Origin: Psammoneis japonica
Lineage: Eukaryota
DNA length: 64,000 nt
NCBI GenBank assembly: GCA_008632985.1
Contig: QPGO01000257.1
Coordinates: 1-64,000, forward strand
Direction of reading: 5' to 3'
The position numbers and the translations under genes were made by a program. This document shows positions 1-64,000 of this stretch, piece after piece. The notes below the pieces were generated by a model. The model searched no databases. It had not been told where the DNA came from and was given only the letters and a program-made list of their open reading frames with translations. Each line of letters begins with the position of its first letter. Positions within the stretch are counted from its first letter, which is position 1.

Positions 1-3000
1 CAACGCAAACGTCAGTCCGGTGGTCATCTCTCTGTTCGCCGGGGGTGACTTGTGCAAGAAACCGCGATGTTGCAGCCATGTGTCCTCTCAGTCAACCAGA
101 TGTCAACCAAAGGCATGCCAACAACGAAAAGATCTACAACCCAGATTGCAACCCGCTGGCGCCAGTCTCCGACAAGAACCGTGTGGGGACTTTGCAGAGT
201 GCGCATGGGCTTTCCAGCAAATCATTCACATTGTGCCGCACACAGTGACGCCCTGTGTGGTCACACACAAAACTGCAAAATTTGGAAAGGTGCTTCCGGC
301 ACATGAGCTCCGCCGTGATTGCAGCGAACCAAGTTCGAGCAATGCCGGTGCATCCTTTGTCACCGAGGAACACGCGCTCGGGCTGTTTGCATTGCTCACA
401 CACACCAAGATGGAGGGCAACAATGCGGACACAAGGGTGCAATTGATGAATGTGAAAGACAACTGGAGCAGTCGGCAGAAGGGACTTTTCCTGACATGCA
501 CACTTCATGTGCTTTTGGATCAACAATGCAATTCTTTGAGGAAGATGGCAAATTTTGAATCCTTGCACAAAAGATTGCGAAACATCTTGTGCCAAACTTT
601 TGTCATTCAAAACGCAAATTTTGCCCCTTTCATGCACTGCAAGAACAAGACGACACGCAACAAATCTGTTCTTGTGTTGGAGTGCAAGCTGATGTCACAA
701 GCAATTGCAGCCATTCGGAACTCCTTCCTCAATGGACAGCACCGCGTGTTGGGCGTTGACCTGGCACTGATGCAGATGTTTCCCCCAAGGCAATTCAGTG
801 AGTTGTTGGGGAAAAAATTGAATTGTGAAGAACAAGCACTCATGGACAGGATGTCAAAGAGAGCACCATTGGCGATGTTGTCTCCGTGCGTTGAAGAAAA
901 CTCCGAACCATGCATCAAGCATGAATTGTTTGGGGAAAGAAGTTTGTTCCTTTGCAAAAGACACAGCGAGGTCATCCAAGCCGACACCACATCGGGTTCA
1001 AGGCGAAGCTTCAAGGACGTTTCAGTCAGTTTGCTCGACGACGCGCAACTGAACACGCACAAATGGATGTTGGGTGAGCTGCGATGCAGGAAGGTGGTCG
1101 CAGACGAGGAGGCGATGCAACCGAAGGAGAAAGGCAGTGACGGCGTCAAGCACATCGAAGCGCACGAAAAACTTGGGAAAATGGTGCTCAAGCATCTGTT
1201 CACCTCCGATTGCGAATCTGCAAAGGCCGTGGTTCAAAAGGCAAGGGAGGACACCAACAGGAACCTCGGGCTGGGTGGTGATGTCGACAAAGCAGGAAAG
1301 TTCGCCGATGCAATGACCCAAACCTTGTGTGAAAGGAAATGTCCCGGGTTGCACAACAGCACAAAGCCGACGAGAGAAAGGGCCGGCATTGCCGGACTGA
1401 TGATGTTGTTCACGAATTTTGTTTTTGACAGCCAGTCCACTGAGATGTTGAAACAAGTCATTAGAAGATCCCACCAATCTGAACCCACCCCACTGGAGGG
1501 ATTGCGATTTTCGTTTGCGACGGAATTTGGAGAAGGAGAAGATGGAAAAGTCCTTCGCGACTGCACAGTGCTGAACAATTTGGCTGAAAACGTGCAGGGA
1601 GAGGTGATGGGCCTGTCAACGGAGTTCCTGAAGGCGGAAACCGCTGACAATGATGGACACACGGCAAGACAATTCCTTGCTTTGGGATCCCACCATGGTT
1701 TCATTCTCGAGAAACGGTGCTTGACATTTGCTCAATCACTCCTTTCCCGCAACATTGCAGGGAACAAAAAGGGGCAAATTGTGTTCGGTGAGTGTCAGAG
1801 CAACGGAAACACATGACAAGTGAAAACCGCGAATTGTTTGGTCGTGTGCCTGATGACTAAATTTTTTTTCTTTTCTTTTTGAAGGGAATTTTTGCAAATC
1901 TCAACGAAACCAATGTTTCCAAGAGCGGTTTGCCCAAAGCCGCACTGTGTGTCTTTGATGTTTGCATCAAAACACAGGTCATCCTTGGTTTGACGATGAC
2001 AAAAATGGTGCAGTGCGGAAAAGGGAGGTGGACCGACAAAAACCTGCGTCCAAAGATGCTGGCCGGTGCCGGAAAGGCAACAATGGAGGCATTTTGTCAC
2101 TTCGGAGATGTGATCCCCGTCAACAAATGTTGGTTGGATGCTGGTGTAGAAAATCACAAAACGTTTCTTTTCGAGGCAATGCTTCCCGAAGAAATGTCTG
2201 GTCTCGACGATGACGAACAGGAGGCATTGAGCGAGGAGCCCTTTCATGAATTGATGTTTCGCGATGACACAAACTGTCCAGAGAAAGTCACAAACATGCC
2301 GCAGATGGTTGCGTTCATTTGCGAATGGTTGACAAAGAAGAAGAGCCTCAAACTGCTCTCTCTGATCGAACACCTGGAAGAGCCAGGGAACATTGTGGCC
2401 AACGAGGCAAACCAGAAAACAGTCTCCACCAAGACTTTGTTCCCAAATTTGAAATCGATCCAGTCGAGAAGGGCAGCGGTGAGTGTGACCGAGAAATCGA
2501 CACCACGTCGTCTCTGTGTCGCACGGTCTGTCCTCGTCGGCTTCGATTCTGCGGAATCGACACGCCATTGCACCGATTTGGTGTTGTCTGTCTGTGCATC
2601 GGATTGTTTGCAGGATCGGACACCAATGTGTCTGTTTTGCGGTCCCCGTCTAACCTGTTTGGTGATTGTTTCCACGCAGGAAATGAAAAGCATGCCAAGT
2701 TAACCTTGAAGGAATTGACTGAGGAGATTTGCATGGCAGGCATGAGCGATGTGTACGATGTGGCAGTTTCAGACGGAGTCGAGCTCAACCACCAAAGGCT
2801 GAAGAAATGGTTGGAAGAACCAAACAAGAGACTCATTGAGGTGGTGGGGAAATCAAAACAGAGCAAGAAAAGGAAACGGGATGATGAGGACGAGCCCAAC
2901 GAAGAAACTGCTGCAAAACCTGCCGAGAAAAGAAAACGCAAGAGAATGAAGTGGAACAAGAATTCCGAGATGCACAAGTCCGTCAGTGGTGCATTGGACA

Positions 3001-4819
3001 ACACCCTGGATGCAGACAACAGCCGACAGGAGGCTTTCGTGAAGTTGCAACAAGAGCACGTTAGGACCTGTCAAACACAGGCGGCTTTTGGAACAGCCCA
3101 TCTGCTGCCTGCAAAGCAACTCTAATCTGACAGTGAAGGATGTGAAGGAACAGATTCACTTCAGAGGATTGAACAGCGAAGACGAGGAGGACACTTTTGC
3201 ACCTGAAGAGCAGGAATCGGAGCAGACATTCAGAGTCACCTGCAAAAACTACGAAGACGCGATGAACCAAATGCGTGGCACATCTCCAAGGGTTGTCAAC
3301 TGCCGGAATTTCCAAGCTCTTTTTGATGAAGACACAGAGACAAAGAAACGATTTGAACATGAGTGCGACTTGATTCACAAGAACTTCAGCAAGGCAATGC
3401 CATGGGCACGCAACAACACAATGCGCAATGGATTCAAGAAGGAAAGACTGGAGAACGAGGACAAAATGAGAAAGACGATTTTGGAAGACAGAATGAAGGA
3501 AGAGAGCGAGAAAAGGAAGGCGAAAAAGAAAAAAAGCAGGCAAAGAAGGACGAAGCGGCGCGAGCAGAGGTCACAGCGGAGGGACAACAAGGGGGAGACG
3601 ACGACGAAGGGATGATGGACACCACCTTGGCAGACCTGCGGCACCAAGATGGGAGCACACAACAAGTGGGTGACGATGCAGCCGGCAAGCCCACAGTGGA
3701 ACATGACAAGGAAGCGGATGAGGAAGAGGAGAAGGAGGAGGAGGCACCAGAGCAGAAGGATGAGGAGGAATCAAGCGACAACAACGACAATGATGATGAT
3801 GACAAAGATGGAGATCACACCCCAGACAAAGACGGAGATGGCACAAACCCTCAAGATGAAGAAGAAAGGAAAGATCGTTCAGATGAGGGGGGCGATGGAG
3901 GCACCGGCCAGTCGCCAGATGACAAAGCGACTTCTGACAGAGACGGAATGTCAGAGGAGAACGACCATCAACAGGGGGGCAAGGAAATGACAAAGCAGAT
4001 GAAGAGGAACCGTCTGCTGCAAACCCTGAGCAACAGGTGGAAGAGGACGAACAAAACATGGATTTTGCTGGGAGTGACGCAGATTCGAAAGACGAACCCC
4101 TTGCAAGAGGGAGTGACAGTGACAGCAGTTGCTCCCTCCTGAATCGAATCAACCAAGTGCCGCGTTCTGCTGCAAGGAAAAGACAGCGGAGAATGGATCT
4201 GGTCTCCTCATCCTCTGAATCATCCTCTGAATCGGAGATTGACGAAGCAGATGATGACGACCCTTCAAGTGCTGTGGCTGCTGCCAAAGTTTCAGCCAAG
4301 ATGAAAACCCCGTCAAAAGTGTCTGAACCACCAAACAAGCATGGGAGCAAAAGAGTTTTTCGGAGAACTCCGGATCGTGAGACAAAAACAGACGCAAAGA
4401 AACGCAGGGCGAAGGCGCTGGCCGAAATGGAGGAAAGAAAGGAACAGGCAAGGAGGAAGAGAATTGAGGCAGACAAGAAAAGGGGGGGGAAGGCGGCTGC
4501 AAGAGCAACGGCAATGGAGGCAAAGAGAAAGTAAATGGAAAAAATGAAGAACGCCAGCAAGCCAAAGAAGGACACGCCGCCGACAGGAAGAATGACGGCA
4601 GAACAACCCCCACCCATCCAAACGAATTCGTCAAAGAAAAAAAAACGTGCAACTGCCCGCGGAACAAAAAACAACCAAAATGAAGTTCAGGCAGTTGGGC
4701 ACATGCATCGACCACAAAAATGTGTGCGGGGAGCATCGCAGTCTCAAAATTGCTGCATTGCTGTGAATCCCGCAACATTCATTGTCCACTTTTTGTTTTT
4801 AGGTTTGTGGCGATTTTAG
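1..4819 (+). pseudogene. Core gene, copy 1 (5'-partial, frameshifted); intron about 1788-1884
   Basis: Same protein as copy 2; GTGAGT donor, GACTAA branch-like site, pyrimidine tract and AG. Confidence 0.6.
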
Positions 4820-4881
4820 CATTCAGTTGCTTGTTTCAGGTGTTGCTTGTGGTCATGCTGTCAGTCACAACATGTGAAAAC

Positions 4882-5093
4882 GATGCTTGACTGATTCGAT
4901 GTGTGCAATGACTTGTCCTGAGTTCGACTGTGGATGAGAAATGGACACGGGTGCGCATCGATTTGGCATGGTCTGTCCTTCAACCGTGGCCACTTGGCAT
5001 CGATCAGGTGGGGTCTGTCATTCAACCGGAAGCGTTTCCCACCACCTCATAACCCAAACCCAAACCCTCCCATCCCAAATGCACCATGTGTAA
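4882..5093 (+). repeat. ~210-bp terminal module E (other copies: 14404-14609, 14687-14764 partial, 17838-18043, 18121-18332, 30072-30283, 38901-39049 partial, 51886-52204 with internal duplication)
   Basis: Contains a hairpin, two GGTCTGTC(C/A)TTCAACCG repeats, an (AAACCC)n tract and the fixed end. Confidence 0.85.
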
Positions 5094-8000
5094 TTTCACA
5101 GATTGCTTTTACAAAGTCAAGCTTTTCCTCGACATGCCAATGCAAAACTGCAGCGGGAGACTTCTTCCATCCGTTGTCACTGGTCTCTTTGTCGCCGAAA
5201 CACGTCTGCATCAAATCAGCTGTAAAAACAAAAAATCAAAAAAGACACTTAACGGTGAAAAACAACGCTTGTCAAAATGGGACCAGCTGTGGCTCCATTT
5301 GGCCACAGAGGCAAGTCATTGGCAAACGCATGTTTTACCTTCATGGGTGATGGGCTCCCTTCCTGACTTTGTGTGTGTTGACTGCGGGTTGAGATGAATG
5401 AATTCGTTAGCCTCGCCGACGGTGGTGGGGAACTGCAACAGAGACACGTGTCGAGTTGGCAATTTGAGTGTGACCGATCCCCTCTTCGCTGGCCTTTTGA
5501 CTGTTCTACAATGCCACTCCTTGTCGCACATTGAAACAACGATGGAGCAGAGCATTTGGATCATGTCTCGAGTTCGTTCATCGCTCATTTCACTCAGTTC
5601 ATCATTGTCGGGTGTGTCGAAAACAGACACAGAGAAGTTGTTGTCTGTTTCTTTTCCTTCACTGCAACAATGCAAAACACGCTTGATTCGAGCCAGGTTC
5701 TCTACACATTGTAGAGGACAAGTCATCTCACCCAAAAATGAGGCAGCTTTGATTCTCGAGTGCGGCTGGGAAGAGGTGGAGATCAAGCTCCTGCTCGATG
5801 TGGGGGCATTGGTGCTTTTCAAAGGCAACAGTGATGGGCGAACTCCATGGCCCAGCCCGGTCCACTGTTTCACTTGATCATTGATCTGCACACGCGACGC
5901 AACCGGGACATCGTAACATCCAACACCCCTTGTGCCCATGGCTGTGTCGAGGATGCGTGGTTTGAAAAATCGTGGGTTTGTCAGCATGACGGCATGCTCC
6001 GCTTTGGCACAACAAGCAGCTCTGACACTCGGTGACAACTGAGTTGCGTCGAGACGTTCGTTTTGCGGGTTGTTCTTTTGAAGGTCAACAAGCTTTTTCA
6101 AAGCTGGAAAACACCGATCCTTCGACTCCCTGCAGCAACGCAACAGATCTTGTTTCTCCACATGTCTCATGCAAGTCATTAGAAAGGGGGGATTGCACAC
6201 AGGCCACTGAGGTCTGGTTGCTGGTCGGCTCAGTTGTCTGCCTTGCTTGATGAAAGATTGTTCAATCATGAGTTCCATCAGGGGCCCAGTCACGTGAAAA
6301 CACCCTTCAAATCTTGCGGTGTTTCTGTCAAAGGCTTCAAGCTGTTCAATGATGCAACTGACGTGACCCTCCATTTCTTTTGTCAGCTGTGACAATTTGG
6401 CAGTGGCTTCTTGCAAACGATGGTCTCCACCCTTGCCCAGCAGAAGGTTTTCGACAACAGTGGGCAAACTGTTGATTTGTGATGCCCAATTCTGTCGCAC
6501 ATCTGACCTTGCACAGTGCCGGGGTCATCGGCATGTAATGCTGAGCACCGGCCAAGAGGAATTCCTCACGTGGGTTTTTTACAGTGACGATGAGACCCGT
6601 TTCCACAGATCATTTGACGCGAACAAGCACATGCCCGGTGGACACATTTCCAACGAGGTTGCGTGTGGCCATTTGTTGGAACTTGGTTCCAGACTTCCCT
6701 GTGCGTTCGGCATCTTCAATGATTGAAAGTCCATCCATGGGAGGAGGATGGCACGCCTCGTCATCTTCCGCCACACTGATGTCAGCGTTTTTGGGTTCGA
6801 CATCAAGAATCCCATCCAACTGCATCTGGTTGAGGAAGGCTGTTCGACGCTGAGCCAACGTTTGTGCACTCGGCCTTTGATTTCTGCATTCTGGAAGAAA
6901 AAATGGATGCAAACACATGGCTGGTTAAACAAACGAGTGCCATGTGGGACTGTTGACAGTCCCATTTGGGAAATGGTTATGAGCACAAACAATGGGCAAC
7001 AAATGCAGCAGGTTGTCACTGGTTGTGAGCACTGTCGATTTGGGACCAGAGTTGGTCCCATTTGGGAATGCTTGGACCGGTTGGGAAAAGGACATCACTC
7101 ACCACTCATTTTGCAATTCATCAAACTGTCAACACATCTGGTTGCACTGTCCATGTCGAGCACCAAAGATCCATCATCGGATGGAGCCATGTCCAGCCCA
7201 AAGTCAACGAACAGACATGTGTCATCGGCGAGAGGGAGCTGCTCCATGTCGACAATTTCTCCCAAACCACCTGACAAATCTGTCAAGTGATTTTTGCACT
7301 TCTGGACAAAAAGCGTTTCAGTTTCGTGCGCATCATTGTCGATCTTAAAGTTGGATCTGTGTTCACCCGCATGAGTGTCGCTGTCATTGCCGCCCTTGCC
7401 ATTTTCGTCGCGGTCATCCTCGCTGTCATTGCCGCCTTTGCCATTTTCGTCGATGTCATCATCGCTGTCATTGCCGCCCTTGCCATTGTTGTCGCTGTCT
7501 TCATCGGATTGATCGTTGTCAGGCACTCGTTGGTTTGATTCCGGCGACCACACCTTCTTGAAACTTGTCAACTGTGAGTGCATTGTCCTGACAATGTCAA
7601 AACACACATTGATCACCGCAATCATCTCATTGGCAAAGCATGCGTCATCTGGGATGCAGCTGCAACCGACAAAGTGAAAGCAAACAAACATCTCAACACC
7701 AGCCTTGCATGTTTTGATGGTTGCAATTTGAAGGCTTGGCATCCTTTCAAGAAGAACCTGATTGGGTGCCACACCGCGAACCCGAACGGGAAGATCAAAT
7801 TCATCTCCACAAATGGCAAAACGAGTCGATTTGGAATTGTGCACACGATCCGTAATTGAGTTGAAGTGGATTTCTGCTTTGCCATTGACGGCAAGCAGTC
7901 CCACCATTTCGGAGAGGTCCGGTGAAATCGAGCAAAAGGAGTTGGCACCAAAGTGTAAATCAACATCCATGCCCGGTTTGAGAACAGCCAAATCCAAGTC

Positions 8001-8144
8001 ATCGGTGACAGTTTGGAAATCTTCAGCTTCCACCTCCAATGGTGGCTGAATTTCCTGCAGATCATCTCCATCAGTTTCAAGGTTTCTAACGATGGTGAGG
8101 ACGTTTTGGCAAATTGCAAGTTTCCTTGCTGAGGTGCGCTCCAT
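5094..8144 (-). pseudogene. Left-hand gene paralog L1, unknown large protein ('GNxSTGH / GxQxY / RFE' family), 3'-truncated by the element terminus
   Basis: ORFs 7095-8276, 6610-6918, 6346-6606 and 5316-6500 align at the protein level with L2 (RFAICGDEFDLPVRVRG vs RFAVCGEPGDLPVRVRG). An intron at about 5338-5220 is followed by CFGDKETSDNGWKKSP. Confidence 0.65.
7377..7500 (-). repeat. 39-bp coding minisatellite in L1 (NGKGGNDS x3)
   Basis: Direct reading. Confidence 0.85.
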
Positions 8145-8148
8145 AAAA

Positions 8149-11100
8149 ATCCATTTGTCGAATGGGAAGGTCCGGTTTCTGGTTGGCCAAGTTGACATTA
8201 AAAAAAAAAAGCAGTCAGCAGGGGGCGTGAAATCGATGCGATCCCGCATCGATGTGGTCTTGGGCGAAATTTTCATTGCATCGAATCGGAGAGGATGTCA
8301 GTCACACAGCAAAGGAAACCAGTGCGTTGCTCAACGGAAAAGTGATGATGCACGCATTCATCAATTGACGAGTCAAATCACAGTTCACACGGGTTGCGTC
8401 CATCACGCGGGAAAAAGGCAACAAACACGAACAAAACAACGAAAATGAAACACAAAAAAGAAGACACAACACCATGAATGTGCCGAGCTCGTCACTCACA
8501 GCACAAGACGATCCCGGCGGTGACCATCATTGTGCGCCAACAGGCACAACTGTGAAAACTTGCTGCAGGGGGGAGGACGGTGCCGATTGGGTGTTTGTGG
8601 ATGCCTTGCCTCATGAGTTTAAAGAAAACAAGGAAAAAGGGGGCACTCACAACGAAATCTGCGACTGGTGGAAGGAGGACGATCACCATGGCATTCGTTT
8701 GCGGTTAAACAAGAAATGGGTGGCCAAGGGCAAAATGCCAAACTGAAATGGTGAGCATGCGTTGATTCCCGGTTCCTGGTTCCATTGTTGAAGTTTGTGA
8801 CCATGCGTCACTGCATCCGGCATTGTAAAAGCGTCTGTCCGACGTTGCGTGTTACACGAGATGGAGACAATGCCGTCTCCATTTCACACGGTCTGTCCGT
8901 CACCAAGTTTGTTTGGAAAAATTGACACGTGCCCGCACCGACCATGCACCGGCGTGAGGATGTCTGTCTGACACAGCGTGTTGTGCAAAATGGAGACGAC
9001 GCCATCTCCATTTCTCACCAGGGCGACAAGAGTTGCCAAACAACATTTTGACCTTTTTTCCCTTGTGCAACCAACAGCAAACAGGCGTTGAGATTCCACG
9101 CAGCCGTCAGCAAGGACGACAGGGAAATGATGAAAGACCTGATCGGCGAAGAATGTGCAATTGGAAATTTGGTGGGAACCTTGATGTTGCAAGAGATGGG
9201 CAGTCCTGGGTGTGTGGCAGCAGCCCACAACAAAATCACACCGATTGATGAAGAATTGACAGTGGAGCAGGTGCACACCATTTTCAGGGTCATTTGTGGC
9301 AAAGTGATCGTGAAGGACGCAACAGTGCCAAAGAATCCGATGGGGGATGTGAGATCAGATGATGAGTGCTTCAAGAAATTGGAGCCACCGTCATGTCCCC
9401 TGTCGAAAGGTGTCCCCTACAAACTGAAGGAATTCACCAACGAAGATTGGGAAAAACTGATGAACAAATGAAAGAACAACAGAGAAAAGGGGGCAGACAT
9501 GGGAGATTGCTTCGACAGGGTCAACGCAAACGTCAGTCCGGTGGTCATCTCTCTGTTCGCGGGGGTGACTTGTGCAAGAAACCGCGATGTTGCAGCCATG
9601 TGTCCTCTCAGTCAACCAGATGTCAACCAAAGGCATGCCAACAACGAAAAGATCTACAACCCAGATTGCAACCCGCTGGCGCCAGTCTCCGACAAGAACC
9701 GTGTGGGGACTTTGCAGAGTGCGCATGGGCTTTCCAGCAAATCATTCAACATTGTGCCGCACACAGTGACGCCCTGCGTGGTCACACACAAAACTGCAAA
9801 ATTTGGAAAGGTGCTTCCGGCACATGAGCTCCACCGTGATTGCAGCGAACCAAGTTCGAGCAATGCCGGCGCATCCTTTGTCACCGAGGAACACGCGCTC
9901 GGGCTGTTTGCATTGCTCACACACGCCAAGATGGAGGGCGACAATGCGGACACAAGGGTGCAATTGATGAATGTGAAAGACAACTGGAGCAGTCGGCAGA
10001 AGGGACTTTTCCTGACATGCACACTTCATGTGCTTTTGGATCAACAATGCAACTCTTTGAGGAAGATGGCAAATTTTGAATCCTTGCACAAAAGATTGCG
10101 AAACATCTTGTGCCAAACTTTTGTCATTCAAAATGCAAATTTTGCCCCTTTCATGCACTGCAAGAACAAGACGACACGCAACAAATCTATTCTTGTGTTG
10201 GAGTGCAAGCTGATGTCACAAGCAATTGCAGCCATTCGGAACTCCTTCCTCGATGGACAGCACCGCGTGTTGGGCGTTGACCTGGCACTGATGCAGATGT
10301 TTCCCCCAAGGCAATTCAGTGAGTTGTTGGGGAAAAAATTGAATTGTGAAGAACAAGCACTCATGGACAGGATGTCGAAGAGAGCGCCATTGGCAATGTT
10401 GTCTCCGTGCGTTGAAGAAAACTCCGAACCGCACATCAAGCATGAATTGTTTGGGGAAAGAAGTTTGTTCCTTTGCAAAAGACACAGCGAGGTCATCCAA
10501 GCCGACACCACATCGGGTTCAAGGCGAAGCTTTAAGGACGTTTCAGTCAGTTTGCTCGACGACGCGCAACTGAACACGCACAAATGGATGTTGGGTGAGC
10601 TGCGATGCAGGAAGGTGGTCGCAGACGAGGAGGCGATGCAACCAAAGGAGAAAGGCAGTGACGGCGTCAAGCACATCGAAGCGCACGAAAAACTCAGGAA
10701 AATGGTGCTCAAGCATCTGTTCACTTCCGATTGCGAATCTGCAAAGGCCGTGGTTCAAAAGGCAAGGGAGGACACCAACAGGAACCTCGGGCTGGGTGGT
10801 GATGTCGACGAAGCAGGAAAGTTCGCCGATGCAATGACCCAAACCTTGCGTGAAAGGAAATGTCCCGGGTTGCAAACAGCACAAAGCCGACGAGAGAAAG
10901 GGCCGGCATTGCCGGACTGATGATGTTGTTCACGAATTTTGTTTTTGACAGCCAGTCCGCTGAAATGTTGAAACAAGTCATTGGAAGATCCCACCAATCT
11001 GAACCCACCCTGCCGGAGGGATTGCGATTTTCGTTTGCGACGGAATTTGGAGAAGGAGAAGATGGAAAAGTCCTTCGCGACTGCACAGTGCTGAACAATT

Positions 11101-14100
11101 TGGCTGAAAACGTGCAGGGAGAGGTGATGGGCCTGTCAACGGAGTTCCTGAAGGCGGAAACCGCTGACAATGATGGACACACGGCAAGACAATTCCTTGC
11201 TTTGGGATCCCACCATGATTTCATTCTCGAGAAACGGTGCTTGACATTTGCTCAATCACTCCTTTCCCGCAACATTGCAGGGAACGAAAAGGGGCAAATT
11301 GCATCGGTGAGTGTCAGAGCAACGGAAACACATGACAAGTGAAAACCGCGAATTGTTTGGTCGTGTGCCTGATGACCAAATTTTTTTCTTTTCTTTTTGA
11401 AGGGAATTTTTGCAAATCTCAACGAAACCGATGTTTCCAAGAGCGGTTTGCCCAAAGCCGCACTGTGTGTCTTTGATGTTTGCATCAAAACACAGGTCAT
11501 CCTTGGTTTGACGATGACAAAAATGGTGCAGTGCGGAAAAGGGAGGTGGGCCGACAAAAACCTGCGTCCAAAGATGCTGGCCGGTGCCGGAAAGGCAACA
11601 ATGGAGGCATTTTGTCACTTCGGAGATGTGATCCCCGTCAACAAATGTTGGTTGGATGCTGGTGTAGAAAATCACAAAACGTTTCTTTTCGAGGCAATGC
11701 TTCCCGAAGAAACGTCTGGTCTCGACGATGACGAACAGGAGGCATTGAGCGAGGAGCCCTTTCATGAATTGATGTTTCGCGATGACACAAACTGTCCAGA
11801 GAAAGTCACAAACATGCCGCAGATGGTTGCATTCATTTGCGAATGGTTGACAAAGAAGAAGAGCCTCAAACTGCTCTCTCTGATCGAACACCTGGAAGAG
11901 CCAGGGAACATTGTGGCCAACGAGGCAAACCAGAAAACAGTCTCCACCGAAGACTTTGTTCCCAAATTTGAAATCGATCCAGTCGAGAAGGGCAGCGGTG
12001 AGTGTGGCCGAGAAATCGACACCACGTCGTCTCTACATCGCATGGTCTGTCCTCGTCGGCTTCGATTCTGCGGAGTCGATGCGCCATTGCACCGATTTGG
12101 TGTTGTCTGTCTGTGCATCGGATTGTTTGCAGGATCGGAGCACCAATGTGTCCATTTTGCGGTCCCCGTCCAACCTGTTTGGTGATTGTTTCCACGCAGG
12201 AAATGCAAAGCATGCCAAGCTGACCTTGAAGGAATTGATTGAGGAGATTTGCATGGCAGGCATGAGCGATGTGTGCGATGTGGCAGTTTCAGACGGAGTC
12301 GAGCTCAACCACCAAAGGCTGAAGAAATGGTTGGAAGAACCAAACAAGAGACTCATTGAGGTGGTGGGGAAATCGAAACAGAGCAAGAAAAGGAAACGGG
12401 ACGATGAGGACGAGCCCAACGAAGAAACTGCTGCAAAACCTGCCGCAAAAAGAAAACGCAAGAGAATGAAGTGGAACAAGAATTCCGAGATGCACAAGTC
12501 TGTCAGTGGCGCATTGGACAACACCCTGGACGCAGACGACAGCCAACAGGAGGCTTTCGTGAAGTTGCAACAAGAGCACGTTAGGACCTGTCAAACACAG
12601 GCGGCTCTTGGAACAGCTGTCTGCTGCCTGCAAAGCAACTCTGATCTGACAGTGAAGGATGTGAAGGAACAGATTCACTTCAGAGGATTGAACAGCGAAG
12701 ACAAGGAGGACACTTTTGCACCTGAAGAGCAGGAATCGGAGCAGACATTCGGAGTCACCTGTGAAAACTACGAAGACACGATGAACCGAAGCGCGTGGCA
12801 CATCTCCAAGGGTTGTCAACTGCCGGAATTTCCAAGCTCTTTTTGATGAAGACACAGAGACAAAGAAACGATTTGAGCATGAGTGCGACTTGATTCACAA
12901 GAACTTCAGCAAGGCAATGCCATGGGCGTGCAACAACACAGCGCGCAATGGATTCAAGAAGGAAAGACTGGAGAACGAGGACAAAATGAGAAAGACGATT
13001 TTGGAAGACAGAATGAAGGAAGAGAGCGAGAAAAGGAAGGCGAAAAAGAAAAAAAAGCAGGCAAAGAAGGACGAAGCGGCGCGAGCAGAGGTCACAGCGG
13101 AGGGACAACAAGGGGGAGACGACGACAAAGGGATGATGGACACCACCTTGGCAGACCTGCGGCACCAAGATGGGAGCACACAACAAGTGGGCGACGATGC
13201 AGCCGGCAAGCCCACAGTGGAACATGACAAGGAAGCGGGTGAGGAAGAGGAGAAGGAGGAGGAGGCACAAGAGCAGAAGGATGAGGAGGAATCAAGCGAC
13301 AACAACGACAATGATGATGATGACAAAGATGGAGATCACACCCCAGACAAAGACGGAGATGGCACAAACCCTCAAGATGAAGAAGAAAGGAAAGATCGTT
13401 CAGATGAGGGGGGCAATGGAGGCACCGGCCAGTCGCCAGATGACAAAGCGACTTCTGACAGAGACGGAATGTCAGAGGAGAACGACCATCAACAGGGGGG
13501 GCAAGGAAATGACAAAGCAGATGAAGAGGAACCGTCTGCTGCAAACCCTGAGCAACAGGTGGAAGAGGACGAACAAAACATGGATTTTGCTGGGAGTGAC
13601 GCAGATTCGAAAGACGAACCCCTTGCAAGCGGGAGTGACAGCGACAGCAGTTGCTCCCTCCTGAATCGAATCAACCAAGTGCTGCGTTCTGCTGCAAGGA
13701 AAAGACAGCGGAGAATGGATCTGGTCTCATCCTCCTCTGAGTCATCCTCTGAATCGGAGATTGACGCAGCAGATGATGACGACCCTTCAAGTGCTGTGGC
13801 TGCTGCCAAAGTTTCAGCCAAGATGAAAACCCCATCAAAAGTGTCCAAACCACCAAACAAGCATGGGAGCAAAAGAGTTTTTTGGAGAACTCCGGATCAT
13901 GAGACAAAAACAGACGCAAAGAAACGCAGGGCAAAGGCGCTGGCCGAAATGGAGGCAAGAAAGGAACAGGCAAGGAGGAAGAGAATTGAGGCAGACAAGA
14001 AAAGGGGGGGGAAGGCGGCTGCGAGAGCGACGGCAATGGAGGCAAAGAGAAAGGAAATGGAAAAAATGAAGAACGCCAGCAAGCCAAAGAAGGACACGCC

Positions 14101-14609
14101 GCCAACAGGAAGAATGACGGCAGAACAACCCCCACCCATCCAAATGAATTCGTCAAAGAAAAAAAAACGTGCAACTGCCCGCGGAACAAAAAACAACAAA
14201 AATGAAGTTCAGGCAGTTGGGCACATGCATTGACCACAAAAATGTGTGCGGGAAGCATCGCAGTCTCAAAATTGCTGCATTGCTGTGAATCCCGCAACAT
14301 TCATTGTCCACTTTTTGTTTTTGGGTTTGTGGTGATTTTAGCATTCAGTCACTTGTTTCAGGTGTTGCTTGCAGTCACGCTGTTGGTCACAACATGTGAA
14401 AACGATGCTTGACTGATTCGATGTGTGCAATGACTTGTCCTGAGTTCGACTGTGGATGAGAAATGGATGCGGGTGCGCATCAATTTGGCATGGTCTGTCC
14501 TTCAACCGTGGCCACTTGGCATCGATCAGGTGGGGTCTGTCATTCAACCGGAAGTGTTTCCCACCACCTCATAACCCAAACCCTCCCATCCCAAATGCAC
14601 CACATGCAA
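8149..14609 (+). mobile_element. Large repeated element, copy 2 core (~6.5 kb)
   Basis: Colinear with 24599-30283 and 32255-39049; same right terminus. Confidence 0.8.
8474..14233 (+). pseudogene. Core multi-exon gene of the element: large unknown protein with acidic and Lys-rich low-complexity C-terminus (copy 2)
   Basis: Consecutive ORF pieces (8474, 9088, 9499, 10860, 11397, 11911, 12890) join into one reading frame when the copies are compared. A GTGAGT...TTTTGAAG intron lies at about 11307-11402. No recognisable domain; start and first exons are uncertain. Confidence 0.6.
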
Positions 14610-17467
14610 CGTCACATCCACTTGGCATGGACAACAGCCTCCTGGCCACCTGGAGGTGCATTCTCCGCAACAGTGGAGAACCCAATGATGCTTGACTGAT
14701 TCGATGTGTGCAATGACTTGTCCTGAGTTCGACTGTGGATGAGAAACAGATGCGGGTGCGTGTCACTCATCATTTCCAACTAATTTCTTTCGCTGACACC
14801 CCTGTTGTTCCTTTCATTTTCATCAATTGATTCTCTGTTGTGATGTTTTTGGCGTGGCCAACAGCCCAGTTGGTTGAGTTGTGCTTTGGTCCTCGAGATG
14901 CCAGTGACAGAGGGTGGAAAAAAAGTCCAAGCACCAACCCATGTTGGTTTGTGGAGGGTTTTCTCGACCGACTGAGGAAAAAGATTGTGGGTGGTGGTTC
15001 AAATGTGGATTTCCATCATCCATTGTCTGACTGCATGCGTCGAAAGATTTTCTCTGATGTGTTTGTCAGTCGCTGTCCTGTTGTTGCTGAAGGTGCAGAC
15101 CGCTCCCCTCCCATTGTTTGGAACACCCAAGGTTCCAGGATGATGCGTCATTCTGGCGAGTTTAAATCCGTGCACGTTCCTCCAGGTGGGACTCCGCCCA
15201 CTCTCGCCCCGGATTCCTTGGTGGGTCCCCTCAGCAGCGACCGTGATTTGCTGAATTTGAGACAATTTGCCAACCGCGACATGTTCTGGACTTGTGTTGT
15301 GGACAAAGCTCACTGTGATTTTCCCAAGCAGATCAACGTCGGTCAAATCATCGTTGCACGGTGTGTCGCATGTTCTCTTGTGGAAATGAGGAGGGAGAAG
15401 GGCACGGGAAAATTGGTCATGGGCCAAGCGATGAAAAGAGCATGTGACATGAGTTTGTCTCCAGGAATTGAGCTGCTCCATTTTTTCGACTCAAAAGCAA
15501 AATGCTTGACGTTTGTGAAGAACACCATTGGCACTCTCCGCGCAAAGAAGATTCGGGACAAAACACAACCTGAAATCATGTCACATCCACTTGGCATGGA
15601 CAACAGCCTCCTGGCCACCTGGAGGTGCATTCTCCGCAACAGTGGAGAACCCAATGACACACTTGGGTTTGTTCGAACTGGCAGAGACAACTCCGGCGCA
15701 GCAGTCTCTGGACCTGATGTTTCAACCAAGGGCGGCAATTCCAAAGATGAAACAAGGTTGATGGAGGAGCACATTCAAGGAGGAGACGATGTGTCCATGC
15801 TGAAGTTGGCCGCAAAGGGCGTTCTCACGGATGCAGTTTTGGAAAAACTGAGTGTGATCCGAACCTCTTGGACAAACAACCGCATTGATGTTGCCCGTGC
15901 CCTCAAGCAAAGGGAGTCAGACAGTTCTCACCCTTCCCCCGCATGCAATGCCAACCAGGTTTTGCTCCGCAATCTTTGGGGTGAGCAAAGCAACGAGACT
16001 CAGTTGAAGAATGCACAGATTTAGTTGGTGTGTGGCAGCACGCCCTTTTTGTGTTTGTGTTGCAGCCGCAAGCCACCGACTCCGTTCCCGAAATCATTTT
16101 TGTGCTCATGACCCACTCGACAAGCCACACCAACCAACCAATTTTCACGCAAGATCAATCTGGTTGCATGTTGAAGCAGCAAGATTTTTGGATTTTCATG
16201 GCAAGCCCCCCCTCCCCCAAATTTTGTGAATTTTGTCACTGTCTCACAATTTTTCCATTTTTGCTTTTGTCAAATGACGCTGCAGCAACTGGAGCAATTG
16301 ACTTTTTTGAAAGCACGTTGATCACAAGGGAGTTGTCAGATTCGCCGCCACGACCGACGACCATGACGACTGATGACACGACCCCCACACGGCTTTGTGA
16401 CAAGACCTCGGTGGCCGCAAGCTCATTTGGTGAAAACGAGCACGACCCAACAGGAGCACCCAAACAGTCGTTCACCAAATCAGTTTTGCCCCAGCTTCCC
16501 ATGCCTGACAACATTTCCACAGGGCACATTTTGCTTGCAACGAGCCGCTCCTGCGATGACAAAATTGTTTCTGTCGGCCAACAGATGCACAACAAGACAG
16601 GAGACTCGTTGTCCGGTTTTCAATTTTGTGTGCCCGCGGTTCGAAACCAAACCAACAATGTCACCCAGACGTGGATGGCGTGGTCTCGGCAAGCGCTTTG
16701 GGGTCTCGTCGATTGCATTGAAAGATCATCAATGTCTGGCTTGGCATTTTACAATTCAGCTCTCATTTTTTCCCTGGTTGCCGCCAATGGAAATCTTTTT
16801 TTTTTTCCCGTCACCCCAGACTGAAACGGAAGCCTGTCAATTCCTTGTTTTTTCCACTCGGATGTCATTGAATTGTCCATTTGACCGCTGCGACTTTGTG
16901 CAATGCTCCAAGCTAAACCGGTGCAGGACCGCACCGATTTCTCCATGGAGTGGAAATGATGCCATCCATGTCCGCACAATTTATTTCCAAATTGGCTGCC
17001 CCGCCTTCTTCTCTGGCTCCAACCCCACTTTCTTCTCCGGCTGCAAGCAATGACGGTGCACTGCAGCACCGATTTTGCTTTCATCAAACCAGTGCGTCAC
17101 ACGTCTCCTTGATCCCACTTTTTGCGATTGACTCGCTGCGTCACTGTTTTTTTCACTTGAAGTTGTGAGATGCCCCTTGTCTTGTTGAAGCCGGAAGATG
17201 TTGCATTTTCAAGGGAACCTGTTTGTCATTTTTCCACCATCCTGTCACACTTCTCACAATTTCCAAACTTTGGCTGTTCACATCACAAACGGACTCGCCA
17301 CATGTCTTTTCTCACGGACACTGACCCCTCTTGGAAGAGGGAACTCAGCGAAGTTTCTGAGTTGTTTTGTGAGTTGAGAGCAAATCAAACCACCATGAGG
17401 CCCGGCCTCATGAAAACCGCACTTCTCGGAAGCGACGAGGTTGTTGAGGAAGGCGAGATTTGCGAAA

Positions 17468-18198
17468 CAATGGAGGCAAAGAGAAAGGAAATGGAAAAAA
17501 TGAAGAACGCCAGCAAGCCAAAGAAGGACACGCCGCCAACAGGAAGAATGACGGCAGAACAACCCCCACCCATCCAAATGAATTCGTCAAAGAAAAAAAA
17601 ACGTGCAACTGCCCGCGGAACAAAAAACAACAAAAATGAAGTTCAGGCAGTTGGGCACATGCATTGACCACAAAAATGTGTGCGGGAAGCATCGCAGTCT
17701 CAAAATTGCTGCATTGCTGTGAATCCCGCAACATTCATTGTCCACTTTTTGTTTTTGGGTTTGTGGTGATTTTAGCATTCAGTCACTTGTTTCAGGTGTT
17801 GCTTGCAGTCACGCTGTTGGTCACAACATGTGAAAACGATGCTTGACTGATTCGATGTGTGCAATGACTTGTCCTGAGTTCGACTGTGGATGAGAAATGG
17901 ATGCGGGTGCGCATCAATTTGGCATGGTCTGTCCTTCAACCGTGGCCACTTGGCATCGATCAGGTGGGGTCTGTCATTCAACCGGAAGTGTTTCCCACCA
18001 CCTCATAACCCAAACCCTCCCATCCCAAATGCACCACATGCAACGTCACATCCACTTGGCATGGACAACAGCCTCCTGGCCACCTGGAGGTGCATTCTCC
18101 GCAACAGTGGAGAACCCAATGATGCTTGACTGATTCGATGTGTGCAATGACTTGTCCTGAGTTCGACTGTGGATGAGAAACAGATGCGGGTGCGTGTC
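17468..18198 (+). repeat. 731-bp direct duplicate of 14034-14764
   Basis: Apparently identical; joined through the microhomology CAATG. Confidence 0.9.
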
Positions 18199-19299
18199 GA
18201 TTTGGCATGGTCTGTCCTTCAACCGTGGCCACTTGGCATCGATCAGGTGGGGTCTGTCATTCAACTGGAAGCGTTTCCCACCACCTCACAACCCAAACCC
18301 AAACCCTCCCATCCCAAATGCACCACACACAATTGCCTGCAAGGAAATGAAAAACGTGGCGCACAACAAAAAATCTCACCTTCCCAAAAAAGCACCACTG
18401 GGAAAACAAATTTGACCAGATGCAAATGAATCTGTCCAAACAAAGAGCCAAACAGAACCTCCCCTGTGTTCAAAGCATGTTTGGTCAGTTGGTGTGCAAC
18501 GCAAATTGACAAGGAGACCTGAGTGAGATCTGCTTTGCAGCCGGTGTCGGAGCATTTGGACTTGTGTTCCACCAAGGCCCATGATGACTTTGTTCCAAGA
18601 CCCGTGAGGTCTTTCATTGTTTCGCAAATCTCGCCTTCCTCAACAACCTCGTCGCTTCCGAGAAGTGCGGTTTTCATGAGGCCGGGCCTCATGGTGGTTT
18701 GATTTGCTCTCAACTCACAAAACAACTCAGAAACTTCGCTGAGTTCCCTCTTCCAAGAGGGGTCAGTGTCCGTGAGAAAAGACATGTGGCGAGTCCGTTT
18801 GTGATGTGAACAGCCAAAGTTTGGAAATTGTGAGAAGTGTGACAGGATGGTGGAAAAATGACAAACAGGTTCCCTGAAAATGCAACATCTTCCGGCTTCA
18901 ACAAGACAAGGGGCATCTTACAACTTCAAGTGAAAAAAACAGTGACGCAGCGAGTCAATCGCAAAAAGTGGGATCAAGGAGACGTGTGACGCACTGGTTT
19001 GATGAAAGCAAAATCGGTGCTGCAGTGCACCGTCATTGCTTGCAGCCGGAGAAGAAAGTGGGGTTGGAGCCAGAGAAGAAGGCGGGGCAGCCAATTTGGA
19101 AATAAATTGTGCAGACATGGATGGCATCATTTCCACTCCATGGAGAAATCGGTGCGGTCCCTGCACCGTTTAGCTTGGAGCATTGCACAAAGTCGCAGCG
19201 GTCAAATGGACAATTCAATGACATCCGAGTGGAAAAAACAAGGAATTGACAGGCTTCCGTTCAGTCTGGGGTGACGGGAAAAAAAAAAAGATTTCCGTT

Positions 19300-19750
19300 G
19301 GCGGCAACCAGGGAAAAAATGAGAGCTGAATTGTAAAATGCCAAGCCAGACATTGATGATCTTTCAATGCAATCGACGAGACCCCAAAGCGCTTGCCGAG
19401 ACCACGCCATCCCGTCTGGGTGACATTGTTGGTTTGGTTTCGAACCGCGGGCACACAAAATTGAAAACCGGGCAACGAGTCTCCTGTCTTGTTGTGCATC
19501 TGTTGGCCGACAGAAACAATTTTGTCATCGCAGGAGCGGCTCGTTGCAAGCAAAATGTGCCCTGTGGAAATGTTGTCAGGCATGGGAAGCTGGGGCGAAG
19601 CTGATTTTGTGAACGACTGTTTGGGTGTTCCTGTTGGGTCGTGCTCGTTTTCACCAAATGAGCTTGCGGCCACCGAGGTCTTGTCACAAAGCCGTGTGGG
19701 GGTCGTGTCATCAGTCGTCATGGTCGTCGGTGGCGGCGTCGAATCTGACA
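19300..19750 (-). pseudogene. Third fragment of the STGH family (DNISTGHILL...GFQFCVPAVRN); inverted copy at about 16350-16800
   Basis: Motif similarity to L1 and L2. Confidence 0.45.
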
Positions 19751-20059
19751 ACTCCCTTGTGGTCAACGTGCTTTCAAAAAAGTCAATTGCTCCAGTTGCT
19801 GCAGCGTCGTTTGACAAAAGCAAAAATGGAAAAATTGTGAGACAGTGACAAAATTCACAAAATTTGGGGAGGGGGGGCTTGCCATGAAAATCCAAAAATC
19901 TTGCTGCTTCAACATGCAACCAGATTGATCTTGCGTGAAAATTGGTGGTTGGTGTGGCTTGTCGAGTGGGTCATGAGCACAAAAATGATTTCGGGAACGG
20001 AGTCGGTGGCTTGCGGCTGCAACACAAACACAAAAAGGGCGTGCTGCCACACACCAACC

Positions 20060-23000
20060 AAATCTGTGCATTCTTCAACTGAGTCTCGTTGCTTTGCTCG
20101 CCCCAAAGATTGCGAAGCAAAACCTGGTTGGCATTGCGTGCGGGGGAAGGGTGAGAACTGTCCGACTCCCTTTGCTTGAGGGCACGGGCAACATCAATGC
20201 GGTTGTTTGTCCAAGAGGTTCGGATCACACTCAGTTTTTCCAAAACTGCATTCGTGAGAACGCCCTTTGCGGCCAACTTCAGCATGGACACATCGTCTCC
20301 TCCTTGAATGTGCTCCTCCATCAACCTTGTTTCATCTTGGAATTGCCGCCCTTGTTGAAACATCAGGTCCAGAGACTGCTGCGCCGGTGTTGTCTCTGCC
20401 AGTTCGAACAAACCCAAACATGTCATTGGGTTCTCCGCTGTTGCGGAGAATGCACCTCCAGGTGGCCAGGAGGCTGTTGTCCATGCCAAGTGGATGTGAC
20501 ATGATTTCAGGTTGTGTTTCGTCCCGAATCTTCTTTGCGCGGAGAGCGCCAATGGTGTTCTTCACAAACGTCAAGCATTTTGCTTTTGAGTCGAAAAAAT
20601 GGAGCAGCTCAATTCCTGGAGACAAACTCATGTCACATGCTCTTTTCATCGCTTGGCCCATGACCAATTTTCCCGTGCCCTTCTCCCTCCTCATTTCCAC
20701 AAGAGAACATGCGACACACCGTGCGACGATGATTTGACCGACGTTGATCTGCTTGGGAAAATCACAGTGAGCTTTGTCCACAAGACAAGCCCAGAACATG
20801 TCGCGGTTGACAAATTGTCTCAAATTCAGCAAATCACGGTCGCTGCTGAGGGGACCCACCAAGGAATCCGGGGCGAGAGCAGGCGGAGTCCCACCTGGAG
20901 GAATGTGCACGGATTTAAACTCGCCAGAGTGACGCATCATCCTGGAACCTTGGGTGTTCCAAACAATGGGAGGGGAGCGGTCTGCACCTTCAGCAACAAC
21001 AGGACAGCGACTGACAAACACATCAGAGAAAATCTTTCGACGCATGCAGTCAGACAATGGATGATGGAATCCACATTTGAACCACCACCCACAATCTTTT
21101 TCCTCAGTCGGTCGAGAAAACCCTCCACAAACCAACATGGGTTGGTGCTTGGACTTTTTTTCCACCCTCTGTCACTGGCATCTCGAGGACCAAAGCACAA
21201 CTCAACCAACTGGGCTGTTGACCACGCCAAAAACATCACAACAGAGAATCAATTGATGAAAATGAAAGGAACAACAGGGGTGTCAGCGAAAGAAATTAGT
21301 TGGAAATGATGAGTGCCAGCCAACAAATCGGTGGGACATGCAGCGCATCGATGATGAAGCGGTCTGTCCGTCGACAAATGCCGGATCGGTGCGGCGTGGC
21401 ATCGATCTGGCGGTCGTCTGTCCATGGTGCGACCACGGTTGCCCCATCGAGACGGCGGGGTTTCGATTTGGCAGTGGTCGGTGTGACATGCCGCGCATCG
21501 ATGATGCAGCGGTCTGTCCATCGACAAATGGCGGATCGGCGCGGTGTGGCATCGATCCGGCGATCGTCTGTCCATGGTGCGACCACGGTTGCGGAATCGA
21601 GACAGGGTGTGTCGATTTGGCGGAGGACAGGGAATGACGAAAAACTCACATTCTCTCACAACAGCATGGGAGCAGTGCTTGAAATGAGTGGACTGTTGGT
21701 TCCGGGACATGAACTCGAGGGCGTCGGAAAGAGTCGTTGGAAACTGCGAAAAATCTGTCAACACGTTTGGCCATTCCCGGGGTGCACCACTGCCGGCGGA
21801 AGTTTTCGAAGTGACAAGCTTGCAATGCCATTCCTTGTCATGCACATGGACAACAACCGTGCGCAGTTGTGAAACAAGACGTTGGATTGACTCAGAAGAC
21901 CGGGTCATGAGAACATCCAGATCGGGTTCTTCGAACAAACCACAATCGGGTCGGACTGCAAGATTGACGTTTTCTGCCAGGTCGGCGTCGTCGGAGTTGC
22001 TGCTGTGGATGAGAAGGTGTTTTATCCTGCCGCCATGCTCCACATGCTGAAGCGGACATGTCATGACAGTGGACAGAAGCGCCGCCTTGATTCTTGAGCA
22101 CGACTGTGTTTTGATCGCAATGTTGGACCGTTCATTAAGTCGGATTGTGTTGGCAGCTTTCAGAGGCAACAATTTGGGGTCAACCCCATGTTCACAACAG
22201 GTCCAAAGCTTTTCCTCTTGTGAAAGTTCTGTTCGGCAATGTACGGGAACGTCGTGTGGTCCACTCGTCACGTCCTTCATTGCAATCTCGAGGATTTTTG
22301 GGGTGAAGAAACCCGGCCAGCAGAGCAGGACTGCAAGCTCAGCTTTGGAACAAATGGCAGTCCTGGCTTCAGCGCTGAAGGAACGAACATCCACTTGTTC
22401 GACGGTGTCGTCGGTCGAACCGAGATCACACGAAGCAAGCTTTCGAAGACAAGGGAAACATCGTTCGCGGAGTGATTCACAGCAGTTCCTGACTTGGCTT
22501 TCCTGGGCCACTCGGATTGCCCCCATGGGATTGAACAGAGATGGCCAGTCCGGTGCCGTGGCAGCGACAGAATCGCTGTCATTGTGATGCTCTGATTGTT
22601 GGAGAAGGCAATCCAATGTGTTTCCCGCAACTGCGCAGCAACCTTCAAAACGAACACCCCTCTCATCGAAAGTCACCATCTGGTCAAGGGCGTGGGTCAT
22701 GATGTCCTCCATTTCATCGATCAATTTAGACAAACTGATGCTGTTGCGATTTGACTGCACCTGTGCCGAATCACCCAACAAAAGGGACTCTACGAGCACC
22801 GGGAGACTCCCAAATGCCCTGCCCCAATTGGAGCGATTCAGGTCTCTGGTCCAGTTTCGAATCGCGGGCATGTGCACTTGACACCCAGCCAGAACATGTC
22901 CAGCCCTCGGGTCCAAAAGGCAATCAACGTCATCATCGTCGTCGTCATGATCACGCAGGCGGCACTTTTTTGTGAGAATGTGACCTGTTGAAATGTTGCC

Positions 23001-24569
23001 AAACTTTTCTTTCGTGACTAGCTGAGAATGTTGATTGCCCTCGAAACCACGCCCAAGGGCTTCCCATTCATCCAGGATGTGCAGGGAATCAGCGGCTTCC
23101 GGAACATGATCCTCGTCTGAAACGTTGCCATCGGCGGGGTGTCCAGTGGCTTCAACATCCTGGTCCAACATGTCCTCAATCTGGCCATCGTTTGGCTGAG
23201 CGGGCAGAATGGACGAATCGTGGTTTTCCCCGGTTCGTTCTTCCTGCATCATTTCTTTCACTTGTGTGGCAGCAGAATCAAGTTTCAAGAGAAAAGACAC
23301 GTCTTTGTCGGGCAAAATGTTGGCTCCAAAGTCAATGAAGAACAGGCTTTGTTCTGCGTTTTTGATTGCTTTTGCATCAAGGACATTTGCAGCACATTTG
23401 AGCAAGTCGGTCATGTGCTGCACACACTCGTTGTGCGTGTCTGCTGCGTTGGTTGCTGTTGCGCCCACCTCAATGCACGAGATGTGCTCGCCACTGCCAC
23501 TGCATGACGTCTTTGTCCCCACTGCTTGTGCGGTGAGGAGGCAGTTCTCCTTCAAATCCTTTGCGGCCGCCAGCAAATCAGCGGCAGAAAAATGCTTTTT
23601 GCGATCAAACCCCGTTTCCATGTGATTCCAAATGCCCTCTGCCGCGTCCAACCCACGTCCTCCGACGCAATCTTGGTCAAAACCTCAAACACAGCAGAGA
23701 AGTAAAATTGCGCAAAATGTCCCCTGATTTTGTTGTAAGAACCAAGCCTTTTCATTCTTTGTTGTTGTCCCTGTGCTTGCTTTCGGGTGCTTCGAATGGG
23801 GAAAAATCCGACAGCTGCTTTCGGACAATTCTCTGCCAAATTGTTTGTTGTTCTGTTTCCTCACCGACTTCGTCTTCAGGAGGAAAAAGAGCTGATGACT
23901 TTCCAAACGTTTGCAGTGTTTTCTGGCAAGGTTCAGGCAAACATTCAGAACAGCAATCAGCTCGTCTGTGAAGCAAGGCTTGTCTGGAACGCAGTGACAG
24001 CCGACATGGTGAAGACAGATGAAGATGTCGACTCCAGCATGAGCGGTCTTGACAATGCCCAATTGAATGTGGGGCAGGTCGGACAGAGGAACCTGCTTGG
24101 GAACCAAGCCCCTGACACGAACTGGCAAGTCTCCAGGCTCTCCACAAACAGCAAAACGCCCTTTGCTGTTGACCTTCAGCCCATCTGTGAGGGAATTCAA
24201 ATGCAACTCTGCATGAACACCCTTGCAAACCACCTGCATGAACTCGTCGGCGTCGACACTCGCACCGTAGATGGAATCTGCATCTTTGTGTAAAAAAATG
24301 ATGTCGCCAGCTCTCAATTTTCTGTGCGGAAACAGCTCCGTGACAGTGTCAATCTCCTCGTCCGCAGTGATTGTCCGATGCTCCGGCAGTTCGATTGGAC
24401 CGCCTTGCAATCGTTCGCATTCTGCAACCATTTGTTCAAATGCGAGCCTCTTTGCCTCCTCATCATTTGAAGCGTCATAGATTGTTCGAAACAAATTTTT
24501 CATGGTGGTGACATGTCCACACTTTTGGATCATGGACATGACAAGATCGCAGCGGGTTGGTTCGTCCAT
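20060..24569 (-). pseudogene. Left-hand gene paralog L2 (multi-exon, frameshifted)
   Basis: ORFs 23685-24596, 21249-23651, 20937-21239 and 20332-21165. The intron at about 21648-21213 is at the same position as in L1. The next exon CFGPRDASDRGWKKSP is homologous to L1. Confidence 0.65.
21331..21620. repeat. 150-bp tandem duplication inside the L2 intron
   Basis: gacatg...gcatcgatgatg...cgaccacggttgc at 21335 and 21485. Confidence 0.9.
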
Positions 24570-24917
24570 CTTGAAACAGGAAATGGATGCGGGCACGCAT
24601 CTGTTTGTCGAATGGGAAGGTCCGGTTTCTGGTTGGCCAAGTTGACATTAAAAAAAAAGCAGTCAGCAGGGGGCGAAATCGATGCGATCCCGCATCGACA
24701 TGGTCTCAGGCGAAATTTTCATTGCATCGAATCGGAGAGGATGTCAGTTGTACAGCAAAGGAAACCAATGCGTCGCTCAACGGAAAAGTGATGACGCGGC
24801 ATTTGTCAATTAACGAATCAAATCACAATTCACGCGGGTTGCGTCCATCACGCGGGAAAAAGGCAACAAACACGAACAAAACAACGAAAACGAAACACAA
24901 AAAGAAGACACAACACC

Positions 24918-27900
24918 ATGAACGTGCCGAGCTCGTCGCTCACAGCACAAGACGATCCCGGCGGTAACTGTCATCATGCACCAACAGGCACAACTGTGAA
25001 AACTTGCTGCAGGGGGGAGGACGGTGCCGATTGGGTGTTTGTGGATGCCTTGCCTTGCGAGTTTAAAGAAAACGAGGAAAAAGGGGGCACTCACAACGAA
25101 ATCTGCGACTGGTGGAAGGAGGACGATTGCCATGGCATTCGTTTGCGGTTCAACAAGAAATGGGTGGCCAAGGGCAAAAATGCCAAACTGAAATGGTGAG
25201 CATGCGTTGATTCCCGGTTCCTGGTTCCATTGTTGAAGTTTGTGACCGTGCGTCACTGCATCCGGCATTGTAAAAGCATCTGTCCGACGTTGCGTGTTGC
25301 GCGAGATGGAGACGATGCCGTCTCCATTTCACACGGTCTGTCCGTCACCAAGTTTGTTTGGAAAAATTGACACGTGCCCGCACCGACCATGCACCGGCGT
25401 GAGGATGTCTGTCTGACACAGCGTGTTGTGCAAAATAGAGACGACGCCGTCTCTGTTTCTCACCAGGGCGACAAGAGTTGCCAAACGACATTTTGACCTT
25501 TTTTCCCTTGTGCAACCAACAGCAAACAGGCGTTGAGATTCCACGCAGCCATCAGCGAGGACGACAGGGAAATGATGAAAGACCCAATCGGCGAAGAATG
25601 TGCAATTGGAAATTTGGTGGGAACCTTGATGTTGCGAGAGATGGGCAGTCCTGGGTGTGTGGCAGCAGCCCACAACAAAATCACACCGATTGATGAAGAA
25701 TTGACAGTGGAGCAGGTGCACACCATTTTCAGGGTCATTTGTGGCAAAGTGATCGTGAAGGACGCAACAGTGCCAAAGAATCCGATGGGGGATGTGAGAT
25801 CAGATGACGAGTGCTTCAAGAAATTGGAGCCACTGTCATGTCCCCTGTCGAAAGGTGTCCCCTACAAACTGAAGGAATTCACCAACGAAGATTGGGAAAA
25901 ACTGATGAACAAACGAAAGAACAACAGAGAAAAGGGGGCAGACATGGGAGATTGCTTCGACAGGGTCAACGCAAACGTCAGTCCGGTGGTCATCTCTCTG
26001 TTCGCGGGGGTGACTTGTGCAAGAAACCGCGATGTTGCAGCCATGTGTCCTCTCAGTCAACCAGATGTCAACCAAAGGCATGCCAACAACGAAAAGATCT
26101 ACAACCCAGATTACAACCCGCTGGCGCCAGTCTCCGACAAGAACCGTGTGGGGACTTTGCAGAGTGCGCATGGGCTTTCCAGCAAATCATTCAACATTGT
26201 GCCGCACACAGTGACGCCCTCGTGGTCACACACAAAACTGCAAAATTTGGAAAGGTGCTTCCGGCACATGAGCTCTGCCGTGATTGCAGCGAACCAAGTT
26301 CGAGCAATGCCGGCGCATCCTTTGTTGCCGAGGAACACGCGCTCGGGCTGTTTGCATTGCTCACACACGCCAAGATGGAGGGCGACAATGCGGGCACAAG
26401 GGTGCAATTGATGAATGTGAAAGACAACTGGAGCAGTCGGCAGAAGGGACTTTTCCTGACATGCACACTTCATGTGCTTTTGGATCAACAATGCAATTCT
26501 TTGAGGAAGATGGCAAATTTTGAATCCTTGCACAAAAGATTGCGAAACATCTTGTGCCGAACTTTTGTCATTCAAAACGCAAATTTCGCCCCTTTCACAC
26601 ACTACAAGAACAAGACGACACGCAACAAATCCATTCTCGTGTTGGAATGCAAGCTGATGTCACAAGCAATTGCAGCCATTCGGAACTCCTTCCTCGATGG
26701 ACAGCACCGCGTGTTGGGCGTTGACCTGGCACTGATGCAGATGTTTCCCCCAAGGCAATTCAGTGAGTTGTTGGGGAAAAAATTGAATTGTGAAGAACAA
26801 GCACTCATGGACAGGATGTCNNNNNNNNNNNNNNNNNNNNNNNNNNNNNNNNNNNNNNNNNNNNNNNNNNNNNNNNNNNNNNNNNNNNNNNNNNNNNNNN
26901 NNNNNNNNNNNNNNNNNNNNNNNNNNNNNNNNNNNNNNNNNNNNNNNNNNNNNNNNNNNNNNNNNNNNNNNNNNNNNNNNNNNNNNNNNNNNNNNNNNNN
27001 NNNNNNNNNNNNNNNNNNNNNNNNNNNNNNNNNNNNNNNNNNNNNNNNNNNNNNNNNNNNNNNNNNNNNNNNNNNNNNNNNNNNNNNNNNNNNNNNNNNN
27101 NNNNNNNNNNNNNNNNNNNNNNNNNNNNNNNNNNNNNNNNNNNNNNNNNNNNNNNNNNNNNNNNNNNNNNNNNNNNNNNNNNNNNNNNNNNNNNNNNNNN
27201 NNNNNNNNNNNNNNNNNNNNNNNNNNNNNNNNNNNNNNNNNNNNNNNNNNNNNNNNNNNNNNNNNNNNNNNNNNNNNNNNNNNNNNNNNNNNNNNNNNNN
27301 NNNNNNNNNNNNNNNNNNNNNNNNNNNNNNNNNNNNNNNNNNNNNNNNNNNNNNNNNNNNNNNNNNNNNNNNNNNNNNNNNNNNNNNNNNNNNNNNNNNN
27401 NNNNNNNNNNNNNNNNNNNNNNNNNNNNNNNCCAATCTGAACCCACCCTGCCGGAGGGATTGCGATTTTCGTTTGCGACGGAATTGGAGAAGGAGAAGAT
27501 GGAAAAGTCCTTCGCGACTGCACAGTGCTGAACAATTTGGCTGAAAACGTGCAGGGAGAGGTGATGGGCCTGTCAACGGAGTTCCTGAAGGCGGAAACCG
27601 CTGACAATGATGGACACACGGCAAGACAATTCCTTGCTTTGGGATCCCACCATGATTTCATTCTCGAGAAACGGTGCTTGACATTTGCTCAATCACTCCT
27701 TTCCCGCAACATTGCAGGGAACGAAAAGGGGCAAATTACATTCGGTGAGTGTCAGAGCAACGGAAACACATGACAAGTGAAAACCGCGAATTGTTTGGTC
27801 GTGTGCCTGATGACAAATTTTTTTTCTTTTCTTTTTGAAGGGAATTTTTGCAAATCTCAACAAAACCGATGTTTCCAAGAGCGGTTTGCCCAAAGCCGCA

Positions 27901-29937
27901 CTGTGTGTCTTTGATGTTTCATCAAAACACAGGTCATCCTTGGTTTGACGATGACAAAAATGGTGCAGTGCGGAAAAGGGAGGTGGACCGACAAAAACCT
28001 GCATCCAAAGATGCTGGCCGGTGCCGGAAAGGCAACAATGGAGGCATTTTGTCACTTCGGAGATGTGATCCCCGTCAACAAATGTTGGTTGGATGCTGGT
28101 GTAGAAAATCACAAAACGTTTCTTTTCGAGGCAATGCTTCCCGAAGAAACGTCTGGTCTCGACGATGACGAACAGGAGGCATTGAGCGAGGAGCCCTTTC
28201 ATGAATTGATGTTTCGCGATGACACAAACTGTCCAGAGAAAGTCACAAACATGCCTCAGATGGTTGCGTTCATTTGCGAATGGTTGACAAAGAAGAAGAG
28301 CCTCAAACTGCTCTCTCTGATCGAACACCTGGAAGAGCCAGGGAACATTGTGGCCAACGAGGCAAACCAGAAAACAGTCTCCACCGAAGACTTTGTTCCC
28401 AAATTTGAAATCGATCCAGTCGAGAAGGGCAGCGGTGAGTGTGACCGAGAAATCGACACCACGTCGTCTCCATGTCGCACGGTCTGTCCTCGTTGGCTTC
28501 GATTCTGCGGAATCGATGCGCCATTGTACCGATTTGGTGTTGTCTGTCTGTGCATCGGATTGTTTGCAGGATCGGAACACCAGTGTGTCCATTTTGCGGT
28601 CCCCGTCTAACCTGTTTGGTGATTGTTTCCATGCAGGAAATGCAAAGCATGCCAAGTTAACCTTGAAGGAATTGATTGAGGAGATTTGCATGGCAGGCAT
28701 GAGCGATGTGTGCGATGTGGCAGTTTCAGACGGAGTCGAGCTCAACCACCAAAGGCTGAAGAAATGGTTGGAAGAACCAAACAAGAGACTCATTGAGGTG
28801 GTGGGGAAATCGAAACAGAGCAAGAAAAGGAAACGGGACGATGAGGACGAGCCCGACGAAGAAACTGCTGCAAAACCTGCCGCGAAAAGAAAACGCAAGA
28901 GAATGAAGTGGAACAAGAATGGCCCCAACCCCAACCCTGAGCAGAAGGATGAGGAGGAATCAAGTGACAACAATGACAATGATGACGATGACAAAGATGG
29001 AGATCACACCCCAGACAAAGATGGAGATGGCACAAACCCTCAAGATGAAGAAGAAAGGAAAGATCGTTCAGATGAGGGGGGCGATGGAGGCACCGGCCAG
29101 TCGCCAGATGACAAAGCGACTTCTGACAGAGACGGAATGTCAGAGGAGAACGACCATCAACAGGGGGGGCAAGGAAATGACAAAGCAGATGAAGAGGAAC
29201 CGTCTGCTGCAAACCCTGAGCAACAGGTGGAAGAGGACGAACAAAACATGGATTTTGCTGGGAGTGACACAGGTTCGAAAGACGAACCCCTTGCAAGCGG
29301 GAGTGACAGCGACAGCAGTTGCTCCCTCCTGAATTGAATCAACCAAGTGCCGCGTTCTGCTGCAAGGAAAAGACAGCGGAGAACGGATCTGGTCTCCTCA
29401 TCCTCTGAATCATCCTCTGAATCGGAGATTGACGCAGCAGATGATGACGACCCTTCAAGTGCTGTGGCTGCTGCCAAAGTTTCAGCCAAGATGAAAACCC
29501 CGTCAAAAGTGTCTGAACCACCAAACAAGCATGGGAGCAAAAGAGTTTTTCGGAGAACTCCGGATTGTGAGACAAAAACAGATGCAAAGAAACGCAGGGC
29601 GAAGGCGCTGGCCGAAATGGAGGAAAGAAAGGAACAGGCAAGGAGGAAGAGAATTGAGGCAGACAAGAAAAGGGGGGGGAAGGCGGCTGCGAGAGCGATG
29701 GCAATGGAGGCAAAGAGAAAGGAAATGGAAGAAATGAAGAACGCCAGCAAGCCAAAGAAGGACACGCCACCAACAGGAAGAATGACGGCAGAACAACCCC
29801 CACCCATCCAAACGAATTCGTCAAAGAAAAAAAAACGTGCAACTGCCCGCGGAACAAAAAACAACAAAAATGAAGTTCAGGCAGCTGGGCACATGCATCG
29901 ACCACAAAAATGTGTGCGGGGAGCATCGCAGTCTTAA
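24918..29937 (+). pseudogene. Core gene, copy 3 (gap, internal deletion, stop at about 29335)
   Basis: ORFs 25533, 27525, 27945, 28348 and 29347 match copy 2. Confidence 0.6.
26821..27431. other. Assembly gap (611 N)
   Basis: The length closely matches the missing segment of the core (about 10379-10993 in copy 2). Confidence 0.98.
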
Positions 29938-30283
29938 AATTGCTGCATTGCTGTGAATCCCGCAACATTCATTGTCCACTTTTTGTTTTTGGGTTTGTGG
30001 CGATTTTAGCATTCAGTTGCTTGTTTCAGGTGTTGCTTGTAGTCACGCTGTTGGTCACAACATGTGAAAACGATGCTTGACTGATTCGATGTGTGCAATG
30101 ACTTGTCCTGAGTTCGACTGTGGATGAGAAATAGATGCGGGTGCGCATTGATTTGGCATGGTCTATCCTTCAACCGTGGCCACTTGGCATCGATCAGGTG
30201 GGGTCTGTCATTCAACCGGAAGCGTTTCCCACCACCTCATGACCCAAACCCAAACCCTCCCATCCCAAATGCACCATGTGCAA

Positions 30284-32225
30284 TTGCGCAGTGACCTTCA
30301 AAACGAACACCCCTCTCATCGAAAGTCACCATCTGGTCGAGGGTGTGGGTCATGATGTCCTCCATTTCATTGATCAATTTGGACAAACTGATGTTGTTGC
30401 GATTTGACTGCACCTGTGCCGAATCACCCAACAAAAGGGACTCTACGAGCACTGGGAGACTCCCAAATGCCCTGCCCCAATTGGAGCGATTCAGGTCTCT
30501 GGTCCAGTTTCGAATCGTGGGCATGTGCATTTGACACCCAGCCAGAACATGTCCAGCCCTCGGGTCCAAAAGGCAATCAACGTCATCATCATCGTCGTCA
30601 TGATCACGCAGGCGGCATGTTTTTGTGAGAATGTGACCTGTTGAAATGTTGCCAAACTTTTCTTTCGTGACTAGCTGAGAATGTTGATTGCCCTCGAAAC
30701 CACGCCCAAGGGCTTCCCATTCATCCAGGATGTGCAGGGAATCAGCGGCTTCCGGAACACAATCCTCGTCTGAAACGTTGCCATCGGCGGGGTGTCCAGT
30801 GGCTTCAACATCCTGGTCCAACATGTCCTCAATCTGGCCATCGTTTGGCTGAGCGGGCAGAATGGACGAATCGTGGTTTTCCCCGGTTCGTTCTTCCTGC
30901 ATCATTTCTTTCACTTGTGTGGCAGCAGAATCAAGTTTCAAGAGAAAAGACACATCTTTGTCGGGCAAAATGTTGGCTCCAAAGTCAATGAAGAACAGGC
31001 TTTGTTATGCGTTTTTGATTGCTTTTGCATCAAGGACATTTGCAGCACATTTGAGCAAGTCGGTCATGTGCTGCACACACTCGTTGTGCGTGTCTGCTGC
31101 ATTGGTTGCTGTTGCGCCCACCTCAATGCACGAGATGTGCTCGCCACTGCCACTGCACGACGTCTTTGTCCCCACTGCTTGTGCGGTGAGGAGGCAGTTC
31201 TCCTTCAAATCCTTTGTGGCCGCCAGCAAATCAGCGGCAGAAAAATGCTTTTTGCGATCAAACCCCGTTTCCATGTGATTCCAAATGCCCTCTGCCGCCG
31301 TCCAACCCACGTCCTCCGACGCAATCTTGGTCAAAACCTCAAACACAGCAGAGAAGTAAAATTGCACAAAACATCCCCTGATTTTGTTGCAAGAACCAAG
31401 CCTTTTCATTCTTTTGTTGTTGTCCCTGTGCTTGCTTTCGGGTGCTTCGAATGGGGAAAAATCCGACAGCTGCTTTCGGACAATTCTCTGCCAAATTGTT
31501 TGTTGTTCTGTTTCCTCACCGACTTCGTCTTCAGGAGGAAAAAGAGCTGAGTAACTTTCCAAACGTTTGCAGTGTTTTCTGGCAAGGTTCAGGCAAACAT
31601 TCAGAACAGCAATCAGCTCGTCTGTGAAGTGAGGCTTGTCTGGAACGCAGTGACAGCCGACATGGTGAAGACAGATGAAGATGTCGACTCCAGCATGAGC
31701 GGTCTTGACAGTGCCCAATTGAATTTGGGGCAGGTCGGACAGAGGAACCTGCTTGGGAACCAAGCCCCTGACACGAACTGGCAAGTCTCCAGGCTCTCCA
31801 CAAACAGCAAAACGCCCTTTGCTGTTGACCTTCAGCCTGTCTGTGAGGGAATTCAAATGCAACTCTGCATGAACACCCTTGCAAACCACCTGCATGAACT
31901 CGTCGGCATCGACACTCGCACCGTAGATGGAGTCTGCATGTTTGTGTAAAAAAATGATGTCACCAGCTCTCAATTTTCTGCACGGAAACAGCTCCGTGAC
32001 AGTGTCAATCTCCTTGTCCGCAGTGATTGTCCGATGCTCCGGCAGTTTGATTGGACCGCCTTGCAATCGTTCGCATTCTGCAACCATTTGTTCAAATGCG
32101 AGCCTCTTTGCCTCCTCATCATTTGAAGCATTGTAGATCGTTCGAAACAAATTTTTCATGGTGGTGATGTGTCCATGCTTTTGGATCATGGACATGACAA
32201 GATCGCAGCGGGTTGGTTCGTCCAT
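30284..32225 (-). pseudogene. Truncated second copy of L2
   Basis: ORFs 31005-32252 and 30237-30968 are near-identical to L2; cut at the copy-3 terminus. Confidence 0.65.
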
Positions 32226-32576
32226 CTTGAAACAGGAAATAGATGCGGGCACGCATCTGTTTGTCGAATGGGAAGGTCCGGTTTCTGGTTGGCCAAGTTG
32301 ACATTAAAAAAAAAGCAGTCAGCAGGGGGCGCGAAATCGACACGATCCCGTGTCGATGTGGTCTCAGGCGAAATTTTCATTGTGTCGAATCGGAGAGGAT
32401 GTCAGTTGTGCAGCAAAGGAAACCAATGCGTCGCTCAACGGAAAAGTGATGACGCACGCATTTGTCAATTAACGAATCAAATCACAGTTCACGCGGGTTG
32501 CATCCATCACGCGGGAAAAAGGCAACAAACACGAACAAAACAACGAAAACGAAACACAAAAAGAAGACACAACACC

Positions 32577-35500
32577 ATGAACGTGCCGAGCTCGTCGCTC
32601 ACAGCACAAGACGATCCCAGCAGCAGCTGTCATCATGCACCAACAGGCACAACTGTGAAAACCCACTGCAGGGGGGAGGACGGCGCCGATTGGGTGTTTG
32701 TGGATGCCTTGCCTTGCGAGTTTAAAGAAAACGAGGAAAAAGGGGGCACTCACAACGAAATCTGCAACTGGTGGAAGGAGGACAATCACCATGGCATTCG
32801 TTTGCGGTTCAACAAGAAATGAGTGGCCAAGGGCAAAAATGCCAAACTGAAATGGTGAGCATGCGTTGATTCCCGGTTCCTGGCTCCATTGTTGAAGTTT
32901 GTGACCGTGCGTCACTGCATCCGGCATTGTAAAAGCGTCTGTCCGACGTTGCGTGTTACGCGAGATGGAGACGATGCCGTCTCCATTTCACACGGTCTGT
33001 CCGTCACCAAGTTTGTTTGGAAAAATTGACACGTGCCCGCACCGATCATGCGCCGGCATGAGGATGTCTGTCCAACACAGCGTGTTGTGCAAAATGGAGA
33101 CGCGTTCCAGCCCTGGGTGGGACTCCGTGTGACATTTGGCCCGTAGAATTCTACGTGCGAGCTCCGCAGCACGAGAATTTAATTGATGGACACATTTGTC
33201 TTCAACATCAAACAAACGGCCAAGTTTGTGGTGCAATTGTGCCTCTTGCCACTCGACGTTTTTGCAAATGCACCTGCCCTGCGCGATTTTTAAGACATTG
33301 TAGAATCGCACTGTAACAAAAAATGTCAAAAGTTTTTGGATGTATCGCTCAATGAGTGCACCGTAAAATGACACAAAATGTCAAAAAATCACGTAGAATT
33401 CTACGTGCGCGACATGCGACGAGATTCAAAAAAATGTCGATGTCACAGTTCAGCAGTGCGAGGTCCCACCTGGTCCTGGAACGCGTCTAGAGACGACGCC
33501 ATCTCCATTTCTCACCAGGGTGACAAGAGTTGCCAAACGACATTTTGACCTTTTTTCCCTTGTGCAACCAACAGCCAACAGGCGTTGAGATTCCACGCAG
33601 CCGTCAGCGAGGACGACAGGGAAATGATGAAAGACCTGATCGGCAAAGAATGTGCAATTGGAAATTTGGTGGGAACCTTGATGTTGCGAGAGATGGGCAG
33701 TCCTGGGTGTGTGGCAGCAGCCCACAACAAAATCACACCGATTGATGAAGAATTGACAGTGGAGCAGGTGCACACCATTTTCAGGGTCATTTGTGGCAAA
33801 GTGATCGTGAAGGACGCAACAGTGCCAAAGAATCCGATGGGGGATGTGAGATCAGATGACGAGTGCTTCAAGAAATTGGAGCCACCGTCATGTCCCCTGT
33901 CGAAAGGTGTCCCCTGCAAACTGAAGGAATTCGCCAACGAAGATTGGGAAAAACTGATGAACAAACGAAAGAACAACAGAGAAAAGGGGGCAGACATGGG
34001 AGATTGCTTCGACAGGGTCAACGCAAAAGTCAGTCCGGTGGTCATCTCTCTGTTCGCGGGGGTGACTTGTGCAAGAAACCGCGATGTTGCAGCCATGTGT
34101 CCTCTCAGTCAACCAGATGTCAACCAAAGGCATGCCAACAACGAAAAGATCTACAACCCAGATTACAACCCGCTGGCGCCAGTCTCCAACAAGAACCGTG
34201 TGGGGACTTTGCAGAGTGCGCATGGGCTTTCCAGCAAATCATTCAACATTGTGCCGTGCACAGTGACGCCCTGCGCGGTCACACACAAAACTGCAAAATT
34301 TGGAAAGGTGCTTCCGGCTGGTGAGCTCTGCCGTGATTGCAGCAAACCAAGTTCGAGCAATGCCGGCGCATCCTTTGTTGCCGAGGAACACGCGCTCGGG
34401 CTGTTTGCATTGCTCACACACGCCAAGATGGAGGGCGACAATGTGGACACAAGGGTGCAATTGATGAATGTGAAAGACAACTGGAACAGTCGGCAGAAGG
34501 GACTTTTCCTGACATGCACACTTCATGTGCTTTTGGATCAACAATGCAATTCTTTGAGGAAGATGGCAAATTTTGAATCCTTGCACAAAAGATTGCGAAA
34601 CATCTTGTGCCGAACTTTTGTCATTCAAAACGCAAATTTCGCCCCTTTCACACACTGCAAGAACAAGATGACACGCAACAAATCTGTTCTCATGTTGGAA
34701 TGCAAGCTGATGTTGCAAGCAATTGCAGCCATTCGGAACTCCTTCCTTGATGGACAGTGCCGCGTGTTGGGCGTTAACCTGGCACTGATGCAGATGTTTC
34801 CCCCAAGGCAATTCAGTGAGTTGTTGGGGAAAAAATTGAATTGTGAAGAACAAGCACTCATGGACAGGATGTCGAAGAGAGCACCACTGGCGATGTTGTC
34901 TCCGTGCGTTGAAGAAAACTCCAAACCGCACATCAAGCATGAATTGTTTGGGGAAAGAAGTTTGTTCCTTTGCAAAAGATGCAGCGAGGTCATCCAAGCC
35001 GACACCACATCGGGTTCAAGGTGAAGCTTTAAGGACGTTTCAGTCAGTTTGCTCGACGACGCGCAACTGAACACGCACAAATGGATGTTGGGTGAGCTGC
35101 GATGCAGGAAGGTGGTCGCAGACGAGGAGGCGATGCAACCGAAGGAGAAAGGCAGTGACGGCGTCAAGCACATCGAAGCGCATGAAAAACTCAGGAAAAT
35201 GGTGCTCAAGCATCTGTTCACTTCCGATTGCGAATCTGCAAAGGCCGTGGTTCAAAAGGCAAGGGAGGACACCAACAGGAACCTCGGGCTGGGTGGTGAT
35301 GTCGACGAAGCAGGAAAGTTCGCCAATGCAATGACCCAAACCTTGCGTGAAAGGAAACATCCCGGGTTGTGCAACAGCACAAAGCCGACGAGAGAAAGGG
35401 CCGGCATTGCCGGACTGATGATGTTGTTCACGAATTTTGTTTTTGACAGCCAGTCCGCTGAAATGTTGAAACAAGTCATCAGAAGATCCTGCCAATCTGA

Positions 35501-38500
35501 ACCCACCCTGCCGGAGGGATTGCGATTTTCGTTTACGACGGAATTTGGAGAAGGAGAAGATGGAAAAGTCCTTCGCGACTGCACAGTGCTGAACAATTTG
35601 GCTGAAAACGTGCAGGGAGAGGTGATGGGCCTGTCAACGGAGTTCCTGAAGGCGGAAACCGCTGACAATGATGGACACACGGTGAGACAATTCCTTGCTT
35701 TGGGATCCCACCATGATTTCATTCTCGAGAAACGGTGCTTGACATTTGCTCAATCACTCCTTTCCCGCAACATTGCAGGGAACGAAAAGGGGCGGGTTGC
35801 ATTCGGTGAGTGTCAGAGCAACGGAAACACATGACAAGTGAAAACCGAAAATTGTTTGGTCGTGTGCCTGATGACTGAATTTTTTTTCTTTTCTTTTTGA
35901 AGGGAATTTTTGCAAATCTCAATGAAACCGATGTTTCCAAGAGCGGTTTGCCCAAAGCCGCACTGTGTGTCTTTGATGTTTACATCAAAACACAGGTCAT
36001 CCTTGGTTTGACGATGACAAAAATGGTGCAGTGCGGAAAAGGGAGGTGGACCGACAAAAACCTGCGTCCAAAGATGCTGGCCGGTGCCGGAAAGGCAACA
36101 ATGGAGGCATTTTGTCACTTTGGAGATGTGATCCCCGTCAACAAATGTTGGTTGGATGCTGGTGTAGAAAATCACAAAACGTTTCTTTTCGAGGCAATGC
36201 TTCCCGAAGAAACGTCTGGTCTCGACGATGACGAACAGGAGGCATTGAGCGAGGAGCCCTTTCATGAATTTATGTTTTGCGATGACACAAACTGTCCAGA
36301 GAAAGTCACAAACATGCCTCAGATGGTTGCGTTCATTTGCCAATGGTTGACAAAGAAGAAGAGCCTCAAACTGCTCTCTCTGATCGAACACCTGGAAGAG
36401 CCAGGGAACATTGTGGCCAACGAGGCAAACCAGAAAACAGTCTCCACCGAAGACTTTGTTCCCAAATTTGAAATCGATCCAGTCGAGAAGGGCAGCGGTG
36501 AGTGTGACCGAGAAATCGATGCCACGTCGTCTCTGTGTCGCATGGTCTGTCCTCGTCGGCTTCGATTCTGCGGAATCGATGCACCATTGTGCCGATTTGG
36601 TGTTGTCTGTCTGTGCATCGGATTGTTTGCAGGATCGGAACACCAATGTGTCCATTTTGCGGTCCCCGTCTAACCTGTTTGGTGATTGTTTCCACGCAGG
36701 AAATGCAAAGCATGCCAAGTTAACCTTGAAGGAATTGATTGAGGAGATTTGCATGGCAGGCATGAGCGATGTGTACGATGTGGCAGTTTCAGACGGAGTT
36801 GAGCTCAACCACCAAAGGCTGAAGAAATGGTTGGAAGAACCAAACAAGAGACTCATTGAGGTGGTGGGGAAATCGAAACAGAGCAAGAAAAGGAAACGGG
36901 ACGATGAGGACGAGCCCGACGAAGAAACTGCTGCAAAACCTGCCGCGACAAGAAAACGCAAGAGAATGAAGTGGAGCAAGAATTCCGAGATGCACAAGTC
37001 CGTCAGTGGTGCATTGGACAACACCCTGGACGCAGACAACAGCCGACAGGAGGCTTTCGTGAAGTTGCAACAAGAGCACGTTAGGACCTGTCAAACACAG
37101 GCGGCTCTTGGAACAGCTGTCTGCCACCTGCAAAGCAACTCCAATCTGACAGTGAAGGATGTGAAGGAACAGATTCACTTCAGAGGATTGAACAGCGAAG
37201 ACGAGGAGGACACTTTTGCACCTGAAGAGCAGGAATGGAGCAGACATTCGGAGTCACCCACAAAAACTACAAAGACGCGATGAACCGAACGTGTGGCACA
37301 TCTCCAAGGGTTGTCAACTGCCGGAATTTCCAAGCTCTTTTTGATGAAGACACAGAGACAAAGAAACGATTTGAGCACGAGTGCGACTTGATTCACAAGA
37401 ACTTCAGCAAGGCAATGCCATGGGCGTGCGACAACACAATGCGCAATGGATTCAAGAAGGAAAGACTGGAGAACGAGGACAAAATGAGAAAGACGATTTT
37501 GGAAGACAGAATGAAGGAAGAGAGCGAGAAAAGGAAGGTGAAAAAGAAAAAAAAGCAGGCAAAGAAGGACGAAGCGGCGCGAGCAGAGGTCACAGCGGAG
37601 GGACAACAAGGGGGAGACGACGACGAAGGGATGATGGACACCACCTTGGCAGACCTGCGGCACCAAGATGGGAGCACACAACAAGTGGGCGACGATGCAG
37701 CCGGCAAGCCCACAGTGGAACATGACAAGGAAGCGGATGAGGAAGAGGAGAAGGAGGAGGAGGCACCAGAGCAGAAGGATGAGGAGGAATCAAGCGACAA
37801 CAACGACAATGATGACGATGACAAAGATGGAGATCACACCCCAGACAAAGACGGAGATGGCACAAACCCTCAAGATGAAGAAGAAAGGAAAGATCGTTCA
37901 GATGAGGGGGGCGATGGAGGCACCGGCCAGTCGCCAGATGACAAAGCGACTTCTGACAGAGATGGAATGTCAGAGGAGAACGACCATCAACAGGGGGGGC
38001 AAGGAAATGACAAAGCAGATGAAGAGGAACCATCTGCTGCAAACCCTGAGCAACAGGTGGAAGAGGACGAACAAAACATGGATTTTGCTGGGAGTGACGC
38101 AGATTCGAACGACGAACCCCTTGCAAGCGGGAGTGACAGCGACAGCAGTTGCCCTGTCCTGAATCGAATCAACCAAGAGCCACGTTCCGCTGCAAGGAAA
38201 GGACAGCAGAGAAGGGATCTGGTCTCCTCATCCTCTGAATCATCCTCTGAATCGGAGATTGATGCAGCAGATGATGACGACCCTTCAAGTGCTGTGGCTG
38301 CTGCCAAAGTTTCAGCCAAGATGAAAACCCCGTCAAAAAAGTCTGAACCACAAAACAAGCATGTGAGCAAAAGAGTTTTTTGGAGAACTCTGGATCGTGA
38401 GACAAAAACAGACGCAAAGAAACGCAGGGCGAAGGCGCTGGCCGAAATGGAGGAAAGAAAGGAACAGGCAAGGAGGAAGAGAATTGAGGCAGACAAGAAA

Positions 38501-38838
38501 AGGGGGGGAAGGCGGCTGCGAGAGCGACGGCAATGGAGGCAAAGAGAAAGGAAATGGAAAAAATGAAGAACGCCAGCAAGCCAAAGAAGGACACGCCACC
38601 GACAGGAAGAATGACGGTGGAACAACCCCCACCCATCCAAACAAATTCGTCAAAGAAAAAAAAACGTGCAACTGCCCGCGGAACAAAAAACAACAAAAAT
38701 GAAGTTCAGGCAGCTGGGCACATGCATCGACCACAAAAATGTGTGCGGGGAGCATCGCAGTCTCAAAATTGCTGCATTGCTGTGAATCCCGCAACATTCA
38801 TTGTCCACTTTTTGTTTTTAGGTTTGTGGCGATTTTAG
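32577..38838 (+). pseudogene. Core gene, copy 4 (MITE-interrupted; CGA>TGA stop at 35022)
   Basis: ORFs 33585, 35049, 35897, 36411 and 37235 match copy 2. Confidence 0.6.
33099..33487. mobile_element. MITE copy B
   Basis: Same TIRs; TSD TGGA/TAGA; empty sites at about 8990 and 25435. Confidence 0.92.
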
Positions 38839-39049
38839 CATTCAGTCACTTGTTTCAGGTGTTGCTTGCAGTCACGCTGTCAGTCACAACATGTGAAAAC
38901 GATGCTTGACTGATTCGATGTGTGCAATGACTTGTCCTGAGTTCGACTGTGGATGAGAAATGGATGCGGGTGCGCATCAATTTGGCATGGTCTGTCCTTC
39001 AACCGTGGCCACTTGGCATCGATCAGGTGGGGTCTGTCATTCAACCGGA

Positions 39050-39723
39050 TTTGCACTTTTGCTCTTCCTGGTTTTTTGCCGTTGGCCACTTTGTGCCCTT
39101 TGTGCCTTTTGTGCTGCCCTTGGCCAATTTGCGCCCTTTGCAACTTTGTGCCCTCAGCTGCCATTTTGCACTCTCACCCCATTCAGCGATTTTTTTGTGC
39201 CCCAGGAAAGTTTGTGCCCTTTGTGATTTTGTGCTCAACTCCCATTTTTTGTCATTTTTTGTTTTGCGCCCTTGGCCATTTTGCGCCTTTGAGATTTTGT
39301 GCCCTCAGCCATGTTGCGCAATTCTTGATTTTGTGCCCTTGACCTTTTTGTGCCCTTGGCTGTTTTGTGCCCTTTCTTTTTTTCTGCCCTTGAGCATTTT
39401 GTGCTTTTCGTGGTTTTGTGCCCTTGGCCATTTTGCGCCCTTTGTGACTTTGTGCCCTTGGCCATTTTGTGCCTTTTTTGGTTTTGGGCCCTCAGCCGCA
39501 TTTGGTGCCCCTCATGATTTTGTGCCTTCAGCAATTTTTGGCCATTGTGCCATTTTGGACCCTTTCTGATTTTTTGCCCTTGGCAGCTTTGTGCCCTCAG
39601 CCACCATTTTGCGCCCTCAGTCATTTTGTGACCTCAGCAACTTTGTGCCCCTGCCTGGTTTGTGCCCTTTGTGATTTGGTGCCCTCAACAGACATTTTTT
39701 GTCCTTTTTGATTTTGTGCCCTT
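39050..39723. repeat. Degenerate TTTTGTGCCC minisatellite; second copy at about 42254-42710
   Basis: Dozens of tt(t)tg(t/c)gccc motifs; 39290-39723 is colinear with 42259-42708. Confidence 0.9.
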
Positions 39724-40119
39724 GACGCGTTCCAGATGCAGGTGGGAATCTGTGTGACACCGGGCCCACAGACTTCTGCGCGCGAGCTCCGCACTAAAAT
39801 CACGCGGCAATTGAAATCTCAATGATCGCCAACAGAAAATGAGGCGGTTTTGCGAGTGCACAAACTCACCCATGATTGAAGCACATCACTTTTTACTTGG
39901 CCAGTTGCATTCTTCAGACATTGAAGAATGCAACTGGCGCATCATTGTCCCCACAAATTTGTTGTGCAAAACGTCTGGGGCTTCGCAAAACAGCGAGTCT
40001 GGACAATTTTTTTTAAATGTCACACGCAGAAATCCATGTGCGAAACATGCAACGGATGACAAAAATTGTTGATGTCACACGTCAGTGCTGCGAGCTCCCA
40101 CCCAGGGCTGGAGCGCATC
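39724..40119. mobile_element. Related MITE subfamily (same ends, different interior)
   Basis: GACGCGTTCCAG...CTGGAGCGCATC; TSD CCTT; empty site at about 42705. Confidence 0.85.
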
Positions 40120-41975
40120 CCTTGGCCATTTTGCTGGTCACAACAGAGCTGCAGAACAACAAGAACTTGCCCGATGAAGAGTGCGGGGCAAAGGAGAGAA
40201 AGTGCATGAGATGCCTGGGGCACTTCACAGCGCGGAACTCCAAGAACGGAGATGCGGAAGGGAGCGCACCCAGAAAACGCCAGAGGGAGGATTTTTGCAG
40301 GAAGACTGTGGCAGAGCGTGACAGGAAAGTGGGGGAGGGGGGCAACGGGTTGGGGGATGAGGAAAGCCACGTGGTGGGCTGCACTGAGACACACGAGCTG
40401 GAGCCAACACCTGTTTGGCAGACAATGTGTGAAAAGTGGCAGCCACGTTTGTTTCAAATGATGTTGCAGACACAATCTAAATTGAACGACTGCGTTCCAC
40501 GGCGCCAACCGGAGAGCAGTTGGGGAAGGGCACAACACAAGTGGTGCCTTGGGAAACCAGTCAACTGATCTGTTGTCAGCCAGTTGTTGAATGTGTTTGA
40601 GTGGGTGCGCCGGAGTTTTTGGCCTGCTCACTTTCTGCGTGGCCTGGTGCAACCCAAATCTGTGTAGATTCAGCTCGTTTTGCCCTGCAGAACAGTTTTT
40701 GGAAGTGTTTTCTGGCTCGCGGCTCAAAATGACACGCAAAACAGCACGGACAATGGCGTTTTGCCAAGTTGTCAAATGCGATTGTCTCTGAGGTTGGAAC
40801 CTGGATGCTCTCAACAGAGTTTGATGCGTTGTGTCATCTCGCACGAGACAAGCTTGAGAACACACAGGTTCACATGGGCAGATTGTGGCAAAAATTCTTG
40901 CTGAAGGTTTGCACTGACAACGTTGCCTCTGTTGCGTCACCACCAACCTTGTGCGCTGCCATTCACACTTTGTGTTTTGCTGAGGCTTTGCATGTTTGTG
41001 ACTGTTTGGTTTGCACACAATTTCTCTTTCTGTGCTGTTCTTTTGTTCTGTGGGGTCTCCGTTGTCATGAGGCATCCCAGAGACACTTTTTCTTGTCAAG
41101 AATGTCATCTCTGAAGTGCGATGGCCACGGCAATTCAACGATGAAGCCAAGTCACAGACACAGCATCAGGAAGAGTTCACGACAAACACGGCGACTTGGA
41201 GCCATGATGTCTTAAGCTGGGTGAGCTCTCAAGAGCTCAAACACATCATCGCGCAGTTTTGACAACATTTCTCCCCCACTGTCCATGGCGATGCTGTGTT
41301 TGATTTGGCAAACCAGTGCATCATGGTGACTCTAAAGGCAAAGATTGCTTCTTTTGGCTGCAAGGCAGTTTGCAACCTGGAAACACATGACTTGTTTGCA
41401 CGAAAGTGCGCGAGATGCCTGGAGCACTTCACGACAGGGAACTCCAAGAACGGAGATGCGGAAGGGAGTGCACCCAGGAAACGCAAGAGGGAGGATTTTT
41501 GCAGGAAGATTGTGGCAGAGCGTGACAGGAAAGTGGAGGAGGGGGGCAATGGGTTGGGGGATGAGGAGAGCCGCGCGGCGGGTTGCACTGAGACATGTGG
41601 GCTGGAGCCAAAAGCTGTTTGGCAGACAATGTGCAAAAAGCGGCAGTCACGTTTGTTGCAAAATGGCGTTGCAAACACAAGCGGCGCTTTGGGAAACCAG
41701 TCAACCAATCTGTTGTCAGCCAGTTGTTGAATGTGCCCAAGTGGGTGCGCCAGAGTTTTTAGCCCGCTCGCTTTCTGCGTGGCCTGGTGCAACCCAAATC
41801 TGTGCAGATTTGGCACATTTTGCCCTGCGGGACAATTTTTTGGGAGTGTTTTCTGGCTCTGCGGCTCAAAACAACACGCAAAACAGCACGGACAATGGCA
41901 TTTTGCCAAATTGAAAAATGCCATCGTCTCTGAGGTCGGAACCTGGACACTCTCAATGGAATTTGGTGCGTCACA

Positions 41976-42120
41976 TCATTTCCGCATTGCCGCATTGCCG
42001 CATTTTCGCATTTTTGCATTTTCGCATTTTTGCATTTTCGCATTTTTGCATTTTCGCATTTTTGCATTTTTGCATTTTTGCATTTTTGCATTTTTGCATT
42101 TTTGCATTTTCGCATTTCGC
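41976..42120. repeat. 8-bp microsatellite (GCATTTT[T/C])n
   Basis: Direct reading; many consecutive tandem units. Confidence 0.95.
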
Positions 42121-42743
42121 GAAGCTCCAAAGGCGGTCTTTAAATCAAGAACAATCTCACCACATGTTGCAGGGGGGCACTGAAGGGACACAGCCCACTG
42201 GCAGGGCACTGATCAAACAAGATTTGCGGTGCAAGTGTTTGGCGCTGGGGGCACCTTTGAGATTTTGTGCCCTCAGTCATGTTGCGCAATTCTTGACACA
42301 GTGCCCTTGACCTTTTTGTGCCCTTGGCTGTTTTGTGCCCTTTCCTTTTTTTGTGCCCTTGAGCATTTTGCCCCATCTTGCGGTTTTGTGCCCTTGGCCA
42401 TTTTGTGCCCTTTGTGGCTTTGTGCCCTTGGCCATTTTGTGCCTTTTTTGGTTTTGGGCCCTCAGCCACATTTGGTGCCCCTCATGATTTTGTGCCTTCA
42501 GCAATTTTTGGCCATTGTGGTTTTGTGCCCTTTGCCACCTTGGGCCCTTTCTGATTTTTTGCCCTTGGCAGCTTTGTGCCCTCAGCCACCATTTTGCACC
42601 CTCAGTCATTTTGTGACCTCAGCAATTTTGCACCCCTGCCTGGTTTGTGCTCTTTGTGATTTGGTGCCCTCGACAGACATTTTTTGTCCTTTTTGATTTT
42701 GTGCCCTTGGCCATTTTGCTGGTCACGACAGAGCTGCAGAACA

Positions 42744-43133
42744 GACGTGTTCCAGCCCCAGGTGGGACTCCGTGTGACATTGGGCCCGCAGAATTCTGCG
42801 TGCGAGCTCCGCAGTGCAAGAATTTAATCAATGGACACATTTGTCTTCAACAGCAAACAAACGGCCAAGTTTGTGGCACAATTGTGCCTCTTGCCACTCG
42901 ATGTTTTTGCAAATGCGACTGCCCTGCACGATTCTCAAGACAGCACAGAATCGCGCTGTGACAAAAAATGTCAAAAGTTGTTGGACGGATCGCTCAATGA
43001 GTGCACCGTAAAATGACACAAAATGTCAAAAAAATCATGTAGAAATCTACGTGCGCGACATGCGACGTGATTCAAAAAACTGTCGATGTCACAGTTCAGC
43101 AGTGCAAGGTCCCACCTAGACCTGGAACGCGTC
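42744..43133. mobile_element. MITE copy C
   Basis: TIRs; TSD AACA; empty site at about 40155. Confidence 0.92.
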
Positions 43134-43911
43134 AACAACAAGAACCTGCCCGACGAAGAGCGCAGGGCAAAGGAGAGAAAGTGCGTGAGATGCCTGAAGC
43201 ACTTCATGGCAGGGAACTCCAAGAATGGAGATGCGGGAGGGAGTGCACCCAGGAAATGCAAGAGGGAGGATTTTTGCAGGAAGATTGTGGCAGAGCGTGA
43301 CAGGAAAGTGTCGGAGGGGGGCAATGGGTCGGGGGATGAGGAAAGCCGCATGGGGGGTTGGACCCAGACACATGAGCTGGAGCCAACACCTGTTTGGCAG
43401 ACAATGTGTGAAAAGTGGCAGTCACGTTTGTTGCAAATGACGTTGCAGACACAATCTCAATTGAGTGACTGCATCAGAGTGCATGACATTGTGACATCTG
43501 CGCACACAACAAAAATGTGTTGCCACATCATAAAATCCACTTGTCTGCACATGACGGTTTTTGTTGCTCAGCTGGTTGTCAATCTCCTGCTGTTCTTCAT
43601 GTTTGAACACAGATGTTTTTTAATTTTTGTGCTCTGCCTTTTTCACAACAACTGACGATTTTTGGCGACAAGCCAAACATTGCAGTCACATGCAATGAAA
43701 TTTTCATCATGCAAAGTGCACACCAATCATTCATTCAACAACTGTGCTCCAATTTGCCCAGTCGTCCGCATCGTCCTCTTCATTCCACATGTCTTCTCCG
43801 CTCTCTTGCAAGAATTTCAAATGTGCCGCTGCCGCGTTGGATGTTTCCTCATCACCGTTCCAAAAAAGCCACACTGCATTTCTTGCATTTGGGTGAACAT
43901 CATCGAGAGGA

Positions 43912-44301
43912 GACGCGTTCCAGCCGCAGGTGGGACTCCGTGTGACATTGGGCCCGTAGAATTCTACGTGCAAGCTCCGCAGTACGAGAATTCAATCAAT
44001 GGACATGTTTGTCTTCAACATCAAATAAATGGCCAAGTTTGTGGTGCAATTATGCCTCTCACCACTCGACTTTTTTGCAAGTGCGCCTGCCCCACGCGGT
44101 TCTTAAGACATCACAGAATCGCGCTGCAACAAAAAATGTCAAAAGTTGTTGGACGGATCGCTCAACAAGTGCACCGTAAAATGACACAAAACATCGAAAA
44201 AATCACGTAGAAATCTACGTGCACGACATACGACGTGATTCAAAAAACTGTCGATGTCACAGTTCAGCAGTGCGAGGTCCCACCTGGACCTGGAACACGT
44301 C
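43912..44301. mobile_element. MITE copy D
   Basis: TIRs; TSD AGGA. Confidence 0.92.
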
Positions 44302-44913
44302 AGGAAGAGGTCCCTTGAAACGCTGAATCGCATTGCTGCTCCCCTCTTGATGTCGTGTCGTTGGCTTCTTTTTCTCTTTTTTCATTTTGCCCATCCCATT
44401 TTTCTCTTCCTTCCTTGTCTTGGTGCCGCCTGTTTTCACCGTCTCCGGTGTCTTTCCATCCGAGTCCTTCTTTTTCATCAATCCTGTTGCCGTCGCCTTC
44501 ATCTCTTGTTGTTGTTTTTTTTTCTGTTGGGTGTCACTTTGTTTTGGATCCATGTTTCTGACTTCTCATTTCCGAGTGTTTCTTTGTGATTGTTCGCATG
44601 CGTCACTTGAAGGCACCCACGTGTTTTTCACGTGCCTTGATGCGCGTGCAGAAATCCATGTTGTTTTCCAGTGCATGCACCCTTTCTCCTGATGCTGTTC
44701 CGCACAACATTTTCTTCCATCAATTCTGCACTCCGTGCTGCCCTTTCCTGGCACAATCTCATGTGGGATTTCCCTGGGAGAAGTTGCGCGCGCGTCTGGC
44801 AGGTTTTTGTGTTTAAAACTCCAAATCACACCAGGCGCGCATGTGACTTCTCCCACACACCACTCTGGCACATTTCTGCAGAAACCAGATTTTTTGGTGT
44901 TGGAACAGCAACC

Positions 44914-47900
44914 ATGGCGCCGCATGACCTGTCAGTCGCCTCTCTGTTGCAAGACAACAATGATTCCTGCCTCAAGGAGGCCGCATTTGAATCTCTCTTT
45001 ACCAACAGTTTTGGAGTGATCGACAGCAATGAGCAGAGCCATGTCAAAGCAACAATCGAGACGGTGAAATCCAAGGTTCAGTTTCACCACGATTCCACTC
45101 ATGATCCCTCTCCGAATTGGATCGCACTTGCCCATGTGTGGCAAAAGTCAAAGGGCAGACCTCATTTTTTTGTGGAGCCAATGGCTGTGAACCACATTGT
45201 TGCAAAGGAACTTGGGTGCAAGAGCTTGCTGCACTTTCTTTCCACAAAAGGATGGAGTCATTCCAGTCAAGGCGGCAAACATCCTCATGCGTTGGAGTGT
45301 CGCCGTGCTCCCAAAGCAGAGGACATGAAAGTCATCGGCGACAAGGCAAAATCAACAGACATTGCAGCCAACATGATGGCAAAGATTTCCATGTTGTGCA
45401 AGCTTCTCCATGATCCCGGATTGTGTGACCCAAAGGGAGAGCCACTTGACAAGCACATCAAGCTGAGAAGTTTTGAAGGGAAGGTTTTGCGCCATGCACA
45501 GCACCTTCACATTGGTTTTTTGATTCTTCGTGACAAGATTCCACCGTGCGCACCTGAAAGGAATGGTGATTGCGGTTGTTGGCTGCACTCCCTGTTCGGC
45601 GAATGTGACGAGACATCGGCCCACATCAACTTTTTGGAGAATTTCCTGGCTCTTGGTCACTGTGAGACGACCAAAGACGAATGCCCCATGTCCTTCCCTG
45701 AACTCGTAAAGTCATTGTTCCGCCAACACAAAATTTCTTGGGAAAAGCCTGTGCAACTGGCGATGCTCAATGTTGAGCGAGAAAAAATGTGTGCAACACA
45801 TGTCGATGAGACTCTTTTAAGATGTGTGAAAATTGATCGTGTGGTTTCTGTCACTGACGATTCCGGCAAAAGCAAGGCTGCAAGGGATCGTTTTGAGGCC
45901 ATGTGGAAAGCCAGGCTTCATGACTTTGCCGCTCAGTGCAAGAAGAAAGAAATCGGCAATGCAGTTCCATCTGTTGCAAAAAATGCTCGGAAACAAAAAA
46001 ATCCAAATGGCATGAATCCATCATGTTGTTTGATTGATTGTTTGTGCTCCTCTTCTTGTCTCCAATTCTTCTGTTCTTCTTGCCACCTCTTTGGTCACCT
46101 CCCTTTGCTCCTCAAGCCCCAGTCTCAAAAACCCCAAAGATGGTGAACCTTCTGATGTTTCTCAGAATGAATCGCTGATTCCCCAAGATGTGCCGACTCT
46201 CGAGGAACAATTTGAACATTCCCGAACAAAGTGGCCGACCCTCGGCACGACTTGTCAGTCGCCTCCTCCTCCGCCAAACAATTTCACAAAAGAATGAATT
46301 GTGAAAGTGTTTCCTGAACCATCTCCGTTTGTGATTCCGGGTGAGGTGAAGTCACAACATTCTCACCTTGTCGTCTTTGAGGAAACCCCCATTTCCGGTT
46401 CCTTCAAGGGGAGCTGTGTCAAGCACCAGTTGTTCCACAGCATCTCCAACTTCCACTTGGTGAATCACCTCCGCAAGTTCATGCATGGATTTGAAAACGG
46501 CATGGCTCCCAATGATCCGACGCAAGAATCGATGGTTGCGATTGCTTGCCCGACCCAGTCAACCTTTCATTTTTCCAACGTGGTCACTCATTTGCGATGC
46601 ACGGACAAGATGTTTCTGAAATGCTTTTTTGGATTGCAACCCAGTGTGTCGTTGACACTCCATGCAGTGTTGGAACATGGCGAGCCAAACAAAAAAAGGG
46701 ATGGACCAGAATGCAAGTTGCGCTGTCGGATCTGTTTTGGTTGTTGTGGCTGGAATTGCGCAGATGGTGAGTCAGCTGAAGTGGGACCTGCTCACAAGCC
46801 TGGTGCTGTCTTTGGCAGGGACAAGTGGGAGAAGCTTCCAAAGGATGTGCAGGCAATGACAGCCTCAATCTTGGACGCCGCGCAACTCTGCGAGGATGAA
46901 ATTGATCTTGTTGCTTTGAAAGAAATGCGTTCCTTCCATGACCCGTGCCGTGATGGTCTTTTTGTGGCTGAGCTCCACAAGATGGTTGGAGCCAAGCATG
47001 TTAGAAAGGAAGGTGTGGAAATTCAAGTGAAGCGCATCTCGTCATCCGGCAAAAATCTGTCAATTCGAAAACCGAGCTGCACATTGACAAAGAAGATTGT
47101 GGCATGGATGGGCACACCAAGACTGGTGCTCTTTGCTCGTCACTGCGAGACACTGTTGGTCGCTCTTGGTCATTGAAGGTTGTCACTGCATCCAAAGGCA
47201 ATGCTGGAAACTGCGTCAGTTCAGCACATGAGCATGCCGAGTTCCGATCGTGTGTGCATGGTCATTTCGCAAAACTTGATCTGTCACATGCTGCAGAAAT
47301 GACAAGACACCGTGGCCCTTGTCATCTTCCTTTGGGCAAGCCAACCCACAGAAACATCAAAGATTTTTTCCTTGACCCTCACTCTGTGTGGGTGGAAGAG
47401 GAAATTGGCAAGCCAAATCTTCCGTCCGACACAGTTGAGCATCCCGTCATTGTCATGCCGCGGAAACGTCTTCCGTTTGCCATCGTGAAGGACTTCAATT
47501 TCTCTTGCGGTTGTTCGGCAATCATTGACAACCTCGACGAGGTTGGTGCACACGACTGCTTTTGTTGCGCCATTGTGGCTGGGCATCAAACCGGATTCTC
47601 CCATTTTTGCCACTTGTTGTGCAACACAGATGCTGCGAAGCGTCCTTTCGTGGCTGGTGATCATGTCCTTCATTGCTTCAGAGAAGCTGCAAGGCCATTC
47701 AGCAGCATTGCGGGGGACTCGATTTCGAGGAGGTTCATGTGGCAGAGTGCGGGATGAAACTCAACGGTTTGATGGACTTGCTTGTTGGCAGACTGTTTGT
47801 CATCATCGACTGGATCAATGACAATGTTGGCAATCCAACGTTTGACCACAAGGCGATCGAGGATGTGTTCAAAACCGTGGTCCAAACATGGGATCATGCA

Positions 47901-48269
47901 GGTGCTGATTGTGGAGAGTTCAGATGCATGAACTCCATGCAGATGTTGATGCTGTGTGGCACGGGGATCCATCCTCACCCTGGCCTTCGTAATCTTGTCC
48001 ACCCGGCAGCCAAGTTGGGAGCAGCGAAGCAAATGGAGGAAATGAAGGTCCCGGCAGAGGGTGATTTTGATTTGGAAGACTGTGGAAAGAATGGCCCAGA
48101 GTCTTTGCTGTGTGACCTGAGTGCAGCTCGTGAAAAGATGGGAATCTGCAATGTCTTTTGTTGTGGACAGCATCTGTTGCTCTTGTTCTCTGATGGGCAA
48201 TCAATGATCAAGCGGTTTGGAAGGCATGGGTGGGAGCCAGCCCCGCTCGTGTCGATTGATGAAGTTTGA
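44914..48269 (+). pseudogene. Unknown gene P1 (degraded, several ORF pieces)
   Basis: ORFs 44671, 46301, 47104 and 47673; homologous to P2 (GHTKTGALC vs GHTKTRALC; HPHPGLRNLVHPAAKLGAAKQ vs HPHPDLRNLVCPVSKLGAAKQ). Confidence 0.55.
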
Positions 48270-48399
48270 GCCGAACTGGAACGGCAAAGAGAGGTTGCTT
48301 TTTCATGGCAATCACATTTGTTTTTTGTCTGATCACGCTGACATCATCACATTGAATTCTCGTTCTAACAGGAAGAAGGCCGCTGGTGATTTGTTGTCA

Positions 48400-49385
48400 T
48401 TCGCAATGAACAAAAGTGACGATTGTGAGGAGGAGTCAATTGACAAGAAAACAAGCAAACTTCCAACTGCTTGCATGGGTGAAGAGGACAAAAGCAAAGA
48501 GCCCATTGACAATGAGCACAACCAAGTTTCACATTGCTCCGAGGGTGAAGAGGACCACAGCGACTTGGGAGATTGTTTCGCAAGTGACAAAACCAATGGG
48601 GAAACACACAATGTGCTGTGGTTGGGGATGACCCGTCCGCTCAATGCAAGGCATCTATCTTCTCAAGAATTGTGCTCTGAGAAGGGGGTGGCCTCAGTGT
48701 CGTCCGACCAACACAGGCGAGACGAGGCCCGCGCAATGGCATTTGAGGAAACTGACAAAACAACCACAAACGTCGTTCTGACAGTTTCTCTCCAAGATGG
48801 CCATCCTGATCTGCACTTAAATTGCAATGTGAAAGCAAGAGATTTCATCAAGAGAGTCAAGCAGCAGTTTGAGAAACTTGTTGATTTCGAAAATCATGGG
48901 TTCGACCAAATCATGTTGGACCACTGCTGGATGCCAGATGGAGAGTGGCACGACAGTCGTTTTGGGACGACTCAATTTTTCCAGAATCTAATTGATCTTC
49001 GGGCCTTGCTCTCCAAAAATGAAGAAGGGGGGACACAGTGATTCCCTTCACTCTTGCAACCTTCTTCCAGGTTGTCAAACAATGAAAGAAATTGTCGGCT
49101 GTGTTCGACATGTGCACAATGGACAATGATGCTGCAAAGAGCTGTGCGAGCACATTCTTTGCAAGCAACCTTGTGACCCAAGAACAACAAGAACGGTGGT
49201 TGGGAAAGCCCTCCAATCAGGAAGAAGCTCATCTTGGAGTTTCCGAAGAAGTCATCAGAACAAAAGCAACAGAAGGTGCTCGCACTGCACTGCTTCACGT
49301 GTGCCTCAATGACTTTGCCAATTCTGAAAGGATCAAATTCATCATGTTTGCAAGAAAGAGTTGGGAAATCACTGTGAGTGAATGA
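48400..49385 (+). pseudogene. Unknown gene or exon Q1
   Basis: HLNC...FDQIMLDHCWMP...SRF; homologous to Q2. Boundaries approximate. Confidence 0.5.
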
Positions 49386-49688
49386 CAGATTGACACGTGC
49401 ACCCCACTTTAGAAACAAATCTGACCAACACTTAATTCTGTCCTGTGCAGCCCAAACAAACAGGGCCTTTTCTTGCGCTTCTGCTGCTCCTGGACATTCT
49501 TCATGAACCAAAACATTGTCCCCAATTGCTTTGACAGGGACAACCCACAACTTGGGTGAGCACTGAGTCTTCTCAGGCATTGAAAGCCAGTTGTTTTGTT
49601 TGTGATCAAACTGCCAGCGACTGACCAAGTCTGTGTGCTGATGCCGTTGCCTCACAGTTTTCTGGTCAATGTTGACAGGGCCTTCATC

Positions 49689-52204
49689 GGAGCAAGAATT
49701 CCGAGATGTGCAAGCCCGTCAGTGGCGCATTGGACAACACCCTGGACGCAGACGACAGCCGACAGGAGGCTTTCGTGAAGTTGCAACAAGAGCACGTTGG
49801 GACCTGTCAAACACAGGTGGCTCTTGGAACAGCCATCTGCCACCTGCAAAGCAACTCAAATCTGACAGTGAAGGATGTGAAGGAACAGATTCACTTCGGA
49901 GGATTGAACAGCGAAGACAAGGAGGACACTTTTGCACCTGAAGAGCAGGAGTCGGAGCAGACATTTGAAGTCACCCATGAAACCTGCAAAGACGCGATGA
50001 ACCGAAGGCGTGGCACATCTCCAAGGGTTGTCAACTGCCGGAATTTCCAAGCTCTTTTTGATGAAGACACAGAGACAAAGAAACGATTTGAGCACGAGTG
50101 CGACTTGATTCACAAGAACTTCAGCAAGGCAATGCCATGGGCGTGCAACAACACAGCGCGCAATGGATTCAAGAAGGAAAGACTGGAGAACGAGGACAAA
50201 ATGAGAAAGACGATTTTGGAAGACAGAATTGAGGAAGAGAGCAAGAAAAGGAAGGCGAAAAAGAAAAAAAAGCAGGCAAAGAAGGACGAAGCGGCGCGAG
50301 CAGAGGTCACAGCGGAGGGACAACAAGGGGGAGACGACGACGAAGGGATGATGGACACCACCTTGGCAGACCTGCGGCACCAAGATGGGAGCACACAACA
50401 AGTGGGCGACGATGCAGCCGGCAAGCCCACAGTGGAACATGACAAGGAAGCGGGTGAGGAAGAGGAGAAGGAGGAGGAGGCACCAGAGCAGAAGGATGAG
50501 GAGGAATCAAGCGACAACAACGACAATGATGATGATGACAAAGATGGAGATCACACCCCAGACAAAGACGGAGATGGCACAAACCCTCAAGATGAAGAAG
50601 AAAGGAAAGATCGTTCAGATGAGGGGGGCAATGGAGGCACCGGCCAGTCGCCAGATGACAAAACACAACAAGTGGGCGAGGATGCAGCCGGCAACCCCAC
50701 TGTGGAACATGACAAGGAAACAGATGAGGAAGAGGAGAAGGAGGAGGAGGAATCAGAGAAGGATGAGGGTGAAACACGCGACAACAACGACAATGATGAC
50801 GATGACAAAGATGGAGATCACACCCCTGACAAAGACGGAGATGGCACACCCCCTCAAGATGGAGAGCAAAAGAAAGACAGTTCAGATGAGGGGGGCGATG
50901 GGGGCACTGGCCAGTCGCCAGATGACAAAGCGACTTCTGACAGAGACGGAATGTCAGAGGAGAATGACCATCAACAGGGGGGGCAAGGAAATGACAAAGC
51001 AGATGAAGAGGAACCATCTGCTGCAAACCCTGAGCAACAGGTGAAAGAGGATGAACAAAACATGGGTGTGGCTGGGAGTGATGCAGATTTGAACAACGAA
51101 CCCCTTGCAAGCGGCAGTGACAGCAACAGCAGTTGCTCCCTCCTGAATCGAATCAACCAAGTGCCACGTTCCGCTGCAAGGAAAAGACAGCTGAGAAGGG
51201 ATTTGGTCTCCTCATCCTCTGAATCATCCTCTGAATCGGAGATTGATGCATCAGATGATGACAACCCTTCAAGTGCTGCAGCTGCTGCCAAAGTTTCAGC
51301 CAAGATGAAAACCCCGTCAAAGGTGTCTGAACCACCAAACAAGAATGTGAGGAAAAGAGTTGTTTGAGCAACTCCGGATCGTGAGACAAAAACGGACGCA
51401 AAGAAATGCAGGGCGATGGCGCTGGCCGAAATGGAGGAAAGAAAGGAACAGGCAAGGAGGAAGAGAATTGAGGCAGACAAGAAAAGGGGGGGGGAGGCGG
51501 CAGCAAGAGCGAAGGCAATGGAGGCAAAGAGAAAGGAAATGGAAAAAATGAAGAACGCCAGCAAGCCAAAGAAGGACACGCCGCCGACAGGAAGAATGAC
51601 AGCAGAACAACCCCCACCCATCCAAACAAATTCGTCAAAGAAAAAAAGACGTGCAACCACCCGCGGAACAAAAAACAACAAAAATGAAGTTTGGGCAGTT
51701 GGGCACATGCATCGACCACAAAAATGTGTGCGGGGAGCATCGCAGTCTCAAAATGGCTGCATTGCTGTGAATCCCACAACATTCATTGTCCACTTTTTGT
51801 TTTTAGGTTTGTGGTGATTTTAGCATTCAGTCACTTGTTTTGGGTGTTGCTTGCAGTCACGCTGTCAGTCACAACATGTGAAAACGATGCTTGACTGATT
51901 GGATGTGTGCAATGACTTGTCCTGAGTTCGACTGTGGATGAGAAATAGATGCGGGTGCGCACCCATTTGGCATGGTCTCTCCATTGACAGGAGCAAATTT
52001 GTGTCAATCGCTTTGGCAAATGCATGTCATAAGGTCGGCTGTTGATGAGAAATGGACACGGGTGCGCATCCATTTGGCATGGTCTGTCCTTCAACCGTGG
52101 CCACTTGGCATCGATCAGGTGGGGTCTGTCATTCAACCGGAAGCGTTTCGTGCCACCTCATGACCCAAACCCAAACCCTCCCATCCCAAATACACTATGT
52201 GCAA
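49689..52204 (+). mobile_element. Large repeated element, copy 5 (left-truncated, ~2.5 kb)
   Basis: Homology starts at ggagcaagaattccgag. It ends cccaaatacactatgtgcaa, the least mutated version of the terminus. Confidence 0.8.
50393..50930 (+). repeat. 270-bp tandem duplication of the acidic segment, specific to copy 5
   Basis: acacaacaagtgggcga at 50393 and 50663. Confidence 0.9.
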
Positions 52205-52960
52205 TTTCAACAATGGACTCCTCATGCAAGACATGGGAAAGAAATGTCTCGATGTCAAAAGGGACGCTGGCGGCACCGCCAACTTTCATCACGTTCAACA
52301 GTTCAGGCAACGTCCCGCTGAAGAAGAAGCGCGGGTTGAATCTGCAGCTCAACCAACCCTTTTGCAACCAAAAGCAATCCAAGTTGATTTCCTCAAAGTC
52401 CCTTCCGAGCTTTGTGATGACCTCGTTGCAAAATGCAGGGCTGCGTGCACCGCAGTTGAGGTGATGGGCGTTGTGACAGTCGCTTGGAGAAGCTGTGCAA
52501 AGTTCACAATCAATGGTGCGGTTGGTTGCATCAAGCACAACATCACAACAGGCAAGTGTCCTTGTTGCATCGGATCTCAGTTTGGAATTTCCACTGAACA
52601 AGTCACCGTTGATGTCGTCAAGCACATTTGTGAACGACAGAGAATCAATGTTGTTCATCTGTGTCATGCACAAAAACAACACCTTTGTTTTCTTCTGTTG
52701 CGCCGGGAGATCCAGGCTCTCTTGAGGTGATTCCCTCATGTCGTTGAAGTCCAGTGATTCAGAGTCACAGTGTTTGTCAGCACCGTTGGGAGGAACACCT
52801 CTCTTGTCCTTGGGACAACTCAACTCTCGTTGTGCCGCCGACTTGTTGACATCTGAGCCAAAATCATTTGGGGGTTGAGAAAATTCTTCTTCCTCTGATG
52901 CTGCATCTTGATTTTCCAAATCACCCAGGTCTTCCCCAGGCACTCCAGTTCTTTCAAAGT
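52205..52960 (-). pseudogene. Unknown gene or exon Q2, paralog of Q1, truncated by the element terminus
   Basis: HLNC...FEEINLDCFWLQ...RF in ORF 52158-53069. Confidence 0.5.
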
Positions 52961-52989
52961 GGAAGAACAAGAGAGGCAATTGGAAAACA

Positions 52990-55500
52990 TCCAACGCAAA
53001 GCACAGTTTGGTGTTGAAACTTGCCCCTCCACCATGATGGGAACAGCGCCCCAATGTCCAGCACCACATCGCTTCACGCCAGGGGCAGCATCATCTCCAA
53101 TGAGCATGAAAATGTGCTGACCATGAGCGCAGTGCTCTTCAATGATGCCCTCAACACGATTTGGAGCACGCCAGTCACAGAGGACACATTCCCTGCTGGA
53201 GCCACTGTGATGCTCCACTCCATGTTCGACCATTGGCAAGTCAGCACACGCTGCACAATCGTTGGGGTCCAAGTGCTCTGACTGCTTTGCGGCACCAAGT
53301 TTGGACACAGGACAAACAAGATTTCTCAAATCAGGGTGGGGATGAACAATGATTCCTGCGCCAACCAGCATTTGGATGACCAACATCAAACGAAACTCAT
53401 TGATGTCGGCTCCTCTTGGGAATTTCTTGATTGCCAGCCAGAAACGCATCTCCAGCATGGCATGGTGGAAATCCGGAGAGCCGGTGTGATTGTCAATCCA
53501 TTTCAACAAATCAAGAATCACCGCCACCATTTCATCCACAACACCTGACATCTCGAGGCGATCAAGCCAGAGATCGCCCTCTCCCTCAATGTCTGTTTCA
53601 GTGTTGTCGTCAGCAGATTCTCTGGCACCGAGAATGTCTTCAATGTCAGCATCATCAGGGAGAACTTCTTTCTCCAAGTTGGACAAAGAGACCAGGCAGG
53701 TGTGCTTCCAGTTGCTTCTTGCACAGGTGGGTTCATCTGATTTCCTCTTGCGGCCAGTGGCAGAGGAATCTTTGCAGCAGGTCTCAACAAAATTGCAGCC
53801 GCTGGGGTTCAGACGGTGTGGAGCAACTCCTGCATCTCTGGCGGCAGTGCCAAACAGCTTCATGGCCAGTTGACAGCAGACAAGTGCAGGATCGGAACTG
53901 GGTTCAGTCAACTTGTCCCTGTGCTCCATGCCAATGTGGAAGAACCGGTGGAGTCCAGTCTGATGAGAAGCCATGATTGCCATCTTGACAACCTTGTGGA
54001 TTCCAAGCACATCTCGGAGTTGGAACAGGATGGTGACCCCCATTGACAACCACAAATCCTGAATGCAGGAGGTGGGAAACTCCAACCTGTCCATGACAAA
54101 CCAACCAGCCTTGTCGAGTGCCTTTTCCTTGCATGGGCAATGATCATCGAGAAACATGTTCTCGGGATGGCGGTGGCTCCAATCTTTTTGTGGACCATGA
54201 GGACCCTTGTGCGACAAAGAGAACTCCTTGCACGCGCGATTTATGGCTGTGACGTGCTTCAGCATCATTGTCTTCAACAGCAGCAACATCAGATGCTTGT
54301 CAAAATGTTCGCCCGCACACTTCCGGCTGTTGGCAAGGAACTTGACAGAAACAACATTCCCCAACTTGTCCAGGATGAAAAAACACAGGGCTCTGGTCTT
54401 GGTGTGTCCACAAAAAACACAATTTCGATCATCTGGATGAATCTGCGCACCATCAGGCATGATCTCAGCTTGGACAGTGCCAAGCTCATTCCTTGCTGCT
54501 TTGCAACCCAGCCCAGTGCGAAGTGCGGCCCGACACATTGCAGTTCTTGCGGTGTTGTTGCAGGGTCAAGGATTGCCAAAGTGCTCCATCTCCAGCTCAT
54601 CATGGCACCTCTGCATGGAATCGCACACATCCGCAAGCATGGACTTGATCTGATTGCAGATGACGACGTTTTTTTCTTTCTCAAAAATTCCAAAACCGAC
54701 TTGCAGTGATGGGACTTTCTTGCCATTCTTGAGCACATTGTGAGACAGACCACAGCAGCCAAAATCAATCTGGCCCCGTTTGTCTGGCTGCTTGGACCAA
54801 TCTTCGTTGTTTTTCTTGCAGCACATGATCTTCCCGTCATGATTGGGATTGGAACAGCCGTGTTCAAGGACAAAACGGGCAATCATGCCGACATCAACTT
54901 GGAGAGATCCAAAGTGTTTCTGCCAAAGATGGGAGGATGAGCGCAAAATGGCAGCGTCATCCTGAGTGCGCTGACCTCTGGGTGGGACAACTGCTGGCTC
55001 CTGGTCATGATTTGCGGCAGAAGGAAGTGGTTGCATCATCACAAAGGAATGGAGATGATGTCGCAGATCATCAAGTGAGCAACAGTCCACTGGAGAATGA
55101 CGCAGGTTCAACTCACAATTGGCAGATTGCTTGTTGTCATCATCGTCGTAACCCAGATCATAAAAAATGCAAATGCAAGGAGCATGCCTTGAGACATCAG
55201 AAAGGGACGCAAAGCGACAACAATGACCATGGGGGAACCAATCGTCGATTGACGAGGAAGTTTTGTGCTGGCCAATGTGCTTGGCTTTGATGGAGATGCT
55301 GAAGAAGTGACTCCTCCGTGGATGGACCCACAGCACTGGCATTGGGAACATTCTGGATGGGGTGGTCTTCAGTCAATGATTCACCCAATGATGATGACTC
55401 TCCGTCCAACAACGCCTCGACTTTGTCTTCAGCCGAAGGTTGCAACTGGGAGGCAAGTGCACTCATGGAGTGATTGGTGGACGGTGGGGCATCAGCCATG
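52990..55500 (-). pseudogene. Unknown gene P2, paralog of P1
   Basis: ORFs 54566-55351 and 52820-54538. Boundaries approximate. Confidence 0.55.
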
Positions 55501-55802
55501 GTGCCGGTTGGATGAGCGACAGGATTCTGGTTGGTTTCTTTCTTGGATGAAGTGGGCGGATGTGCCAGAGAACCAGCAGACACACTGGAGGACTCCTTGC
55601 TCTTCTCCCTCCTCTTGGTGGAAGAAACAAACTTTGCCTTGGCCGCACGGGAAAGGCATGGATGCGTGAGATCGCGGACACGTGATCGCACAATTGCCAG
55701 GTTGCGGAACTTGAGACAATTTGTGTCCTTGCAGGAACACTTGAAGGTGGAGTAGAGCTCATGCTCAACCAACTCTTGGTGTTTTTGTGCCATGCCTTTT
55801 GC

Positions 55803-56091
55803 CAAAAGACTGACCCAACAGCTGCAGGACAAAGGCATTTGAGGCATTTGGCGAGGGCAAGGCAACACTTTAAGAGCTGTGTTTTGGCTTTGATGGGTTC
55901 ACATGGTGCACTTGTGCCCCCACATTGCTTGCAGCTTTTGCAAGTGCAGAGTTGTTGTGGCTGCACAGCCACAAGCAAGAAACCCACCCAAACCAATGGG
56001 GTTGCTCCTTGTGACATGCAGAGTGCGTGCAAAAGCCACAAGTGCAAGCCATTTGGCAGAAGTGACTTTCTGCTCTGGCACTGTCTGGCAC
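55803..56091. repeat. ~290-bp direct repeat, second copy at 59374-59661
   Basis: Apparently identical sequence. Confidence 0.9.
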
Positions 56092-57199
56092 TTAGGCTTG
56101 ATTCTGGCAGTTACAACAATCAAAGACTGGGGCTGTGAGATCAGCAGAGGGTGTCCAGTCATGAGTCTCGATGAACTTCTGGCAGCGGTGCTGCGTCTCG
56201 ATGATTTTTTTTTAAATTGGGACTTCATTGTGCATGGTCGTCAAGAACAGAAACATCGCTTCCGTCTAAAGAATCGGCACCCACATCATCTTCATTGGGA
56301 TGAGAAAGATCACCAGCACAACCGTCAAGGTCTCCGGATGCAGACGGTGCACTGGCATGATCATTGCCTTGAGCAGATGAGTCGTTGCCACCGGAGCAGT
56401 CGTCAGAGCTGAGATTGACGTCATTGGAGAGGTTTGCCGCCATGTTGGATGATGTCAAAAAAATGTCATTGAGCGAGCCGTCATGGTCTGGAGACGTGAC
56501 AAAGTGGTGCGATGGGCAAGTTTCGCATTCGGCGGCATCCCCAAATGACTCAGAGCCAGAAGAGAGACATTGCTTTCACTTGGGCGTGACTTTGAGATGG
56601 GGCATGGTTGCAACAGCAGGAGAGGAACACCGCCATGGGCTGTCGCGGCATGAACAGAGGACACATGGAAACCACGGACTTGTTGTCACACTCTTTCGCA
56701 GTTCTGCGCAGATTCGCCAAAACCACAGGGGATTGGACCCACAGATCACAAGTGGAAGGGACAAATGCCCCAAACAGGATCGCTCGGGGGAACGGCGCAG
56801 ATGAAAGATTGTGACTCGGCAGAGAGGAGGGGGTTTTGGGGGAGAGCAGAAAAGGGTGGAAAATTTTGTGGAATTGTCAACATCCATCATGAGGATGGAG
56901 ATGCAGAAATTTTGGCAAAAATGCCTTGTTCAACATGAAAATGAACATTTTTCAGCTGGAACGAAGTGCAACTGTCCCCAGTTGAGGGAATGACAGTGCC
57001 GTGTTACTTGGCATTTTGGCACACAAGTCAATGAATGTCAATTAAATGGAATGTGTCGTGGAACAACAAATGCCTGACACTCCAATCTGCAAATTGAAAA
57101 TGAACAAAAATGTTGTCTTTCCAACAAGCAAACATCAATTTCAATCTGGAGTGGGACCCACCAATCTGGGTGTGCACGCGCATGCCATGAGATGGTGGG

Positions 57200-57420
57200 G
57201 TTCGATGACTTGCAACTGAAGGCCTTTTCTGCGGGCCTCTGATGCATGGGAACCAGACTTGCCACCACACTGTCCTTGAGCATTTCCCTGCTTTGCCAAG
57301 GGGGGCCTGTTCCAGGTCATCAATGCTGGCAAAACCCTGACGATTGACACAGCTGCATGTCTGGGGATTGCATCCACAGCGCACAAGAGCAGCACTGAAT
57401 GCCTTGGCAGCAGCCATGGC
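57200..57420 (-). pseudogene. Possible gag-like N-terminal remnant of an LTR retrotransposon
   Basis: MAAAKAFSAALVRCG...QGFASIDDL resembles, from memory only, N-termini of diatom Copia-type gag proteins. No pol or LTR found. Confidence 0.25.
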
Positions 57421-58301
57421 GTGTGACACACAGCTTGCATTTAAAAGTGTGTGTTTGAACTTGAGCAAGTGAAAATCATGTGGAGTTCAGTGCACTTCAG
57501 CGAATGCTGAGAGCAAGCCCATGAGCACGTCAGCTCACCATCTCACATTGCAGTCTGCACTGGTTGATGCAAAACTGATGATGACACACATGCAAAATGC
57601 AGCCACAACAGCAACCTTCACACAAACAATGATGTGATGGCTGCATTGTTGTCCAAATGTTCACATGCTCAGCCAACACATTTCATTCCTGTGATCTGAC
57701 ATGTTGCACTCCAACAACACATTCAACGGATCAATGCTCTGGACTCAAAGAGCATTTCGTTCATGTTCGTGAACACAAATGCATGCAAAGAACTCAGCAA
57801 TTGCACAAGCAACCATGAGACCAACATGGCGCATGCACACAGAAATTGATCAATTGCAATGATGCCATTGTGCCATTTGCAATGCCCATTCTCTTGCTTT
57901 TGTTTTTGTTTCAAGTCAAAAAACCGTTGTGGATTTGCCTCCGCAGCCAATCCATTTTTGTGCTTTTGTTCAACTGTCTTGGGAACAAATGTGATTGAGG
58001 TGTCCTCTTTCAGAACATCCTCTTTCAGAACATCCTCTTTTTTTTCCCAGGCTGCCCAGCCTTTCTCTTCCATTCCGTCTGGCCCTTTTTTGCTGGGGAC
58101 ATGCTTTTCCTTGAACCTCACTTTTCCCAAAATGAAGCAAACAAAAATGCTCCACATGCACTGGCAAGATCACATTTCTCCAAATGCAACCCGCAAGGGA
58201 AAAATGTCTGTTGTTCCATTGACGGCTGTGGTTGTCATGTGCCCAAAAATGCTCCATGTGCAATTTTTGAGAGAAACATGTCTCTCTTGTTCCATTGGTG
58301 T

Positions 58302-58800
58302 CTGTGGTCATTTGTGTGCCCAAAAATGCCCCACATGCATTGTTGACAGCAAAACCTCAAAACGAATTTGGCAAAGCGTGTCAAGCACATGGCATGCGTT
58401 GACTTGTTTTTCTGCAAGACATTGTTGATGTCATGGCCATCGCCTCCTCAGAAGCTGGAAACAAAAGAAAGGGTGAAGCAAAGGAAGCAAGTGGTGAGTC
58501 TGTTGTGTCACAAGAAGTGGAGTTGACCAAGTTCAAAGAGTGTGAAAAGGCCGCTTGGTGTCTGTGGCAATCAATGTGCCCAAAAAAGCTCCGCATGCAT
58601 TGCTGAGAGCAAAATCATCAAACCTTCAATCTCAAAATGAATTTGGTGAAGTGCACCAAGCACACAGCATGCATTGATTCATCTCACTGCAAAACATTGT
58701 TGGCATCATGGCCGCTGCCTCTGCAGAAACTGGAAAGAAGAGAAAGGGTGCTCCTGATGAAGCAAAGGAAACAAGTGGCAAGTCTGTTGTGTTGAAAGGC
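58302..58800. repeat. Diverged ~260-bp tandem duplication
   Basis: ctgtgg...tgtgcccaaaaa...catgcattg...gcaaaggaa at about 58302 and 58562. Confidence 0.7.
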
Positions 58801-59761
58801 ATGGAGGAGATGGATGAGTTTGAAGATGTTGAAAAGGCTGCTGGCAGGGCACATGCAGAAGTCACACACAACAAGTGAGCCTGAAAGCCACAAGATTGAA
58901 CAGGTTGTCGAAGGTGACAAAACCATCTGGCATGTGCCGGAAGATTTTGACAGTGATGACTTTTTCTCTGATGAGGACAACATTTGCATGCCATGTGAAC
59001 TTCCAACTGCAAGCGATCTTCCCAACAAGCTCCACTGCAAAAAGCTTGTTGCAGCAGGTGTGCCCACCGTCTTGGTGAAGACCATCAAGGACTCGACTTG
59101 CAACCCCATTCATTCTTGTTTTGTCCCCAAATGTCTGGACGTGCTTTGTCACATTTCCAACCATGAACACCAGCTTGGCATCAATGTGACAGCTGGCACC
59201 AATGCATGCATCAAAATGTTGAATGAAAACTGATGCAGTTGGCTGTGTGTGCTTCAATGACAAGGTTTGGCAAAAGCGACCATTTTCTCGTGTCACAATC
59301 TTGTGCTTTTCCCTGCATAAATTTGGAACCCATGCTGGCACACCCAAAAAAGCAATGTTGCGCCGATGTCCCCAAAAGACTGACCCAACAGCTGCAGGAC
59401 AAAGGCATTTGAGGCATTTGGCGAGGGCAAGGCAACACTTTAAGAGCTGTGTTTTGGCTTTGATGGGTTCACATGGTGCACTTGTGCCCCCACATTGCTT
59501 GCAGCTTTTGCAAGTGCAGAGTTGTTGTGGCTGCACAGCCACAAGCAAGAAACCCACCCAAACCAATGGGGTTGCTCCTTGTGACATGCAGAGTGCGTGC
59601 AAAAGCCACAAGTGCAAGCCATTTGGCAGAAGTGACTTTCTGCTCTGGCACTGTCTGGCACTTTGCCACCAGGTTTCTCCCTCTGTTGGCTGCCCGCTCA
59701 AGAATGAAACAACCCCCAGATGGCCCCAGTCAACCTGACAGCTGCAGACAGAGGGCAACGG

Positions 59762-61028
59762 GATGGGCTCCAGTCCTGGGTGGGACTCCATGTGACATTG
59801 GTCCCGAAGAATTCTGCGTGCAAGCTGCGCAGCAAATTTGTCAAGCAATGAAAACACAAATGACCGCCAACAGAAAAAGCGGCAAGTTTGTGAATGCTTC
59901 TCCTCCTCCACAATTGCAGCGCATCATTGACAGCTTGCCCGGGCATGTTCTGCAGACATCAACCCTTCAACCACTGGACACAGTGAATGAAGTGATTTCA
60001 GATGTGCGCAACATTTCATTCACGCGATTTTGTTTTGGAACGCACACTCGCCAAAAATCTGGGGGAACCCTTTTTGCAATTTAGAAAGTTCAATGTCAAC
60101 TTTTGACACCGGGCTTTTTGCAAGCTTCATCCATGCATGGAGAGGAGCTAAATCTGAACCTCAAACAATGGAGGCCATCATGAGTTGCTGTCAAAAATGG
60201 AGCATTGACACCACACCCTTGGAGCAAATCTCCGCTGGTGGAAATTTGCTTGCAAAACAAGCAAATGCACGTGGTGCACTTTGCATGGATTGTGTGCGAC
60301 ATGACATTTTTGTGCCATGTTCACTGCATTGTTGCACAAGTGCATGACACGCCACAAATCCTCAAGCAGAGCAAATCTCCACACCCGTGGAGATTTGCTC
60401 CCTGTGGAGATTTGCTCCCCTGGTGGTTGAAAGGGTTAAAGAATGCACCCAGAGCATTTTCATTCTCATGAGTGTTGAAAACAGAAAGCCTTTGGCCTTG
60501 CAAAGTGGGGAGCACGAAACAATTTTGTAGAGTGTCACGCAGAAAACTGCGCGCACGACGCGTTCCAGCCCTAGGTGGGACTCCGTGTGACATTGGGCCC
60601 GTAGAATTCTACGTGCGAGCTCCGTAGTACGAGAATTTAATTAATGGACACATTTATCTTCAACATCAAATAAACGCCCAAGTTTGTGGTACAATTATGC
60701 CTCTTACCACTCGACGTTTTTTGCAACTTCGCCTGCCCTACGCGATTCTTAAGACATTATAGAATCGCGCTGTAACAAAAAATGTCAAAAGTTGTTGGAC
60801 GGATCGCTCAATAAGTGTACCGTAAAATGACACAAAATATCGAAAAAATCACGTAGAAATCTACGTGCGCGACATACGACGAGACTCAAAAAACTGTCGA
60901 TGTCACAGTTCAGCAGTGCGAGGTCCCACCTAGACCTGGAACGCGTCGCACGACGTGCCGTGATCCAAAAAAACTCTTGATGTCACAGCACAGCAGTGCA
61001 AGGTCCCGCCCAGAGCTGGAGCGAGTTG
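59762..61028. mobile_element. Older, longer relative of the MITE family, hosting nested copy A
   Basis: Left end gctccagtcctgggtgggactccatgtgacattgg; right end gatgtcacagcacagcagtgcaaggtcccgcccagagctggagc. The TSD is not clean. Confidence 0.65.
60557..60947. mobile_element. MITE copy A (391 bp, TpA intact)
   Basis: Perfect 12-bp TIR GACGCGTTCCAG, extending imperfectly to GGTGGGAC; TSD GCAC. Confidence 0.92.
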
Positions 61029-62359
61029 TGGGTGCTTTTGGCGCACACAAGGAAGCACATTGAGATCTGTGGTGCAGTGCAGCAAGGGCCGCATGGTCAA
61101 CTTGTGATCTCATGTCATCTCATGCCCGACCCCGGAGGAGAGTTGAGCTTCAAGTTGCAGCTGTGATGAGCGAGGTGGGCAGCTGCAAAAAAGGAAAGAT
61201 TGGTCCAAGAGGGTCAGAGGTGTTTGCCATCAAGGCTGACCACAAAGAGCTCAAGACTCTCCATGCAGCAATGAAGGAAGCTGCCACATTCTTGCAATTT
61301 GAGCAAGCTGCAGATGTGGGGAAGTGCAGTCTTCCCACATGGAATGTGCCATCATCAACGCATCGGTGTCATGGTCATAAAAGGGAGTGCACAGTTGCTT
61401 TTTTCATGTGTGTGTTTTTCAAGTTTGTGCGACCTTCGCAGCTGCGTGTGCCACGTGAAGATTGTTCCTCAAGACGCGCCCCGTCACAACATTTCTGACA
61501 CCCACCATGAGATGGACCCATGATGGTCAGATGAGAAATGTGGGTGTTCGGATCACCAAAGGGACCCCAAAGACACCACAATTTGCACTCAATGCTCGAT
61601 TTCGACCAAATGCACACTTTTTGCCATGCCCGAGTGTTGCCTGGTGAATCCGTGGAGAATTGCACAGTTCTAGCTAGAGTGAGACAAATTAGTTCTACAG
61701 TGATTATGAGCAAAAATGTCCGAAGACAACGTGGGACATTAATGAGTCATTTTTGAAAGAAAGAGTCATTAATAAGTTGTGCAATGTTAATTTTCGTGTA
61801 TTTCTTTAATCCTCATTTATCAACAAATAGTTGCAATGATCACATTTAGTTATTTTCGGGAATGTTCCCAGATCAAAAATTGTTCTGTACAGCACTGTAG
61901 TTCAAGGTGACACACGTCACACCCTTTACAACCCGAAAGGAGACTGCCACTTTGCCATGAGCTAGCAAGCAAGGTCTGACAGTCTCAGAGACAACGACGC
62001 ATCCGCATTATAATCATCGTCGTCCAGATCAGGTTTTGATTTGAAAGCCCTCCAACCAAGAAGAACAGTCATGTTTCATGAAGGACCGTAGAGAACACTC
62101 ATGGGGCGGAACTTTACAAATGATGATTTTAAAAGGCAAGCATCCGCAGAGTGAGCGTTAGTAGGAAGCTTGCCATCAAGGTGTTCATGCGCTTAGCACT
62201 CAGCGTCTCCTTTTCTTTTGGAATAACAACTTCCAACGCAACAGCTCCGAACCAATGCAAAAGTCCCTTAAGAAGCCACTTTTAATTGCCAAGAATTCAA
62301 GGTCGCGAAAGGGTTGCGGTGCCCATTGTTCCATTTTATCCCAACAGAAATACTAGCGT

Positions 62360-64000
62360 TCAATCATTATCTTCCTCCTCGTGCAATGACTCCAGTTGAC
62401 GCTTATTGTCTGTCTCCTCGCTCTCGACTGGTACACCTTTTCGATCAACTGTGTTTGAAGTGGCAACAGAATCATCTTCCGTATTCTTATCGCCGCTTTT
62501 CAATGCTTTCAGCTCTTCGCGCAGAGCCAGATTTTGCATCTCGAGATCATCAATTTTCGTCTGCAATGACGTGGGGTCTGTAGCTGAATGATTTGATCCC
62601 CTTATGCCCCGCCTCAATGAATGGCTCGATGATCCACTGAAAGGTTCAGATACCCCAGTAATACGGACGGAGGAAGAATCATTTGGCAATCGCACTGACG
62701 GAGTGCTAGACCTACTTGTATTCAAGCGTCTAGTAGGAAAGTACTTCTCTTGAAGTACCCGATAAATCTTGGGCCAAATAACCATGACTGGCGTAGAAGT
62801 AGAAAGCACGAACACAAAGAAAACCCGAGTAAGGTAGGCGGCATCCTTGGACACGTCGTCAAGCACGAAAATGAGTGGTAGACCGACCAACCATGACTGA
62901 AGGTGTGCGAATACAGCGAAGAAGACCCACATGGATTCAGAATATTCAGACTGTATTTCTCTTGTTTTCCATGCGACAACCATTGTCATTACGGTGATCG
63001 TGGCAAGCAGGGCAAGCAATGGAACTACCCATGCGGCCAAGTTTGTATCAACAGTCTGACAGTCTCCGTAGGTAATTTCTCTACCGGCGGAATCCGGGTC
63101 AAGAAATCTTCGCACCCATGACAATGGATCAACCAACTGCCAAACAATAAGTACCACAAGGCAGAGTGTGACAAGTACAAGAAACGGTATCATTGCCCGG
63201 GTCACCGTAACAGTTCTTCGTCGAATAGAAAAAATCTTTTTTATCCTCCAGAGTTTGCAATACATCGCGCAGTACATCACCATGTAGCCTATGGTGAAGA
63301 ACCATGGTACGGCTGCGCATCCCCTGTTCAGCTTCGTTTGAGACCATCCATCGCTCTCATCGAACGACACGAACATAACTGATGACATGAGTACCGAGGA
63401 CCCAACGCACAGCAAACCAAGAAAGAAAGGTTGAGATGCCTTGAGAATACTGGTATTTCTCTTCCAGATAACCCATACCAAATAAGAAAATGAAATAACG
63501 TATGATAGAGCCACAAGCATAAACCCAGCCATTTGTACAGAGTTGGAAAGAAAGTTTGGCTCTATGACGGTTACCAGCACCTCCGGCTCATCTGGGGTCC
63601 CGTCGTAGTAAAGGAATTCGGCGACTTCAGTCCACTCTCCTCTTTCGTACAGAGATGATAGCACTGCCTCGATCCTGGGAAACATGGAAGTGAAATAGGC
63701 CTTTTGAAATGATATCTAAAAATAGCATTGACGTGTTCCAGGAACGTACCTTCCTCCATCAGACCTCAAATTGTAAATTCCAAACCTAGAATCGTCACTG
63801 CTAACTTTCCCATCAACCATTTCCACTTCTCCTGAAGCACCGTCAAAACTAAATTCTCCACGTTTCAAGAAATCTTCTTTGCTACAGGTTCTCAAACAAT
63901 GGGTTATTACCGCATCATAGACAAAGGATGAATATGGCACGGGATCATTAGATTGGAAGAAATCCGACTCGGCAGGAGTGAAATCGGGCATGCCACGCTG
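62360..64000 (-). CDS. Class C (GABA-B receptor-like) G-protein-coupled receptor, 5'-partial; intron 63675-63749
   Basis: ORF 62360-63685 has seven hydrophobic segments with 7tm_3-like motifs (ILKASQPFFL, CKLWRIKKIF, YSESMWV, IWPK) and a C-terminal coiled-coil-like stretch. The upstream exon (YDAV...FDGASGEV) resembles the end of a periplasmic-binding/ANF-type ectodomain. A 75-bp GTACGT...CCCAG intron joins the two in frame (DGGR|IEAV). TpA and Tyr content are normal. Confidence 0.88.

Follow-up and report, generated by a model that had tools for sequence, protein, structure and literature searches.

A genomic block almost stripped of TpA beside a normal gene: probable TpA-only hypermutation of silent DNA

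Organization of the locus

The window, which is the whole stretch of 64,000 nucleotides analysed, contains a long block depleted in TpA and, at its right end, part of a class C GPCR gene. The block contains a family of large repeats, a large inverted repeat, five copies of a 391-bp transposon and two dead genes. The features are the following:

1 to 61670, no strand: TA-depleted, TG/CA-enriched block; its left end lies beyond the window and its right edge is at 61670/61671
1 to 5095, + strand: large repeat family, copy A
9522-14612, 25967-30290, 34019-39060 and 49689-51990: further copies of the large repeat family
14764 to 21315, no strand: large inverted repeat; its two arms, 98.3% alike, span 14764-17472 and 18615-21315
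21252 to 23684, - strand: 811-codon open frame, a dead gene of an unnamed family, without Tyr
26821 to 27431, no strand: assembly gap (N)
33099 to 33487, + strand: older copy of the 391-bp transposon, 16 of 25 TA lost (4 to CA, 12 to TG)
39715 to 40119, + strand: old and heavily diverged copy of the transposon, 62% alike, 1 of 25 TA kept
42722 to 43133, + strand: older copy of the transposon, 20 of 25 TA lost (10 to CA, 10 to TG)
43912 to 44318, + strand: older copy of the transposon, 15 of 25 TA lost (12 to CA, 3 to TG)
52823 to 54565, - strand: 581-codon open frame, a dead gene without Tyr; its intact homologue P0028 is 61% identical
57889 to 59276, no strand: stretch covered by one contig at unique-DNA depth, 0 TA in 1388 bp, CG observed/expected (O/E) 0.25
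60557 to 60947, + strand: youngest copy of the 391-bp transposon; it carries terminal inverted repeats, is flanked by a 4-bp target duplication (GCAC) and keeps a normal complement of 25 TA
61810 to 64000, - strand: class C (7tm_3) GPCR gene, TA O/E 0.62-0.67, continuing beyond the window

The last exon of the GPCR gene extends from 63673 down to the stop codon at 62360, and the adjoining intron (63674-63748) shows GT..AG ends. Copies A-D of the large repeat differ from each other by 2.4-3.5% and pairs with the partial copy E by 4.7-7.0%, most of the differences falling at CG and TG/CA. Homologues of both dead genes were found only on unnamed environmental contigs, and none of the large ORFs of the block showed a match in Pfam, PDB, BFVD or IMG/VR. 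Foreign origin is established for the transposon copies only, and not for the large ORFs.

TpA depletion across the block and its right edge

The block 1-61670 contains 223 TA (O/E 0.06), 5734 TG (1.58), 5779 CA (1.49) and 2602 CG (0.71), whereas the flank 61671-64000 contains 111 TA (O/E 0.62) and shows O/E values of 1.10 for TG, 1.21 for CA and 0.86 for CG. Base composition predicts 3872 TA in the block, and the O/E of the flank predicts about 2400; TA makes up 0.37% of the block, and the loss at the locus amounts to 94% of the expected TA. All 2-kb windows from 1 to 58001 show a TA O/E between 0.01 and 0.14. The right edge is sharp: the final TA of the block is at 61378 and TA is dense again starting at 61671.

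The double threshold used for the marine alga Bigelowiella natans in a 2026 bioRxiv preprint (Mettrop et al., 10.64898/2026.01.13.699255) was also applied, taking rho as the usual observed/expected ratio, which stands for the formula given in the Methods of the preprint. The TpA part of the threshold (rho_TA of 0.43 or less) is passed by 61 of the 63 scorable 1-kb windows, and both parts by 29 of them, with a longest run of nine. Contigs from a public DNA run show the same TA-free sequence at a depth equal to that of the unique gene, although this run may be the source data of the assembly and is therefore not independent support.

Relative to the O/E values of the flank, the block lacks 2185 TA and 612 CG (2797 in total) and has an excess of 1680 TG and 1043 CA (2723 in total). 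This match between deficits and excess is one of three lines within the window, with the transposon copies and the dead genes, that place TA as the ancestral state. The GC content is 49.5% in the block and 44.5% in the flank, and the net gain of G+C in this balance (+1573) corresponds to about half of that 5-point difference.

A previous sequence-only reading of this DNA had described TA as nearly absent from the block and normal in the adjoining GPCR gene, which is borne out (O/E 0.06 versus 0.62-0.67), and its Tyr counts, 13 in the 441-aa GPCR ORF and none in ORFs of 800, 598 and 572 aa, are exact. Its view that TA is depleted across the whole block stands except in the 391-bp insert 60557-60947, where TA is normal. 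Its term "repeat-restricted" describes a block that is indeed depleted, but is too narrow, because the single-copy-depth stretch 57889-59276 has no TA either.

Transposon copies of different ages

The youngest copy of the transposon lies in a patch (60530-60965) with a TA O/E of 0.82, and its sequencing depth is about 105,000-132,000, compared with about 50 for unique DNA (about 2000 times). The 4-bp target duplications differ between copies, so the insertions were separate events; in the copy 33099-33487 the two sides of the duplication are TGGA and TAGA. With the youngest copy as reference, all 51 TA lost from the three older copies became CA or TG, and the reverse change was nearly absent (0, 1 and 0 TA gained). 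The same three copies lost 5, 4 and 7 of 30 CG and changed at 8/276, 10/276 and 8/278 background positions, which gives a loss per site of 60-80% for TA, 13-23% for CG and about 3% for the background. TA, TG and CA are all seen among the copies at 10 sites, and the number of TA per copy within the block goes from 25 down to 3. The ratio of CA to TG is unequal among the three older copies (12:3, 4:12 and 10:10; p 0.009).

Differences between large repeat copies

Among the copies of the large repeat, 3 of 28 TA sites and 167 of 285 CG sites are conserved, and the other dinucleotides are conserved at 74-88%. Each copy pair shows 10-27 double differences of TG against CA, compared with 1.0-2.5 expected via CpG, and no TA/CG pair was found in the 10 copy pairs compared. 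None of 14 pair comparisons showed a significant bias in strand direction. CpG decay as sole cause was rejected on the same counts, 1.0-2.5 discordances predicted per copy pair and 10-27 observed. The homologous variants TGTGTC, TACATC, CATGTC and TGTGTC, quoted in the sequence-only reading as derivatives of an ancestral TA, are present in the sequence. The codon variants CGC, CAC and TGC, attributed there to TAC, are present as well, but one copy keeps CG and CpG decay is therefore the simpler origin, which makes one of the three examples in that reading a CpG site.

Tyrosine codons in the dead genes

The absence of Tyr codons and of the stop codons TAA and TAG is an automatic consequence of the absence of TA, and the long ORFs of the block are partly explained by the loss of these two stop codons. 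The 811-codon frame has 15 homologues (best E value 5e-48), in which Tyr represents 3.0% of the residues, compared with none in the frame itself. It shows His or Cys at six of the ten Tyr-majority columns, including all four of the columns with Tyr in every homologue, and G, L, W and F at the remaining four of the ten. In the 581-codon frame, all 15 aligned Tyr of P0028 are replaced, nine by Cys and six by His.

Direction, sequence context and targeting

The phenomenon and its direction, with TA as the ancestral dinucleotide, are very probably real. The direction, the exclusive production of CA or TG and the independence from present copy number are observed at the locus, and so is a rate per TA site several-fold above the CpG rate and the background. 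A targeted T:A>C:G transition at TpA that yields TG or CA, accompanied by a second layer of CpG decay, had already been proposed from the sequence; it is supported and came through the three checks set for it. Of the 10-27 TG/CA discordances seen in a copy pair, a CG ancestor covers no more than 1.0-2.5; the ORFs of the block read Cys or His at positions occupied by Tyr in intact homologues (15/15 for P0028 and 6/10 in the 811-aa frame); and TA is normal in the adjacent unique gene.

TA is lost faster before a pyrimidine (TAY) than before a purine (TAR). The surviving TA sites comprise 83 RR, 106 RY and 9 YY contexts, compared with 27, 74 and 35 in a small control of 136 TA sites (chi2 39.4, p 3e-9). 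In the transposon copies, counted per strand-opportunity, A was changed in 14/27 cases before T, 20/48 before C, 11/42 before A and 6/33 before G (p 0.019). The unequal CA:TG ratios of the transposon copies hint at strand-coordinated bursts, yet the large repeats show no significant bias.

CpG decay within the block is real but slower, forming a second layer beside TA loss: C>T is found at 31 of 181 and G>A at 26 of 183 CpG sites, compared with 0-7% in other contexts. Targeting is not by repetition as such, because the single-copy-depth stretch 57889-59276 has been stripped and a copy of the very high-depth transposon family is untouched.

Proposed mechanism and alternative explanations

The locus as a whole is probably best explained as a silenced block that has undergone near-saturating hypermutation of TpA only. 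The block would be silenced DNA in which repeats and copies of transposons lie together with dead genes; the latter belong to unnamed families also present on environmental contigs. The process would alter the TpA step alone, by a transition on either strand (TA>TG or TA>CA), would act in place on DNA after insertion or duplication and would halt within a few bases of the edge of the block, with ordinary CpG decay proceeding alongside at a lower rate. Chemically, a deaminase, of the ADAT2/TadA type or another, may convert the adenine in 5'-TA of DNA to hypoxanthine, which is then copied as G, and this enzyme might be recruited in episodes by a chromatin domain that sets foreign or silent DNA apart. 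We give the adenine-deaminase step slightly less than an even chance.

The same products would result if the thymine paired with this adenine were altered instead, and sequence alone cannot separate the two. The thymine in 5'-TA of silent chromatin could undergo TET/JBP-type oxidation or another modification and then mispair with G or be misrepaired; T>C appears as TA>CA on one strand and TA>TG on the other, which reproduces both the products and the palindromic symmetry, and some protists have 5-hydroxymethyluracil enriched at TpA. Against this, the window bears no sign of modified thymine and the authors of the preprint prefer, in its text, adenine deamination with an ADAT2-like candidate (Mettrop et al., 10.64898/2026.01.13.699255), and we consider attack on thymine unlikely.

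Error-prone polymerase or repair activity confined to heterochromatin, such as Pol eta-type synthesis with A>G errors at WA, is less probable still. In its favour, the effect spans a whole domain with a sharp edge, and A:T transitions with a 5' T match half of the WA motif, but AA>AG is not raised here (polarised A>G at 8/411 ApA and 3/9 TpA), the 51 losses in the transposon copies are all at TA, and the de novo mutations given in the preprint text are at TpA only.

ADAR-type A-to-I editing of repeat dsRNA, fixed by reverse transcription or RNA-templated repair, is very improbable, even though the block holds inverted repeats able to give dsRNA and ADAR has a 5' U preference, also cited in the Discussion of the preprint. 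Its 3' preference is opposite to that observed, where G is least changed (6/33) and TAY is lost faster than TAR. The 125 frames of the block that were scanned (11 of the 12 proteins of one set plus the 113 of a second, overlapping set) contained no reverse transcriptase domain, the affected DNA includes a cut-and-paste-type transposon with target duplications and a single-copy-depth stretch, and the main region of the preprint is, in its text, single copy and mutated in place.

The least probable explanation is that there was no mutation here, and that a TA-less donor genome, selection against TA or a sequencing or assembly artefact produced the pattern: similarity among the copies is 93-98% and TA is missing from all of them, which places most TA loss before their duplication, but the copies of one transposon span 25 to 3 TA inside the block, the replacement of Tyr of the homologues by Cys or His is protein-damaging, unlike selection, and the young insert and the flank are normal in TA within the same contigs, with a depth not split between strands.

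Significance

Beyond the mechanism proposed above, a wider reading is offered tentatively: the TpA editor may be a general, domain-wide defence and not a virus-specific one, stripping TA from a silent and probably CpG-methylated compartment, including the transposons of the genome itself and single-copy-depth relics, in strand-biased bursts with a 5'-TAY preference, and halting some 140 bp short of an expressed gene. If true, this would be an adenine-directed counterpart to RIP and APOBEC editing and, if the window is not from B. natans, a second lineage would possess the system. The rewriting of one dinucleotide in chosen DNA, with a rise in GC, is very unusual. The locus shows the end state together with a built-in clock, the transposon copies of different ages. 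The preference for TAY over TAR speaks against an enzyme of the ADAR kind and is consistent with one of the TadA/ADAT kind, and CpG decay in the same place hints that one chromatin mark guides both processes. The context preference, the clock and the overlap with CpG decay are handles for finding the enzyme and the targeting signal, and the base-editing field would take an interest in a naturally occurring editor of DNA adenine that is specific for TA.

Comparison with known systems

Fungal RIP converts CpA to TpA, lowers GC and needs duplicated sequence. As in RIP of Neurospora and other fungi, selected DNA in the window is peppered, in a defence-like manner, with a single type of transition confined to one dinucleotide, and its genes are destroyed, but RIP makes TpA and lowers GC, whereas here TpA is destroyed and GC rises. 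RIP is also limited to duplicated DNA, whereas in the window a single-copy-depth stretch has been struck and a high-copy insert spared. Fungal RIP itself was rejected as an explanation, the signature being the opposite one (TA O/E 0.06, CA 1.49, GC 49.5% versus 44.5%). Decay of CpG through 5mC likewise feeds TG and CA and acts in the same block, but it cannot remove TA and accounts for about a tenth of the TG/CA discordances. APOBEC/AID enzymes share deaminase-type, context-specific and possibly strand-biased editing of invading DNA as a defence, in their case hypermutation of viruses and retroelements; they convert C to U, whereas only A:T pairs change in the window.

TadA, ADAT2-ADAT3 and the TadA-derived base editors act on an A that follows U or T. 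TadA naturally acts at U-A-C, in agreement with the TAY preference of the window (5' T and 3' pyrimidine). TadA and ADAT2-ADAT3 act on tRNA, whereas the changes in the window are in DNA.

The closest system is that of B. natans, and the main claim made here is already known from it: the text of the preprint independently describes how integrated viral DNA is hypermutated de novo from TpA to TpG or CpA (Mettrop et al., 10.64898/2026.01.13.699255), so that the statement in the sequence-only reading that no such process was described is now outdated. According to this text, two integrated viral regions gained 231 mutations de novo, of which 230 were A>G or T>C changes, every one of these at TpA, at a rate orders of magnitude above that of the remaining genome, where the window gives the relative decay of TA, CG and background in the transposon copies; 124 TpA-depleted clusters are given genome-wide, an ADAT2-like protein is named as the candidate deaminase and, citing others, activity on DNA is said to be reported for few ADAT2 proteins only. 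Both systems, as far as the preprint text describes its own, show the same dinucleotide, the same two products and a long-term outcome of low TpA with high CpA and TpG, and both are limited to blocks of foreign or unannotated DNA beside normal genes. Both also appear episodic, the window having an untouched young insert and B. natans only some lines mutating. They differ in that the B. natans text describes a single-copy giant-virus insert with 3.3% TA left, whereas the window is near-saturated (0.37%) and contains repeats and transposon copies.

The term "CpG" has no occurrence in the text of the preprint and "strand" has two. Its figures and supplements apart, the bias of TAY over TAR, the decay at CpG, the suggestion of strand bias and the transposon series thus appear to be additional. 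The new details here are the near-saturation and the sharp boundary and, with the same proviso, the faster loss of TAY than of TAR and the co-located CpG decay.

Composition and limits of the TA-poor block

The block at 1-61670 contains 223 TA dinucleotides (observed/expected, O/E, 0.06) and shows TG at 1.58, CA at 1.49 and CG at 0.71, versus TA 0.62, TG 1.10, CA 1.21 and CG 0.86 in the remaining 2.3 kb, the flank. This bears out the near-absence of TA over about 61 kb described in the sequence-only reading, whose tyrosine counts (13 for the GPCR frame of 441 aa, zero for the frames of 800, 598 and 572 aa) and quoted site variants are all found in the sequence. In 2-kb windows from 1 to 58001 the TA O/E is 0.01-0.14 throughout. 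The TA number expected in the block is 3872 from base composition and about 2400 from the flank ratio, and a mass balance against the flank ratios gives deficits of 2185 TA and 612 CG and excesses of 1680 TG and 1043 CA. The edge of the block is sharp: its final TA is at 61378, TA is dense from 61671 onward, and the neighbouring transcript ends about 140 bp away (at 61810, as far as the contig of sequencing run X2 extends).

The block is also enriched in AA and TT (O/E 1.30 and 1.42, versus 1.08 and 1.16 in the flank), and copies often differ by A/G ahead of an A or C (AA/GA 50, AC/GC 40). Loss of TA or CpG accounts for neither observation.

Repeats, former genes and the neighbouring gene

Large repeats and genes of the window
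1-5095, 9522-14612, 25967-30290, 34019-39060 and 49689-51990: copies of a 5 to 9.5-kb unit, BLAST segments 93-98% alike
14764-17472 and 18615-21315: arms of a large inverted repeat
21252-23684, minus strand: 811-codon frame, dead gene (15 homologues, best E 5e-48)
52823-54565, minus strand: 581-codon frame, dead gene (one homologue, P0028, 61% identity)
61810-64000, minus strand: class C GPCR gene, continuing upstream beyond the window

Summed contig depth, which does not equal copy number, is 230-1200 across 52001-58000. Fourteen frames of at least 400 codons are present versus 0.26 expected from 100 second-order Markov simulations; the long open frames are partly due to the loss of TAA and TAG, and the excess over the simulations indicates that some are former genes. 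The homologues of the 811- and 581-codon frames are all unnamed proteins from environmental contigs of 1.6-14 kb. They show no Pfam match, scans of viral contigs returned none, and a scan of their genomic context found nothing. Several of these contigs (among P0007-P0021 and P0028, the homologues of the two dead genes) are only 4-5 kb long for a protein of 900 to 1000 aa, which may indicate a mobile element of small size or else a transcript. The 811-aa family has no sequence match in PDB (best E 0.23), and its AlphaFold model (pLDDT 67.7) no fold match in PDB or BFVD at E <= 0.001. No homologue of the 604-aa frame was found, IMG/VR included, and the ESM Atlas gave no usable match for the 581-aa frame or P0028. 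No Pfam family reaches the cut-off in the frames of the block (11 of 12 in one set and 113 of 113 in another, overlapping set); the GPCR alone reaches it, and three sub-threshold matches have E values of 0.004-0.007. Rfam and tRNA scans of the 64-kb window found nothing.

The GPCR gene has best homologues that are 33-37% identical, all unnamed, and a 75-bp GT..AG intron (63674-63748) skipped by the contig of run X2. Since the gene extends upstream past the window, the start of the 441-aa frame, at 63685, falls inside this intron.

Direction of change

A non-coding element of 391 bp, bounded by terminal inverted repeats, is present in the block at least five times. The 4-bp target duplications differ from copy to copy (GCAC, AGGA, TGGA/TAGA, AACA, CCTT), which identifies the element as a transposon that arrived by separate insertions.

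Copies of the 391-bp transposon
60557-60947: young copy, 25 TA
43912-44318: older copy, 10 TA
33099-33487: older copy, 10 TA
42722-43133: older copy, 5 TA
39715-40119: old copy, 3 TA
59762-59892: fragment

The patch surrounding the young copy is normal in composition (TA 0.82, CG 1.6). The young copy is flanked by TA-free remnants (60966-61030 and 60535-60556) similar to the right end of the transposon and to an internal motif, and apparently inserted into or beside an older, already edited copy.

Compared with the young copy, the copies at 43912, 33099 and 42722 have lost 15, 16 and 20 of the 25 TA, in all 51 cases to CA or TG, and the reverse gains of TA number 0, 1 and 0. In the same copies CG loss is 5, 4 and 7 of 30, and changes at other positions are 8/276, 10/276 and 8/278. 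At 10 sites TA, TG and CA are all seen, in different copies. The last TA sites to be lost are those in two short palindromes, CGTAGAA(A/T)TCTACG. Across the copies, TA count, CG count and overall similarity drop together, as expected under decay; had the young copy gained TA by a RIP-like process, they would not track in this way. The target duplication of the 33099 copy (approximately 33095-33098 and 33488-33491) reads TGGA in one half and TAGA in the other; since the two halves started out identical, this TA/TG difference arose after insertion, at a dated site.

Intact homologues have tyrosine where the block reads Cys or His. P0028 has 19 Tyr, and the 15 that align are all Cys (nine) or His (six) in the 581-codon frame, Tyr>Cys being the commonest mismatch. 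Tyr makes up 3.0% of the homologues of the 811-codon frame and is absent from the frame itself: at the 10 columns with a Tyr majority the frame shows His three times, Cys three times and a single G, L, W and F, and at all four columns with Tyr in every homologue it has Cys or His.

Of the TA sites in the large repeats 3 of 28 are conserved, compared with 167 of 285 CG sites and 74-88% of the other dinucleotides. Between 10 and 27 TG/CA double differences are found per copy pair, versus 1.0-2.5 predicted with CG as the ancestor by a simple model fitted to the CG/CG and CG/TG+CA counts, which upholds the TA origin of these sites. GC-biased gene conversion is rejected, since it lacks specificity for TA and would not yield such TG/CA discordance. 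Most TA loss predates the duplications, because TA is left in any copy at only 28 sites, and TA loss went on after them. TA-linked events are 23-36% and CG-linked events 40-50% of the differences in four of the five classified copy pairs; in the youngest pair, the arms of the inverted repeat, they are 4 and 15 of 39.

CpG decay had been proposed as a second layer. It is real and, from the transposon copies, slower than TA loss. Among four copies of the large repeat, polarised singletons at CpG are C>T at 31/181 and G>A at 26/183, with 0-7% in other contexts, and those at TpA are A>G at 3/9 and T>C at 1/9. A codon read as CGC, CAC and TGC in different copies, previously derived from TAC, belongs instead to the CpG layer, because one copy keeps CG.

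Reads and targeting

TA-free sequence is present in contigs of a public DNA run (X1), possibly the assembly's own data. The stretch 57889-59276 has no TA in 1388 bp and a CG ratio of 0.25; it shows unique-gene depth, with no second contig at 85% likeness, and a 1378-base contig covers it with 8 differences at a depth of 53, versus about 51 for the GPCR gene. This TA-free contig, at full unique depth and with TG and CA mixed, rules out an artefact of strand-dependent reading of a modified base. Within the window, the contigs of run X2 cover the GPCR gene only and those of run X3 the young transposon copy only. Run X3 is very small (0.16 million letters, with pieces of 47-154 bases in 60608-60947) which would be in keeping with a small-RNA library against the active transposon.

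The transposon has a summed contig depth of about 105,000-132,000 in run X1 versus about 50 for unique DNA, or about 2000 times the unique level, and the young copy of this very high-depth family is intact inside the block. A TA-free stretch at unique depth and a spared high-depth copy indicate that present repetition is neither needed nor sufficient, so the proposed restriction of the process to repeats does not hold. TA loss would be better fitted by time spent within a marked domain, and editing may be episodic, which the young untouched insert would fit.

Sequence and strand preference

By the 3' base on each strand, the surviving TA of the block are 83 with both purine, 106 mixed and 9 with both pyrimidine, versus 27, 74 and 35 in the control TA of the flank and young insert (chi2 39.4, p 3e-9), and this split is unchanged without the transposon copies. 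Changed A in the transposon, in strand-opportunities, are 14/27 before T, 20/48 before C, 11/42 before A and 6/33 before G (p 0.019). These counts indicate that TAY is lost faster than TAR. For the base preceding T, the transposon shows no preference (p 0.22).

The CA:TG ratio differs between three transposon copies (12:3, 4:12 and 10:10; chi2 9.4, p 0.009), a hint of bursts on one strand. It remains a hint because none of the 14 pair comparisons in the large repeats is significant for strand bias, where there are local runs only, such as nine and then three between copies C and D.

Comparison with known systems

For the chemistry the leading candidate, at a probability slightly short of even, is deamination of adenine in 5'-TA of DNA, and modification of thymine is its main rival. 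ADAR favours a 3' G, opposite to the preference for TAY over TAR found here, and TadA acts at U-A-C, which is compatible with it.

The core interpretation of the sequence-only reading, change of TpA to TpG or CpA, is supported by the transposon copies, the outgroup proteins, the mass balance and the large repeats. That reading knew of no described mechanism; this kind of process has already been described, in a preprint on Bigelowiella natans (Mettrop et al., 2026; 10.64898/2026.01.13.699255), the sole relevant description found in full-text searches of the literature on TpA, hypermutation and RIP. According to the preprint, 231 of 302 nuclear mutations in mutation-accumulation lines are in one integrated giant-virus region and one virophage region, and 230 of these are A>G or T>C, all at TpA. 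Mutations arise in some lines only, at about 6e-7 per site per generation. It also describes 124 clusters of 1-kb windows poor in TpA and rich in CpA and TpG, mostly unannotated. Its authors suggest deamination of adenine, with an ADAT2-like protein as candidate, and the term CpG is absent from its text. With the preprint thresholds and the rho formula as interpreted here, 61 of 63 scorable windows pass for TpA and 29 for both measures, the longest run being nine. The locus is a further, near-saturated instance of this kind of process, with some added detail.

Follow-up and report, generated by a model that had tools for sequence, protein, structure and literature searches.

The 64-kb stretch of DNA analysed here (the window) is built around a 20-base motif, the fixed terminus, which stops at the same final base at six + strand sites, five of them independent, and is preceded by repeat copies of widely differing length. 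We tentatively read the window as a series of stacked copies, dead and non-autonomous, of a large multi-gene mobile element that was copied from one fixed end. Mobility is deduced from structure; no enzyme, second end or empty site was seen.

A terminus reused to the same base

A degenerate query, CCCAAAYRCACYRYRYRYRA, in which every presumed TA was replaced by YR, matched six times on the + strand and not at all on the - strand of the 64 kb, against 0.12 matches expected by chance. The matches end at 5093 (5074-5093 in copy A), 14609, 18043, 18332, 30283 and 52204. The common end base reported in the earlier note was thereby confirmed, as was its remark that 18043 duplicates 14609: positions 17468-18198 are 100% identical over 731 bases to 14034-14764 and the 18043 match falls inside this repeat, which leaves five independent junctions. 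The terminus reads ...TG[T/C]AA, presumably from an ancestral ...TATAA, and is followed by TTT, TT, TT and TTT at four of the five independent ends and by CG at the fifth (14609/18043). Read on the other strand, the element would start with TT after AA. The fixed end lies 3′ of the + strand genes, 376 b beyond the stop of the second + strand frame of the repeat body, E.

An imperfect 12-base palindrome, GGAAGCGTTTCC, has its end 54 b from the terminus in all six cases and has no further copy on either strand of the window, which holds no 5′ end; the left end is missing from every copy. A 5-base stem within the last 14 bases depends on mutated bases, and no significant 3′ hairpin was found when the last 150 b of three copies (one on both strands) were folded as DNA (z -0.74 to +1.38). 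Six G-triplets form a run on the - strand, ~20-50 b inside the terminus. All ends lie in a single orientation, as had been claimed, and the window contains neither an inverted copy of the terminus nor a long terminal repeat; no A run or simple-repeat tail occurs at any of the six termini and no telomere-type repeats at the junctions.

Extents and order of the copies

Homology leftward from the termini runs for 215 b (18118-18332), 576 b (17468-18043), 2.5 kb (49689-52204), 6.5 kb (8154-14609), 7.7 kb (22627-30283) and, for the copy truncated by the start of the window, at least 5.1 kb (1-5093). Left extents had been put at about 0.2 to 12 kb; the range from 215 b to at least 7.7 kb stands, and the 12-kb value is valid only if the whole interval between two ends (18333-30283) is one unit. 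A seventh copy (34019-39049) stops 63 bases short of the terminus and continues into a 17-base satellite. Along the + strand each unit is ordered X(-), L(-), a shared divergent upstream region, E with its two long + frames, and the terminus, and the truncated units keep to this order: that at 5094 starts in an X remnant, that at 18333 holds all of X and that at 30284 starts in L. The shared L-E region at 8154-9521 carries 32-34-base palindromic motifs at 8858 and 8983, and identity begins ~10 b from the likely L1 start codon (~8144, placed by eye). By pairwise differences between E copies, F stands furthest apart, followed by D and then by C, and in the first block A and B are closest. The coordinates are collected in Table 1.

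Table 1. Repeat copies, genes and junction pieces in the window
Feature	Position	Strand	Remarks
Repeat body E, copy A, ending at fixed terminus	1-5093	+	97% identical to 9522-14602 and 34019-39049; left side cut by window
X-type gene remnant, 5′ region, cut by junction	5094-5318	-	5162-5261 64% identical over 106 b to 21157-21262
L1, decayed L-family gene, 3′ end of coding region complete	5319-8297	-	family HMM E 3.1e-71 and 1.5e-46
Shared region between divergent L and E genes, copy B	8154-9521	.	96.6% identical to 24604-26820
E copy B with terminus	9522-14609	+	two long + strand frames, ~9472-11340 and ~11884-14230
1 filler base and 78-base patch	14610-14688	+	patch identical to internal X piece 15580-15657; duplicated at 18044-18122
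X region, orientation opposite to copy beside L2	14764-17472	+	98.3% reverse-complement match to 18615-21315
E 3′ fragment, 576 b, with terminus	17468-18043	+	within 731-base exact duplicate of 14034-14764
E 3′ fragment, 215 b, with terminus	18118-18332	+	
X region lying downstream of L2, at the left of the longest unit (18333-30283)	18333-21315	-	18615-21315 98.3% reverse-complement match to 14764-17472
L2, decayed full-length L-family gene	21252-24647	-	family HMM E 1.4e-98
Shared upstream region and E copy C with terminus	24648-30283	+	assembly gap 26821-27431
L2D, L2 copy cut mid-frame at junction 30283	30284-32303	-	96.8% match to L2
E copy D, lacking last 63 bases, then 17-base satellite (39073-39650)	34019-39049	+	
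E copy F, 3′ 2.5 kb, with terminus	49689-52204	+	most diverged; internal duplications of 267 and 107 b
Q2, long - strand frames, directly after last terminus	52205-55372	-	related to Q1 (46298-47754 +)

Summed contig depth of a public run, compared over 1-9500 of the window, is a rough guide only to copy number; it ranges from 715 to 2374 over E 1-4438 (~1000 over the body) and reaches 4038 and 3463 in the last two bins. Over the final 650 bases it amounts to 3500-4000, that is 3.5-4x the repeat body, and just past the terminus it falls roughly 50-fold, to ~60-100, with 66-149 over L1 (5390-7291). The joints listed include extra ones absent from the window, which link the terminus to E position 2631 and, weakly, to 5423. 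The depth profile suggests that the family is spread genome-wide, ends sharply and includes many copies truncated on the left, and that the genome holds several times more termini than the six in the window.

Genes carried by the copies

The stop of L1 lies at 5316-5318, its C-terminus aligns with intact relatives and the 5093 junction is 223 b downstream. The claim that the junctions at 5093, 30283 and 52204 cut related - strand genes survives in part: 30283 cuts L2D, whereas 5093 cuts an X remnant and leaves L1 complete, and Q2 shows no detectable similarity to L. Q2 matches neither the L nor the X family HMM and aligns with Q1 at 28% over 217 aa (BLASTP E 4e-18). The segment 21157-21262 is the start of the X gene downstream of L2, and the frame at 14831-16021 matches the X family HMM with E 7.6e-18. 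L2 is followed by a 150-base tandem repeat (21328-21621) and matches L2D at 96.8% (22627-25443 against 30280-33102). The intron-like stretch in L2 is a frameshifted segment: in the sister copy L2D the frame stays open across it, in alignment with the family. L1 retains one Tyr in 802 aa and L2 two in 1132 aa, against 20-41 in relatives.

L is a conserved ~1000-aa protein with a confidently predicted fold. A metagenome scan gave three short loci only; in a contig from another organism, L and X homologues stand side by side with X directly downstream of L (locus L002). L and X are decayed members of two true, unnamed protein families, and their adjacency in another organism is as would be expected of a travelling module. 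L and X would be the element's own genes.

No named relative of L was recovered in Pfam, and comparison of its fold with solved and viral structures gave no match. With the predicted L N-domain fold, no solved chain was convincing (best Z 4.3, rmsd 5.5 Å, 126 aligned residues); in the VIA list for the whole L model, helical-bundle matches at residues 621-789 (best Z 7.3, rmsd 3.2 Å, 103 aligned) were not convincing either. With L2 (811 aa) and E's first + strand frame (604 aa) as queries, word-indexed protein searches returned nothing, and the ESM Atlas gave no usable match for E's frame or for an intact L relative (P0006). PHROGs gave no significant match for 14 proteins, and neither did PDB sequences, queried with the L profile and with X, or IMG/VR viral contigs, queried with the L profile. 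When 227 six-frame ORFs of at least 110 aa were compared with Pfam, only a neighbouring 7tm_3 receptor gene reached the cut-off; no HUH/Rep, Pif1-type helicase, reverse transcriptase, endonuclease or DDE domain was detected among them, in agreement with the earlier reader, who saw no HUH-helicase, RT or DDE protein. When the entire window was scanned against Rfam at E <= 1, no hammerhead ribozyme was found and there were just two weak lncRNA-model matches.

Copies of already erased templates

Many TA steps in the copies have been erased to TG or CA. In E 1-1000, a region with erasure of both directions, copies A-D show 8 TG/CA conflicts against ~43 shared erased sites, and about two thirds of erased sites are common to the L2 and L2D halves. 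Conflicts being few and erased sites mostly shared, the templates were already dead. The copies stem from DNA already stripped of most TA steps and were thus copied passively; their templates being hypermutated, they do not represent insertions of an autonomous element that was still live. In E 2-5 kb, as in E as a whole, erasure is ~87% one-directional, so that sharing cannot be judged over E 2-5 kb. Shared erasure direction across all of E as proof of common ancestry was accordingly narrowed, this ~87% bias being the realistic baseline. A late-erased terminal region, considered as a sign of selection for intact ends, was dropped because the per-segment estimates were too noisy.

Copying from a fixed end and its alternatives

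In the fixed-end reading, a new copy would start at the terminus and extend leftward over a variable distance. It might begin with a nick at a specific site followed by rolling-circle-type strand displacement, or be primed at a transcript's 3′ end, and its far end would be sealed through microhomology or template switching. The product would be a left-truncated unit, sometimes with an inverted upstream piece, abutting the neighbour's terminus, and the copying enzyme, which is not in these copies, would act in trans. All junctions would stem from one end-specific reaction, which we infer to be DNA-based rather than RNA-based. The data show the fixed end with its variable far ends, one orientation, a depth that rises toward the terminus, the junction details given below and templates already hypermutated; the constant X-L-E order, the L-X pair in another organism and the lack of a transposase, reverse transcriptase or Rep domain also favour this reading. 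Several observations speak against it: the donor pieces at the junctions (X, L2, E) all lie within a few kb and this, with the tandem-duplication geometry of the pair 22627-30283 / 30280-39049, would suit copying driven by local repair equally well; precise Rep-mediated strand transfer would not leave microhomology and a filler base; and the sequence has a gap in the assembly (26821-27431) as well as the exact 731-base duplicate, which is suspicious. The earlier note had proposed an element that inserts into its own kind. A one-ended repeat family is real, but self-insertion is only one reading of the stacking, which would look the same if units were added to the end of a DNA molecule or arose by template switches starting from a break at the fixed end.

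We consider it rather unlikely that the copies are RNA-mediated, with a transcript ending at the terminus being reverse transcribed by an enzyme in trans and primed at nicks or at an exposed chromosome end. Such a process would be expected to yield 5′ truncation, 5′ inversions (twin priming) and microhomology, and twin priming with its microhomology link is reported in PMC2837659. The fixed end is where a + strand transcript would stop, depth climbs toward it, and two units consist of an inverted upstream piece and a direct 3′ piece joined through short common bases. The four bases GCAA are common to both sides of junction 30283, where L2D is cut mid-frame, and the order of copy distances (F > D > C, with A-B closest in the first block) fits successive leftward additions. 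However, neither an A run nor a simple repeat marks the terminus, within 60 kb there is no reverse transcriptase and no hammerhead ribozyme was found at E <= 1. Units reach 12 kb, of which ~6.5 kb hold genes running antisense to such a transcript, and with hypermutated templates the dead copies would have needed full-length transcription.

Host repair could instead have built the array if the terminus were a site of recurrent breakage or stalling, from which a free 3′ end re-primed nearby by microhomology and copied back to the same site with repeated template switching; we regard this, too, as rather unlikely. Microhomology and templated and inverted insertions are typical of template-switch repair events. 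The pair 22627-30283 / 30280-39049 has the geometry of a plain tandem duplication with GCAA in common, and junction 14609 carries a 1-base filler and then a 78-base X patch in reversed orientation, templated from a few kb away. The inverted copy from the same neighbourhood, 2.7 kb of reversed X, is joined to the last 576 b of E via a common CAATG, another switch, and dead templates would be no obstacle. Against this, five events fell on the same base, more precise than breakage at a structure-prone tract; depth suggests several-fold more termini genome-wide with a ~50-fold drop past the end; and the L-X module is present in another organism.

A 449-base contig of the public run covers 5069-5517 without differences at a depth of 58.6 and spans the 5093 junction, a support that is not independent if the run came from the same sample as the window's assembly. 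That collapsed or mis-joined repeats produced false junctions is very improbable: the N gap at 26821-27431 and a 731-base pair at 100% beside arms 98.3% alike would fit such an artefact, but this contig spans the 5093 junction exactly (in a run that is possibly the window's own sample) and the junction copies differ mutually at TA-type sites and so are distinct loci.

If the terminus is a site-specific copying start, fixed-end copying would amount to a one-ended replicative element in an alga, and L (with X), for which neither a named relative nor a fold is known, would be its candidate protein family. A bolder version would make X-L-E a eukaryotic mobile element of a new class, replicating from a single defined end, with L as the end-specific copying enzyme, X, always its neighbour, as cofactor and the dead copies as the footprints of the reaction; this seems to us doubtful. 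On a cautious reading, DNA disabled by the genome's TA-erasing mutation process was still multiplied, and that process can be measured on the dated copies at this locus. Should the array instead be the work of host repair at a fragile site, recurrent template switching would have acted here with a precision unusual for a natural example.

Comparison with known systems

Cut-and-paste DNA transposons have terminal inverted repeats and a DDE protein; here no inverted terminus occurs in 64 kb and no DDE domain was found, though the left end is missing from all copies. Non-LTR elements of the LINE type encode an RT/endonuclease ORF and carry a poly(A) or simple-repeat 3′ tail, neither of which was seen (the tail at none of the six ends), but their variable 5′ truncation and 3′-end excess are matched here by extents from 215 b to at least 7.7 kb and a depth of 3.5-4x. 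Target-site duplications are a further mark of LINE-type elements; here each left end adjoins another unit. Penelope-like elements have an RT, with or without GIY-YIG, and a hammerhead ribozyme in their terminal repeat; neither was found here (Pfam; Rfam at E <= 1).

In HeT-A/TART of Drosophila and the Athena/Terminon Penelope-like elements of rotifers, fixed 3′ ends abut truncated 5′ ends without target duplications, and Terminons are giant and multi-gene. The array resembles them in its single orientation and in setting a fixed end against a truncated one, and differs in having no RT, poly(A), telomeric repeats at junctions or hammerhead at E <= 1. Telomeric retroelement arrays stand at chromosome ends, with telomeric repeats present or absent between units. 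Head-to-tail arrays of variably 5′-truncated retroelements at chromosome ends are reported in PMC5537684, PMC6431247 and PMC8557442. Microhomology-mediated template switching of the FoSTeS/MMBIR type shares with the array its microhomology, templated patch, inverted duplication and tandem geometry, whereas here one breakpoint was reused to the base five times and the terminal part is in genome-wide excess.

The telomere-capping Helitrons of Paramecium form orientation-locked stacks of complete and truncated elements, mostly ORF-less and satellite-rich, with an ORF orientation that varies between elements (PMC13085455). They have defined left and right terminal sequences, telomeric repeats at their flanks and a Rep/helicase ORF of 9-10 kb; nothing of the kind was seen here.

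Canonical Helitrons have TC...CTRR ends between A and T, a stable hairpin ~10-20 b before the 3′ end and a Rep (HUH) protein with a Pif1-type helicase; here the end is ...TG[T/C]AA followed by TT at four of five, the hairpin z ranges from -0.74 to +1.38 and neither domain occurs among the 227 ORFs. In Helraiser experiments the left end is reportedly essential and the right end dispensable, whereas here the fixed end is the one 3′ of the + strand genes. The likeness to Helitrons and Helentrons lies in the apparent lack of terminal inverted repeats and target duplication and in a large cargo on both strands. In bat Helitrons, 5′-truncated copies and copies with abutting ends have been described (PMC4778049). 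PMC4067079 places a palindromic sub-terminal repeat of Helentrons 38-60 b ahead of the 3′ end, and a short palindrome closer to it; here the imperfect 12-base palindrome stands at 54 b and the last 14 bases contain the 5-base stem. Helentron/HINE (DINE-1) elements have paired 12-15-base sub-terminal inverted repeats; here GGAAGCGTTTCC stands only near the 3′ end, with no matching 5′ repeat in the window, which contains no 5′ end of the element. PMC4067079 also gives Helentrons a TT preference with a variable T run at their boundaries, and the TT insertion and variable T run of Helentron/HINE elements are paralleled here by TT or TTT at four of the five independent ends.

A repeat body with one fixed end

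The window carries several copies of E, a repeat body of ~5.1 kb that ends at a fixed 3′ terminus. The earlier note had described six ends falling on the same base in one orientation, mostly followed by TT, and both observations held: with each presumed TA of its motif written as YR, the degenerate terminus occurs six times in the window, always on the + strand, where chance predicts 0.12 occurrences. As the 18043 terminus lies within a 731-base exact duplicate of 14034–14764, five junctions are independent, and TT directly follows four of these. The 200 bases upstream of the terminus align base for base and similarity ceases there in every copy; within the last 20 bases the copies differ at all presumed TA sites. 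We found no inverted copy of the terminus in the window and no ribozyme match in an Rfam scan at E ≤ 1; the 150 bases leading up to the terminus fold into no significant hairpin (z −0.74 to +1.38). Sub-terminal motifs, GGTCTGTC[C/A]TTCAACCG (twice) and GGAAGCGTTTCC (ending 54 bases before the terminus), occur only at 3′ ends of E.

Coordinates of repeat copies, gene remnants and other features
Feature	Position	Strand	Remarks
Terminus matches	end at 5093, 14609, 18043, 18332, 30283, 52204	+	degenerate motif search
E copies A, B, C, D	1–5093, 9522–14609, 25967–30283 (N gap inside), 34019–39049	+	96.5–97.4% identity
Partial E copy F	49689–52204	+	92.6–96.8% identity
Short 3′ pieces of E	17468–18043, 18118–18332	+	sequence comparison
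E frames		+	two long, ~620 and ~800 codons; second ends in acidic and basic low-complexity tail
L1	5319–8297	−	decayed L family gene
L2	21252–24647	−	decayed L family gene
L2D	30285–32303	−	cut copy of L2
X region	18333–21315		~3 kb, downstream of L2
Second X copy	14764–17472		opposite orientation; 98.3% to first
Q1	44641–49038	+	long frame
Q2	52205–55898	−	long frame, right of terminus 52204
385-base element	33103–33487, 42743–43134, 43911–44302, 60557–60947		imperfect inverted ends
Class C receptor gene (7tm_3)	within 62–64 kb		E 3.6e-29

The 1.4 kb left of E (8154–9521 and equivalents) is common to three copies, and a palindromic motif of 32–34 bases recurs between E and L, a gene family with decayed members to its left. 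Copy D lacks the last 63 bases of E and continues into a 17-base satellite. Arrays of this unit (TTTGTGCCCTTGGCCAC; periods of 34, 51 and 68 were also seen) occupy 39073–39650 and 42301–42629, the array beginning exactly where copy D loses its end. The 731-base pair (14034–14764 and 17468–18198, 100% identical) flanks a 2.7-kb arm whose identity to its inverted partner is only 98.3%; a 731-base stretch diverging at the arm's rate would carry ~13 differences and none is present, so the pair reflects either conversion or duplication in the very recent past or a fault in the assembly. The 385-base element, with an 8-base target duplication (TAGAGACG / TGGAGACG), interrupts copy D only, within one of the palindromic motifs. 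TA observed/expected in its four copies is 0.19–0.86, far less depleted than the surroundings, indicating that it moved after the duplications.

Genes beside the repeat

Among 227 six-frame ORFs of at least 110 aa, none except the receptor gene reached the Pfam cut-off, in agreement with the earlier statement that no HUH-helicase, RT or DDE protein was seen. A profile of L1, L2 and L2D, searched against 1.84 billion protein representatives, matched 67 proteins at E ≤ 0.001 (nine at E ≤ 1e-30, best 5.9e-87), mostly 900–1200 aa long. L is a real protein family (about 1000 aa; relatives P0001–P0067, metagenome loci L001–L003), and a rare one. No Pfam domain was found in the 22 relatives scanned; the 10 looked up are all unnamed or "hypothetical", and lie on metagenome, Logan, ENA or NCBI contigs 3.5–14 kb long.

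The L1 and L2 proteins are 37–42% identical, whereas the DNA to the right of both is 97% identical, starting ~10 bases from the likely L1 start codon (~8144, placed by eye). The C-terminus of L1 aligns with those of the family, so its frame is complete. What looks like an intron in L2 is instead a frameshift, since L2D reads through this stretch and aligns with the family. At the nine alignment columns where six or more of the 11 intact relatives carry Tyr, L2 has one Tyr, four His, three Cys and one Leu, and L1 five Cys, two His, one Asn and one gap; L2 retains two Tyr in 1132 residues versus 20–41 in relatives. L1 and L2 are both dead copies.

The structure of the intact relative P0006, modeled with 67 aligned sequences, was confidently predicted (mean pLDDT 83.2, pTM 0.79), as was the N-terminal α/β domain from locus L001 folded alone (pLDDT 89.0, pTM 0.87). 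Foldseek gave no PDB or viral match to the L models at E ≤ 0.001. With an exhaustive structural aligner, the best P0006 match (Z 7.3, 3.2 Å rmsd, 103 aligned) is to a predicted helical bundle, residues 621–789, and is within noise for helices; the N-domain reached Z 4.3 at best (5.5 Å rmsd, 126 aligned), and none of the chains reached Z 5. The confident L model therefore has no apparent counterpart among solved or viral structures.

X is a second, likewise unnamed family of ~370 aa. Its frame at 14831–16021 matches, with 23% identity over 280 aa (E 3e-11; family HMM E 7.6e-18), the ORF that immediately follows the L homologue in metagenome locus L002, so that L then X forms a conserved two-gene module. 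Downstream of the X gene, at 16513–16675 (+) and mirrored within 19218–19970 (−), ~55 residues resemble the central part of the L family (positions 507–558 of its HMM, E 0.0014) and are perhaps left over from another copy of L.

That junctions cut related minus-strand genes was only partly upheld. Junction 30283 does cut an L2 copy; the 223 bases from the L1 stop to 5093 include a stretch 64% like the beginning of X, so that junction cuts an X-type remnant and not L1. Q2 shows no detectable relation to L: it matches Q1 (28% identity) and neither L nor X. Q1 and Q2 flank the 2.5-kb E fragment in inverted orientation, and no protein family was found for them in Pfam or PHROGs. The protein searches made, PHROGs included, revealed no relatives of the two E frames.

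TA erasure and the timing of copying

The window, eukaryotic DNA, has a G+C content of ~49%. Up to about position 60000 TA is almost absent (observed/expected 0.00–0.17) while TG and CA are over-represented, and TA is normal (0.57–0.68) only at 62–64 kb, which confirms TA-to-TG/CA erasure from 1 to ~60000. Because TAA and TAG stops are lost in this way, long open frames on either strand are no proof of genes. For this background one precedent is reported, in Bigelowiella natans (2026 preprint, 10.64898/2026.01.13.699255). At single sites (6813–6814, 673–674, 1782–1783, 8684–8685) the window and the contigs of a public run show paired CA↔TG changes, even in apparently single-copy L1 (depth 50 of 50), as expected if one TA had been erased independently on two haplotypes or in two strains.

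Copies that arrived TA-intact and were erased separately should often conflict, with TG in one and CA in another. In E 1–1000, where both erasure directions are used, copies A–D show 8 conflicts against ~43 sites erased alike; the L2 and L2D halves show 16 conflicts, 8 partly retained sites and, according to the baseline chosen, ~87–131 shared sites. In these two regions some two thirds to four fifths of the erasure is older than copying; across all of E erasure is ~87% one-directional and the test is powerless. The copies were thus made from templates with already wrecked genes, which excludes their being insertions of an autonomous element that was still live. Pairwise differences place F farthest from the others, followed by D and next by C; A and B are closest in the first block and not in the second.

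Abundance beyond the window

The public run, possibly the source sample, has Logan contigs over the window DNA, which we compared over 1–9500 at ≥88% likeness. Summed depth was 66–149 over L1 (5390–7291), 201 in the junction-containing bin, 715–2374 over E 1–4438, and 4038 and 3463 in the last two E bins. Summed depth is not copy number, as the tool warns; as a rough guide it suggests ~15–20 equivalents of the E body and 60–70 of the 3′ end, several times the window's content, and that similarity stops at the terminus throughout the genome. The contigs also contain two joints that the window lacks: one contig links the terminus to E position 2631, with 38 bases on its shorter side, and a weaker link (21 bases) runs from 5086 to 5423.

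Junctions and the mode of copying

At 30283 the terminus (...GTGCAA) joins L2 sequence, whose intact counterpart has GCAAC... here; four bases are therefore common to both sides. At 14609 one extra base follows the terminus, then 78 bases identical to X 15580–15657, in the orientation opposite to that of X next to L2, after which E restarts at position 4879 with 2–4 bases common to both sides. The reversed X copy meets E position 4512 through a common CAATG. These joins define two units, each a reversed upstream piece plus a direct 3′ piece.

Three mechanisms fit: one-ended rolling-circle-type DNA copying, 3′-primed RNA copying and host template switching. We tentatively prefer the first, in which the copies would have been mobilised in trans by a DNA-level process. 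Five junctions exact to the base, the genome-wide excess and the sharp stop at the terminus favour an end-specific reaction, and units as long as 12 kb that contain ~6.5 kb of antisense genes, the lack of a tail and the dead templates favour DNA over RNA. RNA-level copying primed at the 3′ end, against which those same three features count, is rather unlikely, although the microhomology, the filler base and two inversion-type units resembling twin priming favour RNA or end-joining over precise strand transfer. Equally doubtful is host repair by template switching from a recurrent break, for which speak the nearby source of every donor piece and the tandem-duplication geometry of 22627–30283 / 30280–39049, whose unit ends at the terminus. 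An assembly artefact is very improbable; a 449-base contig (depth 58.6) spans 5069–5517 without difference.

Comparison with known elements

Telomeric retroelement arrays share the stacking, but their enzymes and tails are absent here. Canonical Helitrons differ in their TC/CTRR ends, their 3′ hairpin (absent from the last 150 bases) and their Rep/helicase (absent among the 227 ORFs). Helentrons are alike in part and weakly, the 5′ end being missing here: TT with a T run stands at the boundary, and the sub-terminal palindrome lies at about the distance given in PMC4067079. Bat Helitrons include 5′-truncated and abutting copies (PMC4778049), and Paramecium chromosome ends carry orientation-locked stacks of mostly ORF-less Helitrons (PMC13085455).

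Follow-up and report, generated by a model that had tools for sequence, protein, structure and literature searches.

How does a short transposon rich in the dinucleotide TA come to lie within DNA from which TA has almost disappeared, and what do its relatives, which carry far fewer TAs, record? The question is raised by 64,000 nucleotides of the Psammoneis japonica genome (positions 1 to 64,000 of contig QPGO01000257.1, hereafter the window), in which a first-pass annotation had read four copies of one element as a time series of a mutation that removes TA and that is ongoing, cumulative, active after insertion and able to date insertions. Using a combination of alignments of these copies, paralogous empty sites, repeat units that carry the element and read-derived contigs (run X1), our work here makes it probable that TpA is hypermutated to TpG or CpA after insertion, copy by copy, in a silent repeat domain, with deamination of adenine as the chemistry that we infer. 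The timescale that can be read from this process is coarser than the annotation had proposed.

The element and the domain around it

A blastn search of the window with the copy at 60557 (copy A) returned exactly three further full-length copies, making four copies of one element of 389–391 bp, with identities to A of 92.6% (D), 91.8% (B) and 90.8% (C); the places and TA counts given earlier for these four ~390-bp copies (25, 10, 10 and 5) proved exact by blastn and recount. Two older members of the family, E and F, were recovered with nhmmer and retain 3 TAs and, in the parts of F found, none (Table 1). One terminus of the element matches the inverted other at 92.3% over 26 bp (terminal inverted repeats of ~25 bp), and the 4-bp target duplications are perfect for A (GCAC), C (AACA) and D (AGGA) and split for B (TGGA/TAGA), as the annotation had noticed. 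Being short, with inverted ends, target duplications, empty sites and a high copy number, the element is a non-autonomous DNA transposon (MITE). Its summed contig/word depth in run X1 is 139,000–190,000 versus 51–53 for single-copy DNA, which amounts to about 2,600–3,600 copy equivalents in the genome. Contigs of the same run have loose ends exactly at the termini of copy A, at 60557 (26) and 60947 (20), with low agreement (0.36–0.37), and the loose ends at MITE termini open into many different flanks; a joint that deletes copy A together with one duplication was not found among the 15 of 23 joints listed, and no listed contig spans the ends of A. In the scanned set of ORFs of at least 110 amino acids, those overlapping copies C, D and E had no Pfam match, and A and B hold no ORF of that length. 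Two conserved 21-nt stretches of the MITE were sought in metagenomes, with 0 matches for each.

The DNA around these copies is depleted of TA to an unusual depth. Over the whole window the O/E of TA is 0.08, with TG at 1.56, CA at 1.48 and CG at 0.71, and the first 60 windows of 1 kb hold 0–11 TAs each, the last four 29, 20, 42 and 50. Normal TA density starts at 61671, ~700 bp short of a gene at 62360 that encodes a class C GPCR transmembrane domain, for which no database relative above 37% identity was found among proteins of similar or greater length; the genic part of the window has a GC content of 45–46%. Within the domain lie multi-copy units of 5–9.5 kb as well as DNA of single-copy depth (57889–59276) whose TA O/E is 0.0. 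Present-day repetition thus appears not to be required for TA loss, although this stretch may be an old repeat that has diverged past the 85% mapping threshold. None of the 153 domain ORFs scanned reaches a Pfam curated cut-off, and none was seen to encode a viral or transposon domain; the single hit, baeRF_family10 at 19.7 bits, is below its cut-off of 27.1. The + strand of the domain has 90 TAA and 51 TAG (141 together) against 1,413 TGA, and this near-absence of TAA and TAG leaves many long, overlapping, spurious ORFs in the domain.

Table 1. Features of the window, with the decay of TA and CpG where it was calculated.
Feature	Position	Strand	Description	TA decay	CpG decay
TA-depleted domain	1..61400	.	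left end open; 173 TA outside the four MITE copies; TG and CA excess; CpG O/E 0.2–1.0		
Empty site paralogous to B insertion	8991..8994	+	...AAAATGGAGACG...; TGGA		
Empty site paralogous to B insertion	25436..25439	+	...AAAATAGAGACG...; TAGA, presumed original target		
MITE copy B	33099..33487	+	10 TA (9 ancestral, 1 new); 16/25 TA lost (12 TG, 4 CA); 3/30 CpG lost; TGGA 33095–33098, TAGA 33488–33491	1.02	0.105
Old diverged full-length copy E	39724..40118	+	3 TA; nhmmer E = 4.5e-32		
MITE copy C	42744..43133	+	5 TA; 20/25 TA lost (10 TG, 10 CA); 7/30 CpG lost; duplication AACA	1.61	0.266
MITE copy D	43912..44301	+	10 TA; 15/25 TA lost (3 TG, 12 CA); 4/30 CpG lost; duplication AGGA	0.92	0.143
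Old copy F, left part	59762..59901	+	model positions 2–148; 0 TA; nhmmer		
Old copy F, right part	60535..61026	+	model positions 293–390; interrupted by copy A		
MITE copy A	60557..60947	+	391 bp, unmutated; 25 TA, 30 CpG; GCAC at 60553–60556 and 60948–60951; inside older copy F	0	0
Domain edge	61401..61700	.	TA O/E 0.06 left, 0.5 right; dense TA from 61671		
7tm_3 (class C GPCR) transmembrane-domain ORF, context	62360..63685	-	Pfam E = 3.4e-29; normal TA, O/E 0.67		
Host units since duplication				1.65–1.68	0.14

Such a signature might in principle arise during sequencing or assembly, if a modified base at TpA were miscalled in repeats. Strand-specific miscalls would yield a split between TG and CA, and a gap of 611 Ns shows that the assembly of the window is imperfect. 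A 1,378-nt contig of run X1 at depth 53 nevertheless matches the TA-free stretch at 57889–59276 with 8 differences, with the proviso that this run possibly derives from the same sample and so is not fully independent. Moreover, the two arms of a 2,710-bp inverted repeat in the window share their TG or CA states at all but 2 double sites, whereas MITE copies with identical local context disagree, and neither random nor deterministic miscalling gives both patterns. We therefore consider an artefact very improbable and treat the TA, TG and CA states of the copies as real.

Loss of TA at TA sites, copy by copy and in place

At all 25 TA sites of copy A, copies B, C and D show TA, TG or CA exclusively. 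Relative to the inferred ancestor, these three copies carry 82 changes, 51 of them on the 50 TA positions of the 391 (binomial P = 1.6e-25); divided into TA-site, CpG and other changes, the counts are 0, 0 and 5 in A, 16, 3 and 8 in B, 15, 4 and 6 in D, and 20, 7 and 3 in C. At the 165 non-TA A/T positions, only 3 changes from A/T to G/C are found in B, C and D, a rate 56-fold below that at TA sites. The annotation's reading that most differences fall at A's TA sites and are resolved differently per copy is thus borne out, and its examples (CCTAGG to CCTGGG or CCCAGG, GGTACA to GGTGCA or GGCACA, ATTAAT to ATTGAT or ATCAAT) are all present in the alignment. GC-biased gene conversion is ruled out as a cause, since it would not be restricted to TpA.

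The same sites reveal the direction of the change. At 10 of the 25, both TG and CA occur among the copies, and because TA alone is one step away from both, their coexistence marks TA as ancestral; at 14, TA is kept by at least one copy besides A. On one or the other ground, 22 of the 25 sites are securely TA-ancestral. CG is absent from A's TA sites in copies A–D, so CpG decay cannot account for the three states seen there. Copy A has the highest CpG content of the copies (30 CpG, O/E 1.52), which together with its complete lack of TA changes identifies it as the least mutated copy. One might conversely take copy A for an RIP-like outlier that gained its TAs from TG or CA through C>T changes, as could have happened at three sites (alignment positions 68, 98 and 261), which are ambiguous because TA is found there in A alone, B, C and D agree, and a gain in A could explain the pattern. 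The coexistence of TG and CA at 10 sites and the presence of TA in another copy at 14 both contradict such a gain, as does the high CpG count of A, since hypermutation of C to T would have left it fewer CpGs; in addition, the direction measured in mutation-accumulation lines of Bigelowiella natans is TA loss (Mettrop et al., bioRxiv 10.64898/2026.01.13.699255).

The family at large points the same way. When 4,070 pieces of X1 contigs are piled up on the element, five positions of copy A differ from the family at 41% of the depth or more among the 40 of 189 'other letter' rows listed, and judging from these rows the other 149 presumably lie below ~41% of the depth. The five positions (60649, 60651, 60677, 60882 and 60885) include none at which a TA of A is read as TG or CA, and no A>G or T>C row falls on A's TA sites among the rows listed. 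At 60649 and 60651, A has CA where 43–47% of the family, with T in place of C, has TA, which implies that two TAs were already missing from the source of copy A. The TAs of A itself appear to be retained in the family consensus. A consensus with TG or CA and a copy A that stood apart by its gained TAs, the outcome that the annotation had itself set against its reading, is therefore not what the family pile, the TG/CA coexistence and the CpG content of A reveal, and we give an origin of A's TAs by C>T gain next to no credence.

We find that TA is lost in place, after insertion. Copy B interrupts a repeat unit of which the window holds two paralogues without B, and the empty sites in these, TGGA and TAGA, indicate that the target of B was TAGA and that its left duplicate changed from TA to TG once B had inserted; the paralogue at 8991–8994 underwent the identical change independently of B. 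Copy A offers a second, complementary case. With A and one GCAC excised, its flanks join as element positions 293–390, the right part of the older family member F, whose left end lies at 59762–59892, and the TA sites of A that align to this part are lost in F at 4 of 4. Copy A thus lies inside a TA-free copy of its own family, an arrangement that controls for location, in that one locus holds an old copy without TA and a young copy with 25. The TA O/E is 0.86 within A and 0.09 in its left flank (60100–60556), the right flank (60948–61400) has 1 TA in 453 bp, and the CpG O/E around A is 0.23–0.45 compared with 1.52 within it. The annotation had described A as TA-rich though nested in TA-free DNA and had proposed that the process acts after insertion; the nested pair supports both statements, and the empty sites and split duplication of B the second. 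For TAs lost from both copies of a pair, the outcome, TG or CA, is shared at 10 of 15 sites (B and C), 5 of 12 (B and D) and 7 of 13 (C and D), and this total of 22 of 40, about 50%, is consistent with independent events in each copy.

A relative order of ages and its limits

To place the copies on a common scale, decay was expressed as -ln(survival), and the host units were compared in three-way alignments. Two such alignments contain 49 and 34 sites that were TA when the units duplicated; in each alignment 19% of these TAs survive, compared with 87% of CpGs, and the remaining variable columns give a background of ~0.003 changes per site per copy. At 30 and 21 sites, the units differ as TG versus CA, and these sites are not derived from CpG, because the expected number of sites with CpG lost from all three units is below one. 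Over the long term TA decays ~230 times faster per nucleotide than the background, and the ratio of TA to CpG decay is ~6–12 throughout the copies and host units, so that TA loss is roughly proportional to CpG decay. Copy B, which inserted after the unit duplication, lies below its host unit in the decay of both. Most of the TA loss in the host units predates their duplication, when ~59 TA sites per 5 kb remained, and the residence time of copy A would be less than ~7% of the time since that duplication if the rate were constant.

The annotation's description of the process as cumulative agrees well with the series from F (0 TAs) through E (3), C (5) and B and D (10 each) to A (25), along which TA decay parallels CpG decay. 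Its description as ongoing finds little footing in this window: copy A has 0 TA hits, the single-copy differences between the window and run X1 contigs are mostly between CpG and TpG or CpA with one change from TA to TG (61691), and experimental evidence comes only from B. natans.

A distinct reading of the series would be that TA content reflects location or targeting rather than residence time, so that the copies form no time series. Hypermutation in B. natans is indeed regional and episodic, with two regions and 11 of 15 lines affected according to the preprint, and the differences outside TA and CpG sites (5 in A, 8 in B, 6 in D, 3 in C) are not ranked with TA loss. Only ~1 background change is expected per 391-bp copy since insertion (0.003 per site), compared with the 3–8 other differences that the copies carry, which would therefore be mostly inherited from source copies and hold no information on age; background substitutions are for the same reason uninformative as an independent clock. 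Copy A retains its TAs although the domain and the older family member around it are both TA-free, TA and CpG decay increase together (A 0 and 0, D 0.92 and 0.143, B 1.02 and 0.105, C 1.61 and 0.266), and B has decayed less, in TA and CpG alike, than the older unit that hosts it. Location in place of time is thus an unlikely explanation, and we retain residence time as the variable that the TA counts follow.

The clock is nonetheless only a rough one, because TA sites do not all decay alike. Two internal palindromes, CGTAGAA(T/A)TCTACG, hold four TAs that survive in 10 of 12 site-copies versus 14 of 63 elsewhere (P = 1e-4); since the palindrome TAs are lost in E and F, their decay is slower, not absent. 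Among the 173 surviving TAs of the domain, the contexts CTAA, GTAA and TTAA are over-represented and ATAN is almost absent, and the events per opportunity, in an exploratory count from an ascertainment-biased sample, vary with the nucleotide on the 3' side of the hit adenine (T 0.46, C 0.41, A 0.27, G 0.23). Strand bias also differs between copies, with 12 TG to 4 CA in B and 3 to 12 in D (P = 0.004), and the host segment of B is likewise TG-biased (18 TG to 9 CA); runs tests in the host units found no strand clustering of changes (P = 0.07–0.85). To protected palindromes, neighbouring bases and strand bias are added saturation, the activity of the process in only 11 of 15 lines in the preprint, and the fact that a cut-and-paste element brings earlier hits with it to a new site. 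Of the proposal that the process can date insertions, what stands is the ordering: the TA count gives the order of ages, and the unequal sites, context, strand bias and saturation leave dates unsupported.

Chemistry, known systems and meaning

We suggest that the 391-bp MITE has inserted repeatedly into a large, silent, repeat-rich domain in which a DNA-level process turns TA into TG or CA, an A:T>G:C transition on either strand of TpA, ~230 times as often per nucleotide as other substitutions and ~6–12 times as often as CpG decays. Each copy is hit independently after its insertion, and its TA content falls with residence time, from A, just inserted, to B and D, then C, and finally E and F. 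An enzyme could be deaminating adenine within 5'-TA-3' in DNA, and the inosine so formed would be read as G. The data of the window directly support the direction of the change and show that it is confined to TpA, happens in place after insertion, stays within a domain that has a sharp limit near a gene and is roughly proportional to CpG decay; at the level of sequence, A>G after T looks the same as T>C before A. The process might accordingly be the same in-place TpA hypermutation acting on the thymine of 5'-TA-3', which after a modification such as hydroxylation would be misread as C or misrepaired to it. TA is self-complementary, and all of the TA, TG and CA data fit this chemistry equally, as does the 3'-pyrimidine preference of the hit A, which is equally a purine 5' of the hit T. 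Set against it is that the sole paper on the signature proposes adenine deamination, with an ADAT2-like enzyme as a putative candidate (bioRxiv 10.64898/2026.01.13.699255). We regard thymine as an improbable target, if the least improbable of the alternatives weighed here, and adenine deamination as the preferred chemistry.

The process itself is already reported. In mutation-accumulation lines of B. natans (Mettrop et al., bioRxiv 10.64898/2026.01.13.699255, version of 14 April 2026), an integrated giant-virus region and a virophage region received 231 of the 302 new single-nucleotide mutations of the nuclear genome; 230 of these 231 are A>G or T>C (210 of 211 in the NCLDV region, 20 of 20 in the virophage region), and all such GC-biased mutations lie on TpA. 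These regions mutate at ~6e-7 per site per generation versus 3.5e-10 elsewhere, and the process was active in 11 of the 15 lines only. The preprint also describes 124 clusters in the B. natans genome that are depleted of TpA and enriched in CpA and TpG, reports that DDE-endonuclease and reverse-transcriptase domains are enriched among low-TpA coding sequences, and proposes an ADAT2-like deaminase as the enzyme, citing reports that ADAT2 deaminates DNA in amphioxus (A and C) and in Trypanosoma (C). Transposable elements figure in the preprint as potential targets only, and MITEs are not mentioned in it. A full-text literature search found the signature reported in no other paper.

From the shared signature we infer that the process in P. 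japonica may be that of B. natans. Both consist of transitions restricted to TpA that give TpG or CpA, both are limited to domains and can target a single-copy region, and in both TpA depletion is coupled to an excess of CpA and TpG in clusters of 1-kb windows. The genic part of the window, at 45–46% GC, is near the 45% given for B. natans and far from the 27% of Amorphochlora, the other chlorarachniophyte with a sequenced genome (PMC12730881). When the thresholds of the preprint are applied here, with a rho formula that may differ slightly from the one used there, rho(TpA) is at most 0.43 in 62 of 64 windows and both cut-offs hold in 29 of 64, with qualifying runs at 39001–44000 (5 windows) and 51001–60000 (9 windows), and hence at least two clusters; the double threshold for such regions overlooks about half of the TA-free windows here. 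In B. natans the measured targets are viral, whereas those of the window are a MITE and an island of unclassifiable repeats spanning 60 kb. The depletion here is also far deeper (TA O/E 0.0–0.17 compared with 0.45 in the NCLDV region), and CpG decays alongside TA, whereas the new mutations of the viral regions are nearly all A>G or T>C. Our evidence is comparative, whereas theirs consists of new mutations. What is new here is the action on a MITE and on a whole 60-kb island, the age series, the nested pair of old and young copies, the proof from empty sites, the proportionality to CpG decay and the heterogeneity among sites.

Resemblances to better-known systems stop short of identity. Like RIP in ascomycete fungi, the process resembles a genome defence: it is a hypermutation by transitions in a specific sequence context, it degrades repeated or foreign DNA where that DNA lies, and it can be recognized from dinucleotide frequencies. 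Its chemistry and direction are the opposite, since RIP changes C:G to T:A, mostly CpA to TpA, and raises TA and AT content, whereas here TA is destroyed and GC rises. RIP moreover needs duplicated DNA, and here the stretch at 57889–59276, single-copy by depth though perhaps an old, diverged repeat, is equally TA-free. ADAR and ADAT (TadA-like) adenosine deaminases, known as RNA editors, share with this process an A>G outcome and a preference for 5' U or T, and the tRNA anticodon-loop context of TadA resembles the 3'-pyrimidine preference found here; the changes in the window are, in contrast, fixed in genomic DNA, in a DNA transposon, a target duplication and flanking single-copy DNA. Methylation-driven CpG decay affects the same copies and the same domain, also gives TG and CA and is also cumulative, but it starts from CpG, is ~6–12 times slower per site and cannot yield sites with the three states TA, TG and CA.

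A natural A:T>G:C mutator directed against invading DNA would mirror the defence by RIP in fungi and by APOBEC in animals, and would be the natural counterpart of engineered adenine base editors. The prior basis for such a process is one preprint and two viral regions, to which this window adds the signature on a DNA transposon after its insertion, a 60-kb island almost without TA and a sharp boundary near a gene. More tentatively, and with more doubt than confidence on our part, TpA hypermutation might be, rather than an antiviral peculiarity of two viral inserts, a general defence aimed at chromatin domains that erases TA from transposons and whole repeat islands (O/E < 0.1), ends abruptly where genes begin and accompanies CpG decay, perhaps beyond the published organism or strain. 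If this is true, slow TA loss in hairpin-forming palindromes and the preference for TA followed by a pyrimidine would point to a deaminase that acts on single-stranded DNA, and a MITE of ~3,000 copies would be a built-in reporter and relative clock. So abundant a family offers thousands of independent, orderable targets from which the rate, targeting and context of the process may be read.

Mutated source copies and protected palindromes in the MITE

At one MITE site (60649–60652), three of the four copies of 389–391 bp, namely A (60557), B (33099) and C (42744), read CACA and the fourth, D (43912), reads CATG, whereas T accounts for 43–47% of the family-wide depth at both C positions, giving TATA. 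The source of A–D had thus already lost TAs before these copies arose, and partly mutated MITE copies therefore still transpose. The TpA>TpG/CpA hypermutation is resisted by the TAs of the two subterminal MITE palindromes, which are retained in 10 of 12 site-copies (one TA site in one copy; B, C and D scored). These palindromes may be transposase-binding sites or hairpins.

Repeat and feature coordinates in the window
Feature	Position	Detail
Subterminal MITE palindromes	60598–60613; 60851–60866	CGTAGAA(T/A)TCTACG
Repeat family flanking copy A	59613–60416	summed contig depth 3,000–18,800
Repeat family flanking copy A	57804–58004	summed contig depth 1,264
Repeat family flanking copy A	61422–61622	summed contig depth 1,742
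Degenerate 17-bp tandem-repeat arrays	39073–39650; 42301–42635	consensus near TTTGTGCCCTTGGCCAC
8-bp repeat array	42000–42117	
Near-perfect large inverted duplication	14764–17472 vs 21315–18615	98.3%
Fully identical 731-bp stretch	14034–14764 = 17468–18198	100%
Assembly gap (611 N)	26821–27431	within one repeat unit

The surroundings of copy A

In the single-copy parts of 57889–63000, the class C GPCR gene included (6 discrepancies over 1,374 nt), divergence between the window and the contigs of sequencing run X1 amounts to ~0.4–0.6%, so that X1 represents another haplotype or strain and no exact copy of the assembled sequence. Against a single-copy reference depth of 51–53, summed contig depth suggests roughly 25–350 copies of the other, unclassified repeat families flanking copy A. 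CpG is strongly depleted adjoining this copy (57000–60556 and 60948–61400; O/E 0.23–0.45), and O/E is ~0.6–0.9 over most of the TA-depleted island. CpG<>TpG/CpA exchanges also account for many of the discrepancies with the X1 contigs, which suggests cytosine methylation of this part.

Island architecture and coding appearance

Over 1–39049 and 49689–51982 the island consists of 5–9.5-kb units, each present 3–6 times at 93–98% identity; no protein domain was found in any of them. The 17-bp and 8-bp arrays adjoin MITE copies C and E, the latter an older copy at 39724–40118. On the forward strand of 1–60556, TAA and TAG occur only 90 and 51 times, versus 1,413 for TGA, and it is this near-absence that opens long overlapping ORFs in all six frames; the window holds 72 ORFs of at least 200 aa. 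No Pfam family matched the long overlapping ORFs of 1–60556, and over-prediction by gene finders is to be expected there.
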